Source of the DNA: Atractiella rhizophila | Taxonomy: Eukaryota | Direction: 5' to 3' | DNA length: 64,000 bases | NCBI GenBank assembly: GCA_021432655.1 | Contig: MU271246.1 | Span: forward strand, 1-64,000 | Shown here: positions 1 through 64,000 of the stretch, in pieces | Numbering within the stretch: position 1 is the first letter of the stretch | Layout of the letters: each line of letters opens with the position of its first letter | Made by a program: the position numbers and the translations under genes | The notes under the pieces: model-generated | What the model was told of the DNA's origin: nothing | The model's database searches: none | The model's input: the letters and a program-made list of their open reading frames with translations, nothing else

Positions 1-1748
1 TCGAGGACTTTAGATGCTTGGCCCCAAGGCACGTCCGCTATGTATTGGAATTTGTCATCGAAAGGAGAAACGATGAAAGAGTCATCGTATGTGAAAGGAC
101 CTTGAACGAGATCGAACCGGATCGATCCAGTATTGATGAGAATGATACGAGCCTTGTCCGCACGAGTGGCATTGACGACCGTGGCAGAGAGAGCTTTGGA
201 AAGGAGTGAGAAGATGTTGGCTGGATCGCCAAAGGGCTTGCAGGAGATGCAATACGTGGCTACTCAATACTTGAGCGATATCCCATGCGAAAAAAGAAGA
301 GACCTGCCTGGTGCGCAACCATAGACCGATGTCAACTTCAGCTCCGTCCTCGTCGCGTTGATCTCGTTAGTGATCGTCACGCCCTTCTTCGTGTCAAGCT
401 TGTTTTGGGAGCCCACAGCGTGATAAGCGAAAGTACGCCGGTTCCAATCGAGATACCTCCTAAAGTAGACAGGGCCCTGCAAGATAGACTTGTGCGACTT
501 CGTACTGTTAGAGCGAACGCTGATTGCAAGCTGAGTAGGATGAGGAACACCAGCTGGAAAAGGATTTCCGTGATAGGTGGACGATTTGATACCTGACATG
601 GAAAGCCAGCCTACCGTCTCGCAATACCTTCCAGACTCGAGACCAGTCGCCTGTTGATCCCAGACTCTGAAATCCTACCCTCCCGACCGTCAGATTCCTC
701 TTTGCGCTACGATTCAAAAGCGACTTGCCCTAATATGCGTGTGACCGCCGAAACCTTGGATTGGAACGTCAGGGCGTGCAGAACGGATGGCGTTGAACAC
801 GGTGTCCATGGAACTACTAGATACGTTGAAGGAGACAGGGTTGTGTCCGATGAGGACGAAGAGATCGATGGGCTGTTTGTAGTTCACAGCTGAAATGAAC
901 CAGTCTTGCTTCACCATCTCGGCGGCGGGGATGACTTTGGAAACGTTCGAATTGCCAGTGAAGTCGAAGAGAACGCCAAAGGCCATGATGCGCAATCCAT
1001 GGTCTAATGTGCATCCCGTTCAGTCAGAAACTGACACGATACAAGCTTGGAAACACACCTGTCTTGAAGTACCTGTATTGCTGGCCAATGTACTCGAAGT
1101 CGCCAGTGCTTGGATTGGCAATTTGGACGTTACTCGTTAGATATCGCTCCCCGTAGGCTTTGCTGAAATTCCTAAACGTCTCATATGCGACCTCAGTCAC
1201 GTAGAGTTCATGGTTTCCTATGGTTAAAAGGTCGTATTGGATGTTCTCAAAGATTGGTAGGGAAACGGCGCCATTGGGAGAAGTCGCGTCCGAAAGACCA
1301 GCGCCATCGTGCAGGTCGCCTAACTATCATCCTTCAGAGGATATTCTGGCTCAAGGGAAGTCCTGACCAGTGTCCACTAGGAGAAGGTCGACACCCAGCT
1401 TCTTCGCTTTGTCCTTCATGTGACTGGTGAAACTCGCGAAGTCCCCCCAGTCGGCACCATAGTTCTGTTCTCCAAGATGACCTTCGAGCCATCCGTGGGT
1501 ATCTGTGGTATGTAGAAAGTTGATCTGACCTGCAAGTTCCTCATCGGAAAATGCCACGGGAAGGAATGCGACTTGTACTCACCCCAAGCAAGCGGACCCC
1601 GAGGGCCAGTGGTAGCCCCCTGAGCATCTGGTTGCATACGGGGAACGATACGATTGTGGGCAAGAGGAGAGGATGGGCCATAGCAGTCGCTGCAAGCTCT
1701 GGCCAGCGAAACGAGGCTCAGCGCGCCGAGGGTGAGTGGCACAAGCAT
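1..1748 (-). CDS. Secreted 5'-nucleotidase-like calcineurin-type metallophosphoesterase (multi-exon; 3' end runs off window)
   Basis: Signal-peptide-like start [19 protein letters not shown]; exon [18 protein letters not shown]...DWGDF...LLLVDTG (D-x-H metal motif); later exons DLFVLIGH and [13 protein letters not shown] introns. Confidence 0.9.
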
Positions 1749-2169
1749 TTTGGGAGAACGAAAGTCTTGAAATGAAAGCAAATGCCCAATGGGCTTTAAC
1801 TTTGAAGACTGTGACGGCTATCGAGTCTAAATCTCAGGTCTCTACTTGTTTTATGGGCGGGTGGCACGTTGGAGCTTTGCCAATCAAATTATCATGGCCG
1901 TGCTGTCAACTGCTATTTTAAGGCTTCGGATGGAGGGTTGAAGCTAGGGAAATGGTTCGGCTTCCGAAAACACCATCCATTCAATGAAAGCAATCTCCAG
2001 GTTGCGGTATTTCTTCTAGCAAAATGAGAAACTTTGTAATTGTTGTCCATTTCCAACGTGCTTCTTTCTTATCCTTCGAGTCTGAAAACCACCTCAATTC
2101 AGTTGGACCTCAACACGATGGAGCACCTTTGACTGGCGGGATAGCTTTACCTGTGCTTACCCCAACAGG

Positions 2170-2451
2170 TCTCCATCGGTCACAGTCTACCATTCTTGAA
2201 CTTTCGGATCGCTAGACATGGCAGCGCCACGTCGGCATCCCAGTCCGTTCCGACGTATTTGAAGCTGGGGAAGAGGCGTTTCTAGGGCATCGAAAAGAAT
2301 GGAATCTTTGGTTCTTTGTCAGCAAAGAATATTGGATCTAAGACCGCCGGTCAAACTGCAGCATGGCACTTGTAGTCTCCACTTTGCCTTCCTTCGGATA
2401 GATCCATTGAACAACGCGCTTTGATTCACCTGTCGTCTTTGGTGAGCCCAT
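2170..2451 (-). pseudogene. Decayed copy of the L-rhamnose mutarotase-like gene at 57821-58260
   Basis: MGSPKTTGESKRVVQWIYPK matches MGSPKSTGEPKRIAQWIHLK of the intact gene; shared cagcttcaaatacgtcggaacggactggga; frameshifts, deletions, TGG->TGA and TGG->TAG stops. Confidence 0.9.
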
Positions 2452-3022
2452 GGCTGCAACATTTCGTGGCTGAGGAAACTCCGCATGCTCGGTACACTGC
2501 AGACTTGACGAGAAGGGATCACACGAAGATTTGAGATAGCGGAACACCTGCTCTCAAGTGTACCCTCACACGGTCATAATCGATTCGATGTTGATAACTG
2601 ATGGCATATTGCGAGATCTCACAACGCTGGAGGTGTCTTCCTTCTCAATTCACTCTGTGCTGTTTGATTACTGTAAGGAATAACTACCTGCGATGTGTAA
2701 TATGGTGAAATCTGGTGAAATCTCTGCCAATAAATCCTTCCACTGACTCTTTCCGCACACTGTCCAGAATCCGGATTGACCACTTGATTATCGGAACCGT
2801 GGATTCTGACTACCACACAATAATAGAATCGGATGGATCTGGATGGCTGTGCTATGACATGATAATATTTCAAGCTTCAGGATAGACATGTACTATACAA
2901 ATACGCGCTAGCAGCATTGTGACACAGATGAAAGGCGAAATTTGAAAACAAGAAACAAATTGCTTGCACATGCAGGTGTGTCTTATATATCCAAACGAAA
3001 GACGAGTGTTCGACGATACCTT

Positions 3023-5252
3023 TTACGTCTCGACTGTTGGTGACACAATTTCCGGCTCCTCAGTTGTTGCGTCCTTGTCGGCGATTGGCTCCCTTGGTGG
3101 CCGTGCTACGTTCGTTGCTTCCCTAGCCTTGATGTTGAAGGGGTTGACAGCACGATACTCTTCCTTCTTTCGCTTGATCTCACGATCCTTGAGCGCGATA
3201 GCTTTTCTTACCTCCGCAGTTTGAGGGACGATCCTCCTCAGGGCTGCCTTCTCGTGCGACAAAGCTAACCCGCAAGTAAACATCAACGATGCAAGGGCAA
3301 GAACAAGGACGACAGACCTCTAACCTCCTTTCCCAACTTCCACTGAACCGTCGACTCTTTCAATTCCTTCTGCTTCTGTTTTTCCCTTTTCTTTTCCTCT
3401 TGTTGCTCCTTAGCTAGTTCAGGCTCAGATTTGCACAAGTTGACCTTCTCTTCTCGCGCTTTCTGTTGGCTGTCTAGTTCCTGCCTCCAAGCCCGCGTGG
3501 CCAGCTGATTTGGGTGTCCTTGGGGTAGAGGTGGATTGACAAAACCCAGGAGCGGTGGGGAGCGGTCGATATTTTGACATGAGATTGGAGGAAGCTGCAA
3601 AACGCGAGATAGAGGCTTGAGGGACATTTTTTGGGCATCTGTGGCTGCCATCCCATTGGAGCACGATGAGTATCCAATTTTGACATGCAGCGTAGTTGGG
3701 AAAGAATGGGAAGGTTCGAGTTCGTCTGTCAAGGGGCGATCTGGTAAATGTGAGGTAAGGTTATTTTCTGAGTTCGCAGCTGGGGAAGAAGTAATTGGAA
3801 CCGAGGAGGCCAGAGGTTGAGTCGGAGAACGTAGGTGAACAGGAGCAGAGAAAGCGAAATGTGGTATCTGGATCGTTTGACGAGAGGAGAGGAGTGGTCT
3901 GACATTGCCTTCGTTTGGATCTGAGTTAGCTGTCACGAAAATTGACTCTGTGTTCATTTGCGACGTCGCATCCAATGTCGATTGCAACGATGCAACAAGT
4001 GGTCTTCTGAAAGTTAGACCCGAAGAGGGTTGAGCCTCCACTGCTTGTACAGGCGGGACGAACCCAAGGTCTGCTGGTCGACTGGTTGGCGCGAGACAGT
4101 AAGGTCTGAATGTGAGTCTAGAGGATAAAGGAGGATGTTGGACGAATGAGTCCAAACTTGTCCGTTCACCTTTCACGCTGCTTTGGGGGTATCTAAGACC
4201 TGTCGAACTTCCTTCTGCTGGAACTGAATGTGCAGCAAGCTCCATTCGCTGAACATGTTCCCGGGACTTGCGTTGAACTTTTTTCGGAACAGGTTCTCGC
4301 CCAGATGTCAAGGAGGAGGGCAACGTCTCTGGTGGGAATGAAGCTACAAAGGATGTGTCCTGAGACGGTGATGATGTCGCTGGGGAGGTATCCGAGGCTA
4401 AAGATATGGACGATTGTCTCGACTGCGGTAGCTGGAAAGATAAGAAAGGACGCTCCGAGTTCGCCGCTGGAGAAAAGGACGACGAGTGTGCGATCGAAGG
4501 ATGGCTATCTCTAGGCGTAGAGCGCGTGAGAATAGCTGAGGTGGAACACATCTGCCCCTCCGCAAAAATGGAGAGATTTCTTTGTTTTTGAAGAGAGGTT
4601 GGCTTATTTGAGGTGGCCATTGGAAAATGAGACGTGGATGAAGTTACATTTAGAGCACGCCTGCTTATTCCTCTATTTCCTTCACCTGAAGTGGGAAACC
4701 CGAAGGCTTGTGCGTAACCTCGTTTGCGTAGCTGAGACCTAGTATTTGGGTAGATCGCAGGAAAAGGGAGTTGCAGGACATCATCGTACGATGTTGTGCG
4801 GGTCATCTCTTGTTTCGCATCCCAAGACGCGACGAGTGGCGTATTGACATGAAAAGAGCTCGAAGAAAGGCAAGAGTGGTGTTCCTTGTTCTTCAGTACC
4901 TCTCCTTGGGGTAGCAGAACAGCAGGAGAGGAATATGAATATTCTGGAGCACTTGATGGGAAAGAGGCAGGAACACAGAAGGAAGAGGAGGAGATGGGAG
5001 AGGTACGCGATCGAATTGGCGGCGATGTCTCCCCACTCAATGCAGAAGGCGAAAGCTTTACAGAAACTGAGTTTATCTCTGCGAACGAGGATCTAGAAGA
5101 TTGTCTTGAGGAGGCTACGCATTCTAGGTCCCGTCCTGTGGATCTCGACCTGCTTCTGTTTTCGTCAAACAAATTGTCTCGTAGCTCAAAGAAATAGCCC
5201 ACTTATTTGGCTCTAGACAGATCTCCTTTGCTCCTTGAGATTCTCTAGACAT
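3023..5252 (-). CDS. Hypothetical Ser/Pro-rich protein with charged, coiled-coil-like C-terminus
   Basis: 639-codon ORF 3283-5202 plus terminal exon near 3023-3270; plausible ATG at 5252 followed by a gtgggc...aaacag intron; no recognisable domain. Confidence 0.65.
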
Positions 5253-5705
5253 GTGCACGAGCATTGCTGTAGCTGTTGTCAGGACATTTTGCTGGAAAGC
5301 AGCAATTTGATCTGGTGGAATTTGAAGCTCGTTGTCGGATGAATCAGAGTCGGATTGAAGGTGGGAAGAGCCTAGTATGCCAGGGGTAATTATTCATAGG
5401 TAACGCTATAAAGGGCGAGAACATTAATGACGAGAGGGTCTGTACTGGGTCTGTACCCTGTACCCAAAAAAAATATGGGATAACGACGAACAAAGGCTGA
5501 TAACCAAGATTAGGTTTGCAATCCGTAAGCCTTCGCTTTTTTTATCAATCGCCAATCGCTTGCTGAGGAACCATAGCACCGACGCTTGCTTGCAAGGAAA
5601 AGCACTTGCACACATCTATACGTATACTACAAAACAGCCTAATTTATCAAAGCGAAGCTCCTATAATCAAAATCTTCACTTCAACTTCATCTCGAATCTG
5701 TGCTT

Positions 5706-6692
5706 TTACCACGGCAGTCCCGGCAGATCAATAGCGAATAGGTTGTCTGTTGCCTCCGGTAAAAGATTGTCAATGATGGCAAGTTGCTTCTCAACACTTT
5801 CATGGGGATAAAGAGGTGGGGCATCCGTTCCCGCCATATCTGTCTTGACAAAGCCCTGCGACGGTTGTAAGTGAATCTGCGAGGCGGAAGGACAGAAAAC
5901 GTACAGGATGAAGCGAAATAATCGAGAATCCCTCCTTTTTGTATTCCATATCCATCTTTCTCATCGCCATGTGCAATGCTATGAGAAATTTAGCCCAAGT
6001 TCTTTTAGCTTTGAGCAAGTGCAACTTACCCGCTTTTGAGATCGAATAGTCCCCTGTAGTTCCTACTCCGTTGCCGAAATCTTTCGTCGCGACAAGCTTG
6101 AGCGATCCGAGAGTACTGCCTGATGAGATGACCTTCTTCTCCGTTCCTCTCCTGAGGAGCGGAACGAATGCTTTCGTCGTCATTATAGGCCCACTGCTTC
6201 TCTATTAGAAGTGTATTGATGCGGACAGACAAAGCTCACAGGACGTTAACTCGTACTGCTTCCATGATGTTTTCCATTTTGATGGTGCTGAAGGGGTCAG
6301 CATTCCCGACTCCGCTGGGGGCAACTCCTGCACTGCAGAATGGTGTCAGTTCCATTCTGAACGCTGGATTAAAGTCTCTCACTTGTTGATTAATACATCG
6401 ACGTGATCGGTATTTCTCTCAACTTCCCGCACTGCTTCCTACTCAGAGTTGTCAGCGCATAGGTTCTGTTCATTTCACCGTGACCTGCACGTACAAAAAT
6501 ATCTTCTTCTTGCGCAACGTCTGCCTTGACAATGAAAACCTGTCCTTTCTTCTCGCTTTCAAGTTCGAGAAGCCTCTGTGACGTCTTTCGAACGATGGCG
6601 AATACCTTGTTGGAAGGGTTGGAAGAGAGGAGTTCGATCCATGCGAGGCCTAGACCTTTGGCTGCTCCAGTAACCACGAAAACTCGAACCAT
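5706..6692 (-). CDS. Short-chain dehydrogenase/reductase (CsgA/C-factor-like)
   Basis: MVRVFVVTGAAKGLG (TGxxxGxG), YSISKA (YxxxK), SLHPG, ends DLPGLPW*. Confidence 0.92.
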
Positions 6693-8628
6693 TGTGTTTT
6701 GCGGCTCGTTTCTAATTTCTATGCTTTGATGTTTGATGGAGGGGCTTCGAGCTCAGCTGCGCCATTTATATGTGTGCTCACGGCAAGCTGAGCAACAGTC
6801 CGCGGAAGCTCATCGAAGGTATCGCTGACGGTGCTGACAACTCTCTGTTGTAGAACACAGACCTATCATGATGCATCAGCAACAACAACGGGACGAGGAA
6901 CGAAGGGAGGTAGCTGCTAGAAAGCTATCCAGTCGTGCAATTCATTCTCTTTCCAGTAACCGGGTAATATCAATTCATTTGCTGACCGGAAACCAACCCG
7001 ATTCCGACAACCGCTTCCCGCGCTTTTCTTCCGAGCCAGAGCTGGGTGCCATCACTTCGCAAAGGTCTAGCGGGGTGCATGGAGTTCCCATCTGCCAGTC
7101 CATCTGCTCCTGGGGCAGTTATTCTTTCGCCACTCGCTTTTCGCGGGGATATTGGACCTCAGACGCGAAAACATGCAAGAGTGATCCAGCCACCGGACTA
7201 CCAAAGGTAGATGCTTAGAGAGAGAGAGCCAAAACGAAGCAGAGCAGCCTGCCCAAGGCGAGAGTGCACCATCCATGATATCCACTCCAGACAAAACGTT
7301 ATGGCTGTGGAGCACATCTTTCCTGAAGCTCGCCGAGACACAGAAACAGACGCATAACGCGATTTACGAAAACGCAAGGTCTGCAAAAGGGGTACAATTA
7401 ATTGCAGGTAAACAAAAATTCGAAGGTTGAAGACGTCTTAATGTTGTAAACTGCAGGTAATGTCAATGTTGTCTCATACATTGCAATGACTGCATTCACA
7501 GATCCAATAAACAGAAAAGTAAACTCATAAGCCAGCATTCGGCCAAATAAGGAGTCTTCATTTATCACTTCATCTCTCTAGGGCTCACCCACAAGCTGGG
7601 ACTACCTGATACAATATTCGTGCCTAATACATATTCCACGTATTGCTCCACCCTAAGCTATCACTTAAATTCTGAGGCAATAAGCGCTAATAAGCGCCTG
7701 TTCTAAGAGAGAGGGGACTTGCATCGAAAGTGGTTTGGGGTTCTAGCATCTGGTTCTCCACACATCCATATATAGTCAGAAGCTGTTAGGAACATCGTTC
7801 TCTTTCGCCAAAATTCATCTGAAGGGAAAACTCAGAGAGAACGTTGAGGACAGCATCACTACCTTGACCAGCACCTTCAAACCATTAATTCTCCACCGTC
7901 CTCCATCCATTCCACTCCACGAACACGCAACTCATGTGCCAATCTCGGACATCTCTTCGCGCGCTCATCTATCTCCACTCGTTCCTGCCTGTCCAACCAA
8001 CAACGCGCCAACGGCTAGCCTGTGGCAGAGCCTGTGGAAACATTCAAGTGTTGGCATCTGTCTGTGTACCAACTGTGACCGTTTGAAAATGCGTCATAAA
8101 GCCGTCGGGAGAGAAATCCGATGGAGAATGATGTTGACTTCACTTCAAAAGGACTCAGCTGGCGAAGCGACTCGGCCCTTTCTCCTCTCCCAACCACCAT
8201 CAAATCGTCGGTCTGATAAAAGGGTGATACTCCAGCGTACCCTCACGCCGGGCTCAAAAGGTGGGTTTCTTCCCTCTCCAATTGAATCTGGAGCAGGAGT
8301 ACCGAGTTTCATGGGAAACAGGTGCTGCAGTATTTTAAAAGGACTCCACAACTGATAACAGTCGCAACAGGGCGATACCTTGGGACTGGGGACCCTGATT
8401 TTCTGGTGAGTTTCGGCATCGCTGGTTCTTCGGCATCGCTGACATGATTCGGTTCTTTCGGGTGTTTGCTTTTCTCCATTACTTGCGACCTTAGAAACGA
8501 GAGCAAGGACTCAAGATATCCCAGTCGGAAGTCGGAAAAGTGCATATTCAATTCATTGATATCTATAAAATGTTCGCCTTTTCCTATTTTTCTCAAAAAT
8601 TCTTCGCTCACATCCATCTTCCCCCAAG

Positions 8629-10078
8629 ATGGATCCCCTCCTCTCTTCCCATCACCTGGCGCGGGCTATTCACCTCATCGCACGTCAAACTTCTGGCTCG
8701 ACAGTTCCAGGGACGAACTTGACGGTAGAACAATACTGCAACTTAGTGGATGCCACCTCTCCCAAGCCTTATGATTTGCCAGGCTATGATCCCGCCAGGG
8801 ACTTGTGTAATCCCTACCGATATATCCCAAGCGAAGCTTGGGGATGGATTAGTGTTGCTCTTTTGTGCGTTTTTCTCTGCTCTCTCACTTGACTTCTAGT
8901 TTCTTTGTGACGCATTTGTTCTTGATGACAGTGGCATAACGACCATTCTGCATCTGTACCAAACCATCGCGTCCCGACGTTGGTGGCTATTCAATTGGGT
9001 AGCTGGTGGCTTCTTGGAAACTCTCGGATGGGTAGGACGAGGAATTGGACATTCTGATCCATATTCGAGGAACGCGTTTATCATCCAAATCTGCTGTCTC
9101 GTTATTGCACCGGCTTTCTTTTCGTTCGTGTTCCTCGTCTCCATGTCGAGAGGAAGAGAGATGGTCTGACTTCAATTGTTGACAGCGCGGCGATTTACGG
9201 ACTTCTTGGATGGGCTATTACCGCTCTTTCCCCCCGCCATTCCTTGATCAAACCACATAGATATTGGATGGTCTTTGTACGTTTCTTCTTCCTTTCGTTT
9301 CGTCCTTTACGCTGATGTCTGTGTATTCTGCCTGCAGATTTCAGGAGACATAGCTTCACTTGTCATTCAAGGTATTGGAGGAGGCGTTGCGAGCGCAGGA
9401 AGCAACCAGAACGACCCAAAGAAGCTGAAGACTGGTAGCAACATTATGGTTCGTCCCTAATTTCCCTTGAGGTCTTACGACTCTGACGAACATCGGTTTC
9501 TCTTTACCACCATAGCTAGCTGGAATTATCATTCAGTTGGCTGTCATGATTATATTCTGTGGCTTCGCGTTGCATTTCTGGTACGGATTCAAGCGATCAA
9601 ACCTGCGCCAATACGTGAAGGGGACAAGGGGACTGGAGAAGATTCATTATCTCGGTTATGGCTTGGTGGTCGGGAGTGCAGTGATCATCCTTCGAGGTAT
9701 CTACAGAGTGGTTGAATTGGCGGAGGGGTGGAGGGGGCATTTGAGTGCGTTTGCCTTTCCTTGTATTTCAACTGGCGGACGGAGCGCTGATGCGTACCTG
9801 GATCGCTAGTGCTCCACGAATTTTTCTTCCTCCTGGACATGTTGCCCTGCATTATCTGTCTTCTGACTTTCAACATCGTCGCACCTCTCTACACCCTCCC
9901 ACGCGGTTACCCAACCGCTAATGACCTCGCACAACAGGCTGGAGAACCGCTTCCATATCCCCCAAAGGAGGAAGATGGCGAGATGAAAAGGGACAGTGGG
10001 AGTGATCAGGGTACGAGAGTCGGTGGAACGGACGACTGGAAGGATGACAAGGGACATAAAGAGAAGGAGAGCGAGTGA
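8629..10078 (+). CDS. RTA1-family lipid-translocating exporter-like membrane protein (paralogue 1)
   Basis: NPYRYIPS, GFLETLGWVGR, IQICCLVIAPAFF, GDIASLVIQGIGGG, IILRGIYRVVELAEGW, HEFFFLLDMLP. Confidence 0.92.
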
Positions 10079-10587
10079 AAAGTGCTGGCAAATTCGCTAT
10101 GTTGAGATTCTTCTGCATTAGATTGAACATGTACAATGCCCACTGTACGGCTCAAGGAGTCCCTAGCGTAACTAGAAGCCACAGAGTTCTGATCTCAATG
10201 GTGCGAAATGCTTGTTAATTACGATAGACCTTCCGGTCACCTGTTGTGAACTTCCCGTCTACCTCCCTATCAGCGGACGCGCTTTTGCATCACCGGAGGT
10301 TGAAAGTAGGCTCTGCCTGGTTCTGTGACGATCTGAGATGGATATTAGAGTTTGCTGCGCGGAAACACTGTCCAGGATCCGGTCGTCTGACAGTTAACCT
10401 TAATTTTGGCCTCTGTTGGCGGAACGTGCTCTAGGATTTCAGCACAAACAGGGAGCATGCGTCGCCAGAACGCTTTGGTGCAATTATAGCATCTAGGTCC
10501 TATATCAATGGAAGCCAAGCGATTTTCGTGATGCTCATGATAACGCGTAGTCTTGCACCTCAGCTACTTAGCGTCTTCACTGACTGA

Positions 10588-12525
10588 GTGTTGGTAGCAT
10601 CCTCCTTTACTCTCTTTGTCGGACTTTCTCTTCTACTAGCAATCTACATGCGATCCACAATCCTCTCTTCTATCTCCTACCCTCTGCTCTTCCTTCATCG
10701 CGACAATTCAGCTTCCGCTTCGTACATCCCGCCTAAAGCCTTGTCAGCTGCTCAACAAGACACTGTGCTTGCAAACAAAGATGGAGTCTATAGCTCTTCT
10801 ACGACTCCTGCACACCTTCCTTGGGTAAGGCCATATTTATCCTGCACCTTCTTATGAACGCCCTGCAGAACACATACAATTACTGCAATGCTCCGCATAT
10901 CAATCCGTCCCACTATGCTCTTCCCAGTCCTGTCGGCGAGTCCACTTCCAAGCCAAAGCTGCTGCACGTAACGATTTTCATGCGCCATCACAAGCGGACA
11001 CCTGACAACCTATACCCTTCCGAGAATGCTCTCAATGCACAGGAGTGGGACTGCTCTTCCTTCCACCAGTTCAACTATGGAGCGATTGAAGGGGTGGCGC
11101 AAGGGAGGACAGTATGGCATGAGACGAGTACCCCGGATTGGCACCCGTTTATAAGTTCAGTATGGAACGGAAGTTGCGCTCCTGGTTAGTTACATTCGCT
11201 TTATCAATGGATTAAACTGATCAAAGCTGTGTGGGTAGGACAATTAACGCAGGGCGGCTTTGAGGATGCGATGTCTCATGGTCGGGTGTGTTTTCTTTCG
11301 TTGTGGACGAAGAGAGCTGATTCTCTGCTGGCTCTGAAGGATCTTTACTCGGTTTATGGTCCGGACAAGCTAGGGCTCCTTTCTTCTTCACCAAATGAAG
11401 AAGAGGTCTACTTGCGCACTTCCAATTCTGACCGCACATTCCAGGTCAGCCTATCTCGCCCATTTGCCTTCCGTCCTGAACACTTCTTTACTCAATGCAC
11501 CCCTAGGTAGCATCAGCGCTCCTCCGCGCATTTTCTCCGTCTCCAAACAGAAACGAACTTAGGTGGCGAGCACATACCCAGTCATCCAACATCGACTCTT
11601 TAGTACCCTCCTACCCGTGTCCGAGAGCGGATTCGTTGCGCGGAGAGATAAACAGCTCACCCACCTTTCAGGAGCATTTGAAGAACAACTCGGCTGTTGC
11701 AGAGAGACTAGGCAACTTGTTGGGGACGCGAGGGATGACGGGTTGGGAGAATTGGTGTGCGTCTCTGATTTTACTTAAACTCTGACTTATGAAGAACAAA
11801 CACAGTCGATAAATACTTTGATAGTTTTACTTCAAGGACCTGTGCTAATGTGAAGCTACCTTGTAACACGACTAGGGGGGAATGCGTGAGTGAGGGCGAC
11901 GCGAGAAGGGTGTTCCAAGCCGGAGACTGGGAATATAAGTGGGTAACATCCCCTATTTTCATTTTTCATGTTGAAAGAATGGTCGCCTGAATTTTCTGGC
12001 AATAGTTATATATGGAACGAAGCGGCAGGAGCGAAAGAGTATTCAAAACTGGGATTTAGTATGTCCTTTTCCCACGCCCCTTCCAAAGCTGATCGCAAGA
12101 AGGTGTCATGTTCCAAGAGCTCGTACTGCTGTTCCAATCCATCACAAGAGGCGAGGAGTCCCATAAACTTCGCCTTTACGTACGTATATTGGATTAGGCG
12201 AGTTCGCCGTGCTAGTGCTGAGCGTCATGCAGATTGGACACGACGGATCCATGATCCGCCTGCTTTCAGTACTGGACTTTCCCTCTCCCATTCGTTGGCC
12301 AGCGTTAGGGAGCGAAGTGGCGATGGAAGTAATCTTCTCAAATTACCCAAGTTGATGAGGAGGCTGATGCTTTCGTAGGTTTGGGTGTATGGAGGGAAGA
12401 AGTTCGTGCGCGTCCTTTTCAACGGGGAAGTTGTGAAAGGATTCGAGTGGATGAATCTGGAAGAGTGGATTGGACGCCTGGAAGGAGGTGTGGTAGATGG
12501 GCTGAGCAAGGTCTGTTATGAGTAA
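10588..12525 (+). CDS. Histidine acid phosphatase family protein (start may be ATG 10647)
   Basis: Hydrophobic N-terminus; catalytic MRHHKRTP (RHxxRxP) and IGHDGSM (HD) motifs; stop TAA 12523-12525. Confidence 0.88.
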
Positions 12526-12531
12526 TGGTTA

Positions 12532-13728
12532 GAAGGATCTCTACTCGGTTTATGGTCCGGACAAGCTAGGGCTCCTTTCTTCTTCACCAAACGAAGAAGA
12601 GGTCTACTTGCGCACTTCCAATTCTGACCGCACATTCCAGGTTAGTCTGTCTTTCCCACTCGCCTCTCCCTCCAGAATACTTCCTTGCTCAATTCACCCC
12701 CAGGTAGCATCAGCGCTCCTCCGCGCATTCTCTCCCTCTCCCAACACAAACGGACCAAGGTGGCGAGCACATACTCAGCCATCCAACATCGACTCTTTAG
12801 TACCCTCCTACCCGTGTTCGAGAGCGGATTCGTTGCGCGGAGAGATAAACAGCTCACCCACCTTTCAGGAACATTTGAAGAACAACTCGGCTGTTGCAGA
12901 GAGACTAGGCAACTTGTTAGGGACGCGAGGGATGACGGGTTGGGAGAATTGGTGTGCGTCTCTGATTTTACTTGAACTCTGACTTATGAAGGACAAACAC
13001 AGTCGATAAATACTTTGATAGTTTTACTTCAAGGACCTGTGCTGGTGTGAAGCTACCTTGTAACACGACTAGGGGGGAATGCGTAAGTGAGGGCGACGCG
13101 AGAACGGTGTTCCAAGCCGGAGACTGGGAATATAAGTGGGTCACATCCCCTATTTTCATTTTTCATGTTGAAAGAATGGTCGCCTGAATTATCTGGCAAT
13201 AGTTATATATGGAACGAAGCGGCACGAGCGAAAGAGTATTCAAAACTGGGATTTAGTACGTCCTTTTCCCACGCCCCTTCCGAAGCTGATCGCAAGAAGG
13301 TGTCATGTTCCAAGAGCTCGTACTGCTGTTCCAATCCATCAAAAGAGGCGAGGAGTCCCATAAACTTCGCCTTTACGTACGTATTATTGGATTAGGCGAG
13401 TTCGCCATGCTAGTGCTGAGCGTCATGCAGATTGGACACGACGGATCCATGATCCGCCTGCTTTCAGTACTGGACTTTCCCTCTCCCATTCGTTGGCCAG
13501 CGTTAGGGAGCGAAGTGGCGATGGAAGTAATCTTCTCAAATTACCCAAGTTGATGAGGAGGCTGATACTTTCGCAGGTGTGGGTGCATGGAGGGAAGAAG
13601 TTCGTGCGCGTCCTTTGCAACGGGGAAGTTGTGAAAGGATTCGAGTGGATGAATCTGGAACAGTGGATTGGACGCCTGGAAAGAGGTGTGGTAGATGGAC
13701 TGAGCAAGGTCTGTTATGAGTAATGGTT
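12532..13728 (+). repeat. Tandem duplicate of the 3' part (11336-12530) of the phosphatase gene; lacks the RHxxRxP exon
   Basis: Near-identical ~1.2-kb direct repeat starting gaaggatct, with scattered substitutions and a more diverged first intron. Confidence 0.95.
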
Positions 13729-13919
13729 CAATTGCGTCTTGGTATGAAGGATCTATCCATCTGGCAAATCTGCTTGGTAGGAGTGATCAACCTGAACAAA
13801 AATTTACCCTTGGCCCTGTCAATCAAACAAGGAGTGCAAGCGACTTCAAACCAATCATTATTTGTCAAACTGGATGTTGCCAAAAGTGTATGATTTGCGC
13901 ACAGTTGGAAGTAATCACA

Positions 13920-15241
13920 TCAACTTTTAGAAGGAACCTCGTCAAATGCAAAGGGGGGCGCTTCCGACTGAACCTCTTTCCATAACGCTTCCATCGCCTC
14001 GACAGCCCAACTCTCTAGCGGTCCCTTATGGACCCATTCAAGCCCTTCGACAATATGATTCTTCTTACCCGTACCCATAATCACACCGTCTCCAAACTCT
14101 CCTTTCAAAGCTGAATGGTAGACCGCCCATCTCGTTGCAACTTCCATCCCGGAGAGATTCCCGTGATCCTTCACAGTCGCGTGGAAGGACTTAAGAGCGT
14201 TAATCATAGCTGGTTTTGCGAACATGCCTCGATACGCCGCAGTTAGGTGAGCAGGTGCCGTCGAAGTGCCGTATCTACCGTCAGATATCGCCACAGTGTT
14301 AGACACTACGTGACTGCCTCGGAAGGAAACAGACCTGGTGTTACTCGTGGTTGATGGGTCCGTCAAAACGTACTTCTCTTGAAAGAAGCCTCCTGCGGTC
14401 ACAGACCAGGCATTGAAAGCTATTTTATGCTTTCTCAAGACTGGAAGTAGTCCAGTTTCGATATTTCTATGCAGCGAAATTGTCAGAAATGGTATCAAAC
14501 CGTCAAGTGCACACCTAGCCAAACCGTTGTATAAGCCTTGATATACCGACACCCGGACGAGTCCGTGCTCTTCCGACAGCTTGATGAATTCCTCCACGTC
14601 GGCTGCAGAATGGTTGGATACTCCAAACTACCAGTCTTTTCAGCCCCTGTACGACAGAGAGTGTCGACGTACCTTTTCGAATTTTCCCTCTCTGTACAGA
14701 GCATCCACCCCTCTCAGTGTCTCTAGGATCGGGACCGTCTTATCTGGCTTGTGCAGATAGAAGACTCGGACTTTGTCAACCTTCAGCCTGCGCCATAGCT
14801 TAAGATAGTGAAGCGAGTAAGAAATGATGCGAACCTCTGCAAAGAACTTTCCAAACTCGAGCGCAGGTTTTCTCGTTTATGTCCCCCCGGAAACCACGAA
14901 TTAGCCTTTGTATCAATCACCCAGCCCTGCTCGGCGGCTTTCCACTCTCCCAACAACGATTCGGATGTCGTTTCAGCACCAGGCGAGTACGCCTGTCAGT
15001 TAGCTGTTTACGCTTCTGAACTCTGACGTGGAATCGCTCAGCAAACCATTGCGGTGTCCATCACGGTGTGCCCTCGCTCTGTGTAGAGAGGCAAGTATTC
15101 GTCGAGCAGTGGAAGGCTGTTGAGCCACACATTCCCACCAATGGATGCTGCGTTCACGGAGTTCGTTAGACATTGTAAAAAGGTGGGAAAGAAACACGAA
15201 CCTCCACCAAAAATGATTTCCACAGGTATTTTGTTGCTCAT
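13920..15241 (-). CDS. Aldo-keto reductase (AKR7/aflatoxin aldehyde reductase-like)
   Basis: IIFGG, MDTA, IDTKANSWFPGGH, VFYLHKPD, VYQGLYNGLAR, RWAVYHSAL, GVIMG. Confidence 0.92.
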
Positions 15242-16529
15242 TTTCGTTTTATTCCTGCGCTCTGCTTTCCGTTTGGGAAAAGAGAGGAGCTAAGGTGCGT
15301 CTTTTATACTACGCTCAACCTTGAACTGTTCCAAACCCATAATTGTAGGTTGTACACTACTGTGTTGACAACTAAGTTACTTCATTGGAATAAAGGTGTT
15401 GGTTAGTGATTGCACGAACTTAACACCGACAAATCAGAATGAGCACTCGGCGGAACGGGATGATGTGTCACCATCAATCTCGACGCTTCCATCAGCTCCA
15501 GAGCTGCTTCTGCCTATACCTCGCATCAATGCATAAGCAGACAATCCAGGTATCTCTGTAAGATAGAGGAGAAAGTATCAGTACTGTATAATCAACGGGA
15601 TGCTAGATCCGCCTTTGGTTAAGGACCGGGAATCCTCTGCAGCATTTGTGTTGTTTCGCTGCGCGGTCTGCCTTCTCGCAGTAAGTCGAGCAAAATCCAG
15701 TGCTAGGCCACAGATAGTCTCATCAAGAACCAAGCTGAATGTGAGATTTAGCTCAGAGTCAAGGCTCAGTGGATTGGGGTCCGTGCTACATGGATTTGTG
15801 TTCATTACAATGAATCCTAATCCGCTGCAGTAAGAATTCTGCAAAGTGCGATGTCGGGATGCTTTTTAGCAATCGTCCTTGACCAAAATTGTCAGAGGGT
15901 CAGCTGGATGACGTGAACGGAGTCTGCAATCACGGATTTGTCCTGCAGCCTCATCTGAACGTGCACCGTCATGACTAAAAAAGTACAACCCCTCTTTGTC
16001 ACAGCTATTACTCAGGACGCAGCATTGTGTGACTATTTTTGTAAGTCATTGAAATGTCAAGAGAGAACAGATCTCTTATCAATTTCTCCGTCTCGAAGAT
16101 TGGTTTGTCGGCTGATGCTAAGAAGCCGAAAACAACCTCAGAAATATGGAACGGACACATAACATGCTGAGTGTGTTCATAGCTTCCTTTCACTTTCGCG
16201 ACTCCTCCGGTCGATATCCCTGACAATTTGGCCATTCCATCTGCGTGCTGTAATCGATGTTGTTTTGCTCTATCCAGGTCATTTCACTCGTAACATTGTG
16301 TGATGATTAAGCGTCCAGAATTAGAAGTTCGCCGATGGAGACCGCTTATACTCACTACTCATGAGCCTTCGATCATTCTCCTCCCCTCAAGAGTTCGCAA
16401 CTGGTGTTCGTGAGTTTTTGCGTTTTTGAGTCTTTGTTAGAGTGGCCTGCCTGGTATTTTTTTCTCTGCGCAGGGTACTAGTATGCTCATTCAAGTTGTA
16501 ATGGTGCAGGGTCCCACCCCGTGACCGTC

Positions 16530-19391
16530 ATGATTCCACGTCTCCTTCCATTCTTCCTTCTTGTCCTCCTTTGCACCTTTCAACTGACGTCGGGACACGA
16601 ATTGAATGATCAAAAGCCCTCTCTCACCGCTAGACTCGAGGGGGCAGAGAGCGAGTGCAGTCCTCTCAATCCAACAATCGTGGTAGCCGCTTCGGATGAG
16701 CGTCTAGATCCATCCTCCACAACAACACCACCTTCGCAGGATGTACCACAACCGTTTGAGGTGGAAAACGAGAAACTTGAGGAAATAGTGGATGCACAGA
16801 AACCGTCGCCTTCCGATTCTCTTCTTTCGTCAATCGATTCCAAAACTGCGGCCGATTCGCTTCCTCTGTCTACTCAGGGTGAGTTATCAGAAGACAACAC
16901 AAACTCGTCATTGTCTTCCCCGCATCTACCTCCTCTGCCTCGCGCATAAAGAGCCAACGGCTCCATCGCAACCACCAAAAGTGAACGACTCAAAGTTTCT
17001 CACCTTCAACGAATGGAAGCAGCGCGCAGAGGCGGAGGAAGAGGCTTTGCGGCAACCTATAGAGGTAGAAGAAGAGGGAGAAGAAGAAAATTGTCCTCCT
17101 TCTTCTTATTCCAACACCTCTCCTCCTACAACCCGAACAATGGAAGAATGCCCACCCAAATCTTCGCGTCGAAGATGGAGCTCGCTGTTCTCGATCTTCA
17201 CTCGCAACTCTTCTTCCCGATCTTCCAGCTCTAATAACTCGTCGCCGACCTCAGTTGGAGAGGAAGATGCGGAGGACGCTTCTCTATCTGTTAAACCGCC
17301 CCTCACACTCCTGTCACCCCTAGGCTCGGACTCGTTACCTTCCCTATCACCCCGTCCCAACTATGCATCATTGGACTGTGGTGCCTCTGTCCTCTCATCT
17401 TCTCGTGGATCTCGATCGGTCGGTTCTATTCTGTCCAACAGCCCTGATCGGTTCGTCACTCCTATCTCTTTTGTCAGAGTGCAGTGGCTCTGATTACTGG
17501 ATGTACAGATATATGAACGCTCCGTGTGCCGCCAAGGAGAAGTGGGTGGTTCTTGAGCTCTGTCAAGAGATTGAACTAGACATCATCCTCGTCGGGAACC
17601 TGGAGTTTTTTCTCATCAGGGTTCAAGGATGTGCTCGTCAGGGTGGCAGAGGAGATCGAGGGAAGGGGAGAATTTGGTCGATGGAAGGAAGTTGGCATAC
17701 TGAAAGCGTTAAATATTCGTGGATTACAGGTAACACTGCATTCTCAAGAAATCACGGAAGCTTTCTTGATGGACGTTGCAACAGGCATTCAAACTCCCAC
17801 CTACTTCGGGGTTCTACAAATACGTCCGCCTAGATTTCATTTCCCACTATGGCTCTGAACACTTCTGTCCTGTGAGCAACGTCAAAGTTTACGGAGCGAC
17901 GCAAATGGAGGTCTATCGTCGAGAAGAAGGAGCGAGGAAGAAGATGGAAGAGCGACGGGAAGTCAAGGTGTTAGTTGAGGAGCCGATCGTATCGGCTAGC
18001 CCTACCATCGTCATTGAAGACTCAGCAGGGGCTGGCGCAGATGTTGAGCCAATGCCGCCCATCATCCCTCCGTCCGCAGGTGTGACAACAGACAATCACG
18101 TCGCCCTCGAATCGCTCATCGCTTCTCTGTCGCAAAACGTATCCGCCTCCCCCGATGCAACTCCCACGTCGAACATCGAGCCTCAACAAGCCCCACAACC
18201 TTCTGCGCATGCCTCGAACGCGCCGACAACGGAAAGCATTTTTGGTGCCATCACCAGGCGATTGAATGCCCTGGAGGCGAACGCTACGCTTACGATGCAG
18301 TACTTGGAAATTCAAGGGAGGTGGCTGGCGGAGAGACTCGAGAAATTAGATGGTATGGATGGATGGGTTCGTATTCTTACGTCTAACTACAGGAACGTAT
18401 TAACTAGGGCAGGAAACAGAGGAGGAAACAAGAGAGCTTGATGAGCCGTCTGTTACTCGAATTGCAGTTCGAGAGGGCGGAAATGGAACGAGAGAGGATT
18501 CACGTCAACAGTCAACTAATGGCCCTTGCTCGAGACGTATGTACTTTTCACTTAGATCCTCGTAAGACAGAATTGACAGTTACAACAGATTTCTTTCGAG
18601 CAGCGACTGGGTGTTGCTCAACTATTCGGACTTCTCGCCCTATTCTTCTTCGTCGCCTTCACCCGTGGAGCACGAGACCTTGGAGCTGCCTCCACCGACT
18701 CCCGGCGACGGCTTTCGCGTATGTTCCCCCTTCTTTACCCCTCATTCACATTCCCTGACGTAACCTGAAATCAACCACTTCAGATAACGATCAGTTGCTT
18801 CAACCAATGGTCTCCCCTCTTCCTCTTCCTCGCACACCAGCCCGCAAACCGCTAGCTCTCAAACCGATACGATCTCGCGCTCCTCTTACTCTCAACTCCC
18901 CAACCAACTCCAAATTCCGCCGCTTCCGCTCCGCAACTCCTCCGCCACGCTTCGATAGCGGTCTGGCGACACCGAGTTTCGAAGTGGAGAAGAAGGGAGA
19001 AAGGACAGAACACACCACTGGCCCTTCTTCTCCACCGCGGAAGAGACAGATTAAAACCAGCTTGAAGGGAAAGAAGAGGGAAGACGAAGTCGAGTTCCCT
19101 ACTTCTGCCGCCAGTAGTACGTTTAGGCGACGACCCTTCCGAATTTCCATGTCGTCTAGGACGTCCTCTTTTGAAGAAAGGAGGAGGAATTCGGAGACCA
19201 ATGATGGAACGACAAGCAAGAGAGGGAGCATGTATGAACCGCCACTGGATCCTCCAGATGCCAGTTCGGAGTATGAGGACATTTCTTCTGCCCTTGAAAG
19301 CGGGAGGAGTGAGGTTGAGGATCCTTGGAGTATCGACGGGGGGGTGGAGAGACCGGATGCAAGTCCGAGGCAGCCTGTGATGGTTGCTTAA
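16530..19391 (+). CDS. SLP1: Mid-SUN (UNC-like C-terminal) domain membrane protein Slp1/SUCO-like; two apparent frameshifts
   Basis: Signal peptide; FLTFNEWK; NYASLDCGA; RYMNAPC..KWVVLELCQEI; YVRLDFISHYGSEHFCPVSNVKVYG; ESIFGAITRRLNALEANATL; late TM helix. Confidence 0.88.
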
Positions 19392-19532
19392 TCTTATTTC
19401 TCAGCAGTATGGATGGCATTGGATATTGGATATTCGGTTGTAGGAGGAGAGAGGGAGGAAGGGTATAGTTATTCATTCGAGTACCGTTAAGTGCACCATC
19501 ACTGTATTTTATTCATGCATTGCACGACAAAA

Positions 19533-22081
19533 TCAACGAACGGAATTTCTTTCCATCGACATGACTTCCATCTCGCTCCTCCTCCTCTTTGCTCCAGTAT
19601 AAGAAAAGCCAGGAAGAGTAAAATCCCATAGAAACAACCTCTCCTCGTCTGCTGAAGTCACCAATGTCCGACCATCACTCGTGAGCGCGGCTTGTGTAAC
19701 AGGGGCGTTATGGCCTTTCAGAAATGCCAATTCTTTCATCTGACTCGGACTGCTGTTCCATACACTGATACAGTCATGATTCTTCAGAGCGGAATCATGC
19801 GACATTCCATGCGTAGAAATAATCTCGTTCGTCGACCGCGGCGGTAGACAGGGTGCTTTTCGGAGCTGCAGGGTTTGTGAAAAAACGGCAGGCTAACTAC
19901 CTGGTTTTGCGGCCCAGAACTCGCGCTTCTGCTGCGTAAAAGCGATGGTAAAGCCTCCATCCCAGAAAGGCAAGCAGAAACCCAAGAACAAGCCAGCGTG
20001 CTGCCCTCCGTCCATCCAAAGACGAAGACGGACACTGCTCTTAAAACCTCTCCTTCGTCGCCTCTCCCCTACCCACTCCCTCCTCAAACCTAACCTCCGC
20101 CCACCGCCCTCTCCCCTCTCACCCTCCCATCCTCCCTGCCGCGACCCACCACAAGCCTGCTACTTCTCACACGGCAGCCCCTCCTACATCACAAACCGCC
20201 GACCCCTCCTCTCCTCTCCTAGCGCGCAATAAGCTCGCAAGCACCACACCTGACTTGCGGAACAATACACCGCGCTCTCCCATTTCTTCCTGTAAAACCA
20301 AGACTTCTTATTACCCATCCATACGATTGGTCAAACTGCTGGTTTCCCTTGAGAATGTCAACTTTTTGTGTCACGACTTTGACAGGGGGACACGTTTTAA
20401 TATAGGTGTGTTGAGCTCATCTATCGGACCTAAAGCGGGTGATTATGGGAGAAGACGGAGGAGGATCTGACAGTTCAACTAAGCAAAACGTCGAGTGAAC
20501 CGCCCACACAGGAAAAAGCGTACGACGCGAAGCCGATATGGTGAACAATAGAAGTGAAGGGTGTGAGTCGACAAGCAGTCTCCTCGAAACCGTATGATCA
20601 GATCACCGGGAACTCTGTGCAGCTTTCCAGCTATATGGTCGCTCGATCTATATTCATTCGTATTCAGTATTTAGTAAGCGCGTGCGCAAGACAACTGCAA
20701 CACGGTTTCGAGTTGTCTTCCCTTTCCCCGAAGTCAGCTAAAGCGAACTGTCGAACCGACGAGGTCGGTAGCGAGCCCGAGTGAATAGTGACGAGAGTAA
20801 TGTTTGAGTGAACCAAATTGGCGTATATACACTCGCAAATAAGTGCGTGAACAAGAACATGGTTCGACTGAACGATCTTTGGAAGCCTTTCTGCGCAGTT
20901 TCTCGTGTCGCTTTTGCTTGAGCTTGTACCTAAAGGGTCCTGGTAGGAGAGGGAGGTGGAGGTTAGAAAGAGAAAGGGAGAGAGAAAGGGCCAGAATAAG
21001 GGAGAGGCTTGTGAGTTCGTTGTTCGCTGCCGCAGAGTCGCTGGCTAAGTGAGGAGTTGCTTGTCCGTCAGGCTGGCTGTACAGGAAGAAGGGGAGGCTA
21101 AAGCAGAGAGGGAGGGAGTTCGCGAGAGTTTGCCTACGTGGGTGCCCACCTCTACGGTAGTCAGCGTACGAGCGGTTTAGAGACTCGCCTTTCCGGCTAT
21201 CAGCAGCCAACAAATCGATGCCTCGAAGTTCGTCGTTTTCTGGAAGAGCACACGAAGCTCTAGTGCTGTACGGATGGAGACTCTGCATGGTCGGTAGAGC
21301 TAGCTGCGCTCAGTTCCTCTCGTTTCTTGTCTGTAGCTCTTTAGAAGGGGTCTTTACAATGTTCACAGACCTGCGCGGCATAGAGGAAACGCTAAAGATA
21401 TAGAGCCAAGAGCTGACCAGTAGCCTGCTATCCTGTGAGCGACAGCGCGAAAGGTTGGCAGAAATGGAGACCCTTGTCTCGCCTTGCTGCCAGTTCGACA
21501 CGCTTAAGGGAAGCCTCCTCTAGTAGTGAAGGCAAGCGACCCACGGCTGCGAAAGTTCGAGGGTTTATCGTCAGCCTTGCTGGTCCCCCTTTTGAGTATA
21601 AATGCTACCTCCCTGCCCTCGTAACCATGCTTGAATAGTAGGTAGTTGGTAGTCACATAGTCTTAGCTAACGAAGCTACTCAACCTTTCTGCGGTAAGAG
21701 AGGTGGCGAAACTTTCGTCCCTGGTAAGAGGTAGCGCTGCAAGCTCTAGGAAGAAGTGTGTAGCGTTCCGAAGCTCCTGTGGCACCTTCGCAAACGCCAG
21801 AACGTACCTCGTCCCTACCTTTCGATCGCTCGCCTCCTCTCCTGCCTCAGCAGAAGCACACCCTACCTTACCTCCTCGCTGGCTGTTAGTTCAACCTGCG
21901 AGTAGGCCCACGTCGGCGATTCCGAGAGACAACCTCAGGAAAGGCGAGAAGATAGGAAGACTGACCACCGCCTAAAGTTCTGCCTAGGTAGTTAAAAACC
22001 TTGTGGAGAAAGCTTGGAAGATTTCGGGAGGAGAGCAGGTTAGGATGACCACGAGTTCAGACATTAAACAAAACCAGTGCC
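19533..22081 (-). CDS. CDC20/Fizzy-family APC/C activator, ~485 aa, intronless CDS. First 385 codons = plain COMPLEMENT of 20927-22081; last 101 codons = normal minus strand 19835-19533
   Basis: Complement reads MDFPG...SDRFTPQR (C-box-like)...CLDAPYLLCDFYISVLDWS...GHRGSVCGLAWS...GAQVCNLFWSR and joins in frame to STNEIISTHG...LKGHNAPV...LFLWDF...SVR*. Confidence 0.93.
19836..22081. other. Mirror-reversed (uncomplemented) segment 1, left of N-gap 22082-22100
   Basis: 19836-19861 read backwards equals 22101-22126 (cttttcgtgggacagatggcggcgcc); in-frame gene joins at both ends. Confidence 0.97.
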
Positions 22082-22244
22082 NNNNNNNNNNNNNNNNNNN
22101 CTTTTCGTGGGACAGATGGCGGCGCCGAGTACGAAGGAGGCGAAGGAGATGAGGGAGAATGAACGGTTGGAGAGGTGGGAGCAGATGGGGTGGAGGAGGA
22201 AGGTGGTTTGGGAAGAGAGGGCGAAGAGGAGGGCGGTTTGGTAG
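19836..22244 (+). CDS. MRPL20: Mitochondrial ribosomal protein mL58 (MRPL20). 5' part read backwards (uncomplemented) from ATG at 20294; 3' part normal at 22101-22244
   Basis: Reverse reading MSFFTLSRHITRRSVH...RDPL...LPDGTLFIVRTPPS...MRRLRAQDPAFWS continues into LFVGQMAAP...GWRRKVVWEERAKRRAVW*; two small indels in the mirrored part. Confidence 0.82.
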
Positions 22245-22927
22245 GAGTCTTATGTGCGCGCTTTTCTTTCGATTGGTTTGGAGAGAGGTGCGGCGGCGGA
22301 AAAGTATTACTGGTTTTGAGTAATTGCTGAACAAATCCTACTTGTTCCTGCAGTCGGTGCCGTGTTTTTAACTGGTTAGAGTTTAAACTATTCGATTCAT
22401 TCTGCCGAATCAATGAGGCGTTCATTTTGAGCTTCCATTGTAAAAAGTACCTCTACTTGACAGGTGAAAGCAAGTAGAAGATAAAGGGGACGAGGTGCGG
22501 CCAAGTTCTCAACTAGATAATATTTAGAATGCCTCAGTCCATTCTGCCAAAACAATATATCCTTCATTTTGTTTTGAACTTCCTTTAGGAAAGAGTGGCG
22601 GATGCAGAAACTATTAGACTGTTACGGTGACGAGGTGTGTCAGTTGTGCGTCACATTGTTATGCTGATGTTTTTGAGTTCGGCACTGAGTACAACAACCG
22701 GCCACGGTGAATCCCGACGCTGTCTCTCAGCCATTGGGAACTTCCAATCCAAGAATATGCTGATTGGACCTCGTATCATACTCATGCGCGACTATGGTGC
22801 TGATGTACGGTTTCCAGACATTAGATCTTCAGAGCTGATGGAGTAGACACCATAAATTTGCTACTAGGGGAGGTAGTGTAACGTTCACACAAGCTCTCGT
22901 GAATTTTATTTCAAACATCCACTCAAC

Positions 22928-23927
22928 TCATAGCCAATCCTTGGAACCGTGATGTGAAAGGAAATCGCCACTCTGTTCTCGAGTTAGATGATGAATGACG
23001 TCCAAACAAGCCTCTGCGCTTTCTTTTGGCGTGATGGCGCCTTTGAAACTAGGCTTGACCTTTCTGAACTCGCCAACAAGGTATGCATCCAGCGCCCTGT
23101 CCTGATCATTGCCTGATGTGGAAATGATGATTAGTCTGGACGAGGTGGATGGCAAGTCCAAGTGACTTACGTTCCCTAGTCAAAGTGTTCACGTATCCTG
23201 GTGACAATGACAAAAACTTGATTTCTGGGTAAGTGTAAGCCCATTTCGCTGTCAACATATTGATGGCAGCCTTCGAAATGGAGTATGGAGCTCCAGCCGG
23301 AAACCGTGCAGTTCGGGTAAACTCAAGGTCTCCCATACCTGTCGACTGTTGAGCTGTGAGATTAAGAGGAGTTGAAAGGGAAGAGAAACACACCATAGTG
23401 ACTACCTTGGGGTCGGATGATTTCAGCAGCAAAGGGAGGAAGGTAAATATCGTAATATTGGACTGGTCTATCGTCAATGTCCTGAAATGTATTGAAGCCA
23501 GGAGACTTACACCCAGCACGTTCACTTCCCAGTTTTCATTCATGTCTTTCAAAAACTGTTTTAGATTTCCGTCACCCTCCACGTACCCCCTCGGCGAATC
23601 GCCATGCATAACAGCAGCATTGTTAATGAGGACATCGATCTTTCTGGCCTTGGCTTCGACGTCTTTGACCACCTTTTCGAGCGTCGAAGCGTAAGACTCG
23701 GATTCCCCAATTTCCCCGATTTCGACAACGTGTACATTCGGCGCTGGCGTGTAGATGAGAGTGGATTTGCTTCTCACCAGAGCGAATATCGTGTTTGAAG
23801 ACTCGGCAGAGAGTTGTTGGACGATGGCTGCTCCCTATAACCCCCTCTATCAGGGAGACCATTTCTGTACATTTGGAGAAGTACCCACAATCCCGCGAGC
23901 TGCTCCTGTGATCACGTAGACAGACAT
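22928..23927 (-). CDS. Short-chain dehydrogenase/reductase, paralogue A
   Basis: MSVYVITGAARGIG, DVLINNA, PYSISKAA, SLSPGYV, FLSHHGSKDWL*. Confidence 0.93.
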
Positions 23928-25302
23928 GCTTCTAACTTCGGCAGTGTTGATGACCTGATTGTATACTTTTCCGATAATATTTGTCTCCGTATTGCCAGCA
24001 TTTTATATGGAGAGAGGCATTGGCGTTAGGAACAATTAGATGTCAGCTCCTGCTACCGCACTGCAGTATTATCGCGCCCGTATCCGTAATGCAGTTTGGT
24101 GATGCTTGCAAATCGATGTTGTCCACGGTCAGAGTATCTTAACACCGACCATCTAAAGGCTATCCCAGTCCGAAAATAAGCAGGAGGGTGGGGCATTGCA
24201 CAATCAACTCCGTTCAGATTCACTCTCAGTCTCAACAGGAGCCATCCGCGGATCCACTTTGTCGCCCCCTTCCCTGCACGATGAGTGGGTAGATGTGTCA
24301 GCGCCAGTAATATATTGTTTGGACAGTTTGGCAGATTGGCACAATCAGGAAAGCTTCAACCAGGTTTTGAAAGGGAGCGACGGAGACACAATTGATACAA
24401 TCTGAAGCTCTGGTTCTGAGTGAAATAAACCTGGTCTCGTTAACCCTTGTTTTGCTTCAAGTTGAAGGTATCTTGAAAAGCTATTAGAAAAGCTATTAAA
24501 AGCAATAGCAAGAGAGTTTATTCTTCTCAGCTTGGGTCAGCAATTTTCAAGCACTTCCATCCTACATGTTACTACATAGGTACTAAAAGAAGTGAATGGC
24601 AAAGTGGAAAGTGTGTTCTCTTCCGAGAAATGGGAGAGCCCATGTACCATTATTATAATTCGCGAGACTTCGTCTTATGCGAACAGAGTATTCTTCAGCT
24701 ATTCCACTGTGACGCGCCGCGATACTTCTGGATAGTGAACTTTCCTGCATACTGTTTGCCGAATGGAAAGTTCGATGGAACAGAGACGGGATCGCAGAAA
24801 TGATTGACACGCACTGGTATTAGTCGATAGCAAACTGAAGCACCCATGTCATTGTGTTCATCTCAGCACGCTCTGATTCGATCCAGCGGAAGAGAGTTGA
24901 GCTGGAATCCCCTTGGGCAAGAGGATGAGGGTCTGTCCGTCCTAAGGTGTTACATGCTCCTTCGCATCCACGCCAAGGCTCAAGGGTACTGTCACGCAAG
25001 AAACAACTGTCATACCCCCTTCCTGGCGACTTTTGGATCTGCGGGTGTAGTAGTTACATTGCTAAGTTGCTGTCTTAGAGTTTGGTCAAGGTAACGTCAC
25101 GACCGTCATTGATTTCATATATAAAGGGACTTTCATGCAAGCTTATGTTGCCTCAGGTTCATATCATATTGGTGCATGATACGGCATAGAAATACGCTTT
25201 CCTTGACAATGTAATGAAGCAGAGTTCATGGGGCATTTTACTGGACAGTTAGTATTGTTGACACAGTGCGATGCTTTCATTTCATTCTAATATCCGTTCA
25301 GC

Positions 25303-26316
25303 TCATAGCCAATCCTTGGAGCCGTGATGAGAAAGAAAATCGCCACTTTGTTCTCGGGTTAAGTGATGAATAACGTCCAAACAAGCCTCCGCACTCTCTT
25401 TCGTCGTGATGAGACCGTTGAAAGTGGGTTTCACCTTTCTGAACTCGCCGACAAGGTATGCATCGATAGCCTTCTCCTGATCATTTCCTGGAGAAGAAAG
25501 GCTTGATCAGCTTGTAGGAAAGGACAAAGTCCAAGCACTTACGCTCTCGGGTCAAACTGTCCACATATCCAGGGGACAGGGACAAAAACTTGATTTCCGG
25601 GTAGGCATAAGCCCATTTGGCCGTCAACATGTTCGTGGCAGCCTTCGAAATGGAGTACGGAGCGGTGGCCGCGAAACGTGCTGCTCGTGTGAACTCGAGG
25701 TCTGCTAGACCAGTCGACTATTGACAATATTGAGGTGTGAGGTGAGGTAGCGGTGAAATGGAACGAAACCTTACAAGTGTTACCGCCTTGGGATCAGACG
25801 ACTTCAGGAGCAAAGGTAGGAAGGCGAATATGGTAATGTTTGCCTGACCTATTGTCAGCGCCGGCGCCCCCGACATTGAGATTCCTGAAACTTACACCTA
25901 GCACGTTCACCTCCCAGTTCTCATTCATGTCCTTTAAAAACTGTTTTAGCTTCCCGTCTCCCTCCACGTACCCCCTCGGCGAATCGCCATGCATAACACC
26001 AGCATTGTTAATGAGGACATCGACCTTGTTGGCTTTGGTTTCGACGTCTTTGACCACCTTTTCGAGCGTCGAAGCGTAAGACTCAGAATCTCCAATCTCC
26101 CCGATTTCGACAACGTGTACATTTGATGCAGGTGTGTAGATGAGAGTAGACTTGCTTCGCACTAAGGCGAATATCGTGTTCGAAGACTCGGCGGAGAGTT
26201 GTTGAACCATGGCTGCTCCCTATTCACCAAACAACTTCCGTCAGAGAGTCATTTTCTACGTCTGCAGAAGTACGCACAATCCCACGAGCTGCTCCTGTAA
26301 TCACGTAGACAGACAT
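25303..26316 (-). CDS. Short-chain dehydrogenase/reductase, paralogue B (tandem duplicate of A)
   Basis: Same exon layout and motifs as A (INNAG, YSISKAA, SHHGSKDWL*); upstream sequence also similar. Confidence 0.93.
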
Positions 26317-27526
26317 GTTTCCGACTTGTGTAGTGCTGATGAATGAATTAATGTAAGTTTTCTGGATGAGGCTTTCCCTTCCATGTTACCAGCACTTTTA
26401 TATGGAGGGAGGCATTGGCGTTAGGAACAATTCGATGTAAGCTCGTTGTAAGTTCCTGCCACTGCACTGCGGTACGATCGCGCCCGCATCCCGTAATGGA
26501 GTTTGGTGCCAGTACGCGATGTTTGCAAGCGAACCCATCTTGCGAGACGGCGGCTTACGTGCCAAGTTCCCGCAAATCGATGATGACCACAGACAGGTCG
26601 ACGGTCAGAAATGCCTTAACACCGACCAGCCTTTCAACAGGATGGAGCGATAATCACTCTCCTCAAGAATAGGAGCCGTCCGCGGATCCATTCCCTCGCT
26701 CCGTACTCAATGTCTGTGGATGTATCATATGCGTCAGCATGGTCCATCCCAGTATTACATCTAATTAGCACATTTTGGAGTCTTTTAGAGAGCTTCAATT
26801 ATTTTCAAAGTATGAAATGGAGCGATTGTACTCGGACCTACCAATCAGGCTCCGAGTTAAACATCGTTAACCGGTGTTTTACTACGTACTTCAAGTTGAT
26901 GGCACATTGCAAAATGAAACGAAGCAGACACACAAGTCACATTCTTATCAGCTACCTAAAGAAGTGAACAACGAATCGGAAGTCAAGCGACTCCTCCTCC
27001 AAAGAAAGAAGAAAGGCTGGAAGAAACAGAAGCAGGCTACCTTCCCTCGTTCGGCTTCCTCTTATGCGAGCAAAAGGATTCTTCAGGTCATTTGTCTCTC
27101 TTTTTCACGCTTCTGTGCTGTTGCAACTGCACGATTTTTCATGCTGACGGGGAATAATCCTTACTTGATACCTTGAGCACTAGAAGCAGGCGGCTAGGCA
27201 GCAAAGAGCGACATGCTCTGATTCACCATTTAATAAAGACTGATGGACTTCTGTCGAGTTCGAGTACAATAGGAAATACGGAGGACGCACAATCTCATCA
27301 TGGTACCACCTCAGCTCTCCTCTGCTTTGCTTTCATCACAACAACAGTTCTTGATCTGGTATCACGTGACCTACGCGTCAACTCCAACGTCCGCTTTCGA
27401 ATCTTCGCCTATTCTACTAGCGAATCGATCATCCACAGTATCTGCTGCAACTCACAGCCTCTAACGAATACTATCTCCATATCCAACAGACCATTGCGCC
27501 GAACAAACAGTATCATCCGTATTCAA

Positions 27527-28543
27527 ATGCCCACAACGCGCTCATCCTCCACTTCTCTCCCCGCCAAAACCAGCACAACTGGCGCCACCAAGAAGCGCAA
27601 AGCCCCTGGTCCCATCTCCGAAAGTCCCAAGGCTTCAAAACGCCAAAAGCTGTCCAAGGTCACCGAATCCAAAGCTTCCTCCCATTCATCGTTCCCGACA
27701 GCATCTCAACTGTCCGAAGCTGTTTCTAAATACGGGGAAGCCGTAGCGCTAAAGTCGCAATTGAAGGAGAAAGGTGGATCGAAGGGCAAAAGAAAGGGAG
27801 GGACTAACGCGGAAGTGACTACGCTGATTGAGCTGGAAGCGGCTATGGAGGAGTTGTATTCCGTGCTTAATGATTCGGATGAAGGTAAGAGAAAGGATTA
27901 TTTAGCGAAAGAAGATCTGGAAAGAATCCTTACGTGGAAATTGACTGTACGTCGCTCCGTTCCATATCCATTGAAATAGCTGTGGGTCCAAGTGTGGATT
28001 GAGGATTGTGCTAATGTCGATGATTGGGACAGAGAGAGAAATCTCGCCCTTTCCTTCCCAAGCTCGTCAAGTCTAACTCCCCGAAAGAGGTAGAAGAGAT
28101 CACTAAATCTGCTATCACCATCCTGCGCGCGTCGAAGACCCTAACGGAAGCGTACAAAGCGCTTGACGAAGTGTGTAAGCTCAAAGGTGTTGGTCCAGCA
28201 ACAGGAAGCGGTACGTCTCAACCCAGTCCTCCTCTCGTTCTCCCTTCTTTTCTTCTCATTGTGGAGTGAATCAAGGGAGATGTCTAACACTTCGTTTGGT
28301 GGTGGAACAGCCGTCCTCTCCCTCATCGCTCCGCACCGTCTCCCTTTCTATTCTGACGAAGCAGCCTCCTTTTTTGGAGATGTGAAGTACACTGTGGCGG
28401 CATATAAGAGGTATGCAGAAGGAATGGCGGAGAAGGTGGAAGGATTGGGAGAGCAATGGGATGGGAGGAAATTGGAGAAAGCCCTGTGGAGTGTGAAGAC
28501 ACTAGACATCAATACTCAGGAAGAAGCGGAGCAGGATGCCTGA
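27527..28543 (+). CDS. Conserved hypothetical protein with helix-hairpin-helix motif (putative DNA-glycosylase-like family)
   Basis: Basic NLS-like N-terminus; ILTWKL..R.K.RPFLPKLVKSN; LKGVGPATGS; LPFYSDEA; VKYT; LEKALW. Confidence 0.75.
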
Positions 28544-29232
28544 TATTGTTCCTGCTGCATGTGTGAGTTTGTTTAACCCTGTTGTGTCTCCCTTTGTATC
28601 ATCAGGAAAGAAGTGTCTGGATTGCTGAAACTCCATCACATAAAAGATAGATGGAGTTCCATCTCATCCTACGACAGTTCTCAAGCTAGCCTGGCATGAC
28701 CAGGATGAGCATGCGATCGATGTAGAACAGCGCCGCCGCAAGTTAGTCTCGTCAGGACAGTTAACTATTGTATTGTATTTCCAAACGACCAAGCCTCTTG
28801 TTACTGGATATGTTTTCGGCCGCTGCACCAGGAGCGCTTTGTTCAGCAGCATTTTGCAGTTCCCCTTTCGTTGGATGTGTCGGTCCAACCTTATTGTAAT
28901 GTCGGAGTTGGAGCACGGTTCGCGCACCAAGGCGAAGACATCTCCTCCCCAGACTGAACAGTCAATAACGAGAAGACAGTTGAAGCCCAGTTTTATGTGC
29001 ATGGTTTGTTTCACATTCAAGATGCGAGAGTCTTGAGCTTGAGCCAGCATTCGCGAAATAATTCTTCCCCAGACTCAAGATGTTTCTTCCCGTGTTCTCC
29101 CGTCCTACTTCGGACTCCAGAGCCTCACTCTGGATTCAATTGATCGATCAATCAACAATCCGCCATCATCGACCGGATACTGCTCATCGCGGTGGATCGC
29201 GTAGCGCTAAGCACCTTCCCCCACACGCCCAC

Positions 29233-31656
29233 ATGAGTGCTTATATTGCAACCCCAGTCTTGGCAAAGGTCGTGACGAATGCTTTACAGTTTCGTTTTCA
29301 TCATGCCTTACCCCATAAGAAGCGTATCCTCCTCTTGGTGCGATCGCAGGCTCCCCTGTTCAAGACTCTCAACAGTCTGTCCCGCAACATCCCCTTACGG
29401 TTCCGTTGCTTTTACTACAGGAGTAAAGTCGAGCGAGCAGGCAAAGAATGGTAGACCGCCAAGATTCTGTGTAAATTCTTAGCTTCTGACATTATGTCAC
29501 ATTCAAGTTGCTAGTTGCTGATGTGCTCGCTCGCAGGTTGTCCGATAAAGGGTCTGAAGTCCCCATCGTTGGCGCACGTCGTCGCACTTCAACATGGAAG
29601 TCATCAGTGTCCACCGTCCACGCGAAAGCTACAGCGGAATATAGGGCGGAAGCCGTTCCCGAGCCTCAAGCGATTCACAATGTCTACGTTTACGCTGTCG
29701 CTTTCATCGTCTCGATGGGTTCAGCGGCATATGGTTATGACACCGGGGTAGGTGGCTCATATACCTCCTGAGCATCTATTGATCAGTCGACGGTTTGACT
29801 TGATAGTTCTTCGGAGGAACGCTTGCCCTGCCTTCATTCATCTCTGAATTCGGATTCGACAAGATGTCAAAGGGCGAAGTGACGAACGAGAAAGCGAACC
29901 TGGTCTCTCTCTTCCAAGCCGGTTCTTTCTTCGGGACCATTATGCAACTCCCTTTCACCGAAAGGTACGGTCGATGGCCCGCCATCCAATTTGCCAATAT
30001 CATCTTCATTGCTTCAGCCTTCGCCCAAACTTTCGCGCATGGATCTATTCCCATATTCATGTTCGGAAGGTTCCTTGGTGGATATGCAGTCGGATTTTGG
30101 TCACTCGTCATTCCGGTCTATTTGGCGGAATTCGCTCCTGCCTCAATTAGGGGACGGATGGTCGGCTTCTTCGACATCTTTTTGCAGATTGGAACTTTGG
30201 GTGGCGTGCGTTTCCCTCAGACTTACGTCGACAAACGACTGATGAGCCTGTGAACACAGTTCTGGATCAATTACGGGATCGAGAGCTCGCTTAAAAGCAA
30301 CAGATTCCAATGGCAATTTCCCGTCTTTGTCCAATTCTTTCCAGCCGTCATCTTAGGAATTGGACTCTTCCTCTGTCCTGAAACACCTCGTTGGTTGATC
30401 ACGAAAGGGCGAGATGAAAAGGCTCTCAAGAACCTATGTAGGCTTCGAAGATGTACGTCGCATCCTTCTCTCAAGTTTATGCGCTCGCGCTGAATCAGCT
30501 CCAACTAGTGCCGCCCAGCGACCGATACATAGAGTACGAATTCTCGCAGACCAAGCTAGAAGTGGAGGCGGAGAAGCGACTGAGGGGAGAAACTACGTTG
30601 CTCAAGATGTTGAAAGAACTCTTCAGGACGAAGGGATTGAGGAACCGCGTCTTTCTAGGAATGACGCTGATCGGTATCAAAACATTCAGTGGGGTACAAG
30701 CTGTGAATTACTACTCTCCTAGTAAGTCTCCCTTACTTTCGACCGCACTCGAGTTGACCTTGTGGCTCTTAGTCATTTTTGAGCAGCTAGGATTTCAAGG
30801 CTCTAAGAACTCACTCTTTGCCACTGGTAGAATCTTGTCTCCATCGTCGCAATCTAAACTGAGCATAGTTTAGGTATCTATGGGACATGTAAATTTGTTG
30901 GAACCCTCATATTTGGTCTCTTTATCGTCGATCGCGTAGGACGACGTAAACCCCTCATGATCGGAGCGGTAGTGCTATCTCTGTGCCTGTTCTACATTGG
31001 CGGATACGTGCGTCACTTTAACTCCCCCACTTTACTCTAAGCTGAAATATACACGTGCAGCTCACAGCAGTCGGACCACGGGAGGAAGGTGCACCTCGAA
31101 AAGCAGGAGACTACACGGCAATCACAGCTATCTTCCTTTACGCTACCGCATATTGCTTCGGATGGAATTCAGTGCCTCTCACGATTGTCTCTGAAATATT
31201 TACGACGAGGGTGAGGACACTGAGTATGACCTTCTGTATCGCTTTCCAGGTATGTCCGCACCCCCTGATTTGTGGCAGATCACATTCCTGACTGCATCTA
31301 TAGTGGCTTTGCACCTTTGCGATAGTAAGAATCATGCCAGAGGCGTTGAGCCATATCAGTACGTCTCAACTTTTCATGTGCAAATGGAGAATTTGTTAAC
31401 GTCTCCACACTGGATAGCGACTCGAACCTATTTCGTCTTCGCCTCCATCTTTATCTGGGGTCTCCCATTCGTATATTTCTTTGTCCCCGAAACGAAAGGA
31501 CTACCTCTCGAATACATGGACAAGCTTTTTGGCGATGGAAGAACGGCTAGAGAGCGAGAATTGGTCACAGAAGAGGGAAGGATTGGGTCGATGGAAGAAA
31601 AGAGAGATTTGGAACAAATCGAGGACAACAAATCGTTGCCCACTATTCAGGAATAA
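29233..31656 (+). CDS. MFS sugar-porter family transporter (quinate/hexose permease-like); start uncertain
   Basis: YGYDTG, ERYGR, PVYLAEFAPASIRGR, PETPRWL, VDRVGRR, SEIF, PETKG. Confidence 0.92.
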
Positions 31657-34297
31657 CAGGAATGAGTGGTCGATGAGCGCTGTGTTGGGATTATGGAAGA
31701 CATGGAAGACTGTATAAATCTGTGCGGAACGAGTTTAGTACGGAATGATCATGATCATCAGTGTCGTTGGAAGTTGTTGAGCTCAAGCTTTACTCAATGA
31801 TCTTTCCACACAAAGTCCAAACACTGACAAATACAAACATCCAAAGGCGTGTGCTGAAAGACGCCAGTTGAAACAATTGTGATTTGCCCCTTCAGAACTT
31901 GGAATATCCACCGCCCTCCCGAAACACGCGGCTTGAAATGGCCAAATCCCCCACACCACCAGAACTCTCCCCATCTCCACCTCCAGTTCCAACCTCCACG
32001 ACTGCCGCCGCGCATAAAGACCTCGAGCGGAACACTGAAATATTGCTTCATCTTGCATTAGAGCTAGGTATAGCTGTTACGGATGCACAGAGCGTAGGGG
32101 GCACGGGAAAAGAAGTGGGAGTGCGAATGTATGTTCTCCGTTTCGCAGTGATGGGGATTGGATGATCAATCTTTCGTCCAATGCAAGAGCGACAGGTTAT
32201 GCTTCCCCAGCGTTGAGATTTGACATTTTCTTTCCAAAAGTCTTGCAATGTAGAGTTTCAACAATCAAAGTCTCCCTCAGCGCAATTTGTAGCCATCCAG
32301 TTTCGATTTGGGTAGAAAGACCCCCGTCGACAGATATCGATGAAGTAGAATTGCCTGCCTGCCGAGCTATCTGAGCTTTCCATTGCAAATTACAAGCACT
32401 CTTGGCCTTCTCGCAAGGAAAAGTCTATATGTTTAGGCTTCACACAGTACAACATTGTTTCTATTCAACACCACTTTATTCTCAAGCTTGAGTAGCTATG
32501 AGATATTGTTTCCGCATGATTGAGAAAGTGCGCACCCTCCTCATCAAGTCATGCAACTAGGTTATTTCATATTGACGCACTGTTCATTGGCATTGTTGTG
32601 CACATATAATTTCCTATTTCGATCGCTTTCTCCAAAATGTAGCCATGCCTTAACTTGTCCTTCGCGCGCAGAAACTCCATGATGTCCCAAATGCGAAAAA
32701 TTCGCGACATCTCCCTTCATCCAGGACTACGAGAGGTTCGCGTGCCAAGAGAAGTATTGGGGTAGGTCCTCTCTCATGTTGTGGATGAGGTTTGTAAATC
32801 GTGCTTCAAGGCATGTGGATGCGGTCAAGAACCCTCACATATTCACTAAGGAGATCATCGAAAGAGCGGTGAACGAAAACCAATATGCGAATGCCATGAT
32901 GAAGAGTGTCGCTGTATGTCGTTCCTTCTATCTATGTCTGTAAACATCAGTCATACTCAGTGATCATTATTCAGGACTATCAAAATATCCTCGTATCGCT
33001 CATGGAAAAGAACTTCCCTGATGCGCTCAGACCTCTTCCGAACATGGAAAATGGGCTCAATCCCTCCATCCATAAGGAAGAAAAGGATGTACAGATGAAG
33101 ATAGAAGGTTGAAGCGTTGAAGCGGAAAAGACACTAGTGCCTGTTTGACAGCCACACCCATTATGTACTTTGAACAACAATAATTCAAGACCGAGCAATC
33201 TACGCCTTTATCCATCGAACCTCCGACGTGGACTGATTTGTGTTGTATACGACGCTTTTGATCCACGACACACCTTTCGCGTTTTCATTGCTTCAGATGT
33301 GTCCTCATAGTGCCGCCCAAGAGGAGCACTCTGGAGCATTGTGGTTTGGCAAGGAGAATGTCATCCAGGCTTGTGGTTGCTGTTTAAAGCGCCTCCTGAG
33401 TGTATATTATTGGAGGTGCAATTAGGAGAACCATGTTTCCTGTCCTGACGTGAAATCAAAGAGTATGCATCAGTATACCTGCAGGGGATGTCCAAGCTCA
33501 ACTTTCTCGCATCCGCGATGCCCGTCGATGACAAAGCTGAGGTAAACCTTTATTAGCGACAACTAAAATCCTCAAGGATGTTACACTCTAGCTCCGTCAA
33601 GCTGACGAAGCCACTATCGAATGATTCGGAAAAAAAGGGATTACTGTTCTTGACAAGGATGTACGCACGAGGTAGACATCACTGTCCTGAACCTTGTTTT
33701 CGTATCCATAACAAATCTTCCTAACATCTCAAGCTTCAGCCTGCAAACACACACTGTACCTCCTGGGGTTGAAGTGCATGAAGTCCTGACCAACAGTCTC
33801 CCACTGTTAACTCACCTCAATGCTCCATGTGGCTAGCTGGCGAGCCCGTTACAGCTGCAAAATCACGGTAGAATCCTTCTCAGAGCCATGCTCGCATTCT
33901 CAAGGTAACGCTCCACATGCTTATTGTCTCCCTCGTCATCGCGGCGTTAATCATTTCGATTCGTTCTTTCTCTCAATTGAATCTTGAAGGAAGAGGCGGG
34001 AAGAATCCCTGAAGCATAAGCTGCCCAATAAGCACTAGATAAACATTGTTTCATGATTCTTTCTCCTTCTGCTCCTTCAATCAACATCTTACCCCGATCG
34101 GAACAAGCAGGAAGAATGTAAAGGAGGATCTTTCGGTAAGCATTGTCGGACATGGAAGCAGGCTGAGTGGAGCACACATTCTGCTCAATGCTCGATAGAA
34201 GAGGACCAAGTGACGCCAGATATATAAAAACCAAGTGATATAAATCCTCTTTTCAGTAGTTTTGAAATTTACATCACAGTCACCTGCAAACCCAAAC

Positions 34298-35300
34298 ATG
34301 TCTACTTACGTGGTCACAGGAGCGTCTCGAGGAATCGTAACTGCCTTTGTTACCTCCTAGATACAATTGTTGACGCGCGGTGGGAAAAGGGTTCAGCTTT
34401 GGTGCAGCAGCTTTCTACGAATCCATCGAACACTATATTCGCGTTGGTGCGCACGAAAACCAATTTCATTTACACTCCTGCCTCGAATGTGCATGTCTTC
34501 GAAATTGGTGAGATAGGCGGTACCGAGGCATACACTTCAAAGCTAGAGCAAGTGGTTAAAGACGTTGAAAGGATATCAGGCAAAGTTGATGTCCTGATAA
34601 ATAATGCTGCGGTGCTGCATGGACAATCTCCAAAAAGTTACGCAGAAGGAGAAGGTCTGAAAAAGTTCTTGCAGGAGATGAATGAGAACTGGGAGGTTAA
34701 CGTCGTTGGGGTGCGTAGACTCTATTTAGCCAGTGGAGATTCTGATAATTGTCAGGTCAACGTCACAATTTATGCGTTCATCCCATTGCTCAAGAAGTCT
34801 CCTGATCCGAAAGCTGTTACTGTAGTATGTTGTCCATCAATCGGTAGTTGTGTCCCACCTCGCTGATCCATCTGACAACTCGATAGTCTTCTGCTTTAGG
34901 TGACATGGAGTTCACTCGCATCCCGCGCTTCGCGGGCACCGCTCCTTATTCGATCTCCAAGGCAGCAGTCACCATGTTGACAGCCAAATGGGCATTCGAT
35001 TATCCAGAGATCAAGTTTCTGTCTCTCTGTCCGGGATATGTTGATACGTTGACCAGAGAGCGTAAGATTTCGCCCGGAATGCCGAAATGGCGGCTAACGT
35101 TGGCCATTGGGTTAGGCACTGCTGAAGAAGAACAGCGTGTCCAGTACTTGACGGCACAGTTCCAGAAAATCAAACCAATTTTCCAAGGGCCGATCACAAT
35201 GAAGGAAAGCGCCAGAGCCTGTCTTCACGTTATTGATCATTTGACTGAAGGACAGAGTGGAGAGTTGCTGTCCCATAACGGCTCAAAAGATTTTCTGTAA
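34298..35300 (+). CDS. Short-chain dehydrogenase/reductase, paralogue C
   Basis: MSTYVVTGASRGIG, DVLINNAA, PYSISKAA, LSHNGSKDFL*; TATA-like tatataaaaa at ~34221. Confidence 0.93.
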
Positions 35301-35604
35301 AGTTTTTTGAAACTGATCCAAATTGATTGACATTGAATGAACGTCTCGCATTGCACTGATAACGGACCGGAGGTAGACCTGAACGAGCTACCAAAGCTCA
35401 GGGCACTCCTGTCGAAGGAGAATAGGCAGTAGCCGTGAGCATGATAGTCAAGAATTGCAGCATCTGGGCCGCTTTCAAGTTGACAGATTCCCCATTCACC
35501 TCTCAGCAAAGCAAAGTCCTTTCTTTTGCACTGGAATACATTCAAGAAAATTTCCATACGAGGAGATCCGAACTGAATAAAGCGAGTATTACTGATGACA
35601 CTCC

Positions 35605-38404
35605 TCATATTTCCCTGCATTCTCTCTTAAGCCAATTCAGAGCTCTCTCGTCTTTCATATCTTCCAACAGAGGAGAAACCTTTTCGAAAACTTCCTTGTG
35701 ATAATTGTTAACCCATTCCTTTTCAGAAAGGGTCAAGATGGAAGTATCGATGAGCTTTGTCTGGATCGGTGCCTAAGAACGCACTCAGACTTGTTGACGC
35801 ATCTGTAGGGGGATGACACACCATGGTGAGGCGCTCGAATCTGAACCATTTCTGGTTACCAAAGTTATTTGGCGGAGTCGTCTGCTTGTAATTCATTAGT
35901 ATTTAGCTGGGCAATTCTAGACTAAGACGCACAGGTTGCACAACGACGAGATTCTCAATCCTAGAGTGACATCAATCTCTGAATTCTCTGTTTAACGCGA
36001 ACATGCCTTATACCAAAAGCGCCATCTTCATAGTATCCTGGTTCTATGGACGTAGGTTCAGTGCGAGTTGGTATGCGAATAAGTAGCTTGCCATTAGATA
36101 GCACCATGCCCTCAACGAGGTGAGCGTTGTTAAATGCTATTCTCATTCCGATTCCTTGAGGACCCTCGTGAACATTCAAGAAATGGCCGACGCCGTGACC
36201 AGTGCTACCAATTGTGAGTTTCATATCGCAAGATGAACAACTGGGGAAGCGCACCCATGGCGGTAATCCAATCCGTCGCTCCAAAGCGCTCTCCTCGCCA
36301 AAGGATCAAGTCGATATCCAGTTGTCCCAGTAGGGAAGACCACCTGATCAATTGCAATGTGCCCTTGCAAAACTCGGGTGAACGCTCGTTTCTCAAATGG
36401 TTTCGGGGTTGTGAAGTGCTACAGGAAAGTTAAGACGTGGGGAAAAGAAAATGGAAATTTACCAGAGTGCGAGTGACATCCGTAGTACCATCCGTAAATT
36501 GAGCCCCAGAATCGCACAGGTAAATCTGGGCAGGTGAATAAATCAAGTTCTGCAGGACAAAAAAAAACAAACTTCGTCTTTGTTAATCAATGGGCATGTC
36601 TCTCTGTCTGGTGAGTAATGGATGATGGCTGCGTTAGAGCCAGTTGAGGAGATTGTGTTGAACGAGAGCCCTCTGTAATGTTTCAACTGCCTGTTTGCTG
36701 TCGTTGAGCAGAGTTAGTCGAACACAGTGAGATACAACTTACGAGCGCCTCCGCTCAAGCTCGTCGGCTCCTTCCACCTCTGAAATCTCCTTGCCATTGA
36801 GTAACTCTTCCTCCAACCAAGCGAAATATGATACCTGTTCTTCATTTCAGTCGACAACTAGTGGATAACGGAGACTTACCAGAGCTGCACCATCGCGGAT
36901 GTGTGATTGGCGAAAGCCCTCGATCTCTTTGGAATTTTTTACCGCTTTAGCGAGAGCGATGGGAGAGGCGATGAGTTTGACCTGATCTGACGCGAAGAGG
37001 TCGACTAGAGCCACGGATGTCTCGACTCCGAGGAGTACCTCAAATCAGGTCCCATGTTAGTGGTATTCCATACTAGGCAGGATCAACCAACCTTCTCGTC
37101 CTTTTTGACAGACTTAGTATAGGTTTCCATCCATTCCCTGACCTTCTGGTACTCTTCAATTTTCACCTTCCCGCTCAGATGCTTCTTTAGGTCCTCTGAT
37201 ACCTGTTCCGCGTGGATGAACAGGACAGGGTCACCCTCAACCGGTATCCAGGCGTAAGAAAAGAAGACTGGGTTATATTCGACGTCGGTTCCTCTGAGGT
37301 TGAACAACCAGGCAATATCGTCCAATTTGGCTTTGACAACCATAAGCTGGCGCCAGGCGATAGATTCGGAAGGGAAACAAACCAGAGAAATACCCTACTC
37401 CGCCCTCTTCCTTTATAGTCTTGACCAAATCCTCGACCTTGCTCTCGAAGCTCTTGCCACAGAAATCCTCGCTCAAAACGGTAACTGCATTCAGGTCTCG
37501 CTTAGGTCGCGTAGACGACTCTTCCCACACTTTCTCTCCAATATTCACCGATAAAGAAACTACGGCTCCTCCCGTAGCGGAAAGGAGGTCACGAAACTCT
37601 TTCGCGTCCGCTACGAATCACACAGTCGGAAAGATGAAAGGGACAGGAAGTGTAACGGACGGTAAGGATAAGACATAGGATCCACACCGATCCGAGTCGT
37701 TGCTGGAAGTTTGGTCTTGATGAACTTGTACGGCGTCATATCGTCTATGAGCGATAATCAGTCTTACGTGAATGGCAAAAGGGAAACGAACCCGTCAACC
37801 CCGTTTTCACCAACTCCCAGTTACTGTCCAACTGTTGAGATGCCTGCAGGAAGTACCGGCCATCCGTGAAGAGGTAGGCTTTGTCCAATGTAATGAGGGC
37901 CACTGTCAGTCAGTAAGCGCTGTACTTCGTGAATGAATCAAGAAATATTCTCACGTCCTGCTGATCCAGTAAAACCGGTGAGAAAGTCCCTCCTTTTGTC
38001 GCATTCGGCAACATATCTGCATGCATATAAATGTCGCTTACTTTTCTGAATCAAAAAGGAGCATACTCGGACGAATGTGCATCTTCACTTCTCACGATAC
38101 TAGCAACACCGGTTAGCTTGCTCAAAGCTTTCTTGGGTACATACTAAACATCGACACCTTCCTGCTTCATGAGCTCCCGTACGCGTCTAACTCTCTCAGT
38201 TGTGTCCACAGGAGGAGCATTGGCTTTGACTGGGGCACCCATTCTGTAAGTCAAACTACGCCGGAAATATTGTACGGGATGCGTTGAGGTTGTTGGGACG
38301 GTTCGATTTGTTCGCACGAAATGGATGGCAGGGAACGCTACAACTGGTGTAGAGATCCGTGATGGTCGATTCAAGCGAGCTACTCGGCAGAGAGATCGCT
38401 TCAT
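35605..38404 (-). CDS. Xaa-Pro aminopeptidase (aminopeptidase P, M24B); second in-frame ATG at 38242
   Basis: [87 protein letters not shown]. Confidence 0.95.
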
Positions 38405-38661
38405 CGATGGGGTGCAAGGAGATGCGGGGGCGGGAAGCCATATGACACGTGACAATGAATATTATTGCCTTTCGCCTCCTATCCCGCTGCAACTCGTCTC
38501 TAGTTCGCACATAACTGTTCCGTAGGTTCAGCAAGTACCATGCACAAATGTAGGCTGGACAACGGGTTATTGAAACACAACTTGTATGCAATATATGAAA
38601 ACGACACGTCTTACGTGGACAGGTCAACTCTTACTTTTCATTCAAGTGTCCATTAACAATT

Positions 38662-40028
38662 CTACTCCCTTTCCTTCCATGCCTTCTGATCCCCCCTCTC
38701 GACACCAACCCTTGTCTCATCATCACTTGAAGTAGTCTTCTCACCATCAGGGACATGGCTGACATCAGACCTCCTCGCCAAATCTTCTGCGGTTTGATAT
38801 CCACGAGGAAGGGCAAAAAGTGGACTGGCGGGGATGAAAATCAGGAGACAGATCAAGCAGGGTAGCATGTCGAAAAGGAACCAGAATTCGTGCAACACTT
38901 GGTGGTAAAACCAACGTCAGCCGTTCCCAGTTGATTGTGAATGAAAAACGGGACAAGTGAAACCTACTGAGATAACCACGCCAGCCTTCCGCAAGTTCTA
39001 TGACTCGGTAAATGCCTCGAAGGATGATCATAGTGCTACCGAAAACTAGTCCCCAGCCGAGCCAGTGCAGACGCTCCAAGCCAGGCGTTGCGCGGATATG
39101 GGGAGCGAGAGGCGATTTCCTCAGCCCGTTCCAAAAGTGAAGCGCGAATACGGAGAAGATAATCATTACGGCCAATTGGACAATAATCCCGCCGAGCTAA
39201 GTCCAGAGCATTGTATGAGTAAATATGCGGGTGAAGGTGAAGGTGACGATGTAGGAGGACGAACCATGATGTCACTGCCTCGATGGAGCTTCTTCACATC
39301 ATTGCTGTTTGATCCAGCTGATGCAACGCCGCCGCCAATCGCTTGTACGACTAGCGATACAATATCTCCAGTAATCTGTGTTGCATGAATCAACGTTGAC
39401 CGGGCGAAGGGGGAGAAGACAGACAAATATAATCCAATATCGGTTTGGTCTGATAATGGAGTATTTCGGGCTCGTTGCCGAGATGACCCAGCCAAGAATG
39501 CCATAGATCGCAGCCCTGAGACAGATGTGTTCAGGAACGCAATAGATAGGTGAGGGAATATACTAACGAAAAGAAAGCGGGAGCAATGATGAGGCAAACG
39601 ACTTGGATTATGAAGGCAGTTTGCGAGTAGGGATCATAGCCACCGATCAACCTGCCCACCCATCCCAAGGTTTCGAGAGCGCCTCCGACGACCCAATTGA
39701 GGAGCCACCACCTCCTCGTTCTGATGGTGAGAAAGAGGTGAGCGAGTGTTGCTATACCGCTATCGATAAATACAGTGAATTTCCTTTCTAGCCTGAAAGA
39801 AAGCGATGAGACCCACAAGAGAATGACACTAGCAAAACCCCATGCTTTTGAAGGCATGTAACGATAGGGATTGCAGAGATCATGCGTAGGATCATAACCT
39901 GGCAAATCGTAAAGCTTCGGCTCGCTGTCTCGTACTTGGTCGCAATATTGTTCGACCGTCAAATTTGTCCCAGGGACTAACGACCCTTGTGTGGTTTGAC
40001 GCGCAATGAAATGGCGCACTAAGTCCAT
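38662..40028 (-). CDS. RTA1-family membrane protein (paralogue 2)
   Basis: Strong similarity and same intron layout as 8629-10078 (VPGTNLTVEQYC, CNPYRYMPS, LETLGWVGR, RGIYRVIELAEGW). Confidence 0.92.
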
Positions 40029-40552
40029 CTACCAAGCAATCAAACAAGTGAGATGAGATAACCGTAAGTGGAGAGGAGAGGACAGAGCGGACCTTGAAAC
40101 TTGAAAGCAAAAATCGACGCAAATTCGTCGTTATATAGGATGATAGAGTCCAGAATTGAGTAAGAAGGATGAATGAAATCTTTTCTGGTGGACCTTCGAC
40201 ATTTTTATCCGGATTCTGCAGCAGAACCTGTACAAGCTGATTGCGATTGTTGGCTGTTTTCGGACACTGATTGTCGCGTCGACATGTGCCCAAAGCGGAC
40301 ACGAACTTTTGTCCTGGGTTCATGACGCTTTTGGACCTGAGAACACAGGTCGAATCCCCGGAAAAAACTCGGCCCCTTCTTTCCCTTCTTCTGCTCCTTC
40401 GCTTGGCAGGTGATGTGAGGACGTGATTTGTGGGGGTTCTTACGAGAAAGAGCTCGGACGGAGCGAAGTCAACCTGTCTTTCACGTCACAGTCGTGGATA
40501 TCGCGGCCGCAGATGCACTGGCGAAGGAAAGTGTCAGCTATCTTTGGTTCAT

Positions 40553-40750
40553 CACCGTAGAAAGCTTTTCGGAAGGTGGCCTGCTGCTAAAATCAGCAGG
40601 CGACCTTCCGGTTACGAGCATGTTACCTGCTGAAACTCCATCAGGCGACCTGATTGCGACGATTTGTCCAATCATCAGGTCGCCTGCTGCCAGCCATCAG
40701 CTATATTGCAAGAACCTGATGGCTGGTGGCAGGGGACCTGCGCGTACCTG
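40553..40750. repeat. Left TIR plus subterminal palindromic CAGG-N3-CCTG repeats and hairpins
   Basis: cggaaggtggcctgctg/cagcaggcgaccttccg; caggcgacctgat/atcaggtcgcctg; ccagccatcag/ctgatggctgg; caggggacctg. Confidence 0.85.
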
Positions 40751-42166
40751 ATGGTAGAATCCTGCACTGGCTACAGCTCCTCCCTTCCTCTGCTTCTTTA
40801 CACCTCTTATATGCACTGGAACACCTGTGAGGATTATGTTGGGATTGCGAATGCATTGTACTATTTTAGTGTCATACAAACATGGTAACTCATCCTTATC
40901 AGACAAAAAAATTATTCCACGGCTGACTCATGAATCAGCTTCATCTGATGCAGTAGAGATTACTCAAAAATCATACTTGCAAACATACTAAGTTATTTCC
41001 CTAACTCACAAGCAATTAGCATGGCCAGAAATCACCCAAGCAAAGGAAAAGCATACCTTCGGAGCAGGTGAAAAGATACCTAACAAAGTTCCATCTCATC
41101 AGTCTCCGGTGCAATTTGGAACCAAGGAAAGAACAAATGAAAAAGATACTTACATTAACCGTCAGAACTGCCACGATCTTTCCCTTCCAAGAGCGTAATC
41201 GAGCCTTTCTTCCACATCATTAAGTAGCAATAACACAGGCATGCGTCTTCAAGCTATCACACCGCTGATGTGGAGGACCTTGCATTTGAGCGTTCAAGGC
41301 AGGGCGTGTTGTCTTGCTGTCCCCCAATACATTAGAAGGCAGAACAAAGCTGTCTTTTGAACATTCATAGAAGGAACCCTATATTAACTTGTTGGTCTCA
41401 TCCCAGAATGATGCAAGTCGAAGCATTGTCGCCAAACCACAGTTTTCGAAGCATGCCACCCAATTTTCCTGTTCCTCCCTACCACTAACGAGCATACGAC
41501 ACACCTTTAGCGGTTTCCCACCTCGCTCTGTCGTTGGGCATCTTCTCCTGCTTGGCACAAAGCCCCATATCCTTCTTTATTCACTTTCGCCAGTAGTGGT
41601 CCATTACAAAGCGAATTTCACAGCAGACACATCGGAGTACCTGAGAGGCATTATGGAGCGGGTGTATGACTTGGAGAGGTACGATTGTGGCATATTCGTT
41701 GGATTGGTGCCCAAAATCTACCCTAACCCTACTACCTCCTGTCCTTCGCCAAAGGAAAAATGCAAAGTCCAAACCTGCATGTTGGTGGTACCACGCCAAA
41801 AGCGACAACACCAGGTTTCCAACTGGAAAATGTGAAATCAAAAAGTTGATGCGATGCCCACCGAAAAACTTGTCGACGGGCAAGAAATTTGGCCGTCTGA
41901 AGCTCAAATCAAAAAGGTCAGTGCCACCCAGAACAAATTTGATGCTCAGTCTGCCGAAGTTCGGCGGAGCTGTGACTCAGGCACACAGCATCAAAAAAGC
42001 TCTCCACAACCATCCAGATTGCGCTGCAATCCTTACCACGTCCCTCGCAAGTGCACCAGCGTCAGTTTTTGGTTAACCATGTTTCTTCCCTGGAGTCCGA
42101 GTCTTCTCCGCCTTCCATCTCTTCCCTCCGCCTCCTCACTTCCTCACTCGGTTCTCAAATTCAATC

Positions 42167-43083
42167 ATGTCGCCTCAAATGTTCCCACCAACGAGCACCA
42201 ACGTCTATTTTGATGCAGTGGAAGTACAAAACATCCTAGAGATAATTAGAGAGCGAGCCAGTTGTGAAGGGGCGGCGGCGGTAGCCATTTTGGAGGAGTG
42301 GGATGCGGTTCACGGAGCAGGGGAGTTCAAACCGCTGGAGGCGGTGGCAGAGGTACGAATCACCTTCATTCGCTTTGAGAAGATAGTGACCTGCGGAAAA
42401 GGTACACGCGAAGGCTGGGGCACTCCTTGCTTCATCAAGGTGCCTTTCACCATGCTCCCGTTACGCGACTTTTCCAACCTTCGGCGAGGTCAGCAAGCAT
42501 CAGAGCCTGAGCTACAAGGGGATGAGTTTGTGCTATACGTGGTGAGGCTTATTGCACTTGTTGTGTGACCTTGATGCTGAGCCCGTTGTTTGCAGAACAA
42601 GACACCGAGGAAGAGTCGACCAAAACGCTTCGAGCTGACTGCCTTTGGGAAAGCAAATACTCAGGTCAGCTTTCCCTTATTCGAATTTGCGTCCTCACGC
42701 TTCACGCGCACAGTCTCGTCTCAAGAAACCCTCGCGCCATCGCCGGTCCATGCGTTGGCAAGACATTCGAAAGCTCCCGGATGGTCTCGTCATCACCAAC
42801 CAGGCATGTTTTCCTTTGCTCCTTCATCCAACCTTTTCATGCAACTTATGTTTCATTTGATAGCGCGGACACGAGGCGCCGAAAGTAATTGCTGAAATGT
42901 CCTTCAAAGAGTATCATCGATTCTTGAATGCTGGCCAACCGTTCGAGACGGAGAGCGAAAGCTCTGATGCACAGGAGGAAGCTACAGGAAGCTCGCGCAA
43001 CCGTGTCAAGGGTGAATAAAATAGCATGGAATTGAATTCATATTACTATTTACTTCCCTGTAGGAGCCAATAAGTCAACTTAA
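42167..43083 (+). CDS. Transposon-borne hypothetical protein (5 exons, one GC-AG intron)
   Basis: Splices to an open frame: MSPQMFPP...FVLYV|NKTPRKSRPKRFELTAFGKANTQ|SRLKKPSRHRRSMRW...TNQ|RGHEAPK...VK|GANKST*. Confidence 0.65.
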
Positions 43084-43109
43084 GTGCTACAATCTCACGG
43101 TGGCCATGA

Positions 43110-46100
43110 TTAATGAGGAAGTTCAGCATCCATAGTCGCAAGAGCATTGAGGATGGCCGCCATTGTCCGCTCCAGGTTCATAAGAAGGGTGCTCTATCTT
43201 CTCATGAACAATGGAAATGGCAGTGAGAATTGCGTACCCGCATCTTGACATTCGTGCGGACCTTTCCTCCCAGCTGATGAATCAAAGCACGAAGGCCATC
43301 ATCCGACAAGGTGTCTGCCTGGAATCCGGACTGGAAGCAGGGCAATGTAAGGAGAGTCGGAGAGGGACGGGCGAGCGTTTCCTTAATCTGCAATTGAACT
43401 GCTTTCGATTCTCGGTGCTTTCTAACACCTTCATGGACAAGCACTTTGCGGTCAAGTCGAGGGATCGGTGGAAGGAATCTCTCAACCATTTCGCTATTTC
43501 AGACGGTATAGGCATTCAAAATGTAATAATGTTTGTTTGGGTCTGCTGTTCGATGCTGAATCGCACGCCTCCGCTGTTCAGTCATCTTCCGTTCTTGACG
43601 TAGCAGTTCAAATCCATCGTCGACGCACCCTGCTATCTGGCAGGCATGCTGAATATTGACAATCCCTTTGATTTTGTCCTTTAAGCAGATTTAGTACCTT
43701 TTAAACCGAGATATATACTTGGAGCAATGACTTACTACTGAATCGAGTCGCGATAATTGCGGAGAGGGTAGTAAGAGAGGAAGCTGATGGTGCTTGTACC
43801 AAGCTCCTGTGAAGCTCATTTGACAGCCATATATGTGGAGTTCTTGATTATTCTGCCCGGCACGATAGTCGACCGGCTGCAGAAGAAGCATTTGGTCGAC
43901 GCGAAAGATGTACGGATACTGAGATAGCGAATGTAAGCAAGGAACCCGAGACGAGAGGAGTTGAAGAGAGAGACAACGTACACGTTCCTCCGGCTCTACC
44001 AGGATAAACGTTCCGGTGCGCACCTCCTCTTCAGAGTGAGCAATAACTGAACGGACTTGAAGATGGTTGAAATCGCGAAAGCTGTTACCATCCGATGATA
44101 GAGGAATTGAGGGCTGCAGCTTATGAAAAATGGTGTCCATTGCAGCTTCGAGACGTCTTGTGGTTTATATGGACAGCGAAGACGGGTTTATAAGCTAAAA
44201 GTTTCGACAGACTGACGTATGCTGTAGTTTTCTCAGTCGCCGTAGCGCTAGACTTTCGTTGTAGAAACCTATGAGGATAACTCGTTCTTGGTCACAAGTT
44301 CCTTGTCGAAGGGAGTGTAATACCTTCAGAAACGAAAGGAGCAGCCCGCCTTCAGTCGAAACTTGTCTTTCCACTTAGAGACGGACTATAATAGGTAGTT
44401 TCGTGTCACCCTTAACTCCCGCTGCAACTCTACAAGTAGAGACTCTTGTAGAGTTCTGTACATCTCCTTCTCCAACTTCTCCTCCTCCTCCTAAATGAAG
44501 ACTCTCATCGTTACTTCCTCATACTCGCGCGTGTTTCGTATAAGACCTCTGAAGTCTACTGCTCAAACTAAAGGCAGTGAGTCTATTGCTTTCACTACCT
44601 CCCCTCAGTAATAGTCGACCTCTCCTACTTCCATGTAATCAACTACAAAAGCAAAGCTACGGTAGCGACTGTTACCCGAAAATAATCTATTTACAAGACC
44701 CGGGTTCGAAGGTGTTAACTGACACTACCTCCTGAGTTTCCTCACCAAAGGCATAAGCTTATTCGTCCAGACAGGACGATAACAATATAAGACGAGTCGC
44801 TAACTACAGACTGGTACTTTCGTCGTACGAGACAGACTGGATGAGGAGTTAGAGGAAGCTGTGTTTTAGGGTCTTAGAGAAGCGTTCGAGGAGACCTTCG
44901 AATATGGCCTTAAACCAAGACTCGTACGTTGCAACTTTCGCCGAAACGGGAGTTTCCTTGCCGAATTCCCCAAACGTTTTCTTCTACCTCCTAAACCCAC
45001 AACCTCGCGCCTGAGTACTTATAACACCAGTGTCCCCGTTAAAACAGATACACTTGTTGGGAGTTATGGTACTATCGCCTCCACACAGATAGTTACGAAA
45101 ATGAAAGATCAACACGTGATGAGTAAGTTTATTGGTCCGGTAACGTTTTGGGAGAGTAGTCTTTTGTAGAGTGGAAAGACGGTCTTCTGTGACCGCTATG
45201 GCAAGTTCTCGACATAGTCCCGCTATTCACCTTCTCCCTTTAGTTACGCGCGGAGGATTGCGGAAGGTAACAACAGTTTCCTGTCGAGATGAAATGACTG
45301 CTCCAAGACTTCGATTTCCTACCAAGAATGAAGGAACAGAGGGCGACCAAACATTTCCGGCCACACCACGTACCGTCACCAATGTTACAGAACACCAGAC
45401 TACACGACTCTCCGAAATAATAGCTGATGTCTCCGTACACAAGGCAAAGATACCTAGTCGACTACTACTTGCCAGGCTGCGTCCTCCTCCTTCTAGGCCT
45501 AAGGTTAAAGTAGTTTCCATACTACAGGGGACCACGAGTGTAACCTTCTTGGCGAGTGGTAAAAGTATCCACAGAGTTGACGTCTTCCGAACTAGGTGGG
45601 GGTTCTTCGGACCTTCGGCTAGAGTTTGGAAGCGCGAGTCACATTTCCTGCTGCTCAACACTGCCAAGGTCATCAGGACATACGACTACTATGCAGGCCT
45701 TTGGCAAGTTTCTTCACCTTGTTCGTGGTCTCGAAAGAGCGCTGAGATCGTCCATATATGAAGACGAGGAAATACAATTTACGACTACGTAGTCGTGAGT
45801 TAGATCCGGAAGGCTTGTTTGAGGTCGTCGTTCTCAAGACACAAGTTAAAGAGCCTTGGTGGTTACAGCCAAGCCAAGAACTTGAAAACCTCCCACACAC
45901 AGTCGGTCTAAAACATTCATGACATGTCGTTAGTTCTACACTTTTTGGATTAAGGTCAGTACGTCCCTACGTACCTTTCTCGGACATCACCGGAAGCTGA
46001 CAGAATGTCCTCTTCTCTAGTATAAGTCCGGGGAAGGAGAGGAGAAGCTTCCGCTATTAGGGTACGTCAGGCTTAAGACGAGCTAACGTCCAGATCGCAG

Positions 46101-47440
46101 TGACTTCAAGACGGCGCGCAGACATTTCAACCCCGACTTAGTTTCCGTCTCCTCGTCTGACTTCTTGTATATGTGGTCAAAGAATTTCACGCGCGTTCAA
46201 CCCCCCGACTCAGACAGCAAACTTGTGAGTTGCTACCGTATCACACCGCTTGGCGCTTCTGGGGATCTCTGTGAGCGTAGGGAAGCGGCGAGACAACGGT
46301 AACGTCGACTAGACTGTAATGGGTTTCCAGTTTAGCTACGACTTGCTTGGAGGAGGCCGCAGTTCCTATTGCAATGTTGTAAGAAGCACCTCGTTAACAA
46401 CGTCGACGCGTTCCTGAAGGTACCTAGTTTACTCCGCGAAGTTCGGCTTTATTGCTTCTGTAATCTTCTCATAGTAAGCTCTGTCAAGGTCGTGTTGGGA
46501 CGTAAAGTCGAAAACCCAAATCTAAAACTAAAGGTAGCACTGTGGGGAAAGCTTCAGAACGTGCCTTAAGACGAACCTAAACAGTTCATGAAAACCGCGC
46601 TATTGTAGTTCACCGAGAGAGGAAGGGTTTCCCGTAACCATGATGCTTTTGACCTGAGAGAACTCCAAAGACCTGACTTGTGCCTTGCCTAGGGTCCGAG
46701 AGTTGAACAGCTAATACGGGTGTCGGACCACCCGTTTCTAAAATTTAACTAATACGTTCAACGCGACAAACGTGAGCTGCCTCACGACCTTTTGCTCGAA
46801 CACAGCTAAACCCAACGAGAACCCGCAGACCCAAGCGACCATACCGCGGGGTTTCAGTGAAGCTTCCTCTGAATATAACAAACAGAAACTCATAAAGGTT
46901 CGTGGTCGACTACTCGTTCCTGAGGTCTTGCTGAACCTTCGTCGTTAGCGAAAGAAGGACCTGAGTTGACGTTCGGACTGCTGTGTTTACCAAGTTGTTT
47001 GCTTTCAAAGTAGAGGAGCAAGTAGAACGTCTGTTGCAGGCAGCTAAGCCTCACGGATAGTTGATACGGTGGCTTTTTAAGCTTTCGATGTTGCCACATC
47101 ACGTAGACGCGAGTTAAAAGAGATTGGTAGTTCGAGGGCCTCAGCTGTAACGTCGGAGGAAAAGTCCGATGCTGGCTCATGCGGTGTAAAAGTCGCCGCC
47201 CAAGACCTTCCTGTTCCGGTGACCAGTTACCCAAACACGCAGGAGCTTACAAGAGTCGGAATACGCGCTGTTCAGGATAAGAGTCTACGATCCTGAATGT
47301 GAGGGCGTAAGCACCAGACTTAGAGTAAGCTATTGGTTGGCAAGTGGTCCAAACAGAAGAGACTAAGTCACTGGAAAGACTGTAACTGTTGGGCAGTCCA
47401 TGAACCCTCGAACTCTCAGTCTCGTTGTACGTGAATGGTC
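43110..47440 (-). CDS. DDE transposase, CMC(EnSpm/Mirage/Chapaev)-like fungal family. 44143-47440 must be read as plain complement; premature TGA at 43499-43501; start probably in gap 47441-47465
   Basis: Complement gives CRFC..HQKSQRH zinc finger, EWFPY, NPLIRKHLTFLPED, LYADDTSGNRSKKWNKH, GDNPMQSEFCS..FCR.C, GVKD, DTPFEVLHGILLGFVKYFW, KFHLLVHL..RRFG..TEKFESYN; joins in frame to normal-strand AMDTIFHKL... and IQHAC..QER..YILN. Confidence 0.9.
44143..47440. other. Mirror-reversed segment 2, left of 25-N gap
   Basis: Complement strand shows GT-AG introns and transposase motifs; in-frame join at 44142 (MHLP-A-MDTIF). Confidence 0.96.
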
Positions 47441-47602
47441 NNNNNNNNNNNNNNNNNNNNNNNNNCCTCTTTCAGTGTCTCTCAATATATTGCTTTTAGC
47501 GCTGATTTTCAAGTTCTGAAGTTATCGTATTCAAACTGTGGTTCTAAGGTATGCAATTCCTCGTTAGTGGTGTTTGTCTCGATCATTAACAAACTGAAGC
47601 AG

Positions 47603-49003
47603 ATGGCTCAGTTCAATGACTACAACTCGCTGCTCAGTGGTCTGAATGTCTCTGGCACAGGCTTCAATACCGCAAACAGCACCCCGGTGATCAACACCCC
47701 CTCCAACGACCCATTTGCCGTCCGTCGCCAGGAACTTCGCGACAACTCTGACAATGGAACTGAAGAGCTCACCCATCGCGCTCCTGCTAGTGGGTATGGT
47801 ACCTTTGGGAACCCAGCCTACAGGAGGTCGGGACGTCAGCATCAGCATGGTAGAATTCAACGCTGTGATCGAGGGGATCGTCAGTACTCGGCCATTACTC
47901 AAGCCACAGGATATCCCTGCGTTGTTGCGTTTTGGCGTAGTAAGTATTTCTTCAGCGTCATTGTCTGTAAGAACATAATGTGAGGTGCATCCCAGGCACC
48001 TGAGGTTGTTCAGAGGGTTGAAACTGAAGGCGGATCTTTTGGTCCTCACTCGACAAGTGGAAGCGCACGACCTGAAAACTGATCAAGCAATGGTCAGTCA
48101 GTAAGGATCTGAAGGTAAGATGTCCACTCTACTTCGTGCAGATACACACTCTGACATACTTCCCAGGAGTTCCTCCGTCAGCTGGTTGCGGAACTCCTCC
48201 GCACACCAGATGTCTATGCTTACAAGGTCAAGTTTGGTGACCGGGCGAAAGTGAGTCGTCATCGCTCTCTTAATGATGTCTCCTCCTTAGATTGGTTTGA
48301 AAGATGCCATCTTTCAAACCAAACTCATGATTGCTTTTCACTTTTACTATCGGATCTGACAACGTGTTGCGGGGTTGGGGATAACAGAGGTACATCGAAA
48401 AGGCTGAACGCGAGGCTGGAACGAAGTATTTCACCGCTGCTTGGGAAGAAGGCTCTATCATGCAGAAGAAAGTGATGAAGGTCATTGAATATGAGGCGGG
48501 TCAAGAACGCTCCGCGATCAAGGAAATTGTGGGCGTTTTCGTTCTGGTTTAGCAGGCAAGGCTGATACGCCAGTATATAGATCGAAAAATCGATCCAAGA
48601 AGGGTGGGATATCATTAAGCTCGCAGTTGCGGTCGTGAATGGCTACAACATCCGCCCCAGTGCAGAACTGCAAATCCGTCTTGCTTACATTGTAAGTATG
48701 GTTTCTCCATTTGATATGTATATGCTGATTTGTTGGATAAGCGGTCTTTACGTGCCGGCCAACACGGTGACTTCACAACTAGGAATTTCTGGAATCAGGT
48801 CGATGCAAAGATGGCAGATGTGCGTAAGAGTTTGACAGCCACGACGTGTGTATAGTTCTTTGGCTTTCATCTACCTGTTTATACTTACAAGATGTGCTAG
48901 GTTCTATTCAGAATGCTTAGCTTGGGACCAGGGCAAGTGGCCGGTTCAGCAAAGCTCAAGAGACTCCCTTCGAGATGTCGAGACTCTGGCTACCGGCGTC
49001 TGA
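47603..49003 (+). CDS. Transposon accessory protein (multi-exon), divergent from the transposase
   Basis: MAQFNDYNS...; FLRQLVAELLRTPDVYAYK; ELQIRLAYI|RSLR..NFWNQVDAKMADVRK..FYSECLAWDQGKW..ATGV*. Confidence 0.7.
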
Positions 49004-49593
49004 GCATGAGCCTATATAGGTAACGTCTTTTCCCGTTTCGTTCTGCAAATGTCTCTCTCATTGATATATAGGGCAGCACGCTTCAAGTTCCTCAGTGGCC
49101 GATCCACGCCGTGCTCTTTCTCAGCTACTTCAAAGTGATGCGGATGCATCTGCCCTCTCGTATACCGGTAGACAAAAGTCTGGCCATTATGCAATATAAC
49201 ATACATTTCTATTTATTAATTTCTGGCAAGGAATCTGGGAGAATGCAAGCGCAACAAAAAACAGAAAGTGGAACCGGGACTACAAGTTGTGTCGGACGCA
49301 CTTGCTGGCGAGCTGGTTAGCGTGTTGCCACCAACTGGCCTCACCATCAATCTTTTGATCCTGTCTGTCTGTCGCTCAGTCAGCTTCCGGAGGCACGTTC
49401 GAGCGAGATGGGTGGAATTCAAAATTTTGTGCTACAGCATCAAACATTTGGTTGGACTGAGGATGAAATTCCAAATGTCGGCGTTGGGTCCTGCTGGCGA
49501 AGTGCTGGGGAGCTCATTTCGGTAACTCGACCACGAGCAAAAAACGTCCCAAATCCACATCCCCAGAACGTGGGTTTCAGTTTGGCGTGTAAG

Positions 49594-49666
49594 CAGGGAA
49601 CCTGACGGCAAAATAGAGTTCCTGCGTGTAGCCATCAGGTCACCTGCCGAAAGAATTTCCACGGTG
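49594..49666. repeat. Right subterminal repeats and TIR
   Basis: cagggaacctg (49594), caggtcacctg (49636), ends ...tttccacggtg. Confidence 0.85.
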
Positions 49667-50056
49667 TTCATCCCCATCCCCTGTCATCCCCATCTCCAAT
49701 CCGTAACTCCTCTTCTCGTGACTCCCGTACCGCCAGGGCCGTGGGGCATGCATACTGTGGACAGAGAGAGTAGTGATGTTAGGTCACATCCCTCCTGCAA
49801 ATAGTAGCAAACGAAGCACAAACATAACATCTGCTGCTTCTATCATAGCTGTCCATGCAGCGAGGCGTTTCCTAACTATACTAAAAGTTCTCATTTCCTA
49901 ATTCCTAAATACACAGTACAGTACTACCAGCAAACCATCCAGAGTCCGTTCGAACCAAGAACTTGACACATCGACGTCAAGGGTCGTTAAAGGGTACTAG
50001 AACGTTAAAAGCAAATCTGACAATTGTTCGTTGCACAAAAAAAGGATTGAAGCACG

Positions 50057-51327
50057 TTAGGTTCCGAAGACCACTCCCAAGACGATGGCGAGAACGACGA
50101 TTATCAAAACGAAACACCCGAAGAGATACCACCTAAGCTTGCGCGCGTTTCGAGCGCTCTTGACCGCTTCCCGCATGTTTTTCAGCCTAGTACAAGCAAA
50201 GTTCGTACGGTATCAACCATAAGTAAAAGCAATAGGAGAGGACATACGCAAAGCCCATATCTCTAGTCGTATCGTCCACCTTCTCATTAATGCGCTCTAT
50301 TTTCTCATCGTCTTGTTCAACCATGATTGAGAGCTGCATAAGAGCGTAAGGACAGTCCTCACTGAGATGGAGAAACCGAACAGACCTCATTGACGAGTTG
50401 GGCAAGTTGGGTCATTGTCTGTTCGATCTTCTTTATTTCGTCCCTCCTTTCTTGGACATCCTGGTAAGCACTCCTCGCATCCGAATATCGATTCGAGTTC
50501 AAAAGCTTCCACGCTGTCATTGGCTTGTGAGCGGATGACGCACAGAAGTGCTCACAGCTTGAGAAAATATCTGGTCTCCCCTGCCGTCCTCGATCGCACT
50601 TCGCACTTCCTCGTCCGTCTGCCCTTCATCAGCCTTCCTCTCACGGAGACCGATTTCAGACCCACCGCCTCAGGTTTCACAATCTTATACTGTCTCTCCA
50701 TCCGCTCCCTCAGTTTGTCCCTATTCTTCTTCTCTTCCTTCTGATATTCCTCAATGACTCCCTTGAACCTGTTCTTAAGGGCAGCCGCCTGTTGAAGCCG
50801 GACTTTCTTATCATCCCCTGCTGGCAGACGCGCGATAGACTTCTCCAAACGAGTGAGATGGCTCTTGATATTGCTCAATGAACGAGAAGCCTCCTCTTGA
50901 AGTCGTTGAACGCTTTTTGTGGCGGATGGATCACGATCTGGAGAAGACAGTGCTTGTTCTTGGGCGGAGGACAGTTGTTGGATCGTGCCACTGAGGGAGG
51001 TGAGCTGGTCTTGAATTACTGAGAACTGGGAATGAATCTCGTTAGAGGATATTCAGAAATTGACGAGCTATTAGCATTTCAAAGCTTTTGGTAGCTTTGA
51101 AAAGGAGCGGAGTGAGAACTTGTAACGCACCTCATGATTAAAATCGTTCCCTCCTTCTCCAGCTTCCAGGCTACGAGGCTGATCAGAGCCATTTGTCGTT
51201 GGAGCCTTCAAGTTTCCTGCAAGTGAATCCTGGTTCTTCGAAAGCATCCCAGCCATCTCAGTGCTACCATAGTCTGGATATGGTCGAAGGGACGAACCTG
51301 AAACGCAGCCAGTCTATCTCTCGACAT
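50057..51327 (-). CDS. Plasma-membrane syntaxin (Sso1/Sso2-like t-SNARE)
   Basis: MSRDRLAAFQ start; RMERQYKIVKPEA; SNARE motif KIEQTMTQLAQLVNE..IMVEQDDEKI; ARNARKLRW plus C-terminal TM helix. Confidence 0.93.
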
Positions 51328-51330
51328 TTT

Positions 51331-52539
51331 CCCTCTTTCTCTCCTGACACTGGCAATCACCTCCTAAGCTACTAATAGGTCTCGGGAAACGCTTCGACCG
51401 TGGAGAGAACATTCCTCTTCCTCTCACGAGCCTTTATTTAGGCGACGTCGCTGGTCGGACTTCCCGTTGACCGTGTATTTATTATATAGAGTAGCGCTCA
51501 ACATAGCGACGAGGTAAAGTCCGATGCGCTCAAGTTGCTACAACCGTCTTCGGTCGTTCAGTGGTGTGTTCCGGAATACGAGTGTGGTGTATTCTTTATG
51601 ATGAAATTGGCTAAGATTGGGTAATGACTCCGTACTAAAGCGTGTCTAGCCAGTTTAGGTAAGGGTGCGGAGGTGGGTGTGGGAGTGGGATGTGTAGGGA
51701 GGGTGGGAAGGCGAGGGGTGGGAGACCAGGGAGAGGTGGCGGGAGGAGTCGTGTGAGAGGGGGGAGGAGGGAGGAGGAGGAGGAGGGGGTGAGGTGTTGG
51801 CGGATGGAGGCGTGGAGGGGGAGGAGGGGAGGGTAGGGTTTTTTGGAGTGGAGCGGGGGGCGTGGTGGGGAGGTTGGGGGTTGCGACAACTGGCCGCGTG
51901 GTCGCCGCGAATACCGGGAACGCTTACGCGTGCCCCAGCTCACATGCCGCCACACACACGTCTCCCCCTCACGACACGGCGGACCCTACCACCTAATACC
52001 TGAGAGCCGCCTCCCACCTCTCCCCCTCCACCTCCCCACCTTCCGCCACTTCCAATCCTTCCTATTCCCCTCCTTCCTGTCCCCCCTAAGACCTTACATA
52101 TAAACTCTCTACCACCTACCTTACCGACGACCCTTAACACAACACTCAACAACACATCCTAAGTTCAAACACTACTTTGCTTTACACAGGCTTTACAGTA
52201 ATACCTCAAAAAGGGCCTCAATGTCGTCCTGTCGAACGCTGAACGTAGGTTGTTGACGTAGCAGTTATCGTCACCGGTCGCGAGCTTGATTTGTTAGAAT
52301 CGATTAGGGTAGTCGTTCAGTTCACACGGTTAACGAAAGTGCACAAACTCAAAGATGTGTTCTACCTTAGGATTGAAGCTAAACTCACCTTCATAGACGT
52401 CTAGACTTGAGGCAGTAATGGTAGTTATGGCAAGTACTGGTTACATTTCGAAGGGCAAGTCAAACAAAAGCAGCAAGCGCCGAATGAGCCCGGGGCTCGA
52501 AAGCATGCTAGTAACCGCATGTTTCCTGATACTCTCCGC
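51331..52539. other. Mirror-reversed segment 3, left of 246-N gap (left boundary uncertain, ~51331-51361)
   Basis: Complement contains a ctaac...cacag splice acceptor and a coding exon ending GMYI*. Confidence 0.85.
51647..52106 (-). CDS. Terminal exon of a probable proteasome assembly chaperone PAC1/Pba1-like protein (read as plain complement; one indel)
   Basis: IGQIHSH...PPLQPPTLLTGAPAALMALANAHGVECTAV...DSGMYI*; C-terminal HbYX-type motif MYI. Confidence 0.6.
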
Positions 52540-52785
52540 NNNNNNNNNNNNNNNNNNNNNNNNNNNNNNNNNNNNNNNNNNNNNNNNNNNNNNNNNNNNN
52601 NNNNNNNNNNNNNNNNNNNNNNNNNNNNNNNNNNNNNNNNNNNNNNNNNNNNNNNNNNNNNNNNNNNNNNNNNNNNNNNNNNNNNNNNNNNNNNNNNNNN
52701 NNNNNNNNNNNNNNNNNNNNNNNNNNNNNNNNNNNNNNNNNNNNNNNNNNNNNNNNNNNNNNNNNNNNNNNNNNNNNNNNNNNNN

Positions 52786-54480
52786 ATTTCTACGAATGAA
52801 CTGCTAGGGTGGTGCTTACTTGAACTCTAGAAAGCAGTGATGTATACTTCCTGCAGTCGGGCACACAGGTGTCTGTCCTGGTTCAAGATATACATGGCTT
52901 CATGATTCGGAGACGTAGTGATCAAAGTCTTTGAAGCAGCTATGTATCTGGCGATAGTATCTCTGGTCGCCCACGCTAAGAGAAAAGAACAGTAGAAAGT
53001 CGTTGTTTTTCTTGCGAGGTCGTTAGTACGATTTAATCCTTCTGTTTCTCGAGAGTTTGGAGTGTTTGCTTTGCTCTCCTGATATATCTTGGACGTGATT
53101 TGTGTGGTGTGGGTTTTGCTGGACGGAATAGCTTCTGCTTCCGTGTATGTCAAGTGTGGAAATTAACGCCACTGTTTTGCATACTAGCACCTATTTCCTC
53201 TTCGAACCCTTGACGTTTTTCCCTACGTAAACTTCTTCTACGGCTCTCTACAGAGGGGAAGCAGGTAGGTCGTTGTAGAATCGGTGGAAAGAGAGGGAGG
53301 TTCCGGCATCTTAGCTGTAGTGTAGGCGCCTCGCGCGTTATAAGTCCCTCGGTGCAGAGAGAGATATATATTGCTGGTACCCTCTTCACGCCTCTCTTGT
53401 ACCTCTTGGCTGAAATTAGTTCCATCGTCTCTACGACTTCACTGTCCTCAAGCCCTATGCTTTGAGACCTGGCTGAAAAGCGCAAGTTGGATTTCGAAAC
53501 GCGAGCTGTGGGACCTCAAGAGGTAGAGGTGGAGAAATTCCATTCTACTGCGTTCCTAACCTCAAAATTTTCCATCGGAGGAAAGAGGGAAGTTCGGGTC
53601 GTCGCCTAATGACATTTGTGCTGTCAAAAGAAGGGTGTATATTCCTTTCTGTTTTCTTGGGGACCTTACAACTTTGAAAACCTCTTTCTTGTGAGTGCTG
53701 AGGTGGACTCCTGGAGGTGGTAGGAAGGGTTGAGTAGGAGCGAGAGAGGTTAGTATCGCTTATATAGTCCAGATAGCTCCATTGTGGTCATGAGGTTCAA
53801 AGGGGTGGCCGAGCTCCTCCAAGCTGCCGTCTGAGTTAGACTGTCGCCGCTCTAGATAGTCGTCAGTGTTCAAGTAGGGCGCGTTTTTTTCGTAGGTTTG
53901 CATGGAAACTGCGGGTTGTAGAAGAAGTCATAGGGGTTGTCGACAAACTGGGACGAGGGAAGCGAGACGTGGAGGGGTAGTGCCTGCCTCTGGTACAGAC
54001 GCCGCAGGCCTACCTACTGCTGGCGGAGGGGCAAGAGCAGAAGCATGCTGAGAGGGTCACGCCACCCGCACTCTCTCTCGCACACGACCCACACCCTCTG
54101 AACTCACCTGACCCTCCCCGCCTCCCTCTGAACCTCCCCAGACTCGGTCCTGTACCACAAAATAAAGATCGGATCTGACCTTCCACTGAGAACTCTCCTC
54201 CCTCTCCACTATTCCTCTATCATTCCACCTTTCTCCGTCTTCTTTCTCAACCCTACCTTTGTTTCTTTCTTTGCAACCAACTAACCAACTGACCCAACTA
54301 CGTTCTACGTTCGCCTTGCACAAGGCTTGAGGCGGTTAGCATTGAAGCAAGGAAAAGTGCTCGACGTAAGCCTGGAAAACAAATAAATGCATTGCGCAGG
54401 GGAGTGAACGCGCAGTTAAGTAGGTAGAAATGCGCAGGCAAGAAGGAGAGTATTTTGAGTGTTAGCATAGAAGAGTCCAA
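52786..54480. other. Mirror-reversed segment 4, right of 246-N gap
   Basis: Read backwards gives OSBP exons 1-3; terminal donor gtaagcatcttta joins normal-strand ...gctcac...ccag acceptor at ~54509. Confidence 0.96.
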
Positions 54481-56563
54481 CCTATGCCCAAAGCTCACCA
54501 TTCCTCCAGGCCTTATAACAGCATGTTCGTGTCGTCCCATGGATTGTTTCCTCCCTTAACCAGTCACACAGTTTGGGAGAACAATTTCGCTGCTGTTGGG
54601 ATACCTCCATCGCCTCCACGGATCCGGCTTCTGGCGACCTTCTCGTCAGTGAGGGTCTCCTGGAATTGGGAAGTGCTACTGCCTCTACTTCCACATCAGC
54701 TCCAGCTAGCTCTTCCAGCTCTAGCATCAACCCTTCGCCCGCGAATAGCTCGTTGAATGTCAATAGCAGCGCTTCTAGCTCTTCGTCTTCTTCTGTTGAG
54801 ACTCACACCACACGACCCAGCCGTGGAGGTGATGGAAAGAAAGCGAGATCCGTCTTTCTCACCGAACAGGTGAACAGATTTATTAATAAACGAAAAGATA
54901 GGGTGTTGATGTTTATCAAATAGATCTGCCATCACCCGCCTATATCTTCATTCTGGTATGAAACCGTCGTGGACGAGGGAGCTCGACGGATACAAGCTTA
55001 CGGGATCGATCAGATCAGCGGTCGATTTACGGGAACGAGTGTGTTTTCCAGCGATTTGTGCTGCAACTAGTTGAGAATGAATAGGCCTCAAGATCTATCC
55101 CGGAGTCAAGAACTTGGGCATCTTTGTTAACCTTCCCGATCGTGGTGAAGAGTATCAGGTCCGTCTCACTCAGTTCTCCCCAAAGAAAGGGAAAGCCTCA
55201 TACGATGCCCATCACGGATAACAGATTACCCATCCGGTCGCTTCTATCGTGGGCATCGTGAAGCTCTCGCCATACGTTACCATCACTGAGCAGACTTCTA
55301 TCACCTGCCGTCGAGCGAATTCGAACGGTAGATCATTGCGCGCCATTACTCAATACCTAGATGAGGTGTGACATTTTGGGCTGTGTTCTCATTGGGCTTA
55401 TCTGATGTTTCGATGCAGGGATGGATCAGTCGTCCACGTTTCGCGATCAAGGGCGTCATTTAACGCCTATATCTTCATTCTGGTATGAAACCGTCGTCGA
55501 CGATGGAGCTCGACGGATACAAGCTTACGGGATCGATCAGATCAGCGGTCGATTTACGGGAACGAGTGTGTTTTCCAGCGATTGTGCTGCAACTAGTTGA
55601 GAATGAATAGGCCTCAAGATCTATCCCGGAGTCAAGAACTTGGGCATCTTCGTCAACCTTCCCGAGCGCGGTGAAGAGTATCAGGTCCGTCTCACTCGCC
55701 TCTCCCCAAAGAAAGGGAAAGCCTCATGCGATGCGCATCACTGGTAACAGATTACCCATCCGGTCGCTTCTATCGTGGGCATCGTGAAGCTCTCGCCATA
55801 CGTTACCATAACTGAGCAGACTTCAATCACCTGCCGTCGAGCTAATTCGAACGGTAAATCATTGCGCGCCATTACTCAATACCTAGATGAGGTGTGTCAT
55901 TTTCAGCCGTGTTCTCATTGAGCTTATCTGATGTTTCGATGCAGGGATGGATCAGTCGTCCACGTTTCGCGATCAAGGGCGTCATTTATGAATGCAACAA
56001 TGAAACGGAAGAGAAGTGGATGATGAAGGATGTGCCCGCCGATCGGATCGTTGCCACCTTTGAAGGGTCCTGGCGTACAAAGATGACCTGGAAGCGGACC
56101 CGCGGTGAGGACCAGGTCCGTCCTCTCTACCTAACCTGCTGAGAAATACTCATTTTGGGCTGGTTGCTGGCGAATAGTCGGAGAAGGTTCTTGTAGACCT
56201 CGACAAGTTGGAGGTTCTGCCTAAGACGGTGCGCACGATCGATAACCAGAAAGAGATGGAGAGCCGCAAGATTTGGAGACCTGTTACAGACGCGATCAAG
56301 GGGAAGAAGTTTGCTGAAGCTACGAAGCAGAAGCAAGTGATTGAACAGAGACAAAGGGATAAGGCGGCGGAGAAGAAGCGGAAGAATGAAGAGTCCGTCT
56401 CTCCTCCCCTTCCACTTTTTTTAGACTAATTTGTCTACTTAGCCACATACCAATTCTCTTCACACTCGATATCGATGATGGAAGACCGAAGCTGACAGAA
56501 GAGGGAAAGAAGGCATTGGAGGAAGACATGAAGGCTGTCGCGTACGAGGGATCCCAATCCTAA
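52786..56563 (+). CDS. Oxysterol-binding protein (Osh/ORP family). ATG at 54154 read backwards; 3' exons normal; contains a ~525-bp internal duplication
   Basis: Reverse: KQLLGILKKMLGVK|DLAAVRLSLPSNLLEPVG.NLEYWCYLDRPDIFA..GRMVEVLRWS|LTKDLKFIRGGIVK; forward: PYNSM|LGEQFRCCW..FLTEQ|ICHHPPIS..ESRKIW..ATKQKQVIEQRQR. Confidence 0.93.
54937..55988 (+). repeat. Tandem ~525-bp direct repeat inside the OSBP gene (54937-55462 / 55464-55988)
   Basis: Both copies start cgcctatatcttcattctggtatgaaacc and end gggcgtcattta; scattered SNPs. Confidence 0.95.
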
Positions 56564-56983
56564 AGAGCATCATAGAACAGACCATTACGACGACAACGAG
56601 ACACCAGTTGGTAGAGCTTTTTATTGATGTGTCGGTTTCGTGTACATGGTTTTCTTCCTTTCGAAGCAGTCATCGAGTGCAGAGTGAGGAAGGACGGGAT
56701 TTTGGATGGATATCGTGCGTGCTAGCAGAGTATGATGCAGTCGTTCTATTTCTTGTTATGCAGGAGCAGGTATATACACTCAATAGAAGTCGATCGTTGC
56801 ACCTAAGCTCACTGTAGCGTAGTCACGTGAACTGAACGTCAGGCTCAACGAGTCAAGTCAAGGTACGCGCACATACTGACGTCACTCCTTTGCTGCATAA
56901 AAGGTTCTGTTTCCCTTTCGTCCAGTCCAGAACACATTTATCGAATCAGAAATTCAGCTACCGTTCATATTACTTGAATCACC

Positions 56984-57510
56984 ATGACTATTGACAATCC
57001 CAACGAGAATGATCGACACAGTCTCAAGGACAAAATATACAGCATTCTGTATACCTGTTCTTGCCACCGTCTCTTGCTGAGCTGACAGAGCTTCACAGGC
57101 CACATCCTCCCACAGGACCTCAGCAAGGACAACATGGTGCTCATAACAATCCTAAAGAAGTCAGGGGGTTACATGGGGACGGGAAGGGTGGAAGCTTTGG
57201 TATTCTGTATGTCTCTCAATCTCCTCTGTCGTTTAAACGCTGATGTGGATTTTAGCCCGCACCCCGCGAAAACGAACGATCCCAGTGATCTGAAGGAAGA
57301 GGATTGGAAGCGTCACGACGCTAAATTCTTCGGGGGAGGGCCTGGCGTTCAGACCGCCCCCGGACCTCATATCCCCTCCAAGGAGACTGCTCATAGCTTG
57401 GAGGAGCCTCTGGGACGGGATGAGTTGAGAAAGGTTCGTGTTCCGCCCCCAAAGTGACTTAAGCATTGAAAATTGTTCTTCAGCGTCAAGAGGAACTCAA
57501 CAGGAAGTAA
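56984..57510 (+). CDS. Small hydrophilic hypothetical protein (4 exons)
   Basis: MTIDNPNENDRH..|..|PHPAKTNDPSDL..PGPHIPS..LEEPLGRDELRK|RQEELNRK*; canonical introns. Confidence 0.7.
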
Positions 57511-57820
57511 CATGGTAGCGTTCGCATGTATAAACCGTCCTGTATATGTTGTAACATTGGCATGAATATCCTTGTAAGCGCACGAGCATACGCTGCTGTT
57601 CACGATCCAGTCTTGGTTTACGTAGCGCAGACTATCGAAAAAGACAGACTAGGGTGGCAGGACGGGCCGTTAGTCCGCAAAATACCATCGAGTGCCATCG
57701 ATCTACTTAAGAAGGTGCAGCTCTTTTCTGCAATGAGGATCAACCTCCCTCCTCTTCTACAGTGCCGGCGTCTCGGATCTTGAAGCAGAGCTGCCTTAAC
57801 ATTGAAAACACCTTGCCGCC

Positions 57821-58260
57821 ATGGGCTCACCAAAGTCGACAGGAGAACCAAAGCGCATTGCTCAATGGATCCATCTGAAGAAAGACAGAGTTGAGGAGTA
57901 CAAGCAGTGCCATGCTGCAGTTTGGCCGGCTGTCTTGGAGCAGATCAAAGACTCAAACATCGTCGATTGTAGGGAATACACCTGCACATTACTTCTATGA
58001 TGAACTTATGGTTTGACACAGATTCCATCTTCTTCGACGCCTCGAGAAGCGTACTTTTCGCCAGCTTCAAATACGTCGGAACGGACTGGGACGCCGATAT
58101 GGCTGCCATGGCAGCCAATCCGAAAGTTCAAGAGTGGTGGTCCATGACAGATGGAATGCAAACGAGCCCAGTTGACGGAGCGCTGGGAAGTTATGCCGCC
58201 AGTCAAGGTGCTCCATCGTGGTGGGGTCAAACGGAGGAGGTTTTCAGGTTCGACGGATAA
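57821..58260 (+). CDS. L-rhamnose mutarotase-like (DUF718) protein
   Basis: EEYKQCHAAVWPAVLEQIKDSNIVD|YSIF..LFASFKYVGTDW..ANPKVQEWW..EEVFRFDG*. Confidence 0.9.
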
Positions 58261-60013
58261 GACAGAGACAAGGCTGGAAATGTGCCTGAACACTATGTAC
58301 AATTGTTGACTCAACCCGAAGGTTGTGAAGAACGAACGGAAGGATTCTGAAAAGCGCAGTTGGGTGAAAAGTGTCTTAACTGAACCAAAACGCACGTTAG
58401 CGATGCATGCTACAGTGAACATTGCTCAAGAGTAAATATTTTGCGAGCTGGAATGGGATACCACCTTAGAGGTAAATCAAGTATTGACTCTTCCTCACGC
58501 AAGAAAACATCCTTTGTCAATGGGAGAAACAGCAACCAGCAATTGGATTGCAACATTTTGCCTTGAGAGAATGACACCACATTCTCGCTGAGATGACGAT
58601 GAAAATGTTGATGATCAGCGCATCGTGAGATGGAGAATATGGAACTGCGCGGCCGCTTGAACAGAGGCTGGGAAAGATAGTCAGACAGTAGAAGCTTTCT
58701 GTGTTGGGACCTGTTTCTGCGCATCAGAAATTGCGAATCTGTCTTGAATACTCTCACATCCCTGGTTGGCACAAATCCCAGACTCCGAGGTTAGTCCAAC
58801 TTGTGCCATGCAACTTTCGGGAAGTTCAGCAGTGCAGTCTGGCACTTCATTGTGAGATAATTTGGCACTTCCCAAAATGAACGGTTCCCATTGTACTGCC
58901 GTTATAAAGCATACTAAAGTCGTTGTCCTTATCACAAGGGTCAGTCTTAAGGTGGCTTGGCAGTCACGACAGTACCGATACCGATCGACAATCGCAATAG
59001 AGCGTTCACAACCAGAGTAGGCTTCATTCCTTCCAATTGTACTCACACGTTCTTCCAAAGGGAGCGGTGGATGAAAGACCGACAAGGGACGTGCAGATAT
59101 GAAAACCTAATCGGCGCCTCCATATATTGTACATAAATAATTAGTAAATTTCGTATTTTTTTTAGTAATTTGTATATATGCCCAGCTTAAGGTAGCGAAG
59201 TCGCGTAATTCAGAAGACATAACAGCTGTGGAATTGGACCTTGTGCAAACTGTCAAAGAAAAGCCCTCCCTCCTGACAGAATTAACTCCGTAGAAAGACG
59301 TTTGCCTGGTGTTTGGTTTGACTCCTAATGTGGCGATTAAAACTGAGATGGTGTGTCTGATGGGGCTCAAATGGAACTACTCAGAACGTTTCAAAAGCAA
59401 GGAGCATTTATCAGTTGAATTTTTAGGAGACATACCCAGACTCTGACCGCGATCAACTACGTCATCCACAATATTCACTCTGTAAGATACTGGGTAAATG
59501 GAGGTTCTTTCAAGAAACGCGGCCAGAGCATGTTATTAGCGGTTCTGCTCCCAGGAATAAAGTCCGCCAGGATCTCCGCATTTGCCCTGAATTCTGATGA
59601 ATGGTCACGTGCATGCTAATGGTGCACCAGAAGAATCAGAGATGAATCGAAGTGATTGACTACATTCCATGGCGTCCAGCGACGTGCAACGCGCGTTGAG
59701 ACTAGCTTAGCGACAGGAGGTCATCGATCGAGAAACGGTTGAAAAGAACAACGGATGATTATCGTGATTTCCAGACCCAGAACGCTCGAGCGCCATTTTG
59801 AATAACTGCGCCTTCGAGAAGGCCTGCACTCGGCTGCACTTCTTTGTGATTGAAAATGACATCGAGGACAAGGTGGGAATTCGAAGAAACAAGGTTTTTC
59901 TCACCGTTATTTCAGCCGCGTCATTATAAATCCCTGATAAAATGCCAGTCGCCTCACCGTTATATCCAAAGGCTGCACTTTCTTTTCTTTGCCCCACCTG
60001 ACCGCACAACGAT

Positions 60014-61009
60014 ATGAGCGAAGAAATTCTCAAACCCACCCTTCTCCTTCCTAATTCCTGCAGCGTCTGCGGAGTGGAAGGCAGAGCACAACGATGCAGT
60101 AGGTGCCTGGCTTACGTTGCTTATTGCGTTTGTCGTCTCCTTATCGTTTCCAACTTTGACTAATGATTCCAGAGAACAGGGTCGCGAATGCCAATCGGCC
60201 GATTGGTCGTCTCACAAACTTGTTTGCGGAGTAGTGGCAAATGTCTTTTCAGACGTCGAGCCATGGAGAAATGTTCGCATCCCTTTCTAGTCTCAGTGCC
60301 TGTCTCCTCTATTAACTAACATTGTCCACTGGAATAGAAATTCGTGGCGATGCTTAAGGGTCAAGCTTCGCGAGCCCTCGGGTTCTCATCCACCAATCAA
60401 CCTCAGGTTCATGCGCACTACTTCCTCCTCGACCTGTTCATCCTTCCATCCACCGTGCAAGAGCACGATCACACCCCTATAGAAAAGCGCTACGCGTTAG
60501 ACCACGTCAGTCTCCTCCCCTTACCGCACGGCGAGAACGCAAGTGCCAGTGCTAGAGCTGATACCACCCTCTTCACTCCCGCGGAGCAAGAAAAGGTGGA
60601 AGCGATCCTTGAGGCTTCGAGAGAGCTACAAGCGGACGGGCGGAAGGGAATCTCAGTCTGGTTGCTCCGATTTCGATTTCGCACTCCGGTACAGAAGATG
60701 GTGATGGACTCGATGTTATCGACGAGTGCACTTCGACCTGGGGGAGAGCGACCCATAGTTCGGTTCTATGACTTGAGACATCGTACAGGAGGCGACGATG
60801 GTTGCAGAGATGGAATCGCGGACGAAGAAGGAGTTGTTTTGAAAGCCTTGATGCCGTTGGATATGATTGGAACGAAGGAGGTTCCCATGATGAAGTTGCT
60901 AGATATGGTGGGTATTGGATGGCGGGAATGTCTGGGTTGGGCTTTCTGGAGAGGGTTGACTGACCAGACCTTCCTAAGACTAGCGACGGAGCTGAGAGAG
61001 AAAAAGTAA
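60014..61009 (+). CDS. MYND-type zinc finger protein
   Basis: CSVC..QRCSRC..YC|GRECQSADWSSHKLVC, followed by the 60344-61009 frame. Confidence 0.85.
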
Positions 61010-62927
61010 CTTGTGCGAGATGTATGTGAAATATGCGGACAAACATAGCGAAACATGGCTCAATCTGGTTCGACCAATCAGCTTCTCATGAGTCAAAACG
61101 TAAACGCAGGTCTTACGATTCTAGGATGTGGTAACACTACACATCTGCCAAGATCCTTTTCTTCCTATGCATGTAGTCCCGGTGTTGTTGGCATGGACGT
61201 ATTGTAAGACGAAATGCAATAGTAGCTTAGTAACAGGGCGGGTCATTACTTTACCAGTGTACCCATGGTGGCTACTAGTATATTATTGGTTTATTATCTG
61301 CATTTATTTTTGAAGCTTTGTGGTAGAACGGGACTTACAACAGGAAGCTTTGTGTTCTAGTCAAAGAGGAAAGATTGGGTGCCTTACCTTTTCATGCTCC
61401 TCCTGTCTCTGAGGCCTTGGATGTTGCAGGGGAGGCTGAAGAATTGTCGACCTTTCTACGCTTGTCCACCACCTCAGGGGAGGGTTTGTTTCAATAGAAG
61501 TACATTTTACAAGAAGCAGGCTCTACAGGTGATAATCGGTTTGTTCTCGTAGTTGGTCACACATTCTAAATCTCAAACGTTTCTGTTGATGGCAGCTTCG
61601 GCGTAAGCAGTTCCATCATGACAGCTGCCGTGACTTCCCTGATTCGGATTATGTTCGCCAGTCATGGTTGTAACTCTACAATGGTTCCACGCTAGTCTGA
61701 AAAGCATCCCGGCAATCTGTACACCATGGATGTGGCAACGAGGTGGATTGTGTATCACTCTGCCCTTTCAGGGGACTCGGGAGATGCGGTTATCACAGGA
61801 ACAAGCAAAAGCAACATCTCAGTGGATACAGACTTGAGCCTGTGAGCCATCGATGCAATGGAAGCTTTGCGGCAGGAGGTAAAGGATGGAGCCGCCAGGT
61901 CTCACAGTTGAAAGAACATTATTCGAATAAATAAGGGCAATGGCACAGTTTGTGCGGAGCTCCAGTTTCCCCCAGCTTTGATAAAAATCTCCACTATCAA
62001 CAAACGTGACGATGAATTCCTTCTATTTCTGGGATCTGCACCTCCTTGCACTCAGGGAGTGATAACGAAGCATCACGACTGCATCGTTGGACGGATAATC
62101 ACCAATTACGGGTTGTTTTTCATTCGCAAAGGACATAGAAAGCAAAACAAACTGGGCGAACGGTCAGGGGGTGGAGGCGATACTTGTGGAACCCAAGCAG
62201 ATGAAACTAGCGCCGTCTGGGAAATACCCTCTAGTCAAATTCATTTCATTATTGCGCACCATGCACAATGAGAAGTTTCAACTGCTGAAGAGGTGAGGAG
62301 CATGCAGATGAAGCCATAAATAACGGCTTGCTCCCCTACAATCACGGCAGACTGTGTGAGCAAAGAAGCGGGACATATAACGATCAGAAGACTTTCGCAC
62401 CGGCACTGAAGCTGCTACTCTCTATGCTACTCTCTATGGCTGCTACACTGCTCCTGCAGTGCTCATATGCGTCCACAAACAAAAGAGTTCTCTATCATGG
62501 ACGTACTCCCTGGATTTCATTCCAAATGGGCACCGCGCCAACGTTGTACTGCAGATGAAAAGTCAGCAGTAACAGTAACAAGTCCAACTGGAGTCGGTTT
62601 AGGGGATGAATAAAACTCACAAAAGAAACGTAGATTCTAAGTGTCAGTCCAAGTCAATCTCCAACAAGCAGCCAAGCAGCCTAACCACTGCCCTTGATCT
62701 TGCCCTTTTCGTGCAAACATCCTCACATTGGCACAACCTTAAGTTGGAACGGATTCGGAGCCGAGACCAAGCACTCTTCCACTTCGTGAGAGCGACGCGT
62801 TTCAGCCTCATCTGCACCCCTCCTTTGCAGCAACTGCGACACTGACGGCAGCGCGACAACATTGGCAATTGATAACATCGCCATAATCCGCAATCTTTAA
62901 TCATTTCAGTTTGAGGAAGTTGTAACA

Positions 62928-64000
62928 ATGCCAAAGCGTAAGAGAGCCGAAATCGAGCAGCAACAGCAACAGGAGGAAGAGGCGGATAGTCAGGAAGAGT
63001 TTACCGTTGGTGAGACTTTGCTCGTTTGATTACCTTTTACTTGAAACCTGATAGGGTACAATAGAGAAGGTGCTTGACTCGCGGTACAGCAGGTCGAAAG
63101 AGAGGACAGAGTTCTTGGTCCAGGTACGGTGCATCATAGCAGTCATTTGGAGCTGAGCGCTTCTGGCCAGTGGGCGGGTTATAGCGAATCAGAGAACTCG
63201 TACGTATTTCTTACTTCATTGTTTTCTGCCTTGCTGATTTGTCCTGAGATGGGAGCCATTTGAGAACTTCAACGACACAGAGTGTATCTTTGTACGTCAC
63301 TGCCTTCATTCTAGGGGCAGTTTCTTGATGTGTACGTTTACTTGGCTGAAGGAATTCTACGATCAAAATCCAAAAGGTCATGGCTTCAAACAATATTCGC
63401 GGCGGGCAAAGAAAAAGGAGAAGAAAAAGAAGAAACAAAAGTCGTCGACCAAAGCTTCTCAGGTCGAACAAGCTTCAAGCTCGCCTGACGAATCGCTCAT
63501 CAAGGAAGTGAAGAAGTCAAAAAGCAAGTCAACATATCAATTCCCGTCGCAATCACAGGGTGCAAGAGAAGTGACCGAGGAAGACAGTTCAGACGATAGC
63601 GTTCCACTCCGCCAACAAGTCAGTGGGAACGATTGGAAGAGGAGAACAGTGGAAGAGAAGCAGGAGAAAGAGCCACCGAAGCAAGTTACAAAAAAGAAGA
63701 CGCTAGCGCAGCTGGTCCCAGAGTCAGAGAGCGACAACGATGAATTCGAATCGATGCTCATTCCTCCTAAACGAAAGGGGAAGGCAAGTGAAGCAATCTT
63801 GATTGAGTCTCCGCGAGGTACATCGCCTGTTGTGGAGACGACTGTCACACAACCTCTAGCACCAGCTCTGATGTCGCAGACGCAATCTGCTCGAGATGAT
63901 GTTATGGATGTGGATGTGGCAGGAGGTGGAGGAGTACCAGAAAGTCACATGAACCTTTTCCTCGACGTGATGGACGAAGGAGATGCGGTGAATCATCTTC
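62928..64000 (+). CDS. Chromodomain protein (runs off window)
   Basis: EEFTV|EKVLDSR..EFLVQ|WAGYSESENS|WEPFENF, then a long charged low-complexity region. Confidence 0.88.

Follow-up and report, generated by a model that had tools for sequence, protein, structure and literature searches.

The window analysed here comprises the first 64,000 nt of one contig, C67, in a fungal assembly of 51.5 Mb and 1,998 contigs. It has three N-runs, and next to these lie a CDC20-like gene, an MRPL20-like gene (a weak assignment), a Plavaka-like transposase gene, a PAC1-like proteasome assembly chaperone gene and an oxysterol-binding-protein (OSBP)-like gene. All five are ordinary genes, the PAC1-like and OSBP-like ones apparently with housekeeping roles, and all are partly hidden by four blocks, S1 to S4, that are written in reverse order in the file and are not complemented (Table 1). 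Long protein-like frames are seen in these blocks in a complement-only or reverse-only reading. An earlier note, made from the letters of the window, had described four gap-adjacent segments of this kind, and the description is borne out by polarity scores, by copies of S2 to S4 that match in reverse only and by a sequence overlap at S1. The limits given there for S1 and S2 are exact; however the start of S3 is not at ~51331 and the end of S4 is not at ~54480, and the combined length is 8,288 bp as measured, not ~8.4 kb. The assembly carries two haplotypes, with contig C243 running parallel to window positions 30237-64000 at ~95-98% identity. Full-length matches to natural DNA are obtained for S2, S3 and S4, after reversal only; S1 is connected only by an overlap of 26 nt and by homology at the protein level. 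The four blocks are confirmed as an assembly artefact: they are natural sequence present backwards in the file, and the organism does not have them in that form.

Table 1. Features at and around the reversed blocks of the window
Feature	Positions	Strand	Basis
CDC20/Fizzy-family WD40 gene, C-terminal 78 codons, normal orientation	19602-19835	-	PF24807 positions 233-292, E 1.3e-9
S1, 2,246 bp, reversed in place; rest of CDC20-like gene and 5' part of probable MRPL20-like gene	19836-22081		Polarity score -50, tblastx, join
19-N gap, closed after turning S1 round	22082-22100		26-base overlap
Probable MRPL20 (mL58)-like gene, C-terminal piece, normal orientation	22101-22244	+	PF12824 positions 120-164, E 0.74 only
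S2, 3,298 bp, reversed in place; Plavaka-like transposase core inside DNA transposon	44143-47440		99.485% to C3 when reversed
25-N gap; C3 copy has ~670 bp here	47441-47465		L011 positions 4359 to 3688 absent from window
Right flank, correct orientation, with single-base insertions	47466-48100		Run contigs, C3 comparison
Syntaxin gene, 5' part, and upstream region, normal orientation	50552-51485	-	PF00804 E 1.7e-12; 97% to C243 up to 51485
S3, 1,054 bp, reversed in place; 3' two-thirds of PAC1-like proteasome assembly chaperone gene	51486-52539		C243, P0151
246-N gap; C243 has ~367 bp here, including start of PAC1-like gene	52540-52785		C243 alignment
S4, 1,690 bp, reversed in place; 5' exons and ~830-nt intron of OSBP-like gene	52786-54475		C243 copies, P0153, splicing
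OSBP-like gene, remainder, normal orientation, with false tandem duplication 54937-55988	54476-56545	+	P0153, spliced contigs

Markov models trained on normal sequence were used to score forward against reversed text per kb. Held-out normal blocks are positive in 8/8 cases (+15 to +24 per kb), and S1 to S4 are all negative. An order-5 model, for which other contigs served as training data, gives summed scores of -50 for S1, -117 for S2, -32 for S3 and -21 for S4; the background for this model, 949 gap-distant windows of 500 bp, has a mean of +12.4 and an sd of 5.8, with 1.7% of the windows below zero. Markov segmentation ran S3 and S4 together, with 51359 as the start of S3, and was overridden by the alignment to C243. 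A count of splice-donor hexamers proved to be a poor test of polarity. Reversed text is favoured in normal DNA (152 vs 196), and within the blocks the deposited text comes out ahead (34 vs 21); the count thus flips in the direction opposite to its design and was set aside.

Reversed S1 aligns with a CDC20-family paralog on contig C182 in a tblastx search (E 2.6e-33), and S1 as deposited gives no match. The paralog passes the PF24807 cut-off in a six-frame family search. The CDC20-like frame of reversed S1 enters the visible tail in frame at 19835, without a stop and at a position equivalent to that in the paralog. Similarity of the hidden part to the paralog, together with the profile match of the tail, points to membership of the CDC20/Fizzy family of APC/C activators. 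Besides the window gene, which would be a third and more divergent paralog, the same genome has two that align to the hidden part. No second copy of S1 was found, and none of 212 metagenome candidates was confirmed to have the natural junction. The visible tail had no match among 25 candidates in a protein search, and of 150 generic long WD40-repeat proteins 28 match reversed S1, weakly; the genome's own paralogs therefore served as the comparison.

The other end of S1 closes the 19-N gap. Bases 19861-19836, read in reverse, are identical to bases 22101-22126 at 26 of 26 positions, and this is the only off-diagonal exact match of at least 16 bases of such kind in the window. The far end of reversed S1 carries a short frameshifted gene that runs on into 22101-22244, which we take to be MRPL20 (mL58)-like. 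This name is tentative, the 47 visible residues giving a weak profile match (Table 1). No full MRPL20 match is present in the six frames of the genome, and a PDB search gave no match. The sole MRPL20 match in the genome, on contig C751, has no DNA or tblastx similarity to the window.

S2 has a nearly identical copy on contig C3. The left flank of S2 is 99.6% identical to this copy, and the match of reversed S2, over its whole length, begins where the left-flank match ends; the frame of the C3 copy is uninterrupted through the position of the junction. In its deposited form S2 has no match in the genome other than itself, and diverged copies on four other contigs (C70, C1095, C131 and C25) match only the reversed form. 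Reversed S2 differs from the C3 copy by one mismatch and by 10 indel events, which total 16 bases, all of them extra in the window. Examined by eye, five of the events are in homopolymers, four in di- or trinucleotide units and one elsewhere, and the homopolymer indels attributed to the segments in the earlier note are thus about half of the picture. The S2 profile is indel-dominated, as for a long-read extension, and the comparisons of S3 and S4 are mixed with haplotype differences. Insertions are also present across the 25-N gap. The sequence at 47466-49016 has five extra bases relative to C3, and the right-flank bases at 47573, 47804, 48021 and 48075 are omitted in two to four of the sequencing runs described below. 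The stretch 47466-48100 is probably a long-read extension that was placed in correct orientation; the left side of this gap is reversed and the right side, with the same single-base insertions, is not.

The transposase resembles Plavaka transposases (PF18759) by atlas features of the C3 copy (0.96-0.97), and several copies with 67-78% identity are found in the genome. However the family is annotated on 29-30% of the cluster members, i.e., under half, and eight single frames of the C3 copy, searched against Pfam, gave no direct match (8/8) except a weak zinc finger.

Alignment with C243 fixes the order of S3, S4 and their flanks. On C243 the flank 49666-51485 as deposited is followed by 52539 to 51486 reversed, ~367 bp, 54475 to 52788 reversed, and the flank from 54478. 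Reversed S3 is 91.3% identical to C243 over 1,059 columns, and this alignment abuts the flank match. A join for this segment, which could not be demonstrated from the letters of the window, is therefore now shown. As deposited, the stretch 51331-51485 reads naturally and matches C243 as well as syntaxin paralogs at three loci; a slightly negative score for polarity (-6) explains why the earlier note placed it in S3. P0151, the annotated protein of the C243 allele, matches only the reversed window text (E 5e-54). No Pfam match was found in P0151, but it resembles PAC1/PSMG1 proteasome assembly chaperones (PF16094) in its features (likeness to PAC1 clusters 0.91) and in its predicted model (TM 0.61-0.62).

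Reversed S4 matches two C243 copies, at 93.5% and 97.6%, and the second match abuts position 54476 directly. The protein P0153, which has the PF01237 domain, is colinear over residues 1-492 with S4 and its flank: residues 1-136 match only the reversed S4 text (E 9e-19), and residues 146-492 match the flank as deposited. PF01237 is found in 7/8 OSBP homologues, which align with reversed S4 at their N-terminus and with the normal flank over the remainder. By this colinear homology the gene is assigned to the oxysterol-binding proteins. Contigs from two sequencing runs, X3 and X4, show GT-AG joints and splice from the end of reversed S4 into a micro-exon of 15 nt (54510-54524) and to 54572. Their loose end at 54572 consists of the last S4 exon bases plus the micro-exon, and thus a 47-nt intron spans the corrected junction. 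Transcription and splicing of the OSBP-like gene follow the corrected order.

Biological inversions, including template-switch inversions, are reverse-complemented and remain readable in six frames. They likewise place a reversed block between normal flanks, but S1 to S4 are unreadable in six frames. Since BLAST covers both strands, an inversion would match as deposited, and matches are found for the reversed text only; an inversion is refuted by the 3.3-kb match of S2, 99.5% identical once reversed. The general prior that inversions are common, and the fact that one claimed stretch (51331-51485) proved normal, are the points that speak for ordinary inversions or for misread, chance-looking open frames, and this explanation has a negligible probability.

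Four of the 24 listed sequencing runs (X1-X4), the other 20 having small shares, were compared, as assembled contigs, over 42000-56500, the region of S2 to S4. They represent at most three samples, X1 and X2 being from one sample that is possibly the source of the assembly. Depth is zero in 4/4 runs in six bins at 44420-47323 and in four bins at 52164-54099, and in X1 and X2 the neighbouring bins have depths of ~85-525. At 51680-52163 three of the runs have zero depth, and X1 has a depth of 15 where a repeat is flagged. It should be noted that a hole in contig depth is no proof by itself, and the holes in X3 and X4 taken alone are discounted, as these runs also miss normal bins. The contigs, from DNA as well as from spliced RNA, also have loose ends that continue into the reversed reading. 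The loose end of X2 at 44143 agrees with the 30 bases that follow in reversed S2, and may derive from the transposon copy on C3. A loose end of X1 at 51464 fits neither reading and derives from syntaxin paralogs on contigs C864 and C529. Apart from one low-complexity match, the deposited form of S2 to S4 is absent from the run contigs. Contiguous mapping of the sequence as deposited, which would have contradicted the earlier note, did not occur.

The same data bear on the idea that the blocks are real mirror-written DNA, copied in the cell in parallel orientation. The run contigs have the normal form and not the deposited one, every block adjoins an assembly gap, and the OSBP-like gene is expressed in its corrected order. 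No support for such DNA was found, no polymerase is known to copy DNA in parallel orientation, and the idea can in practice be set aside.

Reversed blocks recur elsewhere in the assembly. A polarity scan, in which reversed blocks under ~500 bp are missed, was applied to 14 hand-picked 40-kb blocks from contigs C5 to C300 (542,244 called bases, 10 gaps), and three reversed blocks were called, amounting to 10,932 bp or 2.0% of the bases and always lying against a gap. In all 22 blocks examined there are eight reversed calls, one of which merges S3 and S4, and 8/8 are within 7 bp of an N-run. The reversed blocks are 1.0-5.3 kb in length; seven lie to the left of their gap and two to the right. 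A reversed side is found at 8/19 gaps, and at four of the six gaps that are exactly 25 N long. The other 11 gaps have no called reversed side, and thus the trigger appears to be conditional.

S1 to S4 are almost certainly real genomic sequence that assembly software entered into the scaffold in reverse order. A long-read gap-filling or extension bug, as the earlier note proposed, is well supported as the cause by the gap adjacency, the insertion-type errors and the recurrence elsewhere, and we infer it on these grounds. The starting point would be a short-read scaffold with gaps. Error-prone long reads would then be assembled locally, extending each contig end into the gap, and a local consensus that lies on the opposite strand would be complemented but not reversed. 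The extension would be pasted between the contig end and the remaining Ns, and the end meant for the contig would touch the gap. Reversing a plus-strand consensus without complementing it would give the same text, and the two routes are equivalent at the level of sequence. The complement-without-reverse route, with a trigger that would depend on strand, is the simpler one because only some extensions are affected.

The gap filler PBJelly extends flanks into gaps that it cannot close and counts runs of at least 25 Ns as gaps (PMC3504050), and its fills were 88-96% identical in a benchmark (PMC8848313). Flank extensions or 'overfilled' gaps of the PBJelly type likewise consist of noisy consensus beside a residual N-run and are less accurate than the flanks; however the passages concerned describe overfilling and low identity, and not the reversed, uncomplemented text found here (PMC3504050, PMC8848313). 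The gaps of exactly 25 N (6/19) match the PBJelly threshold and would at most hint, indirectly, at its use in this assembly. A literature search, with most subscription papers and software trackers outside its scope, found no published account of a reversed-uncomplemented fault in a gap filler.

The artefact could instead come from another step, i.e., a custom script for merging, patching or format conversion, or the handling of this record after assembly. The sequence cannot tell which program was at work, and the lack of literature reports of such a gap-filler bug fits this alternative. It is nevertheless unlikely, as the adjacency to gaps in every call, the block lengths, the insertion-type errors and the error-rich but correct flank at the same gap all indicate contig-end extension with noisy reads. 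Within gap filling by long reads, we suggest, tentatively and with some doubt, that a widely used program has a general bug in its handling of orientation, one that has gone unreported.

If the bug is general, many public hybrid assemblies would have 1-2% of mirror-written sequence, in which genes are hidden or cut short and from which gene losses are wrongly concluded; the affected assemblies could be detected and repaired with a simple scan for polarity. Claims of gene loss that are based on comparisons with similarly made assemblies would need checking if these have the same bug. If the sampled blocks are typical, ~1 Mb of the 51 Mb in the present assembly would be unreadable in six frames, and findings adjacent to gaps need a polarity check first. 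No new biology is involved, and the relevance is one of data quality. Conserved genes appear truncated or lost, e.g., MRPL20 and the CDC20-like domain, of which the six-frame family search detects only the tail at 19602-19835, the last fifth.

The oxysterol-binding-protein-like (OSBP-like) gene, the 5′ part of which lies in the reversed block S4 and the remainder at 54476-56545 (+), contains a head-to-tail duplication of part of its own sequence. On contig C243, the second haplotype of this region, the same sequence is present only once. An RNA contig passes over the duplication by a jump from 55155 to 55748, and DNA depth is low across it. The duplication probably represents two haplotypes joined at a closed gap, i.e., a second type of artefact. 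A similar head-to-tail duplication, closer to the start of the window, is likely a false-duplication artefact of the same kind.

The OSBP-like gene also has an intron of ~830 nt inside S4 (~52850-53690), while nearby introns are only 46-62 nt; this long intron is also found in C243. In the place of window 56112-56533, contig C243 carries an additional, incomplete copy of the OSBP 5′ region (G000:C243:49552-51166); this reflects either a rearrangement specific to one haplotype or a gap that was filled incorrectly.

Further blocks written back to front without complementing are found on the contig of the window (C67) and on three other contigs of the assembly. The block on C67 is a repeat array with units of ~120 bp, and it matches its own left flank only in the reversed reading. 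The gap end of the block on C33, when turned round, is identical to C33:99766-100000 (100% over 235 bp).

Features of the window and of other parts of the assembly (G000)
Feature	Location	Size and sequence features	Context
Duplication, head-to-tail	54937-55462 / 55464-55988	526 bp, 95.6%, 1-base spacer	inside OSBP-like gene
Duplication, head-to-tail	11336-12530 / 12532-13728	1,197 bp, 95.7%, 1-base spacer	
Reversed block	G000:C67:86114-89208		right of 25-N gap, same contig as window
Reversed block	G000:C33:87721-92993		gap-adjacent
Reversed block	G000:C190:553-4081		gap-adjacent
Reversed block	G000:C190:16408-18537		gap-adjacent
Reversed block	G000:C131:75503-76788		gap-adjacent
DNA transposon	40553-49666	at least 9.1 kb	imperfect terminal inverted repeats, target duplication
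SUN-domain (Sad1/UNC) gene	16482-18441	PF07738, E 3e-9	

The terminal inverted repeats of the DNA transposon are 31 bp long and begin with CAC, with 25 of the 31 positions alike when counted by eye, and the 5-bp target duplication is at 40548-40552 and 49667-49671. The transposon carries the Plavaka-like transposase together with other spliced genes. The C243 haplotype lacks this element, a partial copy (99.6%) is present on contig C3, and contigs from the sequencing runs display loose ends at 49667-49668.

The syntaxin gene (49666-51485) has at least three paralog loci, on contigs C220, C864 and C529 (76-78%), and their similarity to it reaches into the upstream region. This number of paralogs is an expansion unusual for a SNARE. 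Three related genes with 65-79% DNA identity, which we take to be short-chain-dehydrogenase-like, are found within 22910-26508 and 34228-35066.

Follow-up and report, generated by a model that had tools for sequence, protein, structure and literature searches.

An apparently new, unclassified and probably non-autonomous TIR transposon with CAC termini and a 5-bp target-site duplication in Atractiella rhizophila

Is the 9.1-kb stretch of Atractiella rhizophila DNA that lies between two copies of the pentamer TTCAT a transposon, and if so, which family does it belong to and where is its transposase? The original prediction was of a DNA transposon whose two ends are both intact, with CAC termini, a 5-bp duplication and a CMC-like transposase. 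Our analysis of the 64,000-nt window (the whole stretch of DNA analysed) supports all but the last of these claims: the element, which occupies positions 40553-49666 (9114 bp), is a TIR transposon, apparently new, unclassified and probably non-autonomous. Its parts are listed in table 1.

Table 1. Positions of the parts of the element in the window, with the evidence for each
Feature	Position	Strand	Evidence or remark
Left target-site duplication, TTCAT	40548..40552	.	Sequence read; same letters as 49667-49671
Left TIR, first letters CACCGTA	40553..40586	+	27/34 vs reverse complement of right end
Left arm, multi-copy in X1, kept in putative deleted derivative	40553..41787	.	Depth
Left subterminal repeats	40597..40755	.	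CAGGNNNCCTG palindromes and CCATCAGG / CCTGATGG copies
Left CAGGNNNCCTG palindromes	40642, 40676, 40730		
Gene A	42061..43566	+	Transcribed, spliced; four introns in X3, X4 and X5 RNA contigs
Interior without detectable gene	43567..47440	.	Pfam, phmmer, RNA/tRNA/repeat searches
Assembly gap, 25 N	47441..47465	.	Inside element
Gene B	47466..49591	+	Transcribed; 7 GT..AG introns in X3, X4 and X5 contigs
Right arm, kept in putative deleted derivative	49589..49666	.	Joining contig and palindromes
Right CAGGNNNCCTG palindromes	49594, 49636		Inside right arm
Right TIR, CACCGTG read inward	49633..49666	-	34 nt
Right target-site duplication, TTCAT	49667..49671	.	Sequence read

Both ends start, in inverted orientation, with CACCGT, and the imperfect 34-nt terminal inverted repeats (TIRs) described earlier were reproduced (79% agreement); their likeness begins exactly at the termini and has no outward extension. 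The TTCAT outside both ends is exact, and with these termini a flanking direct repeat can be read at a length of 5 bp only; lengths of 2, 3 and 4 bp fail, as had been stated, and so does 6 bp. The length of the target-site duplication (TSD) is known from this one insertion (n=1), and the single site has one G/C among its five letters. Among the 1,148,398 position pairs of the window that lie 0.5-20 kb apart and have a 5-bp flanking repeat, 5.1e-5 pairs with TIRs matching at 27 or more of 34 positions are expected by chance. A TIR pattern with up to three mismatches allowed matched the element's two ends and nothing else in the window, and it matched in none of 100 shuffles. The window has six CAGGNNNCCTG palindromes, of which five are no more than 220 nt from the left end or 120 nt from the right one, and four of its five CCATCAGG copies are at the element's ends.

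The insertion site is intergenic DNA, with an RTA1-like gene on one side and a syntaxin gene on the other. The end of the insertion lies 25 bp upstream of the last covered base of an RTA1-like transcript contig, so the insertion may affect the promoter of that gene. The scan for TIRs with a TSD returned only one other pair in the window, 25643/34961; it sits in a 496-bp inverted duplication (67% identical) that crosses the supposed junction.

Contigs from one public DNA run (X1) and three RNA runs (X3, X4 and X5) were aligned to the element region. One X1 contig (record 2) is unspliced across all four introns of gene A, which are missing from the X3, X4 and X5 contigs; X1 thus has the behaviour of DNA and the other three runs that of RNA. 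In the X1 contigs the left ~1.2 kb of the element stands at 4-8 times the flank depth (1254-2237 at 40670-41971; left flank, 259-431); the flanks overall have depths of 259-653 and the unique interior 141-273, and position 40585 is covered by nine contigs. One further X1 contig, at a depth of 711.5, joins 41787 to 49589 with three shared letters at the junction; it has the look of a relative reduced to 1.3 kb by internal deletion, a reading for which this single contig, whose shorter side measures only 32 nt, is the evidence. The raised depth of the left arm and the joining contig together place the element in a multi-copy family, whose full-length form is approximately single-copy in X1 and whose short form is multi-copy. 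TIRs, a TSD and multi-copy ends are the generic features of a class II TIR transposon. We give hardly any credence to the idea that there is no mobile element here and that inverted ends and TTCAT fell around host genes by coincidence; it could appeal to the single full-length copy, the imperfect TIRs and the failure to find a transposase, but the very low chance expectation, the palindromes clustered at both ends, the multi-copy ends and the contig joining the two arms all argue against it.

The element as assembled contains no recognisable transposase. The CMC-like enzyme of the original prediction was to carry the motifs DDxSGN..KWNKH and GDNP, yet KWNKH, GDNP and DD.SGN have no match anywhere in the window in any of its six frames; the nearest fragments, DDLS at 40658 (in the subterminal repeats), GDN at 48377 (in gene B's third intron) and KWN at 49266, are spread over 8.6 kb. 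Pfam searches of 186 open reading frames, each ORF or exon taken singly in an element with an internal gap, gave nothing that reached the cut-off: none of the 103 ORFs of at least 45 aa in 40400-49800, and none of the 83 ORFs of 22-44 aa in 43500-47440. Transposases of the CMC group are recognised by a Transposase_21, 23 or 24 domain and by a C(2)C motif and an H(3-4)H motif in the interval from the second D to the E. These 103 and 83 ORFs gave no match to Transposase_21/23/24, Plavaka or RAG1, to a hAT transposase or dimerisation domain, or to KDZ, and phmmer comparison of four ORFs with the PDB gave nothing relevant. Exons here encode 28-47 aa, and a divergent transposase gene with many introns could slip through such an ORF-by-ORF scan. 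With no transposase recognised, the element cannot set the ends or TSD length of any transposase family, including the DDxSGN..KWNKH / GDNP family for which it had been thought to define them.

At least two further spliced genes had also been predicted; the RNA contigs show two spliced genes in all, A and B, both transcribed and spliced in the three runs and both with very few relatives. Gene A has an open frame from an ATG at 42167 to a stop at 43017-43019 and maps to the annotated model P0002, a hypothetical protein of A. rhizophila. Removal of its 49-nt intron 1 shifts the frame, so its coding capacity is uncertain; the product would have ~190-230 aa, with the frame broken in the main splice form. 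The coding part of gene B spans approximately 47841-49003, and its exons 4-6 are annotated, with 100% identity, as P0001. In exon 2 the window has two extra bases (48021 and 48075) relative to all X1, X3 and X4 contigs there, and these disrupt the frame. A relative of gene B, the A. rhizophila hypothetical protein P0003 (262 aa), maps over residues 1-262 to 47841-49000 (tblastn). The annotation calls genes A and B ordinary hypothetical proteins, and one of its models has an intron that is absent from the RNA contigs.

Neither gene matches a family in Pfam searches, and HMMER found two credible relatives of gene B among 1.84 billion representatives. These orphan features, together with their expression and splicing, are what could be said for one of the two genes, or for an unrecognised interior gene with many introns, being a non-Pfam transposase and thus the founder of a new superfamily, which we regard as very unlikely. 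P0003 is short and its predicted structure is all-helical, at low confidence (pLDDT 51.5), and so would be a poor fit to an RNase-H-fold DDE enzyme; its ESM Atlas neighbours are unnamed Basidiomycota protein clusters (0.94-0.96), and its weaker leads there, DUF6698 (0.88) and DUF6532 (0.86), are not enzymes. The size and broken frame of gene A speak against it as well, and neither gene has any likeness to a nuclease or recombinase.

The interior between the two genes was searched separately. None of its ORFs of at least 22 aa has a Pfam match above the cut-off, three ORFs compared with the PDB by phmmer gave no match, and searches for RNA families, tRNAs and tandem repeats were negative. The interior is nevertheless not securely assembled, because it ends at the 25-N gap and because an X1 contig carries at least 2.2 kb of unlike sequence there: in record 4 (3017 nt, depth 128.7), 833 nt align to 47466-48302, and the other 2184 nt continue to the left of the gap and find no place on 38500-51500 at 85% identity or above. 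An X4 RNA contig likewise has 83 letters before 47466 that are absent from the window. Both observations favour an autonomous element whose transposase lies in missing or misassembled DNA, at the gap or in the 44.1-47.4 kb interior, and at least 2.2 kb is long enough to encode a transposase (an autonomous Transib measures 3-4 kb, with a transposase of ~700 aa; Kapitonov and Jurka 2005, PMC1131882, cited here, like Kojima 2025, PMC12730594, from part of its text). Against this stands the absence of any transposase signal from the assembled interior in the Pfam and phmmer searches, and the single-copy full-length form beside a multi-copy short form fits either reading; we consider an autonomous element unlikely, though far from negligible.

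On balance we favour, with some reserve, the reading that the element is a single insertion from a cut-and-paste family of class II TIR transposons in A. rhizophila, hitherto uncharacterised, and that this copy is non-autonomous, with genes A and B as cargo. Such a copy would be mobilised in trans; the transposase responsible would be encoded at another place and would bind CAGGNNNCCTG and CCATCAGG as putative subterminal sites, cleave at the CAC termini and integrate through a 5-bp staggered cut, a geometry known, in the text cited, for Transib within the CACTA-Mirage-Chapaev-Transib (CMCT) group (PMC1131882, PMC12730594). The shorter 1.3-kb relatives would have arisen by internal deletion from 41787 to 49589 at the 3-nt microhomology, and genes A and B would be cargo or accessory genes and not the catalytic enzyme. 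The element is of use in the repeat annotation of this root-endophytic fungus.

Transib is the source of RAG1, and soybean rust and Atractiella both belong to the Pucciniomycotina. The element's one point of wider interest is that CAC termini with a 5-bp duplication are a Transib hallmark: in the part of the source cited, a 5-bp TSD sets Transib apart from all other superfamilies and its ends always carry CAC (PMC1131882). The same part reports Transib in fungi from soybean rust only (PMC1131882), and a Pfam-based survey found it absent from fungi (PMC5751038). A fungal Transib-type or new 5-bp-TSD CMCT lineage in the Atractiellomycetes, with a RAG1-like transposase beyond the gap or elsewhere and with CACCGTG and CAGGNNNCCTG replacing the nonamer, seems to us quite improbable; if of Transib type, it would extend the fungal range beyond that single report (PMC1131882), against the survey (PMC5751038), and would have an end architecture mixing Transib and CACTA features. 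Should the family's transposase be found and prove RAG1-like, the element would give a fungal relative of Transib its complete ends and TSD length; without a transposase it has no bearing on the fungal Transib question.

The likeness to Transib lies in the 5-bp TSD (one insertion), the CAC start and a TIR of 34 nt, against about 34-38 nt for Transib in the text cited; the suggested placement near CMC and Transib would be one by terminal features alone. Heptamer-like CACCGTR is present at both ends, and the inward CACCGTG of the right end agrees, as predicted, at 6/7 positions with the RSS heptamer CACAGTG and at 5/7 with the Transib consensus CACAATG (PMC1131882). An A-rich nonamer at the Transib spacing (~23 nt; positions 31-39) is absent from either end; TAAAATC is seen in the left end only, 29 nt inward of the heptamer (positions 36-42). 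Unlike Transib as described in the cited part of PMC1131882, the element is 9.1 kb long with two unrelated genes (Transib, 3-4 kb), has an AT-rich target (Transib targets are GC-rich; little weight attaches to one site), and shows clusters of subterminal palindromes, of which that part describes none for Transib. It also differs in that no RAG1-like transposase was found by the ORF-by-ORF Pfam search.

Clusters of subterminal repeats are classic for En/Spm, and the TSD of Chapaev is 4 bp. The element has such clusters but ends in CACCG, not CACTA. It resembles EnSpm/CACTA and the CMC/CMCT elements in its CA..TG (here CAC..GTG) termini, several genes and internally deleted derivatives, and the CMCT group is described, in the text cited, as having common CA..TG ends and 2-5-bp TSDs (PMC12730594); its 5-bp TSD differs from those of EnSpm (3), Mirage (2), Plavaka (2-3) and ESTA (TA) (PMC12730594). 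Kyakuja, Dileera and Zisupton (KDZ) differ in having TSDs of 7-8 bp (PMC12730594). The hAT5 elements, hATs with 5-bp TSDs that are grouped with animal hAT families (PMC12730594), differ in that hAT termini invariably have G as their third base, as in CAG or TAG (PMC1131882, legend of Figure S7), whereas here it is C. The element shares with hAT5 its 5-bp TSD and a short TIR, and no hAT domain was found in it.

Pack-MULEs and dSpm/Ds are non-autonomous, gene-carrying transposons or deletion derivatives. The element resembles them in having intact ends without a transposase, transcribed carried genes, and shorter relatives that consist of the ends only.

The window contains a genuine insertion of a terminal inverted repeat (TIR) DNA transposon that belongs to a multi-copy family; its coordinates and those of neighboring features are collected in the table below. 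Exact copies of TTCAT flank 9114 bases that start with CACCGTAGAAAGC and end with GGAAATTTCCACGGTG, and when the last 34 of these bases are reverse-complemented, 27 of them agree with the first 34. The inverted likeness begins precisely at the termini, where a direct repeat fits at a length of 5 only (2, 3, 4 and 6 all fail). A scan of the window found 1,148,398 pairs of positions 0.5–20 kb apart that have a flanking 5-mer in common; among these the chance expectation for a TIR of at least 27/34 is 5.1e-5, or 0.017 with a generous correction for the free choice of length in the original prediction. A degenerate form of the TIR pattern, with up to three mismatches allowed, matches the two element ends and no other place in the window, and matched none of 100 shuffles; in the metagenome collection it has no matches. 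Both ends also carry subterminal repeats: five of the six CAGGNNNCCTG palindromes in the window, and four of the five copies of CCATCAGG, are at most 220 nt away from the left end or 120 nt away from the right. Over 40000–50200, searches for Rfam families, tRNAs and tandem repeats had no match. The subterminal repeats had been overlooked when inverted CAC ends with a 5-bp target site duplication (TSD) were proposed here; that structural proposal holds, on firmer ground than its author knew.

Features of the transposon and its surroundings in the window
Feature	Position	Strand	Remark
Open frame, 639 aa	3286–5202	-	unbroken
N run	22082–22100		19 nt
Inverted duplication	~25540–26030 / ~34580–35070		
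Sugar-transporter gene	29807–31653		
RTA1-like	38768–40028	-	ORF match outside element
Left TTCAT	40548–40552		
Element	40553–49666		
Gene A exons	~42061–43566	+	four introns (X3, X4, X5)
N run	47441–47465		25 nt, inside element
Gene B exons	47601 or earlier to ~49591	+	seven GT..AG introns (X3, X4, X5)
Right TTCAT	49667–49671		
Syntaxin	50555–51052	-	ORF match outside element
N run	52540–52785		246 nt

A second apparent TIR and TSD pair at 25643 and 34961 is an inverted gene duplication (496 bp, 67% identity); it continues across the supposed junction, so this is not an element end. The duplication is between short-chain-dehydrogenase gene fragments that flank the sugar-transporter gene. Other open reading frame (ORF) matches outside the element are to sugar transporters, short-chain dehydrogenases and an aldo/keto reductase, and exons are short in this chromosome arm. 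RNA contigs of the syntaxin gene have CT..AC joints, as expected for its strand. The 639-aa open frame, which is unusually long for so intron-rich a window, matches no Pfam family at E≤0.001. An X3 contig of the RTA1-like gene (minus strand, 40093–40528) stops 25 bp from the left end of the transposon, which would put the insertion in or at the promoter of that gene.

Contigs of four public sequencing runs were aligned to the window. Run X1 behaves like DNA, with a 1719-nt contig that passes unspliced through all four gene A introns; X3, X4 and X5 were taken as RNA because their contigs are spliced. The summed X1 depth is 259–653 in the flanks, 141–273 in the unique interior and 1254–2237 over 40670–41971, and at position 40585 there are nine X1 contigs. 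A contig of X1 (depth 711.5) links 41787 to 49589 through 3 shared letters, with a shorter side of 32 nt. We read this as a 9.1-kb form that is about single-copy, accompanied by several copies of a putative short form of ~1.3 kb (the left 1235 nt plus the right 78 nt, as given by that one contig) and of other left-arm fragments. The empty-site joint 40552 to 49667 is not among the 15 of 40 joints listed from the four runs. Within the left arm, RNA contigs of X3 reach their greatest depth in the element over the non-coding-looking stretch 41104–41537 (933, against 150–360 over genes A and B), which holds no ORF longer than 65 aa except the start of one at 41371–41832; its transcripts may come from several element copies.

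As assembled, the element carries no recognizable transposase and two expressed orphan genes, A and B. Their public models P0002 (gene A, 186 aa, partial) and P0001 (part of gene B, 93 aa), both from A. rhizophila and annotated on one contig, align with the element at about 100% identity. Intron 1 of gene A (49 nt) is spliced out in X3, X4 and X5, and its removal shifts the frame; P0002 regains the frame by an extra intron within exon 2 (42400–42540), through which the X3 and X4 contigs run unspliced, so the public model is probably wrong. P0002 has no Pfam family, and a word-based protein search with the gene A ORF gave 34 candidates, of which the only real one is its own model.

The relatives of gene B are few. 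A HMMER search of 1.84 billion representatives with P0001 returned six proteins at E≤0.001, the query included: P0003, a gene B paralogue on another A. rhizophila contig (E 1.9e-20, 50% identity), P0007 from Hypholoma sublateritium (E 1.2e-4), and P0004, P0005 and P0006, which we regard as spurious (repeat/lectin-type proteins aligned in 13, 8 and 5 stretches, respectively). All 262 residues of P0003 align by tblastn to 47841–49000. A word-based search with gene B exon 4 gave one real match among 19 candidates, the locus's own model, and none of 332 pattern matches to the family in the metagenome collection was confirmed by tblastn. P0001, P0003 and P0007 are all without a Pfam family. The ESM Atlas gave nothing usable with P0001; with P0003 it gave unnamed Basidiomycota protein clusters (277–332 aa, scores 0.94–0.96) and, as weaker leads, DUF6698 (0.88) and DUF6532 (0.86), with structure matches all at TM ≤0.30. 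Pfam at E≤10 ties neither P0003 nor P0007 to these two families. An AlphaFold2 model of P0003 from a three-row alignment is all-helical and of low confidence (mean pLDDT 51.5), a quality that did not warrant a fold search. In the window, gene B exon 2 has extra single bases at 48021 and 48075 relative to every X1, X3 and X4 contig there, and these break the frame exactly where the P0003 alignment changes frame; they stem either from misassembly or from a defect specific to this copy.

The three N runs mean that the window is a scaffold and not finished sequence, and the interior of the element is not securely assembled. A 3017-nt X1 contig on 47466–48302 extends 2184 nt leftward with sequence that does not align to 38500–51500 at ≥85%, and the letters preceding 47466 in an X4 RNA contig, like the loose-end string before 42061 in X4, are absent from the window at up to three mismatches. 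The region 44142–47179 has no cover in the four runs, a hole to which we give no evidential weight.

The original prediction also assigned to the element a CMC-like transposase with DDxSGN, KWNKH and GDNP motifs. None of the three is present in any of the six reading frames of the window; the closest fragments lie in unrelated places, namely DDLS among the subterminal repeats (40658), GDN within gene B intron 3 (48377) and KWN (49266). In Pfam searches, which considered contiguous ORFs only in a region of short exons, no match rose above its family cut-off among 103 stop-to-stop ORFs of at least 45 aa in 40400–49800 (ORFs across the N gap excluded) or among 83 ORFs of 22–44 aa in 43500–47440. 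Neither the transposase nor the assignment to a CMC-like family holds. The best Pfam match, TANGO2 on 45676–45966 (minus strand; E 0.0041), was put down to chance, as it reaches 17.7 bits against a cut-off of 22.6, concerns one ORF of 103 and is not supported by neighboring ORFs. An Ulp1-like reading of 'YDCG' in the ORF at 41371–41832 was also rejected (no Pfam match; in a PDB phmmer search only unrelated proteins at E>1); it is one of four element ORFs searched by PDB phmmer, none with a relevant match. Among 5336 candidates for longer proteins none fuses a gene-B-like part (P0003 as query) to a transposase or other part. A codon-usage score trained on the genes of the window was discarded, since it failed to tell confirmed exons apart from the remaining ORFs.

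Cut-and-paste mobilization in trans is the likeliest mechanism. Whereas the ends, the duplication, the copy number and the transcription are observed, we infer that a transposase encoded elsewhere, or in the unassembled part, may recognize the subterminal palindromes, cut the element out at its CAC termini and insert it with a 5-bp stagger; internal deletion would presumably give rise to the short forms. The interest of the element is modest unless the transposase of the family is found.

By its ends the element is closest to Transib. In one account, a 5-bp TSD is said to set Transib apart from all other superfamilies, the terminal CAC is invariant, the consensus TIR is CACAATG followed by a 23-nt spacer and AAAAAAATC, and targets are GC-rich (PMC1131882). 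The element differs in having no nonamer at the canonical spacing, an AT-rich target, a length three times greater and no RAG1-like gene in its assembled form. The same text places a fungal Transib transposase in soybean rust only, and a later Pfam-based survey gives Transib as absent from fungi (PMC5751038). That the element represents a fungal Transib-type lineage, or a 5-bp-TSD lineage of the CACTA-Mirage-Chapaev-Transib group (for which PMC12730594 gives CA..TG ends and 2–5-bp TSDs overall), is improbable in our estimation. Its subterminal repeat clusters are CACTA-like. PMC12730594 also lists TSDs of 3 bp for EnSpm (with CAC..GTG ends), 2–3 bp for Plavaka, TA for ESTA, 7 bp for Kyakuja, 8 bp for Zisupton/Dileera, 6 bp for IS3EU and 5 bp for hAT5; the third terminal base of hAT elements is G (PMC1131882), whereas here it is C. 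We file the element under none of these families and treat it as new and unclassified among the TIR transposons.
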